This document shows positions 1-64,000 of a DNA stretch of 64,000 nucleotides, one piece after another. The notes below the pieces were generated by a model. It had not been told where the DNA came from. It saw only the letters and a program-made list of their open reading frames with translations, and ran no database searches. The stretch spans positions 43,206,347 to 43,270,346 of the forward strand of contig NC_092386.1 of assembly GCF_030028105.1 (NCBI RefSeq). The letters run 5' to 3'. The stretch is from Mobula birostris (lineage: Eukaryota). Numbering within the stretch: position 1 is the stretch's first letter; each line of letters opens with the position of its first letter. A program made the position numbers and the translations under genes.

Positions 1-1383
1 GGATTGTTTTTGCCTTTTTTTAATGTGTTCTTAATGCCTACTGTGTCTTTCCACGCTGCATTAGGTCTGGAAACTCAATTATTTCATTCTCCTTTACACT
101 TAATGTGCTGAAGAATGACAGCAAACAATCTTGAACCTTGAAAGAGTTCGTATTAAACTGATTAAATTTCCCCTTTGGTCTACTTATCCTAATCAAGTAC
201 AGAAGGGGAGACTGCTCCATAGTTCTGACCTGCTCATGTATACTCTGGTGTTACTGGCTTCAGCATTGCTGAGCAGTGTTGAGCATGGTTCTCACAGCGA
301 CGGGACATGGCAAAGGTTCATAAACACTTCACTTGCTCCATCAAACAGAAATGTGTTGGCTTCGTGTCAGGTGGAGCACCACGCTTCTCTTACAACCCCT
401 TTCCCACAACCCCTATCCCCCATAGAAAACTGGTATGTTCACTGGAGAAACATTAACAGAAGATTGCAACATAATGGGGTGTGAACTGCTCTCTAATTTC
501 TACTCATGCTGATTGATAATCTTATTGAGTTATAAGGCACTGGGGTGCAATTCACAATTATGGTAATAGTAGGTAGTTTTGATATTTGGCCTCTATCAAC
601 AACTGCACAAATTTTTATGTGAGCGATTTAACGATTTAAATTATGGGGAGTATTTCAAAACAGATTGCTAGGTTTACTCTAGACAAAAGAAGGGAAACCG
701 GAAAACGACATAGTGATGTTTCCAATAGCAACGGTGAGGCAGATCTGGACAAACTGTTTTGGCAGAATAACAACTCCTTCAATCTGTTGGTTACAATGTT
801 CTGTGGTTCTCAGGCACAGCAAGTTCTTCACAAGCTGGCATTGTCCTCCGACACTTCGACAGAACGGCCTCCTTAATGATGGCTTTTTCACATCTCTGCA
901 GGTTCATTAGATGGACAAGATCAAAGGAAGGAAACGCTGCCATGGTCTAACTCACCCATCATTTATAATAAGTGCGCTTACTGTGGCCAATAACAACGAG
1001 AGTCATTACACCAGCACAGTTATAAAGAAGTGCACAGCCTGGCTCGTATTCTCTTGAAAGAAATTGCATGAGTATGAAGGAATATGAAGTGCACTATAGG
1101 CATTAGCATTTTCCAAACTGAGCACATGACTTGGAGTAAAAATTGTCTTGGATAGCAGGATGAATGAGTGTGAAGCCATTGGCCACCCATCTGCCTTATT
1201 ATCAAAATAGTTTTCTTCTTGTTATCAGTTAATTTGCCAAAAACCCTGTGACAACATACATACCTTCTGAATCAGACTTCTGTCTCCCTGACACTCTCAC
1301 TTCTCTGTTACTGTCAGTCCTAAACATAAGCCAGACCACCAGCTACTTCAACCTGATGCAAAGAAATGGATGGAGTTATTAAA

Positions 1384-1483
1384 CAAAAACAGGAAGTGCT
1401 GGAAACGCTCAGCTGGTCAGGCAGCACTTAGGTGAGAGAAAACAACTCAACATTTCAGGTCAATGATCCTTTGTCAGAACTAG
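1384..1483 (-). mobile_element. Old Penelope-like pseudo-LTR (pLTR) fragment with decayed hammerhead motif
   Basis: Reverse complement reads ttCTGACAAaggatcattgacctGAAAtgttgag...tgctgcctgaccagctgagcgtttccagcact, homologous to the younger HHR-bearing elements at 39.8/44.8/46.6/53.4/63.7 kb. Confidence 0.6.
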
Positions 1484-1675
1484 AAGCTGGATGAACCAAG
1501 TGTGTCCTAAATTGAGTGGAGGTGGCAGGGTTTGGTGGGTAGGAGGAGGGGTTAGGAAGATTATTTTAGGAGGAGAGATCTAACCAAGGGTATCCAGAAG
1601 ACATGTCTTGGTGTTGTCTAATTTATGGATGCAAAAGTTTAGTTAAATTTACCTGCTGGAATTGTGAGATTATTA

Positions 1676-1941
1676 TTTAATTATTTATGGAGATACTGTG
1701 TGGAATACGCCCTTCTGGCCCCATGCGTCACGCTGCCCAGCAACCCCCAATTTAACCATAGCCTAATCATGGAAAAATTTACAACGACCATTAACCTACT
1801 AATCGGACTGTCTCGGCACTGTGGGAGGAAACTGGAGCATCTGGAGGAACTACACGCAACCACGGGAAGAACGTACAGTCTCCTTACAGGCAGTGGTGGG
1901 AATTGAACCAGGTCACCAGTACTGTAATGCACTATGCCACC
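1676..1941 (-). mobile_element. tRNA-derived SINE (HE1/V-SINE-like)
   Basis: Pol III B-box GGTTCAATTCC on minus strand (1899-1909); V-SINE-like core (ggaggaaactggagcatctggaggaactacacgcaaccacgggaagaacgtaca); CR1/HER1-like 3' tail. Confidence 0.75.
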
Positions 1942-2175
1942 AAGAACAGCAGCTGCTAGAAATCTGAAGCAAAAAAAAAATCCTGGAAACACGCAACAGA
2001 CACAACAGATCAGGCAACGAGTGTGGAGAAAAAAAAAACTGAGTTACATGTGAATAATTTCACATGCGAAATGACCAGTCCTGACAAAATCAGGATATCC
2101 TAATTGTATGACAAGTGTTGAATTCATTACTGAGTCCTGAACGAAATCAGAGAATAAGGTATTGTTTCAGGGTGA

Positions 2176-2201
2176 AGATAGATAGATAGATAGATAGATA
2201 T
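2176..2201. repeat. (GATA)n microsatellite, tail of Rex1 element
   Basis: agatagatagatagatagatagata directly abuts the element 3' end. Confidence 0.9.
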
Positions 2202-2696
2202 ACTTTATTGATCCCGAGGGAAATTGGGTTTCGTTACAGCCACACCAACCAAGAATAGAGCATAAATATAGCAATACAAAAACCACAAAGAATCAAACAA
2301 CAAATTGCAACTATGCCAGATGGAAAATAAGTCCAGGACCAGTCTATTGGCTCTACACGGGAGGAGCTGCAAGTTCGATGGCCACAGGCAGGAACGACCT
2401 CCCGTGCCGCCCAGTGTTGTATCTCAGTGGAATATGGCCAAAGTCCAACAGTAAGAAGTTCAATATCCGGTCTACAAACACATTCCTCGATCGTAATATG
2501 ATCCGGATTGCACCATCTATTGTTAACCAGAACAGTAAGCACTCAACTCCTTTACGCTTACCGCCCTCAGTGCACTTCCGGTCAGCCCGAATGGCCTGGA
2601 AGCCATCCATGGAAAAGCTTTGATCGGGTATGTCCTCATGCAACACCGTTCCAGTGAAATACATAACATTGCACTCCCGAAATGTTCTCTGAACGT
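2176..2696 (-). mobile_element. Internally deleted Rex1/Babar-type LINE (APE endonuclease fragment fused to 3' end)
   Basis: APE peptides ECNVMYFTGTVLHEDIPD..DGFQAIRADR and VLVNNRWCNPDHIT..DIELLTVGLWPY joined near 2433 to the terminal PLRYNTGRHGRSFLPVAIEL; 3' end matches the Rex1 copy at 56480; (GATA)n tail. Confidence 0.8.
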
Positions 2697-3121
2697 GGGG
2701 CTTTGTTGGAATAATGGAGGAAGACAAGAGCAGAGATGTCAACATAGTGATGGGATGGAGAATTAGAGAGGCAGGCGAATGATACTCTGAGGACATCCTT
2801 ACAGTCTGAACACAAATGCTCCACAAGGTGGTCACCCAATATGCATATGGTTTCCCCATTCTAGAGCTGACCACGTCATGGGCAATGAGTCGAAGACACT
2901 GGATTGGAAAGAGGGAAGGGAAATTGCTGCTTCACAGTGAAGGAGTGGTTGACACCCTGGAAGCGGAAAAGGGTGGGAGTTGCATTTCGAGCATGAGAAG
3001 GAGAACATTTGGTGCTGGTGGAAGAATAGACCAAGCATCCTAGCAGAAAACAAGATATGGCAAGTAATTCGGTGAGTAGTTGAATGTTCATGTCTATCGC
3101 TATAGTCTCTGTACACAAAAC

Positions 3122-3678
3122 TAGGGAGGTTATGATTCAACGATACAGGACATAGGTGAGACCACCCTGGAATTCTATGCATAATATTGTTCACTAACTA
3201 ATGAAAGAAGTCAATGTTTTGAAAGCAGTTTGGAGAAAGCTTACTGAATGATTTGTTACTTAAATGAGGAATGGAAGTCACTAGAATTTAATAGAGGAGC
3301 CTTGATTGAAAGATATGGCATCCTTGGGGATCTCAACGGTGTAGGTGTAGAGAGGATATTTCATCCTTAGAGAGAATCTGGAATGAGTGTTACTATATAA
3401 GAATAAGGAATTGTTCCTTTAAGACAAAGATGAGATGGGTTTTTTTTTTCTCTCAGAATGTTGTGAATTTTTGAAAGTCTCTTTCCAAAATGCTGCTGGG
3501 AAAAGAGTCTGATTATTTTTAAGGCAGAGATTGATTAATACTGCTCAAGCAAGGAGTAAAAGGCGACTGCAAACAGATGGGAATGCTGGTTACAGTCAGC
3601 TCAGCCTTGATCATATTAAACAGCAGAGTCAATTTGAGGGGCAGGTTAACCTGCTCCTAATCCATGTGATCATGTGTT
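3122..3678 (+). mobile_element. Old CR1 LINE 3' fragment
   Basis: Degenerate homology to the RT C-terminus and 3' UTR of the CR1 copies elsewhere in the window (gtgagaccaccctggaat..., cagccttgatcatattaaa...ctgctcct). Confidence 0.65.
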
Positions 3679-5789
3679 TTGTTTAGTGAAGTAGATATCA
3701 GTCAATAAGGCAGCAAAAGGATGTGTGACAGAGGGATACAAGTCTGGAAGAACACTACATGGGTTTCCTCTGATTGACAGGTTGTTGGTGGAGGAGAATT
3801 TCTTGCTGTCTATATGACTCTAGTACTATCTTCCTGAGTTTACAGGTTTAAAATGGTGGAGCTGCTGTGGATGAAAAGAAGGGAAAATAGATGCTCATAA
3901 TAGATTAATAGCAGTTTATTGAAGGAGCATAAACATAGTGAGTTCCCAAACTTCTCACACGTAGTAGCAAGCAGAACATTGTGCTTGTCTGTTGCCTCAC
4001 AACAAGGGAGACTTTCCCTCAATTTCTTGACACCAATACGATGCACTTTAACTGTAGCATTGACCAAAGAGTTGCATAACCCTTTTTCCAGAGGTGAAAG
4101 TGGATTAATTGGAGATGCCTGATTGGCAGCCTGCCTGTAGAAAATATTGTACTCCAATTTACTCTGAAGGAAACAGGGCTGGAACTTGAGGGATATATGT
4201 ATAAATGTTCGGGTACTGCTAAAATGAATGGAAAGATCTTTTAGAGCTGTGCATGTAAATAATTTTTGCACAATAGATGATCAACCACAATACGAGAGGT
4301 TTTATGTAGCCCATCAATGGAAAGTGAAGGGTTAACCGAGCAAATTCTGCTTCAAGAGAATGAGGAATCTTTTGGTTACCAGGGAGAGGAAGGAAGAAAA
4401 TGGAAAGGCATGCAGCATGTTATTTAACTGAGCTAACTTATCCAGCTTATCCAGATCTGTAATGCTGGGGCTCAGAGAATTGTTATTCGCTGTCAGTACC
4501 CTAGTGACTTGGTAGCCATCCCCTAAACCTACTGGAATTTTTGTTTAAAGAACTTGTGGTTGTTTGATGGAAACCTTAGACCCTGACTGTCACACGAGAT
4601 GAACTCCATTACAATAACTGAAGACAAAGCCAGGCTTACTTACTTTTTAAAAGCATGTCAACATCAATAAAATGACTTATAATGATATTATATACTTATT
4701 AAAATATTTTGACTTTTATCTTAGCTATTATTTAATGTACCAGAAGTCCTCTCTGCACTGACTTACTGATAAAAATTTATACTCCCTTGTGCAATATTTA
4801 CAAGTCTATCAAAAATGACAGAATAGTGCTTCTGTGAGTACTGTGCAAACATTAACTATTTTTTCAGCTTCTTCCTAGACACAGCTGGGTAATTGGAATG
4901 GAGACGGGTCTTCATTTCTGTTCTTAAGTTGAACCAGCAATGCAGGATGACAAAAATCAGAGTTCAGCATGTAACTGTTATGCTCATCTAAAGTATGGCT
5001 GCTGCTTCTCACTGGCAGCTCCAAGGACTCACCGAAACAGGTGATTACCCAACAGCCAATGTAAACTACATCCAGTCTTGCAACTAATGCAAAATTGTTC
5101 CTGCAATCAGTGAGAACTACCAGCTACAAACAGTACTCATAAAATTACCTAACTGCTGGTGTGCAAAAGAAACCGAAAAGGTAGGTTTCTCGAACAATGC
5201 TGTACAGTTTTAACTGTTCCACAGCTCTACCTACCTCCATCTGTTCTACTTTCACCAGGATCTGAGTTGGAGGAATATATCCTGAGCCCCTCTCAGTCCA
5301 CTGACCTGTGTCCATACGTGCAGCACCTCCAATGCCACCTTAATAAGTTTGTAGCATAAAATTCAATAGAGCTGGAAAACTGTGCGTCAGTCATGCTTGT
5401 CCGATTCCCACCAACTGAAACAAAAGCCATTTGTACGTTCTACACTTGGAACAAGCAACCCAATGGATATGATAGCAATCTGGTGAAAGGAATTGAATAA
5501 AATAAAGTATTAGCTATGTGAAATGGTTCTACTCGGTTTAATTGTATTGTAGAAAACATCCAGTAGAACTGTTACAGCCTTTGTTGCTGCAAACCTGGCA
5601 TGTCACTGTGAAAGCATTCTGTAAATCCATAGCACTGAGGGTGAAATAGCTCTGCCTAGAAGACTTTACTAGCAGGAAAGACAAAATGTATCATGAGTTA
5701 GAGCTTATTGGCTTAAATATTTCCTCACTGTATGATGATACTGGAATGATAAATAAGCATACTGATAAAAAATGAAATCGTTTTTATAT

Positions 5790-5922
5790 TTATGGATGAA
5801 AGAAAAATGGAAGGTTATGGGCTGAGCAAGAGGGAGGGGTTAAATTGATTGTGGAGAAGGTTAAAAGGTTGGCGCAAGATAGAGGACCGAAGAGTCCATA
5901 CTGTGCCTTACCATTCTATATC
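5790..5922 (+). mobile_element. CR1/HER1 3' UTR fragment
   Basis: Matches the 3' tails at 21085-21190 and 39030-39150. Confidence 0.6.
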
Positions 5923-6107
5923 ATGGGCAGTACAATTGTACAGGAAAAATCGGTACTGTAAAGTTAGCTTTAATCCTCAAGGAGCAACAAGATGAAAACT
6001 GCTCCTTTGTGATAGAATTGTTAGAGCTCAATCATCATTCCTTTCAACCTAACACCATGGAAGCCACAGACTATTACAGAATCATGGTTGCCTACAGAAC
6101 TCTTGGC

Positions 6108-6572
6108 TTAAACTAGTTTGGCAGAGGGATGGAAACCAGGGCATCCCATCAGAAAGTGGAGGGACAGAGGGGAGGATAGATGTGAGGGCCAGTAAAGACA
6201 GGCAGAAGCAAAGTTATAGATGTGGTGGGACTGATAGTTTGAAGTGTGTGTATCTTAATGCTAGGAGTATTATAAGTAACGGTGACAAACTTAGAGCATG
6301 GATCAGAACATGCAACTATGATATTGTGGTCATTACAGAGGCTTGGTTGAGAGAGAGAGATGGGAATGAGTACTTAGTTTCCCAAGGTTTAGATGTTTTA
6401 AAAAAGATAGAGAGGTAGGTAAAAGAGGTAGGGGAATTGCACTACTAATCAGGGAAAATATCACAGCTGCGCTCAAAGGGACTGAGTCTGTATGGGTAGA
6501 ATTCAAAACTAGGAAGGGCGCAATCACTCTGACGGAATTTTACTATGAAGCACCCCCGCAACAGTCACTGGA
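6108..6572 (+). mobile_element. CR1 ORF2 5' fragment (APE endonuclease start)
   Basis: LKCVYLNARSI...YDIVVITEAWL APE motifs. Confidence 0.8.
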
Positions 6573-7235
6573 TGTCAGGTCTGTATAGGGTGGCACCTTC
6601 CAGTCCCACCCGGCTAGCAGGAGTACTTATTTCCAAATCATCATCTGCAGCCCTTTTAAACCCACCTTTCATCCACAGTCCATGTTCCTTCGTATGAAGC
6701 AGCCAGCCTCAACCATTTGCTCCTGGCCTTCAGTTGTCTTGTTGCTTTGTTGTGTTAAGTACCCATTCCCTCTTGCTTTAAGGCCCCTCGTGGCTTGTTA
6801 TTATGCAGTTTACTATTACAGCACACTGCTTAATCATCTCTGCTGCTCTGCATTTGGGTCAAGCCTACGTTTCCTGACAGGATGAGTGAGCCAATGACTG
6901 ACCCAGCAGAGTATTCTCCCCTGATGTAGGTTGTCTGTCAACAAGAGCACATGATCCCAAAGCAGCAGGAAACCATTGAGCATCTACTCGCCACTCTCAA
7001 CCCACTCTGTGTCTCTCGCCACTCTCAACCGCGAAGAGATGAGGAACTTCTTGGCCTCATCAAACTCCCACAGGAGTACCACGACTTAGCCATCACCTTC
7101 AGCAAAATAGAAGCCAGCAAGCCGCCACCTCACAGACCACACGACTGCGCAACTGACCTCCTCCAAGGCACCACCCCTCCCCAAGGTCATCTGTTCTCCC
7201 TCTCCCTTCCTGAGACCTAAACCGTGAATGACTAT
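6573..7235 (+). mobile_element. Truncated, internally deleted Ty3/Gypsy (Sushi/chromovirus-like) element with one LTR
   Basis: LTR 6573-6879 with TGTCAGG...CCTGACA termini; gag-like start (atgactgacccagca); pre-RT motif PQEYHDLAITFSK..PPHRPHDCATDLLQGTTPPQGHLFSLS. Confidence 0.75.
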
Positions 7236-7320
7236 TAGATTAGAGTAGGTTATGAAGACACGCAGTCCTCTTTTATTGTCATTTAGTAATGCATGCATTA
7301 AGAAATGATACAATATTGTA
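7235..7320 (-). mobile_element. 3' tail fragment of the element family seen at 29010-29685
   Basis: Reverse complement matches 29600-29685 (tgtatcatttcttaatgcatg...aaatgacaataaaagaggactg). Confidence 0.75.
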
Positions 7321-7589
7321 TATAGTCCAACAAGAGGAGGGGCTGTACTGGGCAAGTGACCAACCTCTCAGTGGGTGTGCAGTGAGCAAACAGTAACCGC
7401 AGCTCCTTAAGTTTTAAGATGGCTATACTGTAGACAGGATAAGTATGGACCTTGTGGGAGAGTTTTAAATTGGAGCAGAGCAAATTACCAGAGTATTAAG
7501 CAGTAGAGAGTAGGGAGAGTTAATTGGAAGCAGCTGTTTTTCGGCAATTCCACGTCTGACGTGGAGGGTGTTTAAACTGCAACTGTACA

Positions 7590-7943
7590 AAGTACAGGAC
7601 AAGCACAGTATGTTCCAGTCAGGAGGAAGGACAAGGATGGCAAGGTAAGAGAGCCTTCGATGTCGAGAGAGCTGATGAATTTAGTCTAGAAGAAAAAGGA
7701 AAAGTATGTAGAGATTCAGAAGCTACAATCGAACAGAGTGCTTGAGAATTATAAAGAAGCCAGGAAAGAACTCAAGAGGGAATTAGGAATGCCAGAAGGG
7801 GGCATGAAAAGTCCTTGGCAAGTAGGATTAAAGAACATCCCAAGGCATTCTATACATACATCAAGAGCAAGAGGATAAAAGGGGCGAGGATAGAACTATT
7901 CAAGGATAAAAAGACAGAACATCTACTTGGATGTGGAGGATGT
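7590..7943 (+). mobile_element. CR1 ORF2 internal fragment
   Basis: LASRIKEHPKAFYTYIKSKR motif of the CR1 EN-RT linker. Confidence 0.75.
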
Positions 7944-10900
7944 GGAGAATTAGGCCATTTGACCCATTGGGTCTGTTCCACCATTTTATCATGGTTGATA
8001 CAATTTTCCTCTCAGCCCCAATCTCCTGCCTTTTCCCCATTTCCCTTCATGCCTTGACCAATGAAGAATCTACCAACTTCTGCCTTAAATACACATAAAG
8101 ACTGGGCCTCCACAGCTGCCTGTGGCAAAGAGTTCCACAGATCCACCACTTAATGGGTAAAGAAATTCCTCCTCATCTCCATTCTAAAAGGATGCTCATA
8201 TCTTCTGAGGCTGTGTCCTCTGGTCTTAAACAATCCCACCGTAGGGAACATCCTCTCCACATTCACTCTTTCAAGTCCTTTCACCATTCAACAGGTTTCA
8301 ATGTGGTCACCCCTCCATCTTCTGATTTCTGGTGCATATAGGCCCAGAGCCATCAAACACTCTTTGTATGACATGTCATTTAATACTGGAATTATTTTAA
8401 TGAGCCTCTGTTGAACCCTCTCTCAGTTTCAGCACATTCTTTCTAAGATAACAGGACCAAAACTGCTCACAATACTCCAAGTGAGACCTTACCAGTGTTT
8501 TATAAAGTCTCAACATTACATCCTTGCTTTTATATTCTAGTCCTCCTGAAATTAATGCGAATATTACATTTGCCTTTCTCACTACAGACTCAATCTGAAA
8601 ATTAATCTCAAGGACTCCCAAGACCCTTTGCACTTCAGATTTTTGAATTTTCTCTCCATTCAGATAATAGTCTACCCTTTCATTTCTTCTACCAAAGACC
8701 ATGATCATACATTTCCTGACATTGTATTCCATCTGCAATTCATTTGTCCATTCTCCTAATCTGTAGCCTCCCTACTTCCTCAAAACTACCTGCCCTCCAC
8801 CAATCTTCATATCACCTACAAGCTTTACAACAAAGCTGTCTGTTCCATCGTCCAAATCATTGACATATAATGTAATAGGAATCGGTCCCAAAACAGACCC
8901 CTGTGGAACACCACTGGTAGCCAACCAGAGAAGGCTTCCTTTACTCCCACTCTTTACCTCCTGCCAATCACCCACTGCTTTATCCTTGCAAGAATCTTTC
9001 CTGTAATACCACAGGCTCATAGCTTGCTAAGCAGCCTCAAGTGCAGCAATTTGTCAAAGGTCTTCTGAAAATCCAAGTACACAACATTAATTGATTCTCC
9101 TTTGTCTATCCTGCTTGTTATTTCTTCAAATAATTCAAACAGATTTATCAAGCAAGATTTTCCTTTCAGGAAATCATGCCAACTATGGCCAATTTTATTA
9201 TGTGCCTTCAAGTACCCTCAGACCTCATCCTTAATAATTGACTCCAACATCTTCCTAACCACTGAGGTTAAACTAATTAGCCTATAGTTTCCTTTCTTCT
9301 GCCTCACTCCCTGTTTGAAGAGTGGAGCGGCATTTGCAATTTTTCAGTCTTCTGGAACCATTCCAGAATCCAGTGATTCTTGAAAGATCATTACTAATGC
9401 CTCCACAATCTCTTCAACCACTACTTTCAGAACCCTGGAGTGTACACAATCTGGTCCAGATTTCTTATTTCAGAACTTTCAGTTTTCCAAGAACCTTCTC
9501 TCTAGTCATGGTGACTTCACACTCTTCATGACCCCTGGAACTTCCACCATCCTGCTAGTGTCTTCCACAGTGAAGACTGATGCAAAATATTTATTCATTT
9601 CATCTGCCATTTCCTTCTCCCACATTACTACCTCTCCAGAATCATTTTCCAGTAATTCAATATCCAGTCTTGCCTCTCTTTTACACTTTATGTATCTGAA
9701 GAAATTTTTGGTTTCCTCTTTAATATTATTGCCTAGCTTACTCTTGTATTCCATCTTTACCTTCTGAATGACTTTTTTTTAGTTGCCTTCTTTTGGTTTT
9801 TAAAAGCTTCCCAGTCCTCTAACCTCCCACTAATTTTTACTCTGTGGCTTTGTTTCCCTCGTTAGCCACAGTTGTATAATCTTGCTTTTAGAATACTTCT
9901 TCCTCTTTGGGATGTATATATCCTGTGCCTTCCAAATTGCTTCCAGAAATTCCAGCTGTTGCTGCTCTGCTGTCATCTGTGCCAGTGTTATTTTTGAAAC
10001 AATTCTGGCCAGCTCCTCTCTCATGCCTCTGTAATTCCCTTTACTCCACTGTAATACTGATACATCTGACTTTAGCTCCTACTCAAATTTCAGGGTGAAT
10101 TCGATCATACTATGATCACTTGCTCCTGTGCGTTCTTTTACCTTCTCTAATTAATTCCGGTTCATTGCACAACACCCAATCCAGAATTGCTGATCCCCTA
10201 GTGGGCTCAACCATGAGCTGCTCTAAAAGGCCATCACGTAGCCATACTAGAAATTGCTTTAGAATCCAGCACCATCTTGATTTTTCCCAATCTACCTGCA
10301 TATTAAAGTCCCCCATGACTATTGTATCATTGTCCTTCTGGTACGCATTTTCTATCTACCGTTGTAATTTGTAGACCACATCCTTACTACTGTTTGGGAG
10401 TCTGTATACAGTTCCCATCAAGGTCTTTTTACCCTTGCTGTTCCTTTGCTCTATCCACACTGATTCAACATCTTCTAACCCTATGTCACCTCTTTCTAAT
10501 GATTTGATTTCATTTTTTACCAACAGATCAATGCCGCCCCCTTTGCCTTCCTTCCTGTTCTTTCAATACAATGCATATCCTTGTACATTAAGCTCCCAGC
10601 TATAACCTTCTCTCAGCCATGTTTCAGTGATGCCTACAACATTATACATGCCAATTTGTAACTATGCCACGAGTTCATCTACCTTAATCCATATACTGCA
10701 CAGATTCAAATATAACTCCTTCAGTCCTGTATTCACCCTTCTTGATTTTGACCGCCTTTTATGTTGTAGCTCATCCTGTTGATTGCAATTTTGCCCTATC
10801 AAAAGCCTCTCCTCATTATACATTGCCTCTGATTATAAACCAGCTACCTCTTCCTCAGTCCCATCACTCTGGTTCCCATCTTCCTGCCAAATTAGTTTAA

Positions 10901-11000
10901 ACTCTCCCGAACAAATCGAGCCGACTTGTCCACAAGAATATTGGATCCTCTCAGGTTCAGGTGTAACACGTCCCTTTTGTATTGGTTATACCTTGCCCAG
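7944..11000 (-). mobile_element. Near full-length ORF2 CR1 LINE, frameshifted
   Basis: Colinear minus-strand peptides: MGDFN (APE), KNFFRYIK, VVYLDFQKTFDK, SGVPQGSVLGP, LYKTLVRSHLEYC; CR1 3' UTR at 7944-8100. Confidence 0.9.
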
Positions 11001-11125
11001 TAGAGTTGTGGATGTTGTCTACATGGATTTTAGTGAGGCGTTTGACAAGGTCCGTCATTGGGGGGCTCATCCAGAAGATTAAGTTACATGGTAAACTAGC
11101 TATTTGGATTCAGAATTGAAATGGT
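11001..11125 (+). mobile_element. CR1 RT fragment (probable continuation of the plus-strand host CR1)
   Basis: VDVVYMDFSEAFDKV. Confidence 0.7.
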
Positions 11126-11129
11126 GTGT

Positions 11130-11505
11130 CTTTCACCTCTGGCCCCAACACCCTAAACTTTTCAATCTGGACCGGCACTGAAATCATCCAAACCTCAAGC
11201 CGTTCCTCATTCTCAGACCCCGGGCCTGCTGCTTCAATACACTCTTGGGCCCGGGCCTGACCTTTCCAATTCAGCCCAGGCGTAAATCGATGAAACCTCA
11301 TGTCTTTCTTCACTCTCGGCCCAGGCGTAAATCGATGAAACCTCATGTCTTTCTTTGCTCTCGGCCCAGGCCCAGAGACCGCTGCCTTGATTCTGCACAC
11401 CAAATCGCCTCCATGTCCACTCCAGCAATGGCCAAACATTGGCTCATTTCCCGCTCTCATGCCTGGGCCAAGCTGCCTTGATTTGGCCCATACTCGCCAT
11501 GACGC
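11130..11505 (-). mobile_element. GC-rich repeat, probable 5' region of a non-autonomous retroelement
   Basis: GC-rich block starting atggcg on the minus strand, similar in character to the 5' end at 29017; contains a 45-bp tandem duplication. Confidence 0.4.
11274..11370. repeat. 45-bp tandem duplication (2.15 copies)
   Basis: gcccaggcgtaaatcgatgaaacctcatgtctttcttcactctcg repeated with 2 mismatches. Confidence 0.95.
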
Positions 11506-11632
11506 AACTATCTTACACATTCAAGAGGGAGCAAAGTAGGGGACCAGATTTCTGAATGGTCCGTGAACTCGTGTACAATACCTCAATATCCCTCTTTGAA
11601 ACTATGCATTTAATTTATTTTTTTATTGCAAC

Positions 11633-12559
11633 TGTTCACGATATATATTAACGATGTGGAAGAGGGGATGGAGTGTTGTGTATCAAAGCTTGCTGATGAT
11701 ACTAAATTGAGTGGAAAAGCAAATTGTGCAGAAGATACATAGAGTCTGCAGAGAGATATAGATAAGTTCAGTGAGTGGGCAACAGTCTGGCAGATGGAGT
11801 ACAATGTCGGTAAATGTGAGGTCATCCACTTTGGAAGAAAAATGAAAGAGCAGGTTATTATTTAAATGGTAAAAAAATTGCAGCGTGCTGCTGTGCAGAG
11901 GGACTTGGGAGTGCTTGTGCATGAATCACAAAAGTTTGGTTTGCAGGTGTAGCAGTCTATCTAGAAGGCAAATGGAATGTTGGCCTTCGTTGCCAGAGGG
12001 ATTCAATTTAAGAGCAAGGAGGTTATGCTGCAACTGTATAGATGAGGCTGCATCTGGAATACCATGTGCAGTTCTGATCTCCTTACTTGAGGAAGGATAT
12101 ACTGGCTTTGGAGGCAGTGCAGAGGAGGTTCACCAGGTTGATTCCAGAGATGAGGGGATTAGACAATGGGGAGAGATTGAGTTTCCTGGGACTGTACTCA
12201 CTGGAATTCAGAAGGATAAGAGGAAATCTTATACAAACATATAACATTATGAAAGGGCTAGATAAGATAGAGGCAGGAAAGTTGTTTCCACTAGTAGATG
12301 AGACTAGAACTAGGGGACATAGCCTCAAAATTCGGAGAACGGAGATGAGGAGGAAATGCTCTTCCCAAAGAGTGGTGAATCTGTGAAATTCTCTGCCCAG
12401 TGAAGCAGTGGAAGCTACCTCAGTAGATGTATTTAAGACAAGGTTAAATAGATTTTTGCATAGTAGAGGAATTAAGGATTATGGGGAAAAGGCAGGTAGG
12501 TGGAGATGAGTCCATGGCCAGAGCAGCCATGATCTTATTGAATGGCGGAGCAGACTCAA
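11633..12559 (+). mobile_element. 5'-truncated CR1 LINE (RT C-terminus and 3' UTR)
   Basis: SKLADDTKL; RKDILALEAVQRRFTRLIPEMRGL...LYSLEFRR. Confidence 0.9.
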
Positions 12560-12857
12560 TAAATATTCTTATGTTAAAGTAATTCTTTAATGTTTTGTGC
12601 TCTACTACTGCCATAGAACAACATATTCCACAACACACTGTAGTCAATGATAATAACCCATATTCTGAGATTGTAGATAGACTCACAGGAAGGTAGGTGT
12701 AGCTGTAGCCCCAATGTATTAGGCAGATACTGCTAAAGTTGCATCATGATGCATCAGAGAAGGCACAGTCTGATCATAATCCTCTGGCAGGACTTGTGGG
12801 GGCCAAGAATGGGAAAAGACATAGAGAAAATCTGGGAATGTGGGGAACCAGCCCCAT

Positions 12858-13135
12858 GAGTTAAAAGGAGCACAGGAAATGGGGTCCCAGTAAGTTTAAA
12901 GGGAACACAGGAAAGGTAACATTGTGTTTAAAGTGAGCACAGGAAGCGGGGTCCTGATAAGTCCAAAGGCAGCACAGGAAACAGGGACCCAGTGTGTTTA
13001 AAGGGAATTCAGGAAACATAGCCTGATGTGAGAAGCAAAGCCCTGGTGAGTTTGAAGGGAGTGTGGGAACCAAATCCAGGTGAGTTAAGGTACCTCGGGA
13101 AATGGGACTGCAGTGAGTTTAAAGGAGATGTGGGT
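12858..13135. repeat. Degenerate ~33-35 bp minisatellite
   Basis: About 8 imperfect units of gagtttaaagggarcacaggaaaNgggNcccagt. Confidence 0.75.
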
Positions 13136-13139
13136 AGAA

Positions 13140-13680
13140 ATCACCAACAGGTACTAAAACTTCACTTGGCTGGCAGTGAGAGGGTCGTCCCCATTTGATC
13201 CTTTCTAGTCACAGGCTCACCCCAGATGCTAACTATTCTGTTAGAGGATTCTAAGGTGGCTGCAAAGACCAATCTGGGATCTGGGCAAGCGTAAGTGGTG
13301 GCTATAGTTCGTGGTAGGGTCTATCACTGGTGCAGTGTTTCCTTTCAAAGCAGAGGTTGTTCTCCTACAGCACAGCTCCTTCTTGAATAGATTTTCTCCA
13401 GGTACGTCTACTGAGTGCAATGTCTTCCCAGTTTTTAGATGTACTGTTGAATTTCTTCAGGCCAATTTTGATGTTATCTTTGAAGTTTTCCCTTTGCCCT
13501 CCAGGGGCTCACTGACCTTCCTTCAACTGGGAGTAAAGGATCTGTTTGGAGAGACGCAAGTTAGGCATCCGATGACATGCCTTACACGTTATAGTTGGGG
13601 TTGCTTTATCATGGTGGAAATGCTGTTCATGCTGCCCTCCTCCAGTACACCGGAGTGCAGCGTTTGTACTTCTTGTGTAT
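13140..13680 (-). mobile_element. RTE-clade LINE 3' fragment
   Basis: Minus-strand HVIxMPNLRLSKQILYSQLKEGQ*APGGQRENFKDNIK..NWEDIALSRRTWRK, the typical RTE ORF C-terminus. Confidence 0.75.
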
Positions 13681-13940
13681 TTTTTTGAATGAAGTTCAGT
13701 ATTGAAATAAATAAAACATCATTCAACATGTCAGCTGCCAAAACATTACAATTTCTGGGTAATGGATTATTAGCATTTTACTGTTTAACTGCTAAAAATC
13801 ATTTAATATATAGAATAAATAACATTTTCCCAGATGTTTGTTTAATCTTCCACCCTATCTAAATCATAGCTATTGATTGATATTGCATTTAATTAATTTC
13901 CAATGAAGGTTATCAGAAACCTGTGAGCTAACAAAGCTTG

Positions 13941-14354
13941 GAGGGGTGATTGATCAGTTTGTGGCCTAAGGCAGAAAGAAACAATTCTAGAAAACCTAGC
14001 ACATTTACTTTTCAACATAGTCCCTTTCAACATGGCCTAAGGTAGAAGGAGGTGAATTATTAACTTCAAACTTTCTGCAGAATCACTCAAGGAGTTGAAC
14101 TGCACGTGTATGTAACAAGGGCTGTATAACTCATGTCCTTCTACCTTAGGCCACGAACTTATCAATCACCCCTGCTGTGGACACTTTCTGGAGATCCAAG
14201 ACGCCGACTTCTACAAAGAAGGGATCCGTATGCTCCACGACCGCTGGGCTAATTGTGTAAATGTAGGAGGGGACTATGCTGAAAAATAAATGTGCTAGGT
14301 TTTCTACAATTGACTCCTTCTACCCTAGGCCACAAACTTATCAATCACCCCTGG
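13941..14354 (+). mobile_element. Non-autonomous mariner element with nested internal TIR pair
   Basis: TIR gaggggtgattgat(c/a)agtttgtggccta at 13941 and its inverse ending near 14352; extra TIRs at 14033-14050 and 14137-14172; transposase C-terminus FLEIQDADFYKEGIRMLHDRWANCVNVGGDYAEK* (14185-14289). Confidence 0.85.
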
Positions 14355-15309
14355 TATAAATGCTTTTCATTATTTCACACTCAGGTGTATGTTAACAATC
14401 TAAAATGCTCAAAAATGATGTCCTTGGCACTATAAATGACCAAGAATTTCTCCCTGCCAATAGAAGATTCCCGAATAACCAAAAATTAAGTGTGAGGTTT
14501 AAGTGATAAAATGAGAGAGGACAGGATGTTCATAGTGTACAGAAGTTGGAGAAAGTGCTCAGAGTCCTCATCATTCTTAACTTCATAAGGAAATTGGTGG
14601 TGGTGCTTCAACTGTGTATATGGGCTAGGTTTTGTTGGACCGCGTGATGCATCATAACCAGCACTAACCTGTTGTCATCATGCAGCTCCCAACCATCTCA
14701 AGGCTACACTGCCGCAGCCATTCTGATTACAAGATGAGTATTGAGTAGCAACTAGATGTAAGGTTGCACTAGCTGATACCTTCTCCATATCTGCCATCAC
14801 GCCTCACATTGTCAGAGGGCGCTTTCACTGATGGCAAACTTCAGACACAACTGAACAAAAATCCTTCCTTATTGAAGTAGAAATTATTAATATTGGAAGA
14901 TTTAAATAATAATAAATTCACTGAAAGCCAACTTTTTTGAACATTAATTAAGAAACCAAACAATCACTTTCAGTGAAGTTAATCATCTCCATTTCATCGA
15001 ATAGGGTGGTAATGGATTATTGAGGTAAGGCTAAGTTATTGGACATGAAGTGTACTTGCAGCTCAGTGGCAAGATCAGGGATAGAACACAAAGTAAGATG
15101 TGTCTACATTTGGCCTGCAGCAAGTTCTGTATTTCCACAGCAATGTCCGGGTTGCACTGACATGCACACTGCTGCTTAACAACAGTTACCTACGGGCCCA
15201 TTGGCTTGATGACAACATGTTCCAATTGGAAGTCAAGTGTGCCTGCTCTTTGATTCTATTAATGTTCAACCAAGGGTGGTATAATTCATCAAAAAATAAA
15301 ATTAAAAGT

Positions 15310-15457
15310 TTCAGAAATCTGAAACAAAAACAAGATGCAGAACGAATCTGATGAAAAGTTGTTGACTCAACACATAATGAACTCTATTTCTCTCTCCTCA
15401 GATGCTGCCTTTGCATATTGATAACATTTTCTGTTTTTATATCTGAACTAATGCAGC
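15310..15457. mobile_element. Highly decayed PLE pLTR-derived element
   Basis: tCTGATGAaaag..., gatgctgcct, cattttctgtttttat, with an inverted aaatctgaaacaaaaaca segment at left. Confidence 0.4.
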
Positions 15458-15469
15458 TTAAAAAGTTTT

Positions 15470-16261
15470 TGAGTCATAGAGTCATAGAACACCACAGCAC
15501 AGAAACAGGTCCATTGTAAGTATTTCTGCTGGGGTCCCTGCAATTTGTGCACTTGCCTCCCACAAGGTCCGAGGGAACACCTTGTCAGGCCCCGGGGTTT
15601 TATCCACCTTAATTAGCACCTTCTCCTCTGTATTCTGTATACGGTCCATGACCTCACTGCTGTGTTGCCTCACTTCTATAGAGGCTGTATCCACCTCCTG
15701 AGTAAATACAGAAGCAAAAAATCCATTTAACATATCCCCCATCTTTTTGGCTGAGTGCATAGACCACCACTCTCATCTTCAAGAGGACCAATTTTGCCCC
15801 TTGCTGTGCTTTTGCTCTTAATATATCTGTAGAAGCCCTTGGGATTCCCCTTCACTTTGTCTGCTAGAGCAACCTCATGCATTCTTTTAGCCCTCCTGAT
15901 TTCTTTCTTGTGCTCTGGTGCATTTTGTATGCTCCTCAAGTACCTCACTTGTCCCTTCTTACCTGCACCTGCTCTGCACCTCTTTCTTCTTTTTAACCAG
16001 GGCCCCAATATCTCTTGAAAACCAATATTCCTAAAACTTGTTATCCCTGCCTTTTATTCTGACAGGTAGATCCAAACTCTGTATTCTCAAAAATTTACTT
16101 TTGAAGGTCCCCCATTTACCAAGAACATTTTTGCCAGTAAGCAACCTGTCCAAATGCACACTTGCCAGATCTTTTCTGACACCATCAAAACTGGCCATTC
16201 TCCAACTTAGAATCTCTGCTTGAGAACCAGAACCGTCTTCCATAATTATCTTGAAACTAAT
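15470..16261 (-). mobile_element. CR1 ORF2 fragment
   Basis: GNPKGFYRYIKSK, FFASVFTQE, KVDKTPGPDKVFPR. Confidence 0.85.
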
Positions 16262-17200
16262 CAAAGTTCAACGTACACCATGCACTACTCCAAGATTCAC
16301 TTTCTAGCAGACATTCAGAGTAAATACAAAGAAACTTGACACAAATTAATCAAAAAACACACACACAACGAGGTGAAAAAACAACCAATGAGCAAGAGAC
16401 AACAAACTGTGCAAAAAGATAAAAACAAAATAATACTAATAATAAATTAATAAGCAATAAATATCAAGAGCATGAGAAGAAGAGTCCTTGAAATGGGCTG
16501 GATGGTGGAGGTTCTTGATGGATGCTGCTTTCCTGTGACAGCACTCCTTGTAGATGTACTCAATGGCAGGGAGAGCGTTATCCATGATGGACTGGACTGT
16601 ATCCACTACATTTTTCGGAGGCTTTTCCTTTCAAAAGCATTGGTGTTTCCATACCAGGCCATGGTGCAACCGGTGAGTATACTCTCCACCACACATAGAA
16701 GTTTGTCTGAGTTTTAGGTGACATGCTGACTCTTTGCAAACTTCTAAGGAAGTAGAGGTGCTGCCATGCCTTCTTTGTGATGGCACTTATGTGCTGGTCC
16801 CAGGGCAGATCCTCTGAAGTGGTAATGCCGGGGAATTAAAAGTTACTGACCCCTTCCACCTCTGATTCCCTGATGAGGATTGACTCATGGACCTCTGGCT
16901 TCCACCTCCTATAGTCAATAATCAGCTCCTTGGTCTTGCTGACATTGTGAGAAAGGTTGTTGTTGTAGCACCACTCAGCCAGATTTTCAGTCTCCCTCTT
17001 ATATACTGATTCGTCATCACCTTTGATTTGGCCAATGACAGTGGTGTTCTCACTCATTTAAATATGGCTTCAGAGCTGACCTTGGCCTCTCAGTTATAAG
17101 TAACAAAACGAGTAGAGCGGGGGACCAAGTACGCAGCCTTGTGGTGCACCGGTGCTTATGGTGAAATTAGACGAGATGTTATTGCCAATCTGAACTGTCT
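16262..17200 (-). mobile_element. Rex1/Babar-type LINE 3' part
   Basis: TTVIGQIKGDDESVYKRETENLAEWCYNNNLSHNVSKTKELIIDYRR; 3' UTR shared with 30772 and 55974. Confidence 0.85.
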
Positions 17201-17264
17201 TGGAACTTAAGGCTTAGATTGTGGAGATTAATGGCATTTTGCTGGTGTATATTGCAATTCCTGG

Positions 17265-17460
17265 TTATGCAACCACTGATATCAGGAAGACAATCTCTGA
17301 AGTGTACTGATAATGGCTGGAGACACCAGTCTCATTAAAACACTGACCAGAAAAAGGCAATGGCAAACCACTTCTATAGAAAAAATTTCCAAGAACAATC
17401 ATGGTCATGGAACAAATGATTAGCTCAGGAGTTGGACACAGTCTATAGAACTGAGCCAAG
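17265..17460 (+). mobile_element. SINE fragment with RTE/BovB-like tail
   Basis: aaaggcaatggcaaaccacttct...ccaagaacaatcatgg...ggagttggacac motif. Confidence 0.5.
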
Positions 17461-17479
17461 ACAGCAGTGATGTCGTGCA

Positions 17480-19648
17480 TAGAAGAGGAGCTGCTTTCCA
17501 TCTTAAGGCAAACAAGGGGGGGGATAAGATCCCAGGACTTGACAAGTTATCCCTTTAGGACCTGACAAGTTATCCCTTTGGACCTTGTGGGATGCTAGTG
17601 TAGAAATTGCAGCGGCCCTGGTGGAGGTATTTAAAACTGCCTTAACCACCTTATAACTGCCAAAAGACTAGAGGATAGCTAATATTATTCCATTGTTCAA
17701 GAAAGGCTCTAAAAATTATGTGGGAAAATTATAGGCCAGAAGTAAAATATCAGTAGTGGGTAAGATATTGGTGAGGAACAGGATATATAAGTATTGAGAT
17801 AGACAGGGTCTGGTTGGGGATAGTCAAAATAGTTTTGCACATGGTAGGTTGTGTCTAACCAATCTATTAGAATTTTTCCAGGAGGCTACTAGGAAAGTTG
17901 ATGAAATCAAGGCAGAGGACATTGACTACATAGCCTTTAGCAAGGCCTTTGACATGGTCTCACATGGGAGGTTGGTCAAAAAGGTTAAGTCGCTTGGCAT
18001 TCAGGATGAAACAGCAAATGGGATTCAACATTGGCTTGGCGAGAGAAGCCAAGGAGTGGTAGTAGATAGTTGCCTCTCTGACTGGAGGCACATGTCTAGT
18101 GGTGTGCCGCAGGGATCAATGCTGTATCCGTTGCTGTTTGTCATCTATATCAAAGACCTTGATGATAATATGGTAAACTGGATCAGCAAATTTATGGAAG
18201 ATGCCAAGATTGGGGGTGAAGTGGACAGTGGGGAGGGCTATAAAAGCTTGCAGGGGGATCTGGATTCGCTGGAAAAATGAGCTAAAAAAATGGCAGATGG
18301 AATTTAAGGCAGACAAGCATGAAGTGATGCACTTTGGGAGGACAAACCAGAGTAAAGTTTATGCAATGAATGGTAGAGCACTGAGGATTGTGGTAGAATG
18401 GCTTTTATAAGTCAGAGAATTTAGCATTGGAGTTGGATGTTAGGCTGAAGTCATATCAGACTTTAGTGAGGCTAAATTTGGTGAATTGTGAGCAGTTCTG
18501 GTCACCTATCTACAGGAAAGATATCACTAAGATTGAAAGAGTAAAGAGAAATTTACAAGGATGTTACAGGACTTGAAGACCTGAGTTATGGGGAGAGGGT
18601 GAATAGTTTAGGAACATTTTTCCCTGGAGATTAGGAAAACAAGAAGAGATTTGATAAACATATACAAAATTATTAGGTTTATAAGATAAGATCATAAGAT
18701 ATAGGAGCAGAATTAGGCTGTTTGGCCCATGGAGTCTGCTCCAATATTTCATCATGGCTGATCCATTATTCCTCTCAACCCCAGTCTCCTGCCTTCTCCC
18801 TGTATTCCTTCATGCCTTGACCAGTCAAGAAACTAGCAACCTCTGACTTAAATATCTGTAAAAACTTGGCCTCCATAGCTGTCTGTGGCAACAAATTCCA
18901 TAACTTCACCATCCCCTGACTAAAGAAATTCCTCCTCATCTCCGATCTTAAAGGACACTCTATTCTGAGGTTCTGTCTTCTGGTCCTAGACTTTCCCACC
19001 ATAGGAAACATCCTCTCCAAAGCCCTGTATCAAGACCTTTCAGCATTCGATAAGTTTCAATTAGGTCACCTCTCAATTTAGTGAATACGTCCAGAACCAT
19101 CAAACGCTCTTCATATGACAAGCAGTTCAACCCTGGAATCATTTTTGAACCTCTTTTGAACCCTCTCAGTGTCAGCTCAAAAAAGGGGCCAAAACTGCTC
19201 ACAATACTCCAAGTGAGGCCTCACCAGTGCTTTGGAAAGCCTCAACATTACATCCTTGCTTTTATATTCTAGTCCTCTTGAAATGAATGCTAACATCACA
19301 TCTGGCTTCCCCACCACAGAGAAAAGGTAAATGTCAACAGGCTTTTTCCATTAAGGTTGGGTGAGACTAGAACTAGAATTCATAGCTTAAGGGTGAAAGG
19401 TGAAACATTTAAGGGAAACTGAGTGGATTAGGGTTAACCTCAACAAGGGGAAACGCCTTCACTCAGAAGGTGGCACAGTTGGTGGAAGTGATGGACGCGG
19501 GTTTGATTGCAACATTCAAGAGAAGTACGTGGATGGGAGGGGTACGGGGAGCTACGGTCCAGATGCTGGTCAATGGGAGTAGGCAGAATAACAGTTTGAC
19601 ATGGACCAGGTGGTTCAATGGGCCTGCTTCTGTGCTGTAATGCTGTAC
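17480..19648 (+). mobile_element. CR1 LINE (RT to 3' end) interrupted by an antisense CR1
   Basis: CLTNLLEFFQE..FSKAFDMVSH..SGVPQGSML; resumes at ~19320 and ends in a CR1 tail. Confidence 0.85.
18689..19320 (-). mobile_element. CR1 3' fragment nested in opposite orientation
   Basis: MIPGLNCLSYEERL..RGDLIETYRMLKGLD; 3' UTR at 18689-18800. Confidence 0.85.
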
Positions 19649-19654
19649 GATAGG

Positions 19655-20655
19655 CTCTTGATAAACGCTCAGTGGTGCTCCGATGTGGCAGTTTTGTTGA
19701 ACTCATGTAACCGTGAACACCTGACAGTCAAATGCCACCCGCTTTATTTACCTGGGGAGTTCTCCTCCATATTCCTGACTGCAATATACATCCCAGCAGC
19801 GGCCGACTATAAGCAAGTGCTTGAGATACTGAACGATGCCATCTCTAAACAAGAAACAGTCTGTCCCAATGCATTTCAAATCATAGTCAGGGACTTCAGC
19901 CAGGCTCTTTCAAAGAAAACCCTCTCCGATTACCATCAGTATATAACCTGTAGCATCAGCCCTACACATTAGACCACTGCTATACTAAGATAAGGAATGC
20001 CATCTGTTCCATGTCTAGACCACATTGCTGGAAATCCGAAGACTTGGCTGTCTTTCTTCTACCTGCATACAGAGAGAAGCTAAAGAGCAAAGCTCCAGTG
20101 ATTTTGACAACAAAGAGGTGGTCGTGGAAGGCAGTGGAGCGGCTAAGGATTGCTTCAATGCAGGGGACTGGACCGTGCTCTGGGACTCATCTGCGGATCT
20201 GAATGAATGCACCATGGTTGTCACAAACTTTATTAAAACAGTTGTAAATGAGTGTGTTCCCACAAATCATTCAGAACCTTCCCCAACCAGAAGCCCTGGA
20301 TGAAACATGAGATCCACAAGCTGCTGAGGGCCAGATCAGAGGCATTCAAGTCTGGTGACCAAGAAATTTACAAGAAGTTCAGGTATGCTCTCCAGAAAAC
20401 CATCTCACAGGTGAAGTGGCAATTCTGGACTAAACTTGAATCAATGAAGGATGTTGTGGTAGTGCTTGAATACTATCTTAGGCAGCAACAGTGCTTTGCT
20501 TCCAAATGAGTTTAATACCTTTTATGCTCGCTTTGACTATCAAAACATGGAGGAACCGTCACCAACCTCCACAGCCCCGATGACCATGTGACTTCAGTCT
20601 CTTAGGCCAAGACGTGAACAATCTTCAGGAGGGTACACCCACAAAAGGTATCTGG
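19655..20655 (+). mobile_element. Rex1/Babar LINE APE and linker fragment
   Basis: EHLTVKCHPLYLPGEFSSIFLTAIYIP, VRDFSQA, TFPNQKPWM. Confidence 0.8.
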
Positions 20656-20689
20656 CCTTCGACAGTCGAGTGATCGAGTTCAAGATCCG

Positions 20690-21192
20690 TGAGCTATGAG
20701 GTAGTGCTACAACTCTGTAAAACTCTGGTTAGTACATTGTGTTCAGTTCTTGTTGCCTCATTATAGGAAAGATGTGGAAGTTTTAGAGAGGGCATAGCGG
20801 AGATTTACCAGGAAGCTACCTAGATTAGAGAGCATGTCTTATGAGGATAGCTTGAGCAAGCTGGGGCTTTTCTCTTCTGAATGTAGGAGGGTGACAGATG
20901 ACCTGATAGAGGTGTATCAGATGATAAGAGGCATAGATATAGTGGACAGCCAGGGACCTTTTCTCAGGGCGGAAAGGGCTAATATGAGAGGGCATAATTG
21001 AAGGCAATTGCAGGAAAGTATACCTGCTACAGGTGGTAGTAGAGGGAAATACATTAAGGACATTTAAGAGACTCTTAGACAGGCTCATAGATGAATGAAG
21101 ATGGAGGGCTATGTGGGAGGGAAAGGTTAGATTGATCTTAGAGCAGGTTAAAAGGTTAAAGAGCTTGTACTGTGCTGCTCTGTTCTACGTTC
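20690..21192 (+). mobile_element. CR1/HER1 3' fragment
   Basis: cctcattataggaaagatgtggaa..., tail tgtactgtgctgctctgttctacgttct. Confidence 0.8.
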
Positions 21193-22687
21193 TCCTCTGG
21201 CCCCTGACAACCCAGGGAGAAAAGCCAACAGCTCTTGTTTGCTGCCATGCTCAATGAATGTGCCACTTCTCAGTTCTTTACACCAGATACAAGCTATCTA
21301 CAGGTGAAAAATAGAGCTCATGCATACTAGCTTTTCATCAGCAACATATGATTAATTGTGGAGTGGGTTAATTGTACAAGTGAATACGTCACCTGGGGAT
21401 TGGGAATGAAAAGTCTGTAATTGTAAAGGTTATTCGGATGACCTGTAACAGTGAAATCACATCTGTACATCTGGAGCTGGTGGACACTCACTCACCCATT
21501 TTAGTTTCTGTATAAAATAAGTAACCTACATAAGATGCACTGTGTGTAATTTGTACAAGTAGCTCCGAGTCACAAGGTCAGTTTTCTAACAATTTAAAAG
21601 AGCAAGAGTTAAAAATTCAATAAAGGGGAAGGATGCTATATTAGACCAATCGGGTTGATTTAAAATGATGATGGGTTACATTATCCCTATCAATAATAGT
21701 GCATGGGGAGAAGTGATCGAATGGTATGAGCAATGCAACAGCCAGTTCACGATTTGTTTCTGGCAATAATTAATTTCATGGGCTTGAGATTTCCTAAGTG
21801 TCCCAGTCGGGATTACTACTGCCCCTTTAAAAGCTGCATCTCTTCAAAATCTATTAAGCTGTGGGACCTTGTTTAAAAGTAAATTGATAAAACCTCAGGG
21901 TCATTTCATACCTCACTTATGGTCTGCAGAATGCATTATGAGGCTTGCCACTTATGTCAGGAAGGCCAAATGAACAGTCTGGGGATGAGGTGGTTATTTT
22001 ATTGACAGGTTGGGTTCCTTAGAGATGCCACAAAATATGGCTTTGTCCAGGCCCTATGATTTGTTTGCAATTAAATTTAGTGGGAGTGAAAAAAAAAATC
22101 AATAGCAAGGAAGGGAAGCATTAGGAATAACTAATTGTAAGCTGCCGTGGGAAAATGGACTGAGTACCTTGCCCTCCAATTTTTCAGATATTCCCGAAAC
22201 ACTCTTCTGTTCAGTGGCAACATCAATGTCAGTATGTGAAGTGTTGAAATGATTATGGGCAAAGGTGAGCAATTCAGGCCTCATGTACAATCCTTGGAAA
22301 TTTATTTCCACATCACACGTGTTGCTTCTAATGGGTAATTAGAGTGCGTGTTATGTTGCACACATTGCCAGTGAGTGGATTATCTCGTTTTTAAAAGAAA
22401 GGGAAACTAACAAATGGAGCCAACCATTCTGCTCCTTTAGGCCCCTCTCCTTTCTCTTAGATAATGACTGATATTTCATTCTGTCTGCGGTCCGGAATGA
22501 TCACAATGAAAATGCTGCGGGATGCTGCTGTAAAAGCCATTACACTTCATGAAGACCGAATTTCAGAAGCAGAGTAAAACAAAGAACCGTTTCTATATTG
22601 CACATCACGTGACACCAACTAAAAGCAACTTTCTAACCCCTCGGTTTCCAGTGAGTAAAGAAAAATGGAAAGGTGCTTGATTAAGCT

Positions 22688-25411
22688 CATTGCTGGTTAG
22701 AGAGGAGATTAACGCAATAGAAAGGAAGGACATTAGCCAGGAGGATGTGGAATCGATATAGGTAGAGCTGCATAACACTAAGGGGCAGAAAATGCTGGTG
22801 GGAGTTGTGTACAGGCCACCTAACAGTAGTAGTGAGGTTGGGAATGGCATTAAACAGGAAATTAGAAATGCGTGCAATAAAGGAACAGCAGTTATAATGG
22901 GTGACTTCAATCTACATATAGATTGGTAAGGGTGCTGAGGAAGAGGATTTCTTGGAATGTATGCGGGATGGTTTTTTGAACCAACATGTCAAGGAACCAA
23001 GTAGAGAGCAGGCCATTAGAGACTGGGTATTAAGCAATGAGGAAGGGTTAATTAGCAATCTTGTATTGAGAGGCCCCTTGGGTAAGAGTGACCATAATAT
23101 GGTGGAATTCTTCATTAAGATGGAGAGTGACAGAGTTAATTCAGAAACAAAAGTTCTGAACTTAAAGAAGGGTAACTTTGAAGGTATGAGACGTGAATTA
23201 GCTAAGATAGACTGGCAAATGATAATTAAAGTGTTGACGGTGGATATGCAATGGCAAGCATTTAAAGATTGCATGGATGAACTACAATAATTGTTCATCC
23301 CAGTTTGGTAAAAGAATAAATCAGGGAAGGTAGTGCACCCGTGGCTGACAAGGGAAATTAGGGATAGTATCAATTCCAAAGAAGAAACATACAAATTAGC
23401 CAGAAAAAGTGGCTCACCTGAGGACTGGGAGAAATTCAGAGTCCAGCAAAAGAGGACAAAGGGCTTAAATAGGAAAGGGAAAAAGATTATGAGAGAAGAC
23501 TGGCAGGGAACATAAAAACTGACTGTAAAAGCTTTTATAGAAAATGATAACAGATAAAAGATAAAATGATAAATATGTGAAAAGAAAAAGATTGGTTAAG
23601 ACAAATGTAGGTCCCTTACAGACAGAAACAGGTGAATTGATTATGGGGAACAAGGACATGGCAGGCCAATTGAATAACTACTTTGGTTCTGTCTTCACTA
23701 AGGAGGACATAAGTAATCTTCTGGAAATGGTAGGGGACAGAGGGTCTAGAGAGATGGAGGAACTGAAGGAAATACATGTTAGTAGGGAAGTGATGTTAGG
23801 TAAATTGAAGGGATTAAAGGCAGATAAATCCCCAGGGCTAGATGGTCTGCATCCCAGAGTGCTTAAGGAAGTAGCCCAAGAAATAGTGGATGCATTAGCG
23901 ATAATTTTTCAAAACTCTTTAGATTCTGGACTAGTTCCTGAGGATTGGAGGGTGGCTAATGTAACCCCGCTTCTTAAAAAAGGAGGGAGAGAGAAACCAG
24001 GGAATTATAGACCAGTTCCCCTAACATCGGTGGTGGGGAAACTGCTAGAGTCAGTTATCGAAGATGTGATAACAGCACATTTGGAAAGCGGTGAAATCAT
24101 CGGACAAAGTCAGCATGGATTTGTGAAAGGAAAATCATGTCTGATGAATCTCATAGAATTTTTTGAGGATGTGACTAGTAGAGTGGATAGGGGAGAACCA
24201 GTGGATGTGGTATATTTGGATTTTCAAAAGACTTTTGACAAGGTCCCACATAGGAGATTAGTGTGAAAACTTAAAGCACACGGTATTGGGGGTATGGTAT
24301 TGATGTGGATAGAGAATTGGTTGGCAGACAGGAAGCAAAGAGTGGGAATAAACGGGACCTGTCAGTACAGCAGGCAGTGACTAGTGGGTACCGCAAGGCT
24401 CAGTGCTGGGACCCCAGTTGTTTACAATATATATTAATGACTTAGATGAGGGAATTAAATGCAGCATCTCCAAGTTTGCAGATGACAGGAAGCTGGGTGG
24501 CAGTGTTAGCTGTGAGGAGGATGCTAAGAGGATGCAGGGTGACTTTGATAGGTTAGGTGAGTGGGCAAATTCATGGCAGATGCAATTTAATGTGGATAAA
24601 TGTGAAGTTATCCACTTTGGTGGCAAAAACAGGAAAACAGATTATTATCTGAATGGTGGCCGATTAGGAAAAGGGGAGGTGCAACGAGACCTGGGTGTCA
24701 TTATACACCAGTCATTGAAAGTGGGCATGCAGGTAAAGCAGGCGGTGAAAAAGGCGAATGGTATGCTGGCATTCATAGCAAGAGGATTCGAGTACCAGAG
24801 CAGGGAAGTACTACTGCAGTTGTACAAGGCCTTGGTGAGACCACACCTGGAGTATTGTGTGCAGTTTTGGTCCCCTAATCTGAGGAAAGACATTCTTGCC
24901 ATAGAGGGAGTACAAAGAAGGTTCACCAGATTGATTACTGAGATGGCAGGATTTTCATATGATGAAAGACTGGATCGACTAGGCTTATACTCGTTGGAAT
25001 TTAGAAGATTGAGGGGGGATCTTACTGAAACATATAAAATTCTAAAGGGATTGGACAGGCTAGATACAGGAAGATTGTTCCCAATGTTGGGGAAGTCCAG
25101 AACGAGGGGTCACAGTTTGAGGATAAAGAGGAAGCCTTTTAGGACCGAGATTAGGAAAAACTTCTTCACACAGAGAGTGGTGAACTTGTGGAATTCTCTG
25201 CCACAGGAAACAGTTGAGGCCAGTTCATTGGCTATATTTAAGAGGGAGTTAGATATGGTCCTTGTGGCTAAAGGGATCAGGGGGTATGGAGAGAAGGCTG
25301 GTGCAGGGTTCTGAGTTGGATGATCAGCCATGATCGTACTGAATGGCGGTGCAGGCTCGAAGGGCCGAATGGCCTACTCCTGCACCTATTTTCTATGTTT
25401 CTATGTTTCTA
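22688..25411 (+). mobile_element. Relatively young 5'-truncated CR1 LINE; disrupted ORF2 (APE-RT)
   Basis: Long ORF pieces 23577-24266 and 24403-25314 (NYRPVPLTS, QHGFVKGKSC, LDFQKTFDKVPH, SKFADD); (ctatgttt)n terminus. Confidence 0.95.
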
Positions 25412-25547
25412 AAACTTTCGATCTCTCTTTGGAATGGCCAAAGATTAGCAAATTTATAGGAATTGATGGTAAAACAAAAGCAAAAAAAACTGTAGTTGCT
25501 TGAAGCTAAAATAAAAGAAAATTCTGGAAGTCCTTGGCACCTTTCAG

Positions 25548-26090
25548 TCAGAATTAGGTTCATTATCACTGACATATATCATGAAATTTGTTTTGTGGTG
25601 GCAGTGCAGTTCAACACATTCAAAATTTAATGTAAGTTACAATAATTTAAAAAATAAATAAGTAGCGCAGGAAGATGGCAAATAATGAGGTAGTTGGAGT
25701 TGGCTGAGTTTACAACACTGTAGCTTTTTCCAATCCTGTACATTGGCGCCTCCATGGCAGAAGGGGATCCAAACAGTTAGAACACTCTCCACAGTAGTTC
25801 TGTAGAAGTTTCGTAAAGTCTTTGGAGAAAAACCAAATCTCCTCAAACTCCGAATGAAATTTAACTGCTGTTGAGCCTTCTTTGTAATTGCATCAATATG
25901 TTGAGCCCAGGATATATCTTCAGAAGTGTTGACACCCAAGAACTTGAAGCTCTTCACCTTTCCACTGCTGATGACACTTGATGAGGACTGGTGTGTGTTC
26001 CCTCGACTTCTTCTTCCTGAAATCTACAACCAACCCTTTGGTCTTACTGAAGTTGAGTGCACGTTGTTGTCGTGACACCGTTCAACCACC
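25548..26090 (-). mobile_element. Rex1/Babar LINE 3' fragment
   Basis: SFKFLGVNTSEDISWAQHIDAITKKAQQQLNFIRSLRRFG..NFYRTTVESVLT. Confidence 0.85.
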
Positions 26091-26827
26091 TGAGTATCAT
26101 ACGGTGAAAGAGCTCTTAGTCCAATTGTAAATTGAGGTCTTCCCAGGTTCCGATGAGGTTTCATTCGTGGGAAATATTTGTAAACTGCATTATTCATAAG
26201 TCAGAAATTAGCAAAACCAGTGTGCAGCAGAGGATCACAAAACAGCTACAACAAGAGCTCAAGCAGGTGCAGGTAGAACTGCCACTGGCTGGCCTCACTA
26301 ACTCCATGAGTGATTGTACGCAACACTGCCTAGCCTACTCTGCTCTGCTCCACACAGCCCCGATTGTCATGATTCAGAATGCATGGAGGGGAAGTTACAG
26401 CATGCCGCAGAGTTATACAACAATACAACCAGTCCATACCGACCATGGTGCCCACCCAGCAAGTCCCAATCTCCTTCTTTCAGCCATATCCTTCCAAGAC
26501 CCACCCCTCCATGTACCAACACAAGTGCCTCAAATGATACTATTGTACCTGTCTCAACCATTCCCTCTGGCAGATCATTCCACATATGCACCACCCCTTG
26601 CGTTAACTGTGTTATTATGTCTGTACATAATAGAGGACTTCAGTTCCCAGTGTGCATTGCAGGTGGTTCACCCAGAACTGGAAGTGACGTTGGTGAATGG
26701 GACACACATGCTCTTGGCAGGTAGGAAGGTCCCAAGCTGAAACTGTGACTGAAGCTATTCAGCAAAAAAAATAGTTCTAGCATTTTTATCCATGTAAGTT
26801 TGTCTTTTTTCAAGAACAAACATAACA

Positions 26828-26840
26828 TGGTGTCAGAAGT
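26828..26840 (+). promoter_or_regulatory. Primer-binding site (tRNA-Leu-like)
   Basis: TGGTGTCAGAAGT immediately after the LTR-terminal CA. Confidence 0.75.
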
Positions 26841-29009
26841 TGGCATGAGGTCCAAATATGAAGTGTAAATGAATACAGCATTTGACAAAGACAGCTAGGT
26901 TCCAATGGAGAGAACCAGCTGGCAAAAGAACAAGCTATCTTGAAGTTCATCAAGAAATAGAGATGACAGGAGCCCGAAAAATCCTGTTATGCAATTTGCC
27001 GGGAATTGGAAACACTTCAAACAGCAATTCAGTATATATTTAGCAATGAGCAGAGTTGGCGGAGCGGAAGAAAGATTGAAGGCATCTATCTTTCTACATG
27101 TAATTGGCAAAGATGATTTAGACATCTACAACACCTTTCAAATTGATAAGTTAGACTTTAAATTGGACACTCTGATTGCAAAATTCAAGGAGTATTTTGT
27201 CCAAAGTAAAAACATCATGTTTGAGAGATACAAGGTCTTCTGTGACCAGAAACAAAGTGTCAACATTGACCAATATTTAGCAGAGCTTCACACACTGAGT
27301 AAGCCCTATGAGTCTGGACATTTGAGAGAGTCACTAGTCAGAGACAAAATAGCCCCAGAGAAAATGTTCCCAAAGAAAGATTGCTCTTTGAAAAAGATTT
27401 AATGCCAGAAAAGGCTCTGTATATGTGTAGGGCGGCGGAAACCACCTGAGCATAAGCTAACGAGCTGCACAGAGCAGAAACAAGTTGTATGCTGTGAAAA
27501 CAGAGGGGCAGAGCACAAGGTGTTTCACAAAGCAACCACAAACTAAAGAGATAGGCTCAAACTGTAGATGAAGGTAGGAACATCTCAAAGAAGTGTCCTG
27601 CTTATGGAAAGTCCTGCAATGATTGCGGGAAGAGGAATCATTTCGCAAAGTGCTGCAAGGCTACCGAGAAGAAGTTGGTGAGGAATTTCTGATGATGAGG
27701 AAATTAAGGAAGATTTTGCAGATTCTCTGTAGGCTGCTGGTGCTGATAAACCAGAATGGATTGTTCCAATGACTGTGAATGAGACAGCAATTCCATTCAA
27801 ACCTGACACCGAAGCCCAGGTGAATCTGCTATCTGTGGATTATTACAAGTCTCTCAAAGTAAAGAGAAAAATTTATCCAGTGAAATTAAAAGTGACAGGC
27901 TATACAGGAGAGAACGTTCCAGTAAAAGCGGGCTGTATAGTGACCGTCAATCACAAGGGACAGACCCTAAAGGCACAGCTACAGATTGTTGAAAAGCAAG
28001 TATAGATAATATTTGATCTGACTGTGTGCAAAAAGCTCAACCCGGTGGAAGGAGTTTTCATAGTGGCTTCACAGCCAAAGGAAACCAGGTAGCACTCAAA
28101 GAGTTTGCAGATGTCTTTGAGGGGCTCGGATATTTACCTTCGAGAAACTCGTAACAGTATCTATGAGGGCTCCAGAGAGATTTTGAAAGAGAAGCACAAG
28201 AACTCCACCTTCCATAGATATCTGTACCAGCTGCACCGGCATGACAGTCAGGCTGCCAGTGCTAAACAGAGTGATCATGATGAAGACGTCACCGGTCTTG
28301 CTTCCACATCATGCAACTGTGGTTCAAAATCAGTCTTCCAATAATGTACAGTTAAAGACTGGAAATCAAAAATATCTCCACAATCCTCTCTGAAGTTGAA
28401 GAGGAAAAATAGAAAAGAAGATGGGGATAACACACAGACCCAAAGGTCAGAACAACAGCAACAGTTCAACACAGACTAACAGGAGGAGCTGCTATCAATA
28501 TACACAGCCAACAGGAGTTCTGTGAATTGAGACAGACTCAGTTAGAACTTGTGCAAAGACTCACTGATCACATGGACATAGTTCAGGGCTCCCCATTATG
28601 AGACATATGGAGCAAATTATGGTCACACATTAAGAACAAGTACCGAGACAAACAGATAGGATATTGAAAGAATGCTGTGAAAGCAATAAACACGTAGATC
28701 AGCATTCTCAAAATGACACTGGTATTAATGCAGCAAGTGGAAGCAAGATATCTGTGGAAATAAATAGCAACCAAAAAGGATCAGTAAGCCACCACAGAGA
28801 TGGATTGAGAGTGGATAAGTGAATGGGGGATTGTATTTGCTTATTATAATTGAAGTTAATGCAAATAATGCATTGTGCTGTAAATTTTCTTTGTTTCTAT
28901 GTTTCTAAATATCTTTGTTGGAAAGCGTTATTGTGTTTTGCGGATTTATGAGGTCATACTATTATGCTTGTTTTCTTTAAAATGAAAGATATGTCTGTGC
29001 ATAATAGGA

Positions 29010-29685
29010 GGAGGAGAAGATGGCGACGTGATGCAGTGCACGTGGCCTCTCCGGTGAATGATATCTGTAATCTGTCAAGTAGGGGACAGTGCACAATTCT
29101 GATTTGATGGAGACAGATGTGAGAGTACGGAGGAAAATCTGGAAAAAACTTCTGAAATGCCTGTTTCGCTGCCTCTGCTACTGTGTGGTAACTGGAATCT
29201 CTGGAGCAGAAGGCCACGAATCCTCAGCTTTGCTTGTTTCGGCGGCCGGGGCTAAGTCGAAGGCACTCGGCAGAGAATGGCGCTTGGGAGGCTGTATCAG
29301 AGGGGCTGGTCGGAGGCTCGAAGTTTTCGGATGGACGGACTCGGTGTCGGCTGCTTCCGAGGCACCGGCAGTTGTCAGTGCCTTGGAGGTTTATGGCAGG
29401 GAGTTTCTCCCTTTTGCCGCCTGCTATCGGGGACTCAGGAGTTGATCGGGACTTGAGACGTTTTTTACCGTGCCCATGGTCTGTTCTTTATCAAATTATG
29501 GTATTGTCTTGCACTGCTGTAACTATATGTTATAATTATGTGGTTCTGTCAGTGTTAGTCTTTATTTTGTCCTGTTTTCTGTGATATCACTCTGGAGGAA
29601 CATTGTATCATTTCTTAATGCATGTATGCATTTCTAAATGACAATAAAAGAGGACTGAGTGTTCTCATAATCTAAACTAATCTAA
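29010..29685 (+). mobile_element. Non-coding ~680-bp retroelement (GC-rich 5' part, LINE-like 3' tail) inserted in the 3' LTR
   Basis: Interrupts the LTR between ataatag(gagga) and cttcagttcccag; AAGATGGCG at 29017; ends aataaaag...(tctaa)n. Confidence 0.8.
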
Positions 29686-30771
29686 CTTCAGTTCCCAGTG
29701 TGCAATGCGGTGGTTCACCCAGAACTGGAAATGATGTTGGTGAATGGGACACACATGCATTTGGTGGGCAGGAAGGTCCCGAGTAAAGCGTGGCTGAGCT
29801 GAAGCCATGACTGAACCCATTCTGTAAATAAAATAGTTCAAGCCTTTTTAGCCACGTAAGTATGTCTCTTCTCAAGAACAAACATGACATTAACAACTTG
29901 CCCCTTCAGGTCCTTTTCATATCTTTCCCCTTTCACCTTAAACCTATGTCTATTAGCTTTAGAGACTATGACTCTGGGGAGTCATGGTACCACACACCTT
30001 ATATCTGTTTCTCACAATTTTATACACTTCTATAAGTTTGCCTCTCATGTTCCATGGAAAAGTACCTAGGCTGACCAATCTCTCCCTATAACTCAGGCCC
30101 TCTGGTCGTAGCAACATCCTTGTAAATCTTTTCTGCACACTTCCCAGTTTAACCACATCTTTCCTATAACAGGATGATCAAAACTGTAAGTGTGCCCTCA
30201 CCACTGACAGACAACTACAATATAATGTCAATAGTCATCACTGGACATTATCACCCATACCTGAACCAATTGGATACAAGCAGTATGCTTGACTGATACA
30301 AATGAAGAAGCTTATGTGACAAAATATTTGAAAGTAAAGTATCTGCAGGAAAGGGAACAGGTGTGGACTGAAGAGAAACCATGACTGTACAATTTTCCAT
30401 CAGAAGATATAGGAAAATTAGTATCATGTAGAAAAATCACCGCATTAGTTGCTTGCAGCTGGAAGGATGATTATGGTTTGGAATTCTAAGCACAGCAGTA
30501 CAATCATTGCTTCATTAAATCTAAGCTCTGGCCTGGTTGATAAAACCCTTTCCTCATTGGGTTCAATCAGAAAGCAGAGACCTGAGCTTGCAAGTCCAGC
30601 CAGCATCGCACTCTAGTCCTAAGACAGTGTTGCACTATCAAGATGCTAAATGAGTCATTAAAAGAAGACCTTGTTTGCCTTCTCATGTAGTTGCAAAAGA
30701 TCCCACATCAACCTATTGGACAAGGGTAGGGTGTCCTGCATTTGTTATGCAATATCACATAAGCATACTTG

Positions 30772-31500
30772 TAAAGTTCAGCGTTCAAAGTAAATTTATT
30801 ATCACAGTTCATGTATGTCACCATATACAACCCTGGGATTCATTTTATTGTGGTATACTCAGTAAATCCAAGAAACACAATAGAATCAGTGAAAGACCGC
30901 ACTTCACAGGACAACCAAACAACCAATGTGCAAAAGACTCCGCAAATTCAAAAGTAAGAAAATAATAATAATAAATAAATAAGCAAAAAATAAAGAACAT
31001 GAGATGAAGAGATCTTGAAAATGAGTCCATAGTAGTGGGAATAGTTCAGTGATGGGGGTGAGTGAAGTTGAGTGAAGTTATCCCCTCTGGTTCAGGAACC
31101 TGATGATTGATGGGTAATAACTGTTCCTGAACCTGTTGGTATGGGTCCTAAGGTTCCTGTACCTTCTTCTGAATGGCATCATAGAAACATAGAAACCTAC
31201 AGCACATTACAGTCCCTTTGGCCCACAATGTTATGCTGACCATATAACCTACACTAGAAACTGCCTAAAATTTCCCTGCGGCATAGCCCTCTGTTTTCCT
31301 ATCAGTGAGGTGAGCAAGGCCTGGTGGTGGGGAACCTTGAAGATGGATGCTGCTTTCCTGCAACAGCGCTCCAGGTAGGTGTGCTCAGTGGTGGTGAGGG
31401 CTTTACCTGTGGTGGACTAGTCCATTACTTTTTGTAGGATTTTCCATTTAAGGGCATTGGTGTTCCGATACCAGGCCATGATGCAACCAGTCAATATCAC
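30772..31500 (-). mobile_element. Rex1/Babar-type 3' fragment with a small CR1-tail insert (31180-31300)
   Basis: gttcaaagtaaatttattatc terminus and body shared with 55974 and 16262. Confidence 0.75.
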
Positions 31501-31983
31501 TGCCATTTATAGGCACTTACTGTTTATATTTTGCTTCCTGCACGTCTTAAATTGCAACAGGGATAATTCAAAAATATTTCATCAGCTGCAAAGTGCATGG
31601 TCTGAGACCATGAAAACTGCAATGAATGTGCAAGACTGTATTTCATCTGCCACAAGTGCAACTGAAGGCCAAATTGTCACTGGCAATCGATGGGCTCACT
31701 GAATGCTTTGTTCACAGAGAATCTTCTACTTTTGTCCACAGTGACTTGCATATTGCTGGCAGATTATGAAGACCATGTTTTCCTTCTGTTTTGAATTTTG
31801 TGCAAAACACTTCGATCCAAATGAATATTAAAGGTCATAGATACAGTATTTTGTTTGAATTAAATCACAGATATAGCTAATGAATGGCATTACTACAAGT
31901 ATCTACTGAAGGGAAATCCAGATATACACTGTGCTTGATTACATCTGATCTCACTTGGAGCATGGGATTGAGTGGACTGAGTT

Positions 31984-32612
31984 AGAACATAGAACATAGA
32001 ATAGTACAGCACAGTACAGGCACTTCGGCCCACATTGTCATGCCGACCCTCAAACTCTACCTCCCATGTAACCCCCCACCTTAAATTCTTCCATATACCT
32101 GTCTAATAGTCTCTTAAATTTCACTAGTGTACCTGCTTCCACCACTGACTCAGGCAGTGCATTCCACACACCAACCACTCTCTGAGTAAAAAACCTTCCT
32201 CTAATATCCCCCTTGAACCTCCCACCCCTTACCTTAAAGCCATGTCCTCTTGTATTGAGCAGTGGTGCCCTGGGGAAGAGACACTGGCTATCCACTCTAT
32301 CTATTCCTCTTAATATCTTATATACCTCTATCATGTCTCCTCTCATCCTCCTTCTCTCCAAAGAGTAAAGCCTTAGCTCCCTTAATCTCTGATCATAATG
32401 CATACTCTCTGAACCAGGCAGCATCTTGGTAAATCTCCTCTGTACCCTTTCCAATGCTTCCACATCCTTCCTATAGTGAGGCAACCAGAACTAGACACAG
32501 TACTCCAAGTGTGGCCTAACCAGAGTTTTATAGAGCTGCATCATTACCTCACGACTCTTAAACTCTGTCCCTCGACTTATGAAAGCTAACACCCCATAAG
32601 CTTTCTTAACTC
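31984..32612 (-). mobile_element. 5'-truncated CR1/HER1 LINE
   Basis: PHYRKDVEALERVQRRFTKMLPG...FFTQRVVGVWNALP; (agaacat)n terminus. Confidence 0.92.
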
Positions 32613-32719
32613 TCTTCTTATTGTGCCTACATCTTTCTTAACCACAAGAGTGCACTCATTCATGTACTTTTAGCACATTGAACACTATCATTACTTACTC
32701 ATTAGCCAAGCAATTAGTT

Positions 32720-33138
32720 GCTTCTCTACTGCCCGTTACGTCTCTGGCACTCAGGCAGCAATGAAGGTCCTTCTCAGCCGGTGTTGAGGACTTCATTCAT
32801 CGTGTCAGTAGCTCGGTTTTCACTACTGTCAGTCATACAAGTCCCGGATGGAGACTCAGGAATATCGTCGCACTCAGATGTAGAAGGATTCTACATTGTT
32901 GTTTTCCATTACAATCTTGTTTTACCAGTCATGGTTGTTAGCCCTGAGCTGAACCCCCAAACCTGGAGGACCGGTGGACCACTCTTAGTCTGGCCTCTAC
33001 CCTTGGACTTGCTTGCTCACGGATAACCCTACCAAGAGCCAAAGCATAAAGCCTTGACTCCAGCCAACATAGCTCTCTGGGTCATTTCAGCATGAAGCCT
33101 GCAAACGCAACGACAAGTCATGGTCATCTGGGAGGATT
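32720..33138 (-). mobile_element. Bipartite non-autonomous RTE-derived element (5' UTR plus 3' tail)
   Basis: RTE-like 5' UTR motif gttagccctgagctgaacccccaaacctggaggacc and RTE-like 3' end (rc: ggaccttcattgctgcc..taacgggcagtag) within ~420 bp, no ORF. Confidence 0.55.
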
Positions 33139-34003
33139 CTATTGCTTATAGTACTTGAATGGCCAGTTCAGTCATTTCCATTCCATTCCTGAAGACAGCG
33201 CTGGCATGCAGTACATTCAATATTAAATAATATTCAGATATTAGCCTGCATATATGAATTACAGTGAACAAAATTAAGCACACTTTAATATATTTAATTG
33301 CAAGCTTTCTGGTGAGACTGAGTTCATTTAGCCAGTGACCCCTGTGAGGACAATATTTGTTGTAGCATCACATCAGATTGTTACTATGTGCTTCCAACAC
33401 ACTCTGCATGAACATTCTGGTCACTGTTAAAACCTTGCTTTCCTATGGAATAATTAGGAATAACTCCTGAACTTGTGCTGATGGCATGTATCCCCACCAG
33501 ATAATTTACTTCTGTTCAGCTTTTAGGGTAAGATATGAAGACTTATCTGTCCCTGTGTAACTGAACTCCCAGTTTTCCTGCATAGTGATGTTAATGCTTA
33601 TGGCTGAAATAAAGTACTTAATGAGGGATTACTTTTGCAAGCACTCAAAAATGGAAAAAAATGCCTGTCAGTTTTGTATAATTATGTTAATTTGTCTGTG
33701 TATTAGTCCATCTTTGCTAAACATTAAAGAAGAGAAAACTATGGCATATATTGAGGGGGAAACAAAAAAAACACAATGTGTATTTATAGGACTGGATCTC
33801 CTGTTGAATGTTCTGTACTCATAATTATCATGAATAATAAAAGAGAGCCCATATCTCCTTTTAAAATTCTTTTTCGACTCTCAAGGAAGCTGCTAATAAG
33901 AGATTATGTAAACACAACCGTAAGGCTCACTATTTTTCTTTCTCTTTTCTTTCTCTTCTCTTTGCCCCTCATATCTCTTTATTTATTTTATTTCTTTTGA
34001 CAG

Positions 34004-34063
34004 TTGTACTGATTCTGGAATTGCCTCAACTCAATAACAAGATACTGAACTTGACGACTTGAG
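34004..34063 (+). other. Candidate short exon (non-coding, poison or terminal)
   Basis: Branch-like CTCAC at 33926, AG-free pyrimidine-rich tract to CAG 34001-34003, possible weak donor GAG|gttatg; stops in all three frames. Confidence 0.35.
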
Positions 34064-34759
34064 GTTATGCTGAAAATTGTAGATGAAATGTTAGTCATTT
34101 TTAACTTAAATATTTTCAATCCTCAATCATACAAAGTTCGTGATTGTAAATGAAACACAATGCTATAATGAAAGTGTATTTTGAAAGCTTGAGTTCTGAC
34201 CTTTTCACCCAGCTCTCAAATGTTCGACTTGTGACATTGCGTTCAGGCAGAGGTGAAATCATTTTTGAAAGTTGTGGCTATTACATTGATTTAATTTTTA
34301 AAAATAGAAATAATATAAAATTTAGTGTCATTCTATCCTATACTGCATGATAAACAAGGTACATCTCTGCCACATCATTGTTGACTGTACACTGAAATAA
34401 CCTGGGTTTGAGAACGTAGAATTTCACCTTGAAAGATCAGCCAGTAAAGTTGAATCAAGCTAGGTTCAAGATATGTTAAATATTTGTGAAACCATGTAAG
34501 AAATTAAGGTTTTCCAGTATTCAGCCAAAATACTATTGTTTTATTGTGTTTGTTGTTCAATGAACAACAGAAGAGATATTTTGATGTGCTGGAATTTCAA
34601 GTCAGTTAATTACTTTCACTCTCCACAAACATTGTCTGATAAGCTGAGTGCTTCCTGCATTTTATAGCACTATGTGTCACATTTTAATTTATTGCACCAT
34701 ACAGACTATCACGTATAGTAAAGCCTCCCTTGCTACCTCACTGTAAATCTAGGTAACAA

Positions 34760-35105
34760 TCACACTGTCAAAACATTGGATTGACTTTGACGGCATAAAA
34801 CTGCCGTGCGGCAACAATGACTTTTGCGACTGCCTGGTGAAGAAAGCCATTGAAATAAAACTAAAGGAAAAGAATTTTAACAACGATGAATGTCTCGCTC
34901 TAAGTAACAACTGGAATTTGACTGTAAACCAGGTGGGACAGCAGAGAGCTGATTGGATGAGGAGGGATGGACGATGGGGGTATGAATACTACCAGATGAG
35001 ACATACTCAGGCATCATGCCTGATGAAGATGGCAGAGTTTGTCACTGAAGCGTCAGTTATAATCGATACTCATACCCGGCTGGAAGCCCAAGTAGAGCTT
35101 ATTCG
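34760..35105 (+). mobile_element. Penelope-like (Poseidon-type) 3' fragment: GIY-YIG C-terminus and decayed hammerhead
   Basis: HWIDFDGIKL...LVKKAIEIKLKEKNFNNDECLALSNNW; CTGATGA (35020)-hairpin-GAAG-CGTC. Confidence 0.7.
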
Positions 35106-35519
35106 TCATAGCCAGGAAAACACTAGATCCTTTTGCAGTCACTTTGTTGCTTCCACTGACTTTGTGCATGATGGGTCTCTGTTTTAGTTAATGGGCTGGA
35201 ACTTCTGTCCTTCTGATCAGCAGCCACTCTTTAAACAACAGACCTTCTTTCAGGCTTGAAAATAGTTGGGCTGGTGAACCCTTTGCCAGGTCTGAGTTGA
35301 TGCCCTCTTGGCTATCCATGTGCAGCCAATATGGGTGCTTAGCTGGGAGTGAAGAACCTCCATGCACTTACGATGATGGGCAACATCTATTGACAGTGAT
35401 CCAGGTGCGAACTTAAGCAGTACTTAGGCTTTAAAAAAGGAAGGATGTGCTCTAATGTACAGGCTAGTTTACTTGTATCAGAGCATATTCTTATTGAATT
35501 CCTACAATTTTCTTGTACT

Positions 35520-35780
35520 TCCCTGAAACTCACTCTGGGGAAAGTTGCATGAATGTTCCTGGCCACTGGACAGAGAAAAAGATTCAAGAATGTGCTCAAA
35601 GCAACTGTGAAGAAATGCAACAACCCCTTGAATCCAGTGAACCTCTGGCCTGTGACCAAAGTGGAGAAGCAGCATTCGGGATGAAACTGATAGCCAACAT
35701 CCTACTTACAAATAGGAAACCGACTGACACACCACTACCACACATGAGTACCATGAACCCTTGGAATTTTATCACACTCA
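35520..35780 (+). mobile_element. Old RTE LINE C-terminal fragment
   Basis: TGQRKRFKNVLKATVKKCN resembles the RTE GGQRKRFKDxLK motif. Confidence 0.55.
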
Positions 35781-37374
35781 ACACCTAGTGCACCTTTGCT
35801 CACTGTCCTCAGATTGGAATGCCACCACAGTAGGGGAAATATAAGGTCTCTATTATATGCAAGAGTGCACTAGTGCAGCAGAACTGAACTCAACCTTATT
35901 ATGTCTACATCCCTGCTTTGTTTGAACCACAACAGTAACATTTCCTTTGTTAGCAACAATAATACTGCACCTTGACAGAACTCTTAAAAAAAACTTAACT
36001 TAGAAAATGGATCAACTTTTATAAATACACATTGAGCTGAGAGGTATTTATCTGGTGATGAATGTACATATATTTACAAAATGATAAAATTAAAAATATT
36101 ACAAAATCTCAAGATCAAATAGGTGACAAAAGGTCTCCTCACCAGCTTTCTTTGCACTAAGTTATGTACTTCTCAGTTCTCTTATGCTTCTTTAAGGTTA
36201 TGCAATAACAGACTTCATTATAAAGCATCCTATTGCTTTTCATATTTAATAGATCAATAAATGGTCATAAAGCAATAGTAAATAAGAAAAATTATAATCT
36301 TTCCTTGGCTTTCAAGGTGCAATCCATCACTTATGACAACTTCTATAATTATTTTTTTCTTTGATCTCCCAACAATGTATTGCTGTTTATAATCAGTTAA
36401 ACAGCTATTTTTGAATTATTTCTCCTGTTTGTCTCTAGGCATGCAGATTGCCAAGCCAAAAAAACTCTGGAGTATTTATTTTCCAAGATTTCTTTTGGAT
36501 TAACTCCAACTGAATTCATATCCTCAATGTTAAGTCACATGGTGTAACCTGGCAACCAACTTTTATGCAAGATTGAATCACTTTCTTAAATGAATTGCCA
36601 ATATTTAAACCAGATCTTTATCAAAATATAGAAATAAAACAACTTCTTGGTTGTCTAGTTGAATTGACAATCTATGTTAGTTATTATTACGATATAATAA
36701 ACTCCAACTTTTGGATTGGTAATAATTTTAATTCGTATTGGACTCATTTTTAAATTTAGAAGTCTTCAATTCCCCCAACAAAGTGAAACATTATTTATTT
36801 CACTTATAGAGAATGAGTAACAATTTCATCCAAGCAATCAATCTTTCAAAGTCGTCATAACTAATAAATTGTTGTGTTATTCAAACTTTGTAACATGATC
36901 GTTAACTATAACCAGAAACAAAAGAAGACGAGACTTAGCTTCTCAAAGTGCATGACCCAGAATCATTGCCTAATTTGCAACAGCAACCTTTAGATTCCTG
37001 GTCATATAAAAACACAGGTGGGTTGGATACCATTAACTCCCGAGCTAATTTCCATGAGTGGCACTAGTTTCCATTCAGATCCTATCTAGTAAAGATTAAG
37101 CAACTCTTAGTTAAGCTGAACACTGTTTGGAAATACTTAATTAAAGAAAACCAAACACAAATGTAAACTATAAACTTGATTGAAAGAGGCCTCAGTTGCA
37201 AAGGTTGATAATTTCCAAAATATAAAGAAAAATGTTCTAAGGTACAGTATTTGTTTTCAACCTGAGTGTTTTAGATTAGGACTTGGGTTCAGTTACTTTG
37301 GCTAGCAGTCTGTGTACCTTAGTTTCAGCAAACTGTTGTTATCCTTGTTTTGTTAGAATGAAACAATGGAACAA

Positions 37375-37712
37375 ATCTGTGAACACAAGAGCAGGGGTCG
37401 GCCGGTCTGCCCCTTAGCATGCTCACTCACTCAATAATATCACAGCCGTATCAGTCCTGCTCTCGCCACCATTTCCCTGCTCCCTTGCCATATGCCATGA
37501 TTTTCTTGCCATCTGTCAGGCTACACTTTGAATACATTTAGTGAGTCCACACTCACAGCTCTCTGGGGTACAGAATTCCAAAGATTGACAACACCAAGAG
37601 AAGAAACTCCACCTTATTCCCAACCCCTTATTCCAAAATTATGTGTATTAGCTGTAGAAAACCCATCTAGAGAAATATCTTCTCAGCATCCATTCTGTCA
37701 ATTCCCCTGAGA
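37375..37712 (-). mobile_element. Old CR1 3' fragment
   Basis: cacagctctctggggtacagaattccaaagatt..., typical antisense CR1 3' end. Confidence 0.6.
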
Positions 37713-38223
37713 AAGATGAAGTAAAAACATAAGTGTTGGAAACACTCAGGAAGTCAGGCAGCATCTGCAGAAAGAGAAACAATTTGTTCTTTCTAATTCT
37801 GTTATTCATAATAGTCTAAAAAAATTTTTCAGTCTTAATTCTGTCATTCTCATTTCATACAACCTCGACAGCTTTTTTGGCAGGCTTGTGTTCCACCCTT
37901 TAGAAGAGCTTTTTGAGATCTGCTCTGAGAAGCCCAACTCTTACCGCTTTGTTTTATAGTCTTGCCCCATAGTGAACAATCTCTCTCTATTTTCACTCTG
38001 TTAATCTTCTCAAAGGAACAGACTTGTATCGTCACAATGTAATTGCATAGTTTATGCACTCAATACTTTTGCAATTTTCTGCTGGACTCAGTGGTCAGAT
38101 TTTTCATTGTTTGATATCCAACTTGCCTTTAGCATATTTCGGCATATTTTAATGCACAGGCATAGAAATAAGAGAGAGGGTGTTAAGAAAGAGGGGAGTC
38201 ATTGATGCTTTCCTACAGAACCT

Positions 38224-39155
38224 GGACCTGGATGAGGAATTGGAGGGATGGGTTAGTAAATTTGTTGATGATACGAAGGTTGGGGGTGTTGTGGATAGTG
38301 TGGAGGGCTGTCAGAGGTTACAACGGGACATTGATAGGATGCAAAACTGGGCTGAGAAGTGGCAGATGGAGTTCAACCCAGATAAGTGGGAGGTGGTTCA
38401 TTTTGGTAGGTCGAATATGATGGCAGAATATAGCATTAATGGTAAGACTCTTGGCAGTGTGGAGGATCAGAGGGATCTTGGGGTCCAAGTCCATAGGACA
38501 CTCAAAGCTGCTACGCAGGTTGACTTTGTGGTTAAGAAGGCATACGGTGCATTAGCCTTCATCAATCGTGGGATTGAGTTTAAGAGCCAAGAAGTAATGT
38601 TGCAGCTATATCAGACCCTGGTCAAACCCCACTTGGAGTACTGTGCTCAATTCTGGTCGCCTCACTATAGGAAGGATGTGGAAACCACAGAAAGGGTGCA
38701 GAGGAGATTTACAAGGATGTTGCCTGGATTGGGGAGCATGCCTTATGAGAATAGGTTGAGTGAATTCGGCCTTTTCTCCTTGGAGCAATGGAGGATGAGA
38801 GGTGACCTGATAGAGGTGTACGACATAATGAGAGGTATTGATCGTGTGGATAGTCAGAGGCTCCTCCCCAGGGCTGAAATGGCTAGCACAAGAGGGCATA
38901 GTTTTAAGGTGCTTGGAAGTAGGTACAGAGAGGACGTCAGGGGTGAGTTTTTTTTATGCAGAGAGCGGTGAGTGCATTGAATAGGCTGCTGGTGGAAACA
39001 ATGGGGTCTTTTAAGAGATTCCTGGATGGCTACATGGAGCTTAGAAAAATAGAGGGCTATGGGTAAAGCCTAGGTAGTTCTAAGGTAAGGACATGTTCGG
39101 CACAGCTTTGTGGGCCGAAGGGCCTGTATTGTGCTGTATGTTTTCTATGTTTCTA
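38224..39155 (+). mobile_element. 5'-truncated CR1/HER1 LINE
   Basis: ORF 38180-38971 WVSKFVDDTKVGG..LQLYQTLVKPHLEYCAQFWSP; (ttctatgt) terminus. Confidence 0.93.
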
Positions 39156-39814
39156 GAACCATGTATTGTGATTTGGCCCTTCATAGTTTTGTATGATTAA
39201 TGGCAAGAATTTTAAAATCTCCCAAATGCAATCATTCTTCTCTTCTCTGTACCTGGCTTGCCAATGAATCCAATCAGCTGATTGCCTGCATAGGCCCAGG
39301 AGGTGCTGCCATTAAATGAGCTGGTAGCAAATGCCCATTGAGAGTCTGTAGACAAATAAAAGTCTTCTTGCTCAAAGTAAAATTTCTCCAAATGCACATT
39401 TGTCATTACCAAACATAGCAAACTGACATATTTTTGACTTTCCTGATATCTGGCTTTTTCCCCCCAGGGTTAGTTTAAATTACAGACAATATAATCTTTT
39501 ATTCAAACAAATTTTCCAGGTTACTGGTCATTGAAGCATAAATTATCTTGAGAGGAAAAATAAATCAATGAATTCTGTGAGTGATTAGAAACAAGTCATA
39601 GATGGTATCTTGAGGTATTTAAAGGTATTGAAAAGTATTTAATGTAAAGGCATCTGTTTTCGAGGATTGGAAGAAGACCACACACCAGAAAAGAGAATGA
39701 AATTTGAGGTTTGCTATTATAATGAGGAGGAACCAGTTTATGACAGAATTAATCTAAAGGTTTTATTTCTAGATACTGTGGAGTCACAAGCTCAAGCATA
39801 GGACTTAACTTAAT

Positions 39815-39941
39815 CACAAAATAATCTGCAGATGCTGGGGTCAAAGCAATACTCACAGCACGATGGAGGAACTCAGCAGGTCGGGCAGCATCTGTGGAAA
39901 TGATGAGTTGACGTTTCAGGCCGGAACCCTTCGTCAGGACT
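39815..39941 (-). mobile_element. Miniature PLE-derived element with hammerhead motif, 15-bp TSD
   Basis: TSD AGGACTTAACTTAAT at 39800-39814 and 39936-39950; rc agtcCTGACGAagggttccggcctGAAACGTC. Confidence 0.85.
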
Positions 39942-40176
39942 TAACTTAATAGCATCTATCAATAAAACTTCATTCTTTCTTAAGACCATAAGACATAGGA
40001 GCAGAATTAGACCCATCGAGTCTGCTCCACTATTCAATCATGACTGATCCTTTTTTTTCCATCTCCTCCTCAACCTCAGTTCCCGACCTTCTCCTCATAA
40101 CCTTTGATGCCATGTCCAATCAAGAACCTATCAATCTCTGCCTTAAGTACACCCAACAACCTGGCCTCCACAGCTG

Positions 40177-41489
40177 CAGACATCCCACCCTGCAAAAACT
40201 CATTTCAGGGAGGTAGCACCCCTGCCCCCCGCAACTCCATATCCCTCCGCACCCCCCCCTCCCCCACTGTCGACCTCCAAGGGTGTATGTAATACTTTGT
40301 TTAGTGATTTTGTCTAATCTGTAAACCAAGTTGGGTATATGCAGCAAATGTGACATTAAAATATGTACTTATATTATCATGTTTATTCTATTACAACTTT
40401 AAGCAAGTCTACAGGGAGTTTGGCCTCATCACGTAGGACATCAATAGTGTAGCTCCTTAGCAGCTAGCCAGCTAGTTTAAACAACGTTAGCTATGCTGTA
40501 ATGACACCTGTTAAACTCACCTCAACATGTCTTTTACATTTTAACCCACCATGGGCAATAGAAAAGTCACTGTTGCAAACAGTGCAGCGAGCAACACTAT
40601 CACTATTTTTGAGGTCAACTGTAAAGCCTGCCCACAGAGAAAACTGATAGGTCTACTTAGCAGGGGTCCCCAACATTTTTTGCACCGCAGACCAGTTTAA
40701 TATTGACAATATTCTTGCGGACTGGCCGACGGGGGGGTTGTTAGTCACGACCGGAATATAGGTGATGTCAATAGCATCATAACATTTTAAGTAACATTTG
40801 GATATTAAACACACAGCGCATATTTTCCCCATATGAACATATAAAATCATTGCAACACGTCAATATCGCTGAATCAGTGCGAGCCCTGGGCTTGTTTTCC
40901 TGCAACAACACGGTCCTATTGAGGGGTGATGGAAGACATCGATACTCGAAGGGGGTTCCTTATGTCCAGTCTATTCCGCAATTTAGTTTTCGTTGCATTC
41001 ATTGCAGAAAATTCCGCTTCGCAGCGATATGATGTTGGAAATGGAAGCAATGTTTTCAGCGCTTTCGTGGCTATCTCAGAATATTTAGCCTTGACTTTGA
41101 TCCAGAATGCCGGCAGAGATGTTATGTCAAACAAACTTTTCAGCCCGCCGTCATTTACAAACTCGAGGAGTTGATCTTCTTCCCACGCTGACATGGATGA
41201 CGCGTGCGTAATGACCTTGCGTGCGTTCAAGTTCAACAGTGCATGACAGGGAATGAGGAAAGGTGCAAATGACTCATATCATTTCATATCGCCAAATCAT
41301 ATTGTTTCCTCACGGCCCGGTGGTTGGGGACCACTCTTAGCACGAAGAGAGACCAATCAGGATGCTCGCTCTCCCTCTCCCTCTCAAAAAAATCTATTTC
41401 CGGGATATTGTATATAATTTCCGGGTGTCAGGGAACCGCTATCGATATGCGGGAGACTCCTGGATCTTCCGGGAGAGGTGGGATGTCTG
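40177..41489. mobile_element. Non-autonomous DNA transposon, 13-bp TIR, 6-bp TSD
   Basis: TIR CAGACATCCCACC (40177-40189) / GGTGGGATGTCTG (41477-41489); TSD CAGCTG (40171-40176, 41490-41495). Confidence 0.88.
40661..41335 (-). mobile_element. hAT (Charlie-type) deletion derivative nested in the DNA transposon
   Basis: TIR CAGGGGTCCCCAAC / GGTTGGGGACCACT; partial TSD (CTA)CTTAG; hAT dimerisation domain FWIKVKAKYSEIATKALKTLLPFPTSYRCEAEFS..KTKLRNRL. Confidence 0.88.
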
Positions 41490-43174
41490 CAGCTGCATGT
41501 GGCAACAAATTCCACAAATTCACCACCCTTTGGCTAAAGATATTTCTCCACATCTCTGTTTTGAAAGGGTGTCCCTCTGTCCTGAGGCTGTGCCCTCTTG
41601 TCCTAGACTCCCCACCATGGGAAACATCCTTTCCACATCTACCCTGCCTAGGCGTTTCAACATTGGAAAGGTTTCAATGAGATCCCGCTTCACCCTTCTG
41701 AATTCCAGCGAGAAGAGACCCAGAGCCATCAAACATTCCTTGTATGATAACCTTTTCATTTCTGGTATCATCTTTGTGAACCTCTTCTGGACCCTCTCCA
41801 ATGCCAGCACATCTTTTCTAAGAAGAGGGGCCCAAAACTGTTCACAATACTCAAGGTGAGGCCTCACCAGTCGCTTATAAAGCCTCAGCATCACATCCAT
41901 GTTCTTGTATTCTAAAGCTCTTGAAATGAATGCTAACATGGCATTTGCCTTCCTCACCACTGTCTCAACCTGCAAGTTAACCTTCAGGGTGTTCTACACA
42001 AAGACTCCCAAGTCTCTCTGCATCTCAGATTCCTGGATTTTCTCCCCGTTTAGAAAATATTCCGTACATTTATTTCTACTACTAAAGTGCATGACCATGC
42101 ATTTTCCAACATTATATTTCATTTGCCACTTTCTTGCCCAGACTCCTAATCTATCTAAATCCTTCTGCACCCTACCTGTTTCCTCAACATTACCTGCCCC
42201 TCCACCAATCTCCATATCAACAAAGCCATCTATTCCATCATCTAAATCATTAATATACTGCATGACTCAGTCACTTAAATCAACATCTCTTTGGTCAAGA
42301 TCAAATTATCATACTTTAAATCAGCTGTAGCTGTCCGGACACACGCTGATAACCTTTAATGCTAAACCCTGGTCTCAGTAGGAATATAATCCGTATGCAG
42401 GACTCAGGAAGGTGCTCAGCTATGTGCATGTTTGTCAACAACTCTGCTTCACTTTGAGGTGACAAGAAAGAAAATGCCAGAGATTGTCACAGAGGAGCAA
42501 TCATCCTCAGTACTTTTTCTTAGAGAGTCAAAATACAGTCTAAACACTTGTTCAGTGGTGTAAAACTAGTTTGAACTCACAGTGCATTGTTTGGAGGATT
42601 GGTAAAAATTAGTCCCGTTAGTACTATAAAAGGCAATGATCTAAGAGAACTCTGGATATTAGAAGTTCCTGTTACTACCCTGCTCTTGTTTTTGTCAATG
42701 ACCTCTCTAAGGCCACGTGAAGACTCTGCCCCTTTAAGATTATGAACATCCAAGAGTTACACTGAAACCTGATGAATCTGAATCCCAGCCATTTTGCTAA
42801 ACAGCACCTGGTGTAACAACAAACATATGCAAGAAGTCTGAGAACTTTTGGCTGCAACAATACCAGAAATATGTAGCAGTCAATCAGCAATAGAGAAAGA
42901 TATGTTCAGTGTAGCTGCAGGCTCTACATGGCCCTAAAGATAGACACAGACAATAACCAGCATTTTCACTTTTTCAACTCGAACATCTACTATTTCACTT
43001 CAGATTGCAGCTTTTGCACTTTATTTTAACTTCTTAATTTTACTCTTGTTAGGAGATGTCAAGACTGCTTTTGATATAGCATTATTATTTGAGAAACGCT
43101 GGCAAATCATTTCTATGGAATATACAGAGTGTTTGCAACATATCCTTCTGGGCACAATGACCTATAATGAAATA

Positions 43175-43638
43175 CACTTGTTGGCCACTTTATTAGGTAC
43201 AGGAGGTCTTCTGGTCTTTTGCTGCTGTAGCCCATCCACTTCAAGGTTCAATGTGTTGTGCATTCAAAGATGCTCTTCTGTGCACCTCTGGCCATTCTCC
43301 TCTGATCAGTCTCATTAAAAGAGGGTTTTTGCCCGCCCACTGGATTTTTGTTTGTTTTTCGCATCATTCACTGTAAACTCTAGAGGCTGTTGTGTGTAAA
43401 AATCCCAGGAAATTAGCAGTTTCTGAGATACCCAAACCACACCGTCTGTCACCAACAATCATTCCGTGGTCAAAGTCACTTAGATCACATTATTTCCCCA
43501 TTCTGATGTTTGATCTGAACACAACCAAATTTCTTGATCATGTCTAGCTACTTTTTGCATGGAGTTCCTGTCACATGATTGGCTGATTTGATACTTGCGT
43601 TAACGAGGAGGTATAAAGTGTACCTTATAAAGTGGCCC
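43175..43638. mobile_element. Tc1-like MITE
   Basis: Inverted termini ggccactttattaggtac / gtaccttataaagtggcc; TA at the left flank. Confidence 0.7.
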
Positions 43639-43659
43639 TATATATGATGCATGCTGTCC

Positions 43660-43892
43660 TCTAATAACAATTAGGAAATAATAAGTAGTCTTATAGTACG
43701 GCAGAGGTATTGGTTGTGTTCTAAATTGTTCTGTATTTCATTAAAATACATAAACTGCTACTCAGTTAAACAGTAGTCTGTCTTTTTTATACTTTTAAAC
43801 TATTTCCATGAAATTTTGGTTAATTGGGACAGCCGCTTAATTGGACCAAAATGTACTTGTCCTGATGTGTCCCAATTAACTGGAATCCACTA
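43660..43892 (-). mobile_element. Partial pogo/Tigger-like MITE
   Basis: Reverse complement is homologous to 44198-44430. Confidence 0.7.
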
Positions 43893-44197
43893 TGGAGAGC
43901 CAAAAAAAACTTACTGCTTTTCATTTATTAACCAATTAGTAATTTGAACAGTCACTCTGGCATTAGGTTATGAGGACACTGTCTTAAGTATTAAATTTCT
44001 TGTTACAGGATAAAGGCAGTTCATGATGCAGGTATTTGTTAATAATTAGAAAGAAAAGTAGGCTGGTGAAAAAGGAAGAGTGACAAGCCCATTATTCTCA
44101 TGTGTTGGACTTCACACTAAAATCAGTTATGATTAATCTGTGTAACAAATTTGATCAAAATATACCAGAATAAGCACTATTGAGAAGCAGTCAAATA

Positions 44198-45232
44198 CAG
44201 TGGGTTATGGTTAATTGTAATACATCGGAACCGGTACACTTTGACCTAATTAAGTGGCTGCCCCAGTTAGCGGAAGTTTCATGGAAATAATTAAAAGATT
44301 TAAAAAAGACAAACTACCGTTTAACTGAGTAACAATTTATGTATTTAAATGAAATACAAAACAAATTAGACCTCTGCCAATATCTCTATGGTACTATAAA
44401 ATTGTCTATTTGTTCCTAATAGTTATTGATGGAAGAATTCATCTGATATTCGCAATGAACAAAATAAATGTAGACACCTAGTGCAGATAATGAGTTGTCT
44501 TTCTACAATGCTATTGATGTTTGCATCCTCCACATCTCCATTGTCATTGTAACATTCAAGATGATCGTTAATACCTTCAACCTTTTTTGTAGTTCCTAAT
44601 TTGCTGAAGCCTTCAAATTACTTAATTTTCACTCCTAATGATTTCTGGCATCTTCAAGCCTGTATGCTTGAAACCACAATGAACAAAACAGTCCTGAATT
44701 GTCTTACTGCTTATTTTTCCCTAACTATCAGTGATAAAAATCAAGCAACACACATCAAAGTTACTGGTGAACGCAGCAGGCCAGGCAGCATCTCTAGGAA
44801 GAGGTACAGTCAACGTTTCAGGCCGAGACCCTTCGTCAGGAAGGGTCTAGGCCTGAAACGTCGACTGTACCTCTTCCTAGAGATGCTGCCTGGCCTGCTG
44901 CGTTCACCAGCAACTTTGATGTGTGTTGCTTGAATTTCCAGCATCTGCAGAATTCCTGTTGTTTGCAGTGATAAAAATCACTTCTTTTTGAACACAAGCA
45001 CATGCAACTGGCGCTATTTAAAAATTGATCGTTGTAAGCACGGTGTAGTGTCTAAAGGCCACTGGTTAAAAACTGTTTGGCAACAGTCTTCTGTCCCAAT
45101 TAAATGGAAAAGCATTGCAAATAAGCTAAGGAGATCCCAGCTATTTTCTTGATTTAGTTTTTCTTCTTTAAGAGTTGTCCCAAATAAGCAGCTGCCCTGG
45201 TAACAGAAGGCCCAATTAACCAGAATACACTG
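44198..45232 (+). mobile_element. pogo/Tigger-like MITE hosting a PLE palindrome
   Basis: TA + CAGTGGGTTATGGTTAATTG ... CAATTAACCAGAATACACTG imperfect TIRs. Confidence 0.7.
44744..44965 (+). mobile_element. Fold-back miniature PLE-derived element, 15-bp TSD
   Basis: Arms 44741-44833 / 44841-44933, 7-nt loop, 35-nt tail; TSD CAGTGATAAAAATCA (44729-44743, 44966-44980). Confidence 0.9.
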
Positions 45233-46580
45233 AGTGGATAGGTACAAGTTAATGGTGACATTTTGTCCATCAGTCAGCCTGTAACAGGAAGCATACTGGC
45301 TATGTAAATAGTTAATAAAGTGCATTCATCTCTAATTAATGCATACTTTTGAATAATCTACTGCTTGATCAAAGACCGAGCTCTGGAATGTAAATTTAAG
45401 TAATTTTCTGTCTCTAGTCTTATTCAGAAAATTCTCCTTCTAGTACTCTCTTTGTTTTCAGCTGTTTTTCTGCACAAACCTGGTTCAACTAATCCTAGAA
45501 TTCTTTTAGATTTGTTCTTAAAGCTTCAGTTTTATGTTTGGCAAATAGTCTGTGTTAAAAGGATAGGAACATGAAGGGATCTAAATTGAGTTTCCATCAG
45601 ATCCACAGAAGCAGATCTTAGTCAGAAATCCAAAAGTGAACTCAGATTCATTTAAAATTCAACATATTATGTCTTAGGAAATAGTATTCAAATAGTAATT
45701 TGTAGCTTTAGCAAAATACCTTAATAATTTTATCAGATTGAGGGAACAGTACTTTAAAGTTCAGAAAGTTTAGGAAGTATGTTGTTCCAGACATAGGATT
45801 CTGTAAATACGGAATTCTTGAAGCTCAGTTAATTAAATTAGGGAAGACAAGGATAAGCAGGATCACCTACAATATTGTTAGCTATCTTGCCCCAGCTACC
45901 CTAATCAAGATGGTAGTTGAGAACAACCCATCATCTATGATAGAAATGCAATTATGACTTTGGAATTTTGGAAGATATAACCCCAAAAAAGGCTAAAAAA
46001 GACTTCAAATCAATTGAATGTGACTGTACAGAAAAGGAGATTATGTATTTCCCTCTCAATTCGCTCTTTTGCCTTTCTGAAGTGCATTTTTACTGTACAT
46101 GGGCTTGTGCTTCACTGGAGAATATCAGTGTGTGCAGTGCTGAATGAGGGAGCAATAGTTGCTCAGTCTGGGGTGTCCGACATTATTGTTTTCTGGAACC
46201 AGGGTAGACATTGGTTCAAGCTGTAGCTCTGTTGTTATATTGTCATCATGATTAATAACATCATTTTCTATTCCTTATTCATCCAATCGTTCAGCCTACC
46301 AAAGCACAAGGTGCTTTAGCTCAAAGCCCGTTTGCTCCGTATAGAACATAGAATAGGATAGCACAGTACAAAACCTTCAGCCCGCATTGTTGCTTGACAT
46401 TTAAACCTATACCAAGATCATTCTAATTCTTTCCTCCCCCTTTATTTCTCTTTCATCCATGTGTCTATTTAAGAGTCTCTTAAAAGTCTGTAATGTAACT
46501 GCATCTAGCACCACCCATAGGAGCATATTCCATGTGCCATTACGCCCTGTGTAGAAAACCTATATTCCCTTACTCACTCT

Positions 46581-46692
46581 TCCTTCAGTTAGTCCTGACG
46601 AAGGGTCTCGGCCTGAAACGTTGACTGCACCTCTTCCTAGAGATGCTGCCTGGCCTGCTGCGTTCACCAGCAACTTTTATGTGTGTTGCTTG
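46581..46692 (+). mobile_element. PLE pLTR monomer
   Basis: Near-identical to the right arms at 44.9 and 63.8 kb; ends at GTGTGTTGCTTG. Confidence 0.85.
46591..46626 (+). ncRNA. Minimal type-I hammerhead ribozyme motif
   Basis: AGUC-CUGACGA-AGG(GUCUCGG)CCU-GAAAC-GUU/GACU: stem I AGUC:GACU, stem II AGG:CCU, self-complementary AACGUU in place of stem III. Confidence 0.7.
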
Positions 46693-48914
46693 TACATCCC
46701 ACCGGTACTTTCTTCCAATCACCTTAAAATTATTCCTCCTTGTATTATCCATTTCCGCCCTGGGAAGAAGTGTCCAACTTTACACTCAATATCTGCCTCA
46801 TATCATCATGCACACCTCTATCAAGTCATCTTTCATTAACATTTGCTCCAAAGAGAAAAGCCCTAGCTTAGTCAGCTTTCCTCATAAACCAGGCAGCACC
46901 CCGGTAAATCCCCTCTGCATTCTCTCCAAAGCTTCCACATCCTTCTTATAATGAGGTGACAAAACTGAACACAGTACTCTAAGTGTGATCTAAACAGAGT
47001 TTTAGAGAGCTGCCACATTACTTCACAGCTCTTGAAATGTATCCTTTGACTAATGAAGACCAATATAGAATACACCTTCTTAACCCCCATATCAAATTGC
47101 GCACAACTTTGAGAGATCAAGACGTGGATCCCAAGAACCCTCTGTTCCTCCACACTGCTAAGAAACATACTATTAAACTTGTGCTCTGCCTTCAAGTTCA
47201 ATATTCCATAGTGTATCATTTCACATGTTGCAAGATTGAATTCCATCTGCCACTTCTCAGCCCAGCTCTGCATTCTGTCTATATCCTGTTGTACCCCATA
47301 AGACCCTCTACACTATCCACAACACCACCAAACTTGGTGTCATCTGCAAACTTACTAACCCTCTCTTCCACTTCTTTATCCAAGTCATTTATAAAAATCA
47401 CCAAGCAGCGTTCCCACAACAGAACATCACTGCTCTCCAACCTCCAGCCAGAATAACCTCCACCTACTACTACCTTCTGATTTCTATGAGCAAGCCAATT
47501 CTGTTTCCACACAGCCAAGTTTCCCTAGATCCAATGCCTCTTGACTTCTGAATGAGCTTGTTATGGAGAACCTTGTCGAATGCCTTACTAAATTCCATAT
47601 ACACCATATCCTCTGCTTACCTTCATCAATTTGCTTTGTCACTTTCTCAAAGAATTCAGTAGGACTCGTGGGCCATGACCTGCCCCTCACAAAGCCATGA
47701 TGACCATCCTTAATCAGAATACATATTTTTTCTCCAAATGCTCGCAAATCCTTTCCAATAGTTTGTCCACTACTAACATAAGACTCACTGGCCTATAATT
47801 CCCAGGATTATCCTTATTAATTTTCTAGAACAAAGGAATAATGTTAAAAACCTTCCAAACTTCTGGTACTACTCCTGAGGTTAATCAGGACAAAAGTGTC
47901 ATTCCAAAAGAGCAGCAGTCTCTTCCATCACTTTCCATAGTAAACTGGGGTAATATTCAATCTGCTCCATGGTCTTATCTATTTTAATATTTTTCAAAAA
48001 TTCCAGTGCATTCTTTTTCTTAACCTTGACATTTTCCAATATATTAACCTGTTCTACAACATCCTTACATTCATCAAGGAACCTCACACTGGTGAATGAT
48101 GAGGCCAAGTATTTAAGAAGAACTTCTCCTACCTCATCTGACTCCAGGCATATTTTCTCTTTTATCCCTGACTCTTTTATTCTTTGCGGATTTCCTTAAT
48201 CCTAGTCACCAAGGCCTTCTCATATCCTCTTCTAGCTCTTCTAAATTTGTTCTTAAGCTCCTTCCTGGCTACCTTGCTTCCTAAACATTAAATATATTTC
48301 TTTCTTGCTCTTGACTAAAAGGTCCATTATCTCTTGTCAACCATACCTACTTCATGCTACCACACGTGGGCATCCCTGAGAAATGGTGTGATTGGCTCTT
48401 ACATATGGGGGAAGTTAATCATTTCAGGAGCCAACTCAGTTGATGGTCTTCTGTAGAAGATGCAAGAACAATACTCAAACTTTGCAATCCAATGCTTTTA
48501 GTGATAGATATATCATTCATGTTGAAAACTGGTCTAGGAAAAATTAGCATTTCAATTAGTCCTAATTGAACAATGAAATTAAAATCATATATAAAAGCTG
48601 ATCAAGAATATTGATGTTTAAGCTGAGAGTTGTAAACATTCCCCTTCAGCTCTGACATAAAGTGGAACTAGAGCTTAACCAGGCACACTCTGATGGTTCA
48701 CAGCTTGGCCAGGCTTGCAACATTAACCTGCTCTTGTGCACTTCCTTGAGGAATCCTGCAGAGCAGTCTGGGATGGTGACTTCTTGTGGTGATGTTTGGC
48801 AAAACAAGGGTAATATCGGATTCTCATATGAGCTCAGATCAGTAATCCATCAGGCCCTTGTAACTGAACAAGAAAAGAGCTCCATCTACAGAAAAGATAC
48901 TAGCATGGAGAGAA

Positions 48915-49842
48915 GATCAGCTGACTGACAGGAGGGTGCCAGTGATTCGTGGTGCTTCTCAGAGCCAGTGTTGGGACCGCTTCTTGTATGTCAATGATTT
49001 GGGTGACATAACTGATGGCTTTGTGGCCAAGATTGTGGACGATACAAAGATAGGTGGAGGGGCAGGTAGTGTTGAGGAAACAGGGAGACTATAGAATGAG
49101 TGAGACCAATTCGGAGAATGGGCTAAAATGTGACAGCTGGAAATATAGTGTAGAGAAGTGTATGATCATGGACTTTGGTAGAAGGAATAAGGCAAATGCA
49201 ATGATAGCATTCATTTTGAAAGGACTCGAATATAAAAGCAAGGCTGTAATGCTAAGGCTTTTTAAGGCATTGGCCAGATTGGATGACGATCTATGAGCAA
49301 TTTTAGGCCCCTTATCTAAGAAAGGATGTGCTGGCATTGGAAAGGAGGAACATGAGAAAGATCTCAGGAATGAAAGGATTAATGTATGAGGAGCATTTGG
49401 TGGCTCTGAACCTGTACTCGGCGGAATTTAGAAGAATGGGGGTGAGGGGGGAATCTCATTAAAACCTATTAAGTACTGGAAGGCCTGGAGAGAGTAGATA
49501 GGGAGAGAGGATGTTTGCTTTCGTGGGGGAGTCTAGAACCAAAGGGCACAGCCTCAGAAAAGAAGGACATCCCTTTAGAGCAGAGCTGAGGAGGAATTTA
49601 TTCAGCCAGAGGGCGGTAAACCTGTGGAATTCATTGCCTCACAAAGCTGTGGAGGCCAAGTCATTGGGTATATTTAAAGTGGAGGTTGATAGGTTCTTCA
49701 TTAGTAAGGGCATCAAAGGTTATGGTGAGAAGGCAGGAGACTGGAGTTGAGTGGGAGAAAAGATCAGCTATGATTGAATGGCAGAGCAGACTCGATGGGC
49801 TGAATGGCCTAATTCTGCTCCTATGACTTATGGTTTTATGGA
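48915..49842 (+). mobile_element. CR1 3' fragment with internal deletions
   Basis: KANAMIAFILKGLEYKSK, FSQRAVNLWNSLP, CR1 3' UTR. Confidence 0.85.
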
Positions 49843-50789
49843 ATCATCAAGAAGGGGGTTGGGGTCAAGTGTGAGAATATAATTCATCAGGTAATTTTTA
49901 ACAGGTCAGTGGAGACAGAAAGCTTTGTATGATTCTCACGCTCACCGTGCCACCATCTAACAACAGGACTGAAAGAGTCACCGTAACAGTAGACATTAAC
50001 ACACAGTGGTAGACTATGAGGGATGGTGATTGCTGTGCTTCACCTTTTGATGTCTCTGCCAAGAAGAAGAATGCTTGGAGTGAAGTGAGCCCTTTCCTGC
50101 TACTGTTTTTTTAAAGTGTGCTGATGTCAAAGGGTGTTAATGTGTGTTGTCAACAGAGATTTCAACTTAACCAGTTGTGAGACCATTTTCTATCATGGAT
50201 GATATGACTGAAAGAGATAACAGGCGTACATCTCCAGGATACTGACCGTCTGAGTGCACTGACAGCACATGAGGATGTGAGTATAAGCTTAGAGAAAGCA
50301 CTGTGATCACTGTTCTGCTGAACACCAGGAACAGAGAGACTAAAGGCACTGAGACAAAATAGAATTTGGCAGGCCTTTACAGCGAGCATGAGAAATGAAA
50401 AGATGCGTTTTATGTTATCATTCATGATAACATTTCTTCTGCACTGCAGCTAGCAGCTGGAAATAATTCTGGTCACAGTCGCATATTTTGTCTACTAAAA
50501 CATGCCTTACCATGATATTCCTATTGTATTCTCACTAAATCTTCAGTCCTCTGCTCATACTTTTATTCCTTAGATTCCTTTCTGCAGCTGCAGCCTTTAA
50601 GAAATTGCATTATCAATTTAGTTATGCAAAGAGAAGCATTCCACAAATCTCACTGGTTCTAGGAGGTGAAAACCATTCCAGTTTCTATCAAGTTACTTGC
50701 TGCAAAGTAAAATGCTGGAAAAGATTATTTCAAGACATTATTTCTTTACAGTAATCATTCACAAGTGCTTGATAAATCAGGATGGTATA

Positions 50790-53212
50790 TAACTAACCTA
50801 GCAGGGAGATGGGAACCAGAATGATAGGGCAGTTGGTATACAAGTCAATGCAGTGTGTAATGAGATTCAGACAAATGTCAGGCAGATGAGAAGGAAAAAC
50901 TGCAGTCAGTGGGATGAGGTGTAGGGTAACATGGGGGCAAAATCTAAAAGGGTGATGAATACAGAACTTAAGGTTTGATATTTGAATACACGCAGTATAA
51001 GGAATAAGGTAGATGATCTTGTTATGCAGTTTGATGTCGTGGGTATCACAGAGTCGTGGATGAAGGAAAATCATATTTGCAGGCTTAACGTCCAAGGATA
51101 TGCATTGTATCGAAAGGACAGACAGGCAAGCAGAGGATGTGGGGTTGCTCTGTTGGTAAAAAAATGAAACCAAATCCTTAGAAAGAGGTGACATAGGATA
51201 AGAGGATGTAGGATCCTTCTGGGTACAGTTAAGAAGCTGCAAGTGTAAAAAGACCCTGATGGGAATTATTTACAGGCCTCCAAACAGTAACCAGGATGTG
51301 GGATATAAATTACAATGGGAGATAGAAAAAGCATGCAAAAGGGGCATGTTATGATAGTGATGGACGATTTTAACATACAGGTAGATTGGGAAAATCAGGC
51401 TGATGCTGGATCCCAAAAGAAGAAACTTGTAGAATGCCTATGAGATGGCTTTTTAGAGCAGCTTGTGGTTGAGCCCACTAGGGAGAGGCAATTCTGGATT
51501 GGGCATTGTGTAATGAACCAGATCTGATTAGGGAGCTTAAGGCAAAGGAACCCTTCGAAGACAGTGATCGTAATATGATAGAATTCACCCTGCAGTTTGA
51601 GAGGAGACGCTAAAATCAGATGTATCAATATTACAGCGGAGTAAGGAGAACTATGGAGACATGAGGGAGGAGCTGGCTAAAGGTGATTGGAAAGGGACAG
51701 TAGCAGGGATCACAGCAGAACAGCAATAGCTAGTTTCTGGGGGCAATTTGGAAGGTGTAGGATAGATACATCCCAAAGATGAAGAACTATTCTAAAGGGA
51801 GTATTTTGTAGCCATGGCTGACAAAGGAAGTGAAAGACAGCATAAAATGAAAAGATACAGCATATAATCAAGCAAAAATTAATGGGAATTTAGAGGATTA
51901 GAAAGCTTTTAAAAACAAACAGAAAGCAACTTAAAAACTCCATGAAGGCAAGCTAGCCAATAATATAAAAGAAGATAACAAAAGTTTTTCAGATTTATAA
52001 AAAGTAAAAGAGAGGCAAGAATTGATATTGGACCATTGGGAAATGATGCTGGGAGGTAGTAATGAGGACAAAGAAACTGCGAACAATCTTAATAAGTATT
52101 TTGCATTGGTCTTCACTGTGGAAGACACCAGCAATGTGCCAGGAGTTCAAGAGTGTCAGGGGAGGCAAAAGTGAGCGTAGTTGCCATTACTAAGGAGAAA
52201 GTACTTGGGAAGCTGAAGAGTCTGAAGGTAGGTAAGTCACCTGGACCACATGGACTACAGCCCAGGGTTCTGAAAGAGTTGGCTGAAGAGATTGTGGAGG
52301 TATTATTAATGATCGCTAGATTCTGGAATGGTTCCAGAGGACTGGAAAATTGCAAATGTCACTCCAGTCTTTAAGAAGGGAGGAAGGAAGAGAAAATTAA
52401 ATTCTGGACTTTGGAAATTGGAATATAGTGTACGGAAGTATATGGTCATGCACTTTGGCAGAAAGAATAAAGACGTAGACTATTTTTTAAACAATGAGAA
52501 AATTCAAAAATTTGTGGTGCAAAGGGATTAGGGAGTCCTTGGGCAGGATTCTTGGAAGGTTAATTTTCAGGTTGAGTCATTGTTAAGGAAAGCAAATGCA
52601 ACAATAACATTCATTTTGAAGGGACAAGAATACTAGAACAAGGATGTAATACTGAGAATTTATAAGGCATTGGACAGACCACCCTTGGAGTATTGTGAAC
52701 AGTTCTGGGCCCCTTATATAAGAAAAAAATGTACTTGCATCGGAGAGGGTCCAGAGGAAGTTCGAGAGAATGATTCTGGAAATAAAAGGGTTAACATATG
52801 CAGAGCGTTTGATGGCTCTGGAATTGTACTCGCTGGAGTTTAGAAGAATGGGTGGGGGTGATTTCATTGAAACCTATCGAATATTGCAAGACCAAGATAG
52901 AGTGGATGTGGGGTGGATATTTCCAAAAATGGGTGAGTCTAGGACCAGGAAGCATAGTTTCAGAACAGAGGGATATCCTGTTTGAAAAGAGATAAGGAGG
53001 AATTTCTTTAGCCAGAGGGTAGTGAATCTGTGAAATTCATTTCCACAGACAGCTGCGGAGGCCAAGTTATTGAGTATATATAGAGCAGAGACTGATAGTT
53101 TCTTGATTAGTCAGGGCTTCAAAGTTTACGGGGAGAAGGTAGGAGAATGGGATTAAGAGGTGCCGATTCGATGGGCTGAATGGCCTAATTTGTTTCTATA
53201 TCTTATGATCTT
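50790..53212 (+). mobile_element. CR1 ORF2 with the RT core deleted near 52400
   Basis: LNTRSIRNK..VGITESW (APE); VPEDWKIANVTPVFKKG jumps directly to WKLEYSV; 3' UTR present. Confidence 0.88.
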
Positions 53213-53353
53213 AACTAAGTATTGGATGTTTGCAATTATAACATTGGAAGAAATACAGTAAATACATGTTAAGAATATATTTTTACTACTTCTCCAGTGA
53301 ACTTCCAAAGGTAGAATGAGTGAAGGTTTGTAAATGCTACTGGCCAGTTTCAA

Positions 53354-53483
53354 CGACAAACACAGAAAATCTTCAGATGCTGCAAATCCAGACCTATGAA
53401 AGGGCCTCGGCCTGAAACATCGACTGTACTTTTTTTCATTGATGCTGTCTGGTCTGCTGAGTTCCTCCAGCATTTTGTGTGTG
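53354..53483. mobile_element. Miniature PLE-derived element with inverted tail, 13-bp TSD
   Basis: TSD TGGCCAGTTTCAA (53341-53353, 53484-53496); antisense tail ~53354-53392 then sense body with decayed HHR (ctatgaaagggcctcggcctGAAAcatcgact). Confidence 0.82.
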
Positions 53484-53838
53484 TGGCCAGTTTCAATGTC
53501 CGATTTTCCCTCAGTTTCCGGTAGAAGAAACCCGAAGGGCGTAATTTTTTTGGACTTAAACTGGTGATAATAAATTAGCAGCTGGATTTTATTTTCAATG
53601 TCTAAAATGGGCTACTGATTTATTTATGGGACAGTAATTTTGAAGCCTATATTCTTTGATTAATTAAAAATAAAATGATACATGTTTGTTAAATTTCAGT
53701 AACCTGTTAATTTAGCACAGTCAGGTGCATTTGGCATAACTGCTTTGAATAATTATTGGCCATCCTGCTCAAAATGCACTCAACTGGACAACACAAGAAC
53801 AACAAGAATCAGGCAAGAGACTACTTCAGAGGGTTAAA

Positions 53839-54672
53839 AGTCAAGTCAAGTCAAGTCACTTTTTATTGTCATTTCGACCATAAGCTGCTGGTACAATACA
53901 CAGTAAAAACGAAATAACGTTCCCCCAGGACCCTGGTGCTACATGAAACAACACAAAACTACACTAGACTATGTGAGACAGCACAAGGTTGCACTAGACT
54001 ACGTAAAACAACATAAAAACTGCACTAGCCTACAGACCTGCACAGGACTACATAAAGTGCACAGAACAGTGCAGGGCAGTACAATAATTAATAAACAAGA
54101 CAATAGGCACAGTAGAGGACAAATTACAATATAATAATAAATGATGTAGATGTCAACCTAGACTCTGAGTATTGAGGAGTCTGATGGCTTGGGGGAAGAA
54201 ACCGTTGCACAGTCTGGTCGTGAGAGCCTGAATGCTTCGGTACCTTTTGCCAGATGGCAGGAGGGAAAAGAGTTTGTATGAGGGGTGCGTGGGGTCCTTC
54301 ACAATACTGTTTGCTTTGCGGGTGTAGCGTGTGGTATAAATGTGTGTAATAGTGGGAAGAGAGACCCCAATGATCTTCTCAGCTGACCTCACTATCCACT
54401 GCAGGATCTTGCGATCCGAGATGGCACAATTCCCGAACCAGGCAGTGATGCAGCTGCTCAGGATGCTCTCGATACATCCTCTGTAGAATGTGGTGAGGAT
54501 GGGGGGTGGGAGATGGACCTTTCTCAGCCTTCGCAGAAAGCAGAGAGGCTGCTGGGCTTTCTTGGCTATGGAGCTGGTGTTGAGGGACCAGGTGAGATTC
54601 TCCGCCAGGTGAACCCCAAGAAATTTGATGCTCTTAATGATCTCAACGAAGGAGGTGTCAATGTTCAGCGAA
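53839..54672 (-). mobile_element. Rex1/Babar LINE 3' fragment
   Basis: [44 protein letters not shown]; (caagt)n tail. Confidence 0.9.
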
Positions 54673-55973
54673 AAACGAAAAGCTTACAAAATGCTCTAGA
54701 ATAATTTTGCCTTTGAGTGTTGTAAAATGAATGACACTAGATCAGCTGCTTGTTTCTTTCCTTTGAGTCTGTTATTAAGGATGTCCTCTCTATCAGCCAG
54801 AAATATCCTTTACATTTGCTCCTGCGCTATTCACAGTGACAATCTCATTGCCTCTGTTGTCATCCTTTTGTCATTTGCTGCATGTTAGCTCTAACTGGGA
54901 AGCTCTGGAAAGTTGGCCACTTTCCCTGGGCATTCCTCCAACAGTCACTGTGGGAGTTTTTGACTGATTTCTGGACATCAACACTTCCTGAAAAATTGGA
55001 ATTTAGAAAATAAGTGCTGACTACTCTTACATAGAGTACCCTTGGATTCACCGTCCTCTTCAACTAACAGAGCAGAGCCTGTGTGGAAAATGCGACAAGA
55101 CCTTTGGGAACCTACTTAACAAATCTTATGAACTCTAGTGGAGCTGGCTAGCCCCTCAATTACACAGGCATATTTATTGGAAAAAAATGAACTATCAAAT
55201 TACAAAATGAAACATTATTGCCATTATTTGCTTACAGTCAACACTTCTCAGAAGGATCTAAAAACTGCATTAATAATGATTTACTGGAGTTATAAATAAT
55301 GAAAAGCTATAAATAAACTTAAAGGTACTACTTAGGGTTACTTATCTTACTGAGCAAGAAAGAGGGTCTTTATGTATGCTCTTTCATCTAAAGGGCAAAT
55401 TCCTTACTTTTATTTTGTGCTTGTCTTTGAGGTTTTCTCTTTCCGAAGTAGTCTTTACTGGATGAATTGTTTAAAAAACACAATCAAGTGGTAGCAATTC
55501 TCCAGTAGCAATTTGTGATGCACTCAATAACATCATGAAGAACAGACCATCAACTCAGCTGTGTGATTTGCAAAGAAGCATATGGTGTAGAAAGGTCAGG
55601 GAAAAATGCAAAGGTTTAAACAATACAAAAGAAAATTTTACATTGCACATTGATCAACCCAATTGAGAAAAGCACTTTCATCTGGAAACACAACTATATT
55701 CCTGATAAAAAACAAGATTTTCCTATAGATATCAATTGTATGTCACTGTTGCTATTGGTGATTTTTTAAAATAATTCAGATAAAATCTAACATTGATTTT
55801 CTGCTTTCTTCTCTTAACTCTTCCTATCTCAATTGCCATGTACAACATTTCTGATCAATAATAAATGCATAATAGAATTTGACCTTTAACAAAATAAAAC
55901 ATCACGAAAAATTGTTGATATGTAGGAATTTTGCTTGGAGAAGTAAATATATCTGTTGCTTTAGTCATTACCA

Positions 55974-57940
55974 TGTTCAAAGTTCAAAGCTCAAAGTAAA
56001 TTTATTATCAAAGTTCATATATGTCACCATTTACAACCCTGAGGTTCATTTTCTTGCAGGCAATTCATAGTAAATACAAAGAAACACAATAGGATCAATA
56101 AAAAATGCACACAACAAGACAGACAAGCAATCAATGTACAAAAGACAATAAACTGTGCAAATACAAAAAGAAAAAAAATAATAAAAATAAACAAATAAGC
56201 AATAAATATCAAGAACATGAAATGAAGAGTCCTTGAAAATGAATCCACAGGTTGTGGGAACAGTTCAGTGATGGGGAGAGGGATATTGAGTGAAGTTATC
56301 CCATCTAGTTTAAAAGCCTGAAGGTTGATGGGTAATAACTGTTCCTGAAGCTGGTATTGTGGGTCCTGAGGCTCCTGTACCTTCTTCCAGATGGCATCAG
56401 TGAGAAAAGAACATGTCTGGGGTGGTGGGCTCTTTGACGATGGATGCTGCTTTTATTATTATTAGTAGTAGTAGTAGTCATACTTTATTGATCCCAGGGG
56501 AAATTGGTTTTTGTTACAGTTGCATCATAAATAATAAATAGTAATAGAAGCATAAATAGTTAAATAGTAATATGTAAATTATGCCAGAAAATTATGAAAT
56601 AAGTCCAGGACCAGCCTATTGGCTCAGGGTGTCTGACCCTCCAAGGGAGGAGTTGTAAAGTTTGACGGCCACAGGCAGGAATGACTTCCTATGACGCTCT
56701 GTGCTGTATCTCGGTGGAATGAGTCTCTGGCTGAATGTACTCCTGTGCTCACCCAGTACATTATGTAGTGGATGGGAGACATTGACCAAGATGGCATGCA
56801 ACTTGGACAGCATCCTCTTTTCAGACACCACCGTGAGAGAGTCCAGTTCCATCCCCACAACATCACTGGCCTTACGAATGAGTTTGTTGATTCTGTTGGT
56901 GTCTGCTACCCTCAGCTTGCTGCCCCAGCACACAACAGCAAACATGATAGCACTGGCCACCACAGACTCGTAGAACATCCTCAGCACCGTCCAGCAGATG
57001 TTAAAGGACCTCAGTCTCCTCAGGAAATAGAGACGGCTCTGACCCTTCTTGTAGACAGCCTCAGTGTTCTTTGACCAGTCCAGTTTATTGTCAATTCATA
57101 TCCCCAGGTAATTGTAATCCTCCACCATGTCCACACTGACCCCCTGGATGGAAACAGGGGTCACCAGTACCTTAGCTCTCCTCAGGTCTACCACCAGCTC
57201 CTTTGTCTTTTTCACATTAAGCTGCAGATAATTCTGCTCACACTATGTGACAAGGTTTCCTACCGTAGCCCTGTATACAGCCTCATCCCCCTTGCTGATG
57301 CATCCAACTATGGCAGAGTCATCCGAAAACTTCTGAAGATGACAAGACTCTGTGCAGTAGTTGAAGTCCAAGGTGTAAATGGTGAAGAGAAAGGGAGACA
57401 AGACAGTCCCCTGTGGAGCCCCAGTGCTGCTGATCACTCTGTCGGACACACAGTGTTGCAAGCACACGTACTGTAGTCTGCCAGTCAGGTAATCAAGAAT
57501 CCATGACACCAGGGAAGCATCCACCTGCATTGCTGTCAGCTTCTCCCCCAGCAGAGCAGGGCAGATGGTGTTGAATGCACTGGAGAAGTCAAAAAACATG
57601 ACCCTCACAGTGCTCGCTGGCTTGTCCAGGTGGGCGTAGACATGGTTCAGCAGGTAGATGATGGCATCCTCAACTCCTAGTCGGGGCTGGTAGGCGAACT
57701 GAAGGGGATCTAAGTGTGATGTGTTCAATGGTGGGGAGGGCTTTCCCTGTGATGTACTGGGCTGTATCCACTATTATTTGCAGTCTTTCTCATTCAGGAA
57801 CATTGGTGTTTCCATACCAGGCAGTGAGGCAACCAGTCAGTATATGTAGTCAATAATCAGCTCCTTGGTTTTGCTGACATTGAGTGAAATGTTATTGCTG
57901 TGGCACCAATCAGCCAGATTTTCAATCTCCCCCCTATAAA
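55974..57940 (-). mobile_element. Older Rex1-type 3' fragment split by a younger Rex1 (55974-56452 and 57719-57940)
   Basis: Same terminus as 30772; continues after the insert with ENLADWCHSNNISLNVSKTKELIID. Confidence 0.78.
56453..57718 (-). mobile_element. Young 5'-truncated Rex1/Babar LINE (RT domain)
   Basis: LDPLQFAY..FFDFSSAFNTI..GAPQGTVLSPFLF..KFSDD; FYESVVASAI..SFLPVAVKLYN; (tag/tta)n tail. Confidence 0.95.
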
Positions 57941-58234
57941 TGTTTGTCTTCTGAAAATGATAATGGAGTTCATGTGTTGTAATATGATTGATATCATCAT
58001 GTAATATTTTAAAGTACATAAGAATATGTTTAACGAACTTACACAATGACAAACGACTTCCTTTATACAGCAGTTTTAATGTAATAATACATTTCAAGGG
58101 GATTAAGACCATTTGGCACCAAGCCATATAAGGAAATATTAAGGGAAAATAGGCTTTAAGAATAACTTTATAGAAGGAAAGGCAGGTAGGGAGATTAAAG
58201 GAGGGATTTGTTGTAATGAGAACACTGGGATTTT

Positions 58235-58970
58235 GCACTGGAATACAGCTGGACTGAGTGATTGGATGAAAATATGGAAAATAGGGCTCAATGTTGGGGA
58301 AGTGTGAAGTCGTGCTCTTCAGAATCATCAAAAGTCAGCTGTGTAAAGGGACTTGGGAGACCTAGTGGAGGATTTCCTACAGGTTAATTTGCAGGTCGAT
58401 TTGAGAGTAGGGAAGGCAAATGCAATGTTAGCATTAATTTCAAGACTATAATACAAAAACAAGGATGTGATGCTGAGACTTTATAAGGCTTTGGTCAGAC
58501 CACGCTTGGAGAATTGTGAGCAGTTTAAGCCTCTTATCCCAGAAAAGATGTGCTGATATTGGACAGCGTCCAGAGGCCGTTTATGAGAATGATCTTGGGA
58601 ATGAAAAAGTTGGTACATGAAAAGTGTTTGATGGTTCTGGGCCTGTACTCTCTGGAGTTTAGAAGAATGAGGGGTGATCTCATTGGAACCTATAGAATAA
58701 TGAAAGGCCTAGATAGACTGGATGTGGAGAGGATGTTTCCTATAGTAGGGGAGTCTAGGACCAGAAGTCATATCCTCAGGATAGCCATAGGATGGTGAAT
58801 CCAGAGGCCAAGTCATTCAGTATATTTAAAATGGAGATTGATAGGCTCATATTAGTAGGGCATTACAGGTTAGAGGAACAAGGCAGGAAAATGGGATTGA
58901 GAAGGGTCAACCAAAGATTAATTGGGCCAAATGGCATAATTCTGCTTGTACTGTATGCCTTATGGTTTAA
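58235..58970 (+). mobile_element. CR1 3' fragment
   Basis: LGLYSLEFRRMRGDLIGTYRIMKGLDRLDVERMFP. Confidence 0.82.
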
Positions 58971-59019
58971 AAGGTGGATTGTTATCCATGTGAGACAGAC
59001 CGATAATGAGTGAAGCTCA

Positions 59020-59645
59020 GAAGGGATCCATGTGCTCTAGTGCATGAATCTCACAAAGTTAGCAACCCAGGTGTCTGGAGTTTAAGGATAAGGATGTTCA
59101 TTATCATATACAGGACACTTGTGAGGCCACATTTGCAATACTCTGCACAGTTTTGCTCCCAATAAAAAAAAGATAGATGAACACTGGAAGTAGCCAAAGA
59201 GGGGTCATCAGCCTAAATCCTGCATTTAAATGGTTGTCCTAGCAAGAGAGGCTAAAGAGTTTGGATCCTCAGAGTTTCAAAGAATAGGGGTGACTTTATT
59301 CAAACATATAAGATCCTAAGGGGACTTGGCAGGTAGATACTGAGATGTTTTCTGTAGTGGGAGAACAAGGGACATGACTTCAAACTAAGATGATCTTTTA
59401 GAAAAGATGTGCGTAATTTTTTTTCCTTTCAGAGGATAATGAATCTCTGAAATCTCTGGAATTCTCTGCCTCAAAGCAGAGATGACGGTAGATAAATACT
59501 TGATTGATTAACGAATTGAAGGTTATGGGGAATTAGCAGAGCAGAGGAGTTGGGGTCAGCAAGAATCAGCCATGATTATATTGAGTGGCAGAGCAGGCTT
59601 GAGGAATACGCTAGTATACTCTTGCCCCTATTTCATTTATTTCCT
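59020..59645 (+). mobile_element. Old CR1 3' fragment
   Basis: gtgaggccacatttgcaatactctgcacagttt..., cagccatgattatattgagtggcagagcaggct. Confidence 0.65.
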
Positions 59646-62600
59646 GTGAGTTCTAGAGTCCATGGCCACTGGAACCTGAAGCTCTCAGTAGCTGTTCAGG
59701 TGTGCTGAGTATAGCCGGGCTATATTACCATTTAGAATGGGATGCTCAACAAACCAAAAGTGAAGGAAGGCTGGAGGAGATTACAGAAATACAGTACGAG
59801 GTCATGAAGGGATTCAAAAGCAAGGATGGGAAATTCAAAAAAGTGTTGATTTCCCAAGATGACTGAAAATGCTCTACCATGAAAGCAAGTAAGAAAGATA
59901 ATTTTGGCCAAGGAGTAGCACACTTTTTTTTTAACTAAAGGACCTCATTTAAAGGAAAGAAACAAATGTCTTATCTGATGTCAAATCTTATACCGTAAAC
60001 CAAGTATAAACCTGCCATATCTATATTTTGCCATCACAATCCTAAATGGTCTAAATAAACTCAGCCCATGAAATGGCGGGGATAAAGGTTGATAACTATT
60101 TAACCATGAGGCAGATGCAATTACAGCAATTAAATGGGTTTGGACAGGTACATGGATAGGAATGAAACAGAGAGGTTTGGGCCAACCACAGTAAAATGGG
60201 ATTAGTGTAGATAGGCGTTTTGGTCAGCATGGTCAAGTCGGGCTCTACGATACTGTGAGATGATAGCAGCTGCAGAGGGCCTTGGCTGACAGGTCTAATC
60301 TGACCAACTACGGAAGGATCAATGGATTCCTGAGTATAAAATTTATTAGTTTGGACTTTTGAAGTGAACAACAGAGGAAATAAAAATAGTTGAAAAATAC
60401 GCTTATTCTAATTTATTGTGTCTTCATTTAGTTTCTCAAAGAGCATAGTTTAAACTTTTAGAATTTCAGTTTTGATTCTTTCAGTTCAATCAATGGTACA
60501 TTGTCACTGTATTCAGAAGATAAGCTTAGACTATCCCAGAAGGAATTAGACCAAATTCCAAATAAAGCTGCTCTATCATTCCTTGATATTGGCCTTTATA
60601 GAATCACAGGGAGACTGCACATAGCAGGAAGTCATTCGGCCTATCAAGTCAATTCTAGTCCTATATAAGAGCAATCCAGCTAGTCCTGTTCCCTGCCAGC
60701 TAACCAAAGCCCTGCAATTTTTTTCCTTGTAAGTAGTTAAAATCTTCCTTTTGAACATTATATTTTTTTATCCCCATTGCTATTCCTAGCACTGCATTCC
60801 AAAGTCTGAATACACCCTGCATTAAAATAAAATCTTATACCCATATCAAGGAATGGTAGAAGAAACTACCTCTGACTTATGTCTCAAAGGATATCCAAAA
60901 CATCTTCTGAACACAGTGAGCATATACTGCTAATTAAAATTGAAAGCCTTATGACTGAAACTAGTCTATGAAACTGTTCCCATGAGTGAAGTGATCAAGA
61001 ACTTCGGGACAAAGAATGAAGATAATCAGCAGAAGAACCAAATGTACTGAGAATGCAGAATGTGAAAGAGGCTAAAATTGGAGAAGCACAGTGTTCTTGA
61101 AGAGTCATCGGGTCTCCAGGAGCTTTCATCATTGTTTAGCAGCAATGCCAGGGAGGAATTTTATACACATAAATGAGAATTTCAGCAGCCCACACAGGAT
61201 GCACAATTGTTTATTTCCAGCATTCCTTGCAGTATTGATCCACTTGCAATAGAAAGGGAAAATTTTAAGGATCAGCTAAAAAGTTTGGGAAGAGGGCTTG
61301 CAGCTGATCCCTAAGCAACCAGAGGGAATACACCAAGGCTGCCCTTTTGTGGTGTCCCAATGGAGAGTTCAGCTTTCATAGGGGAAAGGCTTGACTGCAG
61401 CTTGTCCTCTGTACTACGGAGGATCACGGAGCTCGTTTGAACATCATAAATACCATCCAATCATTTATTCTTGTTGCCACTACCCATCTTGCTAATAAGA
61501 GCAGATGTACAATTAGAGCAGTCAAGCTTTCGTATATACAAGCACACATCAATTACATTTTATTAAATTTGGACTGTCCCAACTGTCAGGATTCCTTCGG
61601 CTTCAGATTTTCTCTAGTCAATCGGATAAAACTGAACTTTTGAAGGAGGACACTCTTGGCAAATTGAGCTTGATTTATAATGAACCTTTGTTATTTACTA
61701 ATCAGCATACCTTTGTGCATGTTATGATATTAAAAAAATCATACCACCTTAATTTGACTTGAGAAGTACACTGAAAGCACAATCCTTTTCTACTGATCCT
61801 CACTTCTAGAAACTTAGCACCTGATTACATTGATCTTTCTTCAAGTTAGAGTAGAACAAGGTTGTAAAATTCCACTGTTCGGATAAAGAACATGGGCTTT
61901 GCTCTCTTGTTGCATGAACACCTCCTCAGCATGCAGACGTCTAACTACGCCCAGTAACAACCTACTGTCACATCCAACTCTCACATCAGCTCCAGTTGCT
62001 TTAATACAATTATGATACAAATACAAAATATAAACTTTGAGAGCAAACCGATATATTCTGGACAATCCTTCCGCTGTTTTCTGTAAATTTGTAATATACT
62101 TTACGAAATAGACTGTAGTTGCTTTACACAATTATAGTCTAAGCTGTTTCATTTGTGTGAAACCCAAAATGTTTGAAAAGAGTCAAACTTCACAAGCAAT
62201 AAAAAAATTACAAAATATTCATTACCTAGAATCTGTTAATCCAACTTTCATCACCCGCACCAAGGAAGGACTAGGTATTTTATCCAGACATACGAGAACC
62301 TCAGAGTGCTTTCAAAAAAAGCAAAAGTAAAATACTTGCTGACACAAACTTCTCTAAGATTACATCCTCATCTCCAGTTTCTGGCCAAAGACTAAAACAT
62401 TTGGTCGGATAAGCAATACTGTCCATTATAAATCATAAGCAACAAAAAGAAGCTCGTGATTTCAAAGTTGGATTTAATGTTTGTTCAAGTGCCATCCAGT
62501 GACAACGCAAACTTCATTGGCATACCTTTATTAAAGCAATTGAAATCTTTCTATCAGCTGCTTTGGATGCTTAATGTATGTATAACACTGGACTTAATAA

Positions 62601-63635
62601 AAAAAATCTCTTCAATATATCTATATATGCATTTAGAATACAGAGTTGTTGATGTTCAGTCTGTTTTATGTGTTATATTGCTCCAGAGTTGATAAAGTTA
62701 AAGGAAATAAATAGATTGTGATGGTCATTTTTTTTAAATGGTAGCTATCATTTCTCACCCAGGTGTGTTGAGTTTAGAAAAGGAATTTGCTGAAAATGTT
62801 ATCCCTAACCTGTAGCTATACAAATTTTAGCACCTGAATGTTTTCCTGTGCATCTGACATCTAGTTTTTGATGACCTATGAGACTTAACTTAATTTTTTT
62901 GGATCCAATAATGTCAACTTGCTGTCTAAAGTCATCATTATTTAAAATGGCAAGGCCTACAATGCCATATACAACTTATGGTCTTTGTTGAGAAGCAGGA
63001 AGTGACTTACTCCCAATACTACTAAAATATAGTGCAGCTGCTAAAATATAGTTTATTTCTAAACCTAAATTCTACTTTATCAATATTCTATCAAAAATCA
63101 TCACAAAATGCATGACTTCAAAACATGCAGCTTCTTTCCTTCCCATAATTTTTCAGTCCCACTTCATGGAAAAAATATTGAATCAATTGATCAATTAATA
63201 GATCAATAACTCTGTTTAGACATTCCACATTAAGAAGTACCTAATTGGCCGAGGCTAAATGCTTTTAAAAACATATCCTGAAAATCAATAATGCAGTAAC
63301 TGCATTTTAAACTGAAGAATGCACACAGCCATCAGGAAGAAGATGGATTCCTATAATCTTTGAAAGGCATGAAGCAGTACAAACAAGAAAGGCCACACAT
63401 TATGTCCTCTCATTTAAGGTTTTACTTTTTTGATGATCTTATATGTTATTAGGTAACTAAGTATCCTTAATTAAATGCTTAATTGAACAATTTAGTTCAC
63501 TCAAATGCAATAGCGGTTAAAGTTGATCAATCCACATTTTCTCCTTTGTTACTTATATATTTCAACATGCAGAATGTTGTGTGTTTTCCAAAATTAAAAC
63601 CATGCAACGTGAATTCCAAGAAGACAGGAATAATT

Positions 63636-63894
63636 AGCAACACACATCAAAGTTGCTGGTGAACACAGCGGGCCAGGCAGCATCTCTAGGAAGAGGCCCA
63701 GTCGACGTTTCGGGCCAAGACCCTTTGTCAGGGCTAACTGAAAGAAGCTTCTTTCAGTTAGTCCTGACAAAGGGTCTCGGCCCGAAACGTCCGACTGTAC
63801 CTCTTCCTAGAGATGCTGATGGCCTGCTGTGTTCACCAGCAACTTTGATGTGTGTTGCTTAAATTTCCAGCATCTGCAGAATTCCTCATGTTTG
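63636..63894 (+). mobile_element. Spacerless palindromic miniature PLE-derived element, ~13-bp TSD
   Basis: Arms 63636-63747 / 63748-63859 centred on AAG|CTT; 35-nt tail 63860-63894; TSD AGGAATA(A/G)TTAGC (63626-63638, 63895-63907). Confidence 0.9.
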
Positions 63895-64000
63895 AGGAAT
63901 AGTTAGCCACTGATGGGCAGTTAAAATGCTCTAACATGTTTGTATTTTATTTTAAAACTAACAGGTGCAGTATATAAACAACTTTAAATGTTTTATTTGA

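Follow-up and report, generated by a model that had tools for sequence, protein, structure and literature searches.

Short hammerhead-bearing inserts in the genome of Mobula birostris are most likely cut-short copies of a Penelope-like element

Five short inserts in a 64,000-nt stretch of Mobula birostris DNA (contig NC_092386.1), referred to here as the window, most likely represent dead and shortened copies of a Penelope-like element (PLE) and not a new ribozyme-driven element. With high probability, each of them is a dead-end stub newly made from uncut RNA of a Neptune-type PLE.

RESULTS

Inserts in the window

An earlier sequence-only reading had listed five related inserts sharing a hammerhead-like core, four of them with tails and with target site duplications (TSDs) of 13 to 15 bp. 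All five, designated A to E, are present; A, B, D, and E carry tails and TSDs of the expected lengths, and C has no tail and no TSD was found at its flanks (Table 1). The description was amended for C, which starts at about position 46566 and not 46581, and for D, which was resolved into a tail-only and a tail-less arm. The core CTGAnGA...GAAAC, thought to be common to the five, is intact in three of the eight arms (A, inverted B, and C) and altered or lacking in the others, and a strict descriptor needing both stems recovered only A and C.

Table 1 Coordinates of the inserts and their target site duplications in the window
Feature	Coordinates	Strand	Description
Copy A	39815..39941	-	Tailed monomer, older subfamily; core intact; stem I 3/4 pairs
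TSD of A, 15 bp	left 39800..39814, right 39936-39950		Overlaps first 6 element letters
Copy B, inverted arm	44744..44841	-	Tail-less; unit +3..+100
Copy B, forward arm	44841..44965	+	Tailed; about +11..+135; without CUGANGA
TSD of B, 15 bp	left 44729..44743, right 44966-44980		
Copy C	46566..46692	+	Tail-less monomer, -24..+102; within LINE fragment
Copy D	53354..53483		Inverted tail-only arm plus tail-less arm; older subfamily; no CUGANGA
Copy D, inverted tail-only arm	about 53354-53390	-	
Copy D, tail-less arm	about 53398-53483	+	
TSD of D, 13 bp	left 53341..53353, right 53484-53496		
Copy E, inverted arm	63636..63747	-	Tail-less; about -11..+100; core G8>A
Copy E, forward arm	63748..63894	+	Tailed; -11..+135; core G8>A; head-to-head junction
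TSD of E, 13 bp, 1 mismatch	left 63626..63638, right 63895-63907		

The start of copy A coincides with the front edge of the hammerhead, within a range of +1 to +7 that stems from microhomology with the TSD. The arms of B are joined via approximately 2 nt of microhomology; its inverted arm keeps CUGACGA and GAAAC, has lost the 5' strand of stem I, and has U at the cleavage position, as does C, in which both stems are intact. Copy C also carries 24 nt of the parent element's 3' untranslated region (UTR). For all five copies, relatives bearing the endonuclease exist elsewhere in the genome: the forward arm of B is 100% identical over 124 to 125 nt to L013 and to the endonuclease-bearing L016, relatives of A (L026, L178, and L126, 89 to 91%) are positioned after a GIY-YIG open reading frame (ORF), and so is a relative of D (L182, 86%).

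Parent element

The inserts match the 3' pseudo-LTR (pLTR) of a PLE of approximately 3.5 kb, long coding copies of which occur elsewhere in the ray genome. The pLTR unit consists of a minimal hammerhead, a body of approximately 65 nt, and an optional tail of approximately 35 nt. In tandem copies the order is 3' UTR, hammerhead, body, tail, ORF leader, and ATG, the last lying 170 nt after the first letter of the hammerhead and 35 nt past the tail. Partial tandems forming pLTRs were seen, and 15 of the 26 copies having the 5' part of the ORF run upstream into the tail or pLTR (5' end at or before +90).

In copies with the matching terminus, a single ORF codes for a reverse transcriptase (RT), a CxxxxCxxC linker, read as C-x4-C-x2-C in the translations, and, C-terminally, a GIY-YIG domain. 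Pfam RVT_1 and GIY-YIG gave weak matches (E values of 3e-4 to 9e-4, below the curated cut-offs), and 1,761 homologues were found at E ≤ 1e-20. Among the copies examined, none was open from the ATG to the endonuclease stop; the ORF was covered in overlapping pieces from different copies, L193 being open for 974 amino acids up to a frameshift, and L061 and L045 from the RT through the stop. According to the available part of PMC8557442, a CX2-5CxxC linker precedes the endonuclease in Neptune and Nematis and is absent in Penelope and Poseidon. Judged from its translations, the element is an endonuclease-positive PLE, Neptune-type by its linker, a feature which Nematis also has. The Neptune-type origin proposed earlier for the TSD-bounded products is supported; an RT plus GIY-YIG element of autonomous type ends in exactly the same unit, and the recommended search for a PLE ORF with a shared pLTR did return such copies, each one interrupted or partial.

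Abundance, length spectrum, and target site duplications

In a blind 1.41-Mb sample, 143 insertions were counted, one per 9.9 kb, which equals or exceeds the density of one per ~13 kb guessed from the window and, if typical, corresponds to ~400,000 insertions genome-wide. An exact 28-mer of the unit had 30,044 genomic matches versus 0 for the reversed control, and the sample contained 41 strict minimal hammerheads versus 0, 1, and 0 in three shuffles, so that neither the inserts nor the hammerheads are due to chance. Insertion lengths formed a continuum up to near-full length in the blind sample and the first pattern matches; for the latter, 50 loci among the first 100 matches listed were examined. 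Of 69 young insertions, 39 had TSDs, as did 18 of 105 older ones, against shuffled-pair means of 0.25 and 0.55, respectively; most TSDs measured 12 to 16 bp.

Loci L244, L261, and L246 were excluded as overlaps or duplicates, 13 regions falling outside small contigs yielded no sequence, and arms of <86% identity were excluded from the end counts. The 3' ends of the inserts fell into two clusters, at about +90 to +105 and +125 to +143, and the 5' ends formed a ladder with one pile-up.

Hammerhead motif

A minimal type I hammerhead, in which a CUGANGA, GAAA, and NUH core is combined with helices I and II and a palindrome at positions 15-16, was identified in the master and in 36 copies of the family within the 1.41-Mb sample. 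Extrapolation gives ~100,000 strict motifs in the genome. The very large ribozyme load expected earlier held as to density; the motif itself is mostly decayed or truncated, with the core pattern retained in 51 of the 143 sampled insertions. Of 100 hammerhead regions, 11 were kept out of alignment A1 because of length changes. In all, 86% of stem cells were paired versus 17 to 50% for slid controls. Compensatory stem covariation within the family was not above shuffles (5 pairs, a value reached by 57 of 500 shuffles; for the score, 405 of 500), an outcome to be anticipated when copies of closely related masters decay neutrally. In the suggested covariance-model search, no Rfam hammerhead family gave a match; matches to mir-5681 and mir-961, below the gathering score, were dismissed as artefacts of the hairpin-forming palindromes. 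The hammerhead is likely a passenger in these copies and not their driver.

5' ends at the ribozyme cut site

The cut site showed no surplus of 5' ends (980 versus 1,115 at a control position), and only 4 of 141 arms ended in the cut-site zone (+31 to +35). The templates were therefore probably uncut RNA. In a retrozyme-like cycle, self-cleavage would free unit RNAs or circles, which would then be reverse transcribed and inserted. Such a cycle could draw on the minimal type I hammerhead with its palindromic ACGU at helix III, on the existence of more-than-unit tandem copies, and on pLTR-related retrozymes described in the available part of bioRxiv 10.64898/2026.07.22.740005. It is very unlikely here, being largely refuted by the distribution of ends at the cut site; moreover, no head-to-tail arrays of the short hammerhead unit were found in the window or among the sampled insertions, and most copies have no intact core.

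5' ends at the hammerhead front edge

The pile-up lies at the front edge of the hammerhead, where, of 96 at-risk arms, 33 terminate between -6 and +6, compared with 3.4 expected. Random 5' ends had been named as the mark of simple truncation, and the ends are indeed random overall, with this sharp pile-up as the exception. Of ORF-bearing tandem copies, 0 to 1 of 11 to 12 stop at the edge (Fisher P = 0.017 for 0/11), and their upstream ends, unlike those of the stubs, show no pile-up at +1. Genome-wide, 1,514 purine replacements were found at position 0 (922 G versus 592 A) versus 345 at -1. Elsewhere, the G:A ratio, counted by eye in the first 100 matches listed for each position, was 48:52 at -4, 50:50 at -1, 42:58 at +36, and 66:34 at +32; the base before +2 was T46 G34 C20. 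The G excess at position 0 is not cap-specific because the cut site has a similar one (66 of the first 100 matches listed), and its reading as a cap-derived G is ambiguous because head-to-head junctions can supply G. A splice acceptor, suggested by the preceding pyrimidine tract and AG, was rejected as the cause, since TSDs abut +1/+2 without exon letters.

The front edge may be the transcript start, the stubs then being complete copies of the first 100 to 135 nt of the RNA; we give this slightly less than an even chance. A second possibility, to which we assign a smaller though considerable probability and which leaves the identity of the inserts as PLE stubs unaffected, is that the pile-up marks a place where RT stalls, or a hot spot of joining, owing to RNA or cDNA structure or to stem I microhomology, and not the 5' end of a template. 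A stall would agree with the refolding of the region, when upstream sequence is included, into a hairpin that buries the hammerhead core, with the read-through of the edge by tandem copies, and with the unspecific cap-G signal. It accounts less readily for a sharp boundary at +1/+2 that falls at the identical letter in subfamilies with differing upstream sequence, older ones included, and for monomers whose TSD lies directly against +1/+2 (e.g., L251 and L173).

Two-armed inserts and junctions

One tailed and one tail-less arm are paired in 38 of the 43 two-armed inserts. In 17 of these 38 the tail-less arm extends further 5', which excludes that either arm was copied by fold-back from its partner; fold-back self-priming is thereby ruled out as the general cause of the palindromes and is possible for symmetric inserts such as E. 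A palindromic master, hinted at by a search whose query held the B junction, was rejected, as the exact junction has only 39 genomic copies versus 30,044 core matches. The pairing of tailed with tail-less arms, the rarity of the junction, and the variants shared with long copies (see below) fit fresh two-ended priming over short masters.

Solo pLTRs, which are noted in Adineta (PMC3846280), would be left as TSD-bounded monomers if the two pLTRs of a tandem insertion recombined. Such recombination is unable to make the 43 head-to-head inserts, and stubs pile up at +1 where the upstream ends of tandem copies do not, which leaves this origin hardly tenable.

Short versus long copies

The frequencies of five common variants were similar between the 32 short arms and the 68 long ones. 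In a poorly resolved tree of 93 columns, short arms were scattered, with 19 label changes versus 25.5 in shuffles; the labels were thus more clustered than in shuffles, partly through duplicate long loci. The tree, which had been proposed as a way to detect short masters, contained one starred clade of five short and no long arms and mixed the two classes elsewhere.

In a SINE-like non-autonomous family, stubs starting at the initiator-like edge would be transcribed independently from an internal promoter, the Penelope protein would copy them in trans, and short masters would be the ancestors of many short copies. The starred clade is consistent with such a family, as are the 5' boundary at +1/+2 in young and older subfamilies and the passage of most ORF-bearing tandems beyond the edge, which may point to a distinct class of short templates; non-autonomous PLE derivatives have been published (PMC8557442, available part). 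We nevertheless consider it improbable, given the variants common to both classes, two sets of identical rows containing both short and long arms, junctions that are not clonal, and the continuation of some short arms (L168, L157, and L150) beyond the tail for several nucleotides of the ORF leader. Extreme truncation, one of the two alternatives in the sequence-only reading, is favored over the other, a non-autonomous retrozyme-like family, on account of the length continuum, shared variants, non-clonal junctions, and ends without cut-site excess.

DISCUSSION

The family is an ordinary though extremely abundant PLE, whose pLTR hammerhead has been published. As far as the available parts of the sources describe them, endonuclease-positive Neptune and Nematis PLEs (PMC8557442) share with it the single RT and C-terminal GIY-YIG ORF, the CX2-5CxxC linker, pLTR-forming partial tandems, an inverted 5'-truncated arm, a 30- to 40-nt tail at one end, and heavy 5' truncation; the ray family differs by its very high extrapolated copy number and clear 12- to 16-bp TSDs. 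The literature searched, which lay outside most subscription journals and bioRxiv supplements, held no paper on the ray family or description of the front-edge pile-up.

Published minimal PLE hammerheads likewise have no helix III, a palindromic ACGU, an extra base before helix II, and a short helix I, and are mostly single dispersed motifs ascribed to truncated PLEs; helix II of the ray motif has only 4 bp. The extrapolated number of strict motifs compares with ~4,000 reported for coelacanth and ~9,000 for Xenopus tropicalis, obtained with differing descriptors, and one supplement table of the minimal-hammerhead survey, in its available part, has no shark or skate entry. Non-LTR retrozymes (PMC7229834; bioRxiv 10.64898/2026.07.22.740005; available parts) are also non-coding, with a type I hammerhead, kinship to PLE pLTRs, and long TSDs. 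They are tandem repeats with typically canonical hammerheads, processed to circles, whereas the ray inserts occur dispersed, as monomers or in head-to-head pairs, are length-continuous with a coding element, and have no cut-site ends.

A functional parallel is described in the available part of the work on the Anolis Poseidon element PAc (Frangieh et al. 2024, PMC11167929), in which RT initiates internally at two sites, both strands are extended, and uncut RNA is the main substrate. The position of the two start sites on either side of the tail is a further feature in common, as are AT-rich targets and the absence of cut-site ends. PAc belongs to a different clade without the linker finger, and its ORF starts in the hammerhead with the start sites inside the ORF, whereas the ray ATG lies beyond the tail.

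In the mechanism proposed here, the endonuclease would cut AT-rich DNA with a stagger, and RT would start inside the RNA at either of two sites approximately 35 nt apart, as it does in vitro for the Anolis element. Priming from one DNA end would give a tailed or tail-less monomer; priming from both ends, one per site, would give two cDNAs joined head to head via microhomology, hence inversions and palindromes. Approximately one-third of the cDNAs reaching the front edge stop there.

A more far-reaching version is less likely than not. A capped transcript might start at the front edge, and a strong-stop cDNA of 100 to 135 nt, primed internally in the 5' pLTR, might be integrated or moved to the 3' pLTR, rebuilding tandems, with some of the miniature copies perhaps transcribed and copied again as a SINE-like class. 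If this is true, tens of thousands of them would be integrated strong-stop cDNAs, retrovirus-like, and the genome would hold a 400,000-event record of Penelope priming, stopping, and pLTR rebuilding. The regeneration of pLTRs has been called unexplained (PMC2377424), and the front-edge stop, if it is the transcript start, bears on it.

The transposition cycle is poorly understood, and with young copies numbering in the tens of thousands it becomes open to genomic tests at single-base resolution, including its two priming sites on opposite DNA ends, its uncut RNA template, and its fixed front-edge stop. A further caution is that hammerhead counts, and hairpin or microRNA predictions, for ray genomes consist largely of decayed transposon stubs.

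Short inserts in the window

The five related inserts A to E that the sequence-only reading had described were all present in the window (see the table of coordinates). Target-site duplications (TSDs), exact or with one mismatch, were recovered at A, B, D and E, and none was found for C; C had been started at 46581, 15 nt too late. A hammerhead core common to all five was overstated: of the 8 arms (pLTR-derived segments), 3 keep CTGAnGA...GAAAC intact, and a strict descriptor including both stems passes only A and C. Insert E carries G8>A in both arms, D lacks CTGAnGA, the forward arm of B begins downstream of it, and no Rfam hammerhead model matched the window inserts. A possible sixth hammerhead fragment of the same Penelope-like element (PLE) family, heavily decayed, was also seen. 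The rest of the window is dense in diverged, LINE-like repeats, one of them enclosing copy C; they look like 3' fragments of CR1/L2-type LINEs.

Coordinates of inserts and related features (A to E, the sixth fragment and LINE-like repeats in window positions; L, genomic loci with PLE sequence)
Feature	Position	Strand	Remark
Insert A	39815-39941		TSD 15 bp
Insert B	44744-44965		TSD 15 bp
Insert C	~46566-46692
Insert D	53354-53483		TSD 13 bp
Insert E	63636-63894		TSD 13 bp
Possible sixth fragment	1450-1482	-	79% over 33 nt, E 0.31
LINE-like repeats (examples)	7946-8731, 24471-25396, 32188-32636, 38316-38953, 49142-49839, 52412-53160
Arms beginning at +90	L077:3662-3707, L127:3831-3872, L131, L157, L218
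Pro/Ser-rich ORF repeat	L078:2564-3200, L217, L193
Hammerhead with different stems	L179:6754-6807	+
Hammerhead with different stems	L179:1705-1753	-
PLE copy present four times	L035-L038		G000:C5 near 3.83, 3.96, 4.08, 4.21 Mb

Parent element

With the unit of B as query, copies were retrieved whose sequence continues beyond the hammerhead through a pyrimidine-rich 3' UTR to the end of a GIY-YIG ORF (L016, L014); the proposed check for an intact PLE ORF with the same pLTR turned up GIY-YIG/RT copies ending in this unit. Upstream, L045 and L061 have reading frames of 545 aa and 786 aa that span RT, GIY-YIG and, between them, a C-x4-C-x2-C linker; Pfam support for these domains is weak. In L193, from the blind sample, the frame stays open for 974 aa before a frameshift, and none of the retrieved copies was wholly intact. 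In tandem copies the tail is joined directly to a 35-nt leader and then the ATG, 170 nt downstream of the hammerhead's first letter. The linker finger, a mark of Neptune or Nematis and not of Penelope/Poseidon (PMC8557442), points to a parent of probable Neptune or Nematis type. Endonuclease-bearing relatives were found for all five window copies (A 89-91%, D 86%, B, C and E 92-100%), and the named proteins nearest the ORF were from Mobula (92-93%) and Hypanus, which makes a ray the most likely host.

Two ray gene models under host gene names (P0001, P0005) contain large ORF pieces, probably annotation artefacts or exonised copies. A ~205-nt Pro/Ser-rich repeat in the N-terminal part of the ORF (reference positions 440-645) differs in copy number between PLE copies. 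One copy recurs with its flanks four times, ~125-130 kb apart and 99.3-99.6% identical, as either a large tandem segmental duplication or an assembly repeat. Across L209-L231, the letters directly after the tail differ among tandem copies (T-run length, single changes) and may record template jumps or self-insertion.

Abundance

The blind sample comprised 141 segments, each 10 kb long and placed at round coordinates of large contigs. In it, 143 pLTR-bearing insertions were counted (1 per 9.9 kb), or 125 with an alternative reference and grouping. If typical, this corresponds to ~400,000 insertions in the 4.01-Gb genome. The core pattern is kept in 51 of the 143. The strict descriptor gave 41 matches, 36 from the PLE family (shuffles 0-1), which extrapolates to ~100,000 motifs genome-wide; one exact 28-mer of the unit occurs 30,044 times. 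Published counts of minimal hammerheads in PMC4209133 are ~4,000 for coelacanth and ~9,000 for Xenopus tropicalis, obtained with a descriptor other than the one used here.

Origin of the short inserts

The 5' ends of insertions are spread as a ladder that begins at +100 and reaches past -1000 (+1, first letter of stem I). Five common variants were about equally frequent in short (32) and long (68) arms, the exact B junction occurred 39 times, and several short arms continue into the first letters of the ORF leader. Short arms were scattered on a poorly resolved tree, where 19 changes against a shuffled mean of 25.5 indicate some clustering, partly due to duplicate long loci. Together these observations favour short inserts as stubs newly made from the coding element's RNA. 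A minority may descend from short masters, and a single starred clade on the tree consists of five short arms; of the two origins put forward earlier, truncation is favoured and a separate non-autonomous family, with that clade on its side, is not.

Front-edge pile-up and hammerhead

Random 5' ends had been proposed as the sign of simple truncation; the ladder agrees, but a sharp pile-up stands at the front edge, the hammerhead's 5' boundary. Of the 96 arms reaching +6, 33 have their 5' end there, within -6..+6, where the rate over the next 100 nt upstream predicts 3.4. The hazard of ending varies along the sequence: end density in the blind sample was 1.31 per nt at the edge, 0.42 just downstream, where part of the ends are alignment artefacts from older subfamilies, and 0.09 upstream, an enrichment of 3- to 14-fold. 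The edge is a candidate transcript start, with +1 and -3 fitting the initiator consensus, YYANWYY, which is short and degenerate. A Penelope start site within the pLTR is described in PMC2377424 and PMC8557442. Genome-wide, purine replacements numbered 1,514 at position 0, compared with 345 at -1 and 545 at -4; at +1, 2,579 letters other than A were counted. Two observations speak against a transcript start: the cap-type G excess is not confined to position 0, and of 11-12 tandem copies bearing the ORF, only 0-1 end at the edge. A splice-acceptor origin was rejected because TSDs directly abut the edge.

At the ribozyme cut site no excess of 5' ends was found genome-wide (980 versus 1,115 at a neighbouring control counted with a slightly shorter pattern), so the RNA templates were probably uncut, like those reported in vitro for PAc, the Poseidon-type PLE of Anolis (PMC11167929). 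The master motif matches the minimal hammerhead as published, down to the palindromic ACGU required for dimers. Stem positions are 86% paired (slid controls 17-50%), compensatory change in the stems was not above shuffles, and the core is buried in the predicted fold with 12 upstream bases. The unit's hammerhead is a predicted minimal ribozyme that fits the published motif. Two minimal hammerheads with different stems in L179 probably derive from other Penelope families.

Insertion and priming

TSDs were found in 39 of the 69 young insertions and in 18 of the 105 older ones (shuffled pairs, 0.25 and 0.55), mostly 12-16 bp long and about 65% AT. Insert 3' ends are grouped near +90-105 and near +125-143, in agreement with the pair of internal RT start sites described as bounding the tail of the Anolis element (PMC11167929). 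Several arms begin exactly at +90 and are hardly more than the tail; close to the inner priming site there may thus be another, small pile-up.

Among 43 two-armed inserts, 38 combine a tailed with a tail-less arm (with and without the 3' tail). In 17 of these, the tail-less arm extends further 5', so neither arm is a fold-back copy of the other and two primings are required. Both ends of the cut DNA would be primed, one per start site, and the two cDNAs would then be joined via microhomology. Self-priming on an antisense template had been proposed earlier (PMC3846280). Symmetric inserts such as E are compatible with fold-back; for those 17, it is ruled out.

Comparison with known systems

Neither this PLE family nor the front-edge pile-up was found described in the literature covered, among it text of bioRxiv 10.64898/2026.07.22.740005, a study with one chondrichthyan species. 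Non-LTR retrozyme identity was rejected on two features that define retrozymes (bioRxiv 10.64898/2026.07.22.740005; PMC7229834): no tandem arrays of the short unit were seen in the window or among the sampled insertions, and there was no excess of ends at the cut site. In working and membership, the element is an endonuclease-positive Penelope-like element.

Follow-up and report, generated by a model that had tools for sequence, protein, structure and literature searches.

This locus raises the question of how a palindrome without a spacer comes to carry the same unusual letters in both of its arms. It lies at 63626..63907 of the window, that is, of the whole stretch of 64,000 nucleotides of Mobula birostris DNA (contig NC_092386.1) that was analysed. 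The initial annotation had described a spacerless palindrome with arms of 112 bp, and this description is borne out: the centre is at 63747|63748 (GAAAGAAG|CTTCTTTC, spacer 0), the match is perfect for 14 bp per side, and the arms (63636-63747 and 63748-63859, 112 bp each) are identical at 105 of 111 aligned bases, with 6 mismatches and 2 gaps, which makes 8 differences in all (about 7%), the nearest of them 15 bp from the centre. The 271-nt strand is predicted to fold into a single hairpin (z −27.9; 0 of 200 shuffles were equally good). In the element numbering used here, in which position 1 is 63748 on the right arm, the right arm (63748..63859, plus strand) represents positions 1-112, the 3' end or pseudo-LTR of a Penelope-like element (PLE), 5'-truncated just upstream of the hammerhead, and is continued by a one-sided tail of 35 nt (63860..63894, plus strand). 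The left arm (63636..63747, minus strand) is an inverted, tail-less copy of the same positions 1-112 and stops at the inner one of the two 3' end points that the family uses. Both are enclosed by a target site duplication (TSD) of 13 bp, whose left copy (63626..63638, plus strand) shares its last 3 bases with the outer end of the left arm and whose right copy (63895..63907, plus strand) has one mismatch to the left copy, at 63902. The palindrome is an ordinary fossil: an insertion, dead and 5'-truncated, of a Penelope-like retroelement that is abundant in the genome.

Each arm contains a minimal type I hammerhead motif, at 63700..63735 on the minus strand and at 63760..63796 on the plus strand, as read from the sequence against the features given in the available part of PMC4209133. 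A G-to-A change in the conserved hammerhead core had been noticed before; it is indeed there and is G8, which is A in both arms (63726 and 63769), leaving them without the C3-G8 core pair. In the right arm, stems I and II form (z −0.5) and an extra base adjoins the cleavage triplet; this ribozyme is predicted to be inactive. A two-base change adjoining the left-arm hammerhead (63697-63698) has 1 match genome-wide and was therefore taken as private and rejected as a lineage mark. Rfam over the whole window gave nothing that reached gathering and no hammerhead match; at E values up to 10, generic hairpin families alone appeared, every one below gathering.

Might the palindrome have been made by the assembly, or by a fold-back read? 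The contig pieces listed for X1, X6 and the other runs do not span its centre, as such an artefact would allow. However, the arms are 7% apart, a TSD is present, the tail is on one side, and both outer junctions are found on contigs of two species labels from two studies. Contigs of run X1 (organism A), possibly the sample behind the assembly, cover 63300-63660 and 63871-64000 with 0 differences, and those of run X6 (organism B, a different study) show 5 differences over 63300-63662 and 1 over 63870-64000. The TSD mismatch at 63902 is absent in X6, so that the duplication is perfect there. Two further species labels have the empty site: contigs of X19 and X20 (organisms G and H) join 63638 to 63921 or 63923 across only 14 or 16 letters, without the unit of 268-269 bp, and their left flanks differ at 12/304 and 10/339 letters. 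Because of the arm divergence, the junctions in X1 and X6 and the empty site in X19 and X20, an artefact is extremely improbable; hundreds of like insertions elsewhere in the genome also speak against it. Since the site is empty in G and H and both outer junctions are present in A and B, the insertion would be younger than the split from G and H and older than the split between A and B.

The family is a Penelope-like element, and its unit matches the published layout of an inverted copy plus tail. Its features are an adjacent inverted 5'-truncated copy, a 35-nt tail at one end, a 13-bp TSD with an empty site, and a hammerhead motif in the pseudo-LTR, the last read from intact family copies against the available part of PMC4209133. 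Placement in the "Poseidon type" is putative and goes by the layout only. Upstream, longer family copies include the last part of a reading frame in which GIY- and YIG-like motifs occur, a part of the element that the stub at 63626..63907 does not reach. In one such copy (L260), examined for the C-terminal GIY-YIG endonuclease with CCHH motif of endonuclease-positive elements, the frame just upstream of the pseudo-LTR has both motifs, cysteines between them and two histidines after, and it scores against Pfam PF01541 with an E value of 0.0013 and 19.4 bits, under the cut-off of 22.6. A 603-aa frame of a LINE-type reverse transcriptase, uninterrupted by a stop, lies at the same locus (L260:1167-3625) inside one arm of an inverted insertion, likely as a later insertion.

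Fifty 10-kb stretches taken at fixed steps contained 14 arms in 13 insertions, or about 1 per 38 kb, which corresponds to roughly 10^5 family insertions in the 4.0-Gb genome. Two patterns for the centre of short palindromes matched at least 271 and 414 times (reversed controls, 0), and with the whole unit as query 40/40 scored candidates matched on both strands. Exact symmetry without a spacer was seen in 8 of 108 short pairs. For near-symmetric palindromes, the pattern search found 0 at an arm length of about 240 bp and 7 at about 430 bp, hence 271 short palindromes versus 0 and 7 at two upstream points, and 6 of 14 random arms have their inner end within −25 to +17. This concentration of inner ends immediately upstream of the hammerhead may mark the 5' end of the RNA. 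A self-propagating, MITE-like fold-back mini-element was considered and rejected, since the centres vary between copies in position and in inserted bases.

Several relatives lie in or near the window. A second head-to-head insertion, the 44.8-kb reference copy, is at 44737..44965 (44723-44980 with its 15-bp duplication) and has an asymmetric centre and a right-hand tail; a single tail-less family copy is at 46566..46692 on the plus strand. A third head-to-head insertion follows about 190-380 bp beyond the window's end (L001:1834-2020), with a left tail, a 14-bp duplication and a shortened right arm. More distant are a copy at 53341-53497 (about 75% alike; 13-bp duplication, apparently with a very short inverted tail piece at the left) and, on the minus strand at 39825-39949, a hammerhead-bearing copy of a family about 73% alike. 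Elsewhere, about six 61-bp head-to-tail units with a hammerhead motif stand upstream of a tailed copy (L027:1501-1987), retrozyme-like but locally derived.

The states CTGACAA, GGCCCGAAAC and GCTGTGTTC, on which the initial annotation built its case for a common template, are on both arms, and the 44.8- and 46.6-kb copies have other letters there. As copy-specific variants they do not hold up: GGCCCGAAAC is a lineage allele and the other two are CpG decays. Position 36 (GGCCC or GGCCT) has C in 74 of 220 unselected arms, and C and T are both able to pair in stem II. Position 22, the G8 of the core, has decayed at its CpG in 9/126 unselected arms and position 83 in 19/123. Two or more shared decays occur in 0.6% of shuffled pairs and in 1 of 97 real unselected pairs versus 0.57 expected; a double match is therefore uncommon, yet expected somewhere among many palindromes. 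We searched for a source lineage with both decays, and 0 of the 29 closest copies carry both (40 of 2596 candidates scored). Inheritance of the two decays from a partly decayed source copy and parallel decay have about even odds. The comparison of arm-to-arm with paralogue likeness at non-CpG sites goes against a special closeness of the two arms: they differ at 5/82 sites, 16 of 131 pairs are equally or more distant, and, compared with its own partner, 180 of 238 other copies lie nearer to the tailed arm (102/238 for the tail-less arm). For this copy, this is the outcome that the initial annotation had itself named as refuting its reading. Because its arms are farther apart than most, this copy gives no support of its own for a shared source, and of the proposed single template for both arms only the family-wide counterpart, a common source, is left standing.

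Across the family, both arms usually share a source lineage, as several comparisons support. The non-CpG distance between arms is 3.3% versus 5.4% when partners are shuffled (100 pairs; 0 of 2000 shuffles as low). These 100 were kept from 108 pairs, 8 being dropped because the duplication was too short, the pairing of a tailed with a tail-less arm was missing or identity was below 84%; the same rules removed 28 of 159 pairs from a larger set. At the lineage sites 36, 50, 62, 100 and 101 the arms agree with odds ratios of 58-420, and at 9 of 10 decay sites significant agreement is lacking (100 pairs). In the larger set, all four lineage sites are concordant in 81/114 pairs versus 18 expected, and at least one is discordant in 33/114. 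Rare non-CpG variants (count 4 or fewer) are common to both arms in 17 cases versus 0.5 in within-lineage shuffles. One rare lineage, seen in 2/359 sampled arms, has 138 exact matches; among the first 67 listed, 20 make 10 head-to-head pairs, judged by place and strand with one checked for duplication, and 47 are singles. Of the 45 singles that were read, 19 lie in duplication-bounded inverted insertions, and the other arm is of the same lineage in 14, of a different one in 3, mosaic in 1 and uninformative in 1. The rare lineage is thus in both arms of 24/28 informative inverted insertions. The upstream parts of long arms agree as well (6.3% vs 7.3%, p 0.0025; multiple alignment of 20 pairs without the rare-lineage loci); an earlier and cruder reference-projected test of the long arms, later redone, had given no clear signal, with the distance to the own partner below the median in 11/19 pairs.

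The second regularity of the family is that one arm is tailed and the other tail-less in 85 of 86 palindromes for which the centre was the sole selection criterion. Among 30 unpaired copies met incidentally, 14 end near position 110 and 13 near position 147, so that an independent choice of end would give such pairs about half of the time and does not explain 85/86. Two exceptions to the one-tail rule, L039/L042 and L041/L043, come from a set picked by likeness; they are palindromes tailed on both arms with no clear duplication. The arms are not nested either. Among 22 long family pairs (24 rows, 2 dropped as other families), the tail-less arm is longer upstream by at least 25 nt in 8, the tailed arm is longer in 7 and the two are within 10 nt in 7, where 3 of the last 7 and 1 of the 8 derive from a pattern that fixes the arm end.

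These observations bear on fold-back, in which the first cDNA would double back and be copied, so that one arm derives from its partner at the DNA level. The initial annotation had proposed fold-back or a template switch as the origin, and the available part of PMC3846280 proposes self-priming for palindromic PLE junctions. Spacerless or near-symmetric centres do occur (8/108 exact), and lineage alleles are common to both arms, as such copying would give. However, since either arm can be the longer one, neither is a DNA copy of the other: the tail-less arm has upstream sequence absent from the tailed arm in 8/22 long and 54/108 short pairs (BLAST edges), and an arm that lacks the tail cannot have served as template for it. 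Taken together, a longer tail-less arm and the absence of the tail from it indicate that both arms came from a template holding everything, most simply RNA. Furthermore, unpaired copies also use the tail-less end point, and certain insertions hold arms of two lineages. As a general route we consider fold-back improbable, given the nearly invariant tailed and tail-less pairing and the length differences in either direction. Two independent RNAs from the active pool, one priming from each end, would explain agreement between arms by one lineage dominating at a given time or in a given germ cell. In line with this, the arms of the present copy are not unusually close, the PLE protein is predicted to be a dimer (available part of PMC11167929), and 3/28 insertions are discordant and 1 is mosaic; together with the 33/114 discordant pairs these cases mean that two different RNAs are sometimes used, or that paralogues convert. 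As the usual route, two RNAs chosen independently seem unlikely, because they fail to explain the 85/86 pairing and because rare variants are shared beyond within-lineage shuffles (17 vs 0.5 at a count of 4 or fewer).

The agreement might also have arisen after insertion, by conversion of one arm to the other through a hairpin or cruciform. The best candidate for arm-to-arm copying, or for a lost source, is L216 (G000:C34:9213881-9213963), where a private multi-site variant over the hammerhead, close to the centre, is in both arms and has just these 2 exact matches in the genome. Variants confined to the two arms of one pair (9 vs 0.03 expected), the excess of pairs with A at G8 in both arms (13 vs 6.2, p 0.004) and the shared decays of short pairs when sets picked by likeness are included (21 vs 13.4) point the same way, and room must be left for some conversion or for templates that no longer exist. 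On the other hand, CpG decays, which postdate insertion, are shared in 14 cases versus 11.7 expected among 97 unselected pairs (p 0.25), and tight and widely spaced pairs are alike (non-CpG 3.5% vs 2.9%; CpG decay 22% vs 23%). The present copy retains its 8 differences, one of them 15 bp from the centre. Homogenisation within the palindrome, the other origin suggested at the outset, is accordingly at most minor, with L216 as a possible exception, and has little probability as the cause of the agreement.

A further claim was that a probably inactive ribozyme copy had been mobilised. The hit at G8 is real; whether it was already on the template of the present copy has about even odds, perhaps somewhat better given the second shared decay. 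Short palindromes sorted by the state of G8 gave 414 with G in both arms, 87 mixed and 15 with A in both, where 414 and 87 are raw pattern matches; among the 15, L210 and L217 lay outside the family, had matched by chance and were excluded, leaving 13. These 13 compare with 6.2 expected (odds ratio 2.8), so that about half of the both-A cases would share their origin, or else lineages are mixed. The 62T lineage is commoner in both-A pairs (5/13 vs 5/37 and 5/41), and a lineage mix may therefore give part of the excess. Age was rejected as its cause, since the other CpG sites have decayed to a similar degree (13.6%, 12.2% and 11.9%). Mobilisation of a ribozyme-dead copy would not surprise, because hammerhead-dead RNA with G8 mutations still inserts in vitro, according to the available part of PMC11167929.

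We propose that the insertion probably arose when the two ends of a single staggered cut each primed reverse transcription, with RNA from a single source locus as template, where one RNA molecule and two of the same locus would look alike in sequence. The element's enzyme would place nicks in the two strands at a distance of about 13-15 bp. Synthesis from one 3' end would begin at the outer start site, which yields the tail; from the other it would begin 35 nt farther upstream, at the inner site, which yields the tail-less arm. Both would copy the same stretch, often stopping just upstream of the hammerhead, perhaps at the 5' end of the RNA, and end-joining would fuse the two cDNA ends head to head, in the present copy without a spacer, after which the arms would decay independently. 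In this model, opposite start sites are used in one event, and in about 85% of cases the RNA would come from a single source locus. Short insertions or repeats of bases are frequent at the centres, consistent with end-joining, and at many junctions the additional 2-12 bases are copies of neighbouring arm sequence, a pattern resembling that of polymerase-theta-type end-joining. According to the available part of PMC11167929, purified PLE protein cuts and extends both strands, starting at two internal sites that bound the tail. Against the model, the start site is described there as the same between strands, and paired use is not part of the results in that portion; the sub-threshold endonuclease match of the family weighs against it as well. 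A more tentative version, a double-copy twin priming that we regard as possible but somewhat doubtful, has one enzyme complex copy the same RNA twice, from start sites 35 nt apart, onto two nicked strands. Every insertion would then begin as a tailed and tail-less pair, single arms would have lost one cDNA, and partly decayed, ribozyme-dead genomic copies could serve as templates.

The layout itself is already in print. How the inverted repeat plus tail of PLEs forms is called undefined in PMC8557442 and is still not resolved in PMC11167929, as far as the available parts of both go, and the counts presented here (85/86 tail pairing, 24/28 same-lineage arms, arms that are not nested, little conversion) narrow the options for unit formation. 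They also mean that a large vertebrate genome retains tight palindromes by the hundred although their arms convert each other only to a small extent. In the open-access literature searched, neither arm-to-arm lineage agreement nor strict tail pairing was found.

Among known systems, twin priming of L1 is similar in that both cut ends prime and an inverted 5' part lies within the TSD (available part of PMC11702581). In L1, however, the inverted part continues beside the end of the first cDNA, with 1-10 bp lost or doubled (same source), whereas the two arms of the present family copy the same 100-800 nt and those at 63626..63907 both represent positions 1-112; the palindrome is thus not an L1-type product. 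Non-LTR retrozymes are likewise short, non-coding, PLE-related sequences with a hammerhead, but form head-to-tail arrays, unlike the head-to-head pair described here, which is a truncation of a longer element (compared with the available part of bioRxiv 10.64898/2026.07.22.740005). Intact copies of the family have the minimal hammerhead of metazoan PLEs as given in the available part of PMC4209133, with its core, an extra base after position 9, the G10.1-C11.1 pair, palindromic 15.2-16.2 and no helix III; the arms at 63626..63907 differ by the change of G8 to A. The Poseidon element PAc of Anolis carolinensis offers a biochemical parallel: the two end points that bound the tail correspond to its two start sites in vitro, both strands are cut and extended, and a dead hammerhead is no block to insertion, although the available part of PMC11167929 makes no connection between these start sites and the arms of a single insertion. 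The published unit of endonuclease-positive PLEs (Penelope/Poseidon type) consists, in the available parts of PMC8557442 and PMC3846280, of a pseudo-LTR, an adjacent inverted 5'-truncated copy, a one-sided tail of 30-40 bp and a TSD; lineage agreement between arms and strict tail pairing are absent from those texts. The insertion at 63626..63907 shares with this unit the inverted arm, the one-sided tail (35 nt), the 13-bp duplication, the head-to-head junction and the minimal hammerhead, and longer family copies also share the end of a GIY-YIG-like frame upstream. What sets it apart is that both of its arms are cut to 112 bp, so that the palindrome alone remains.
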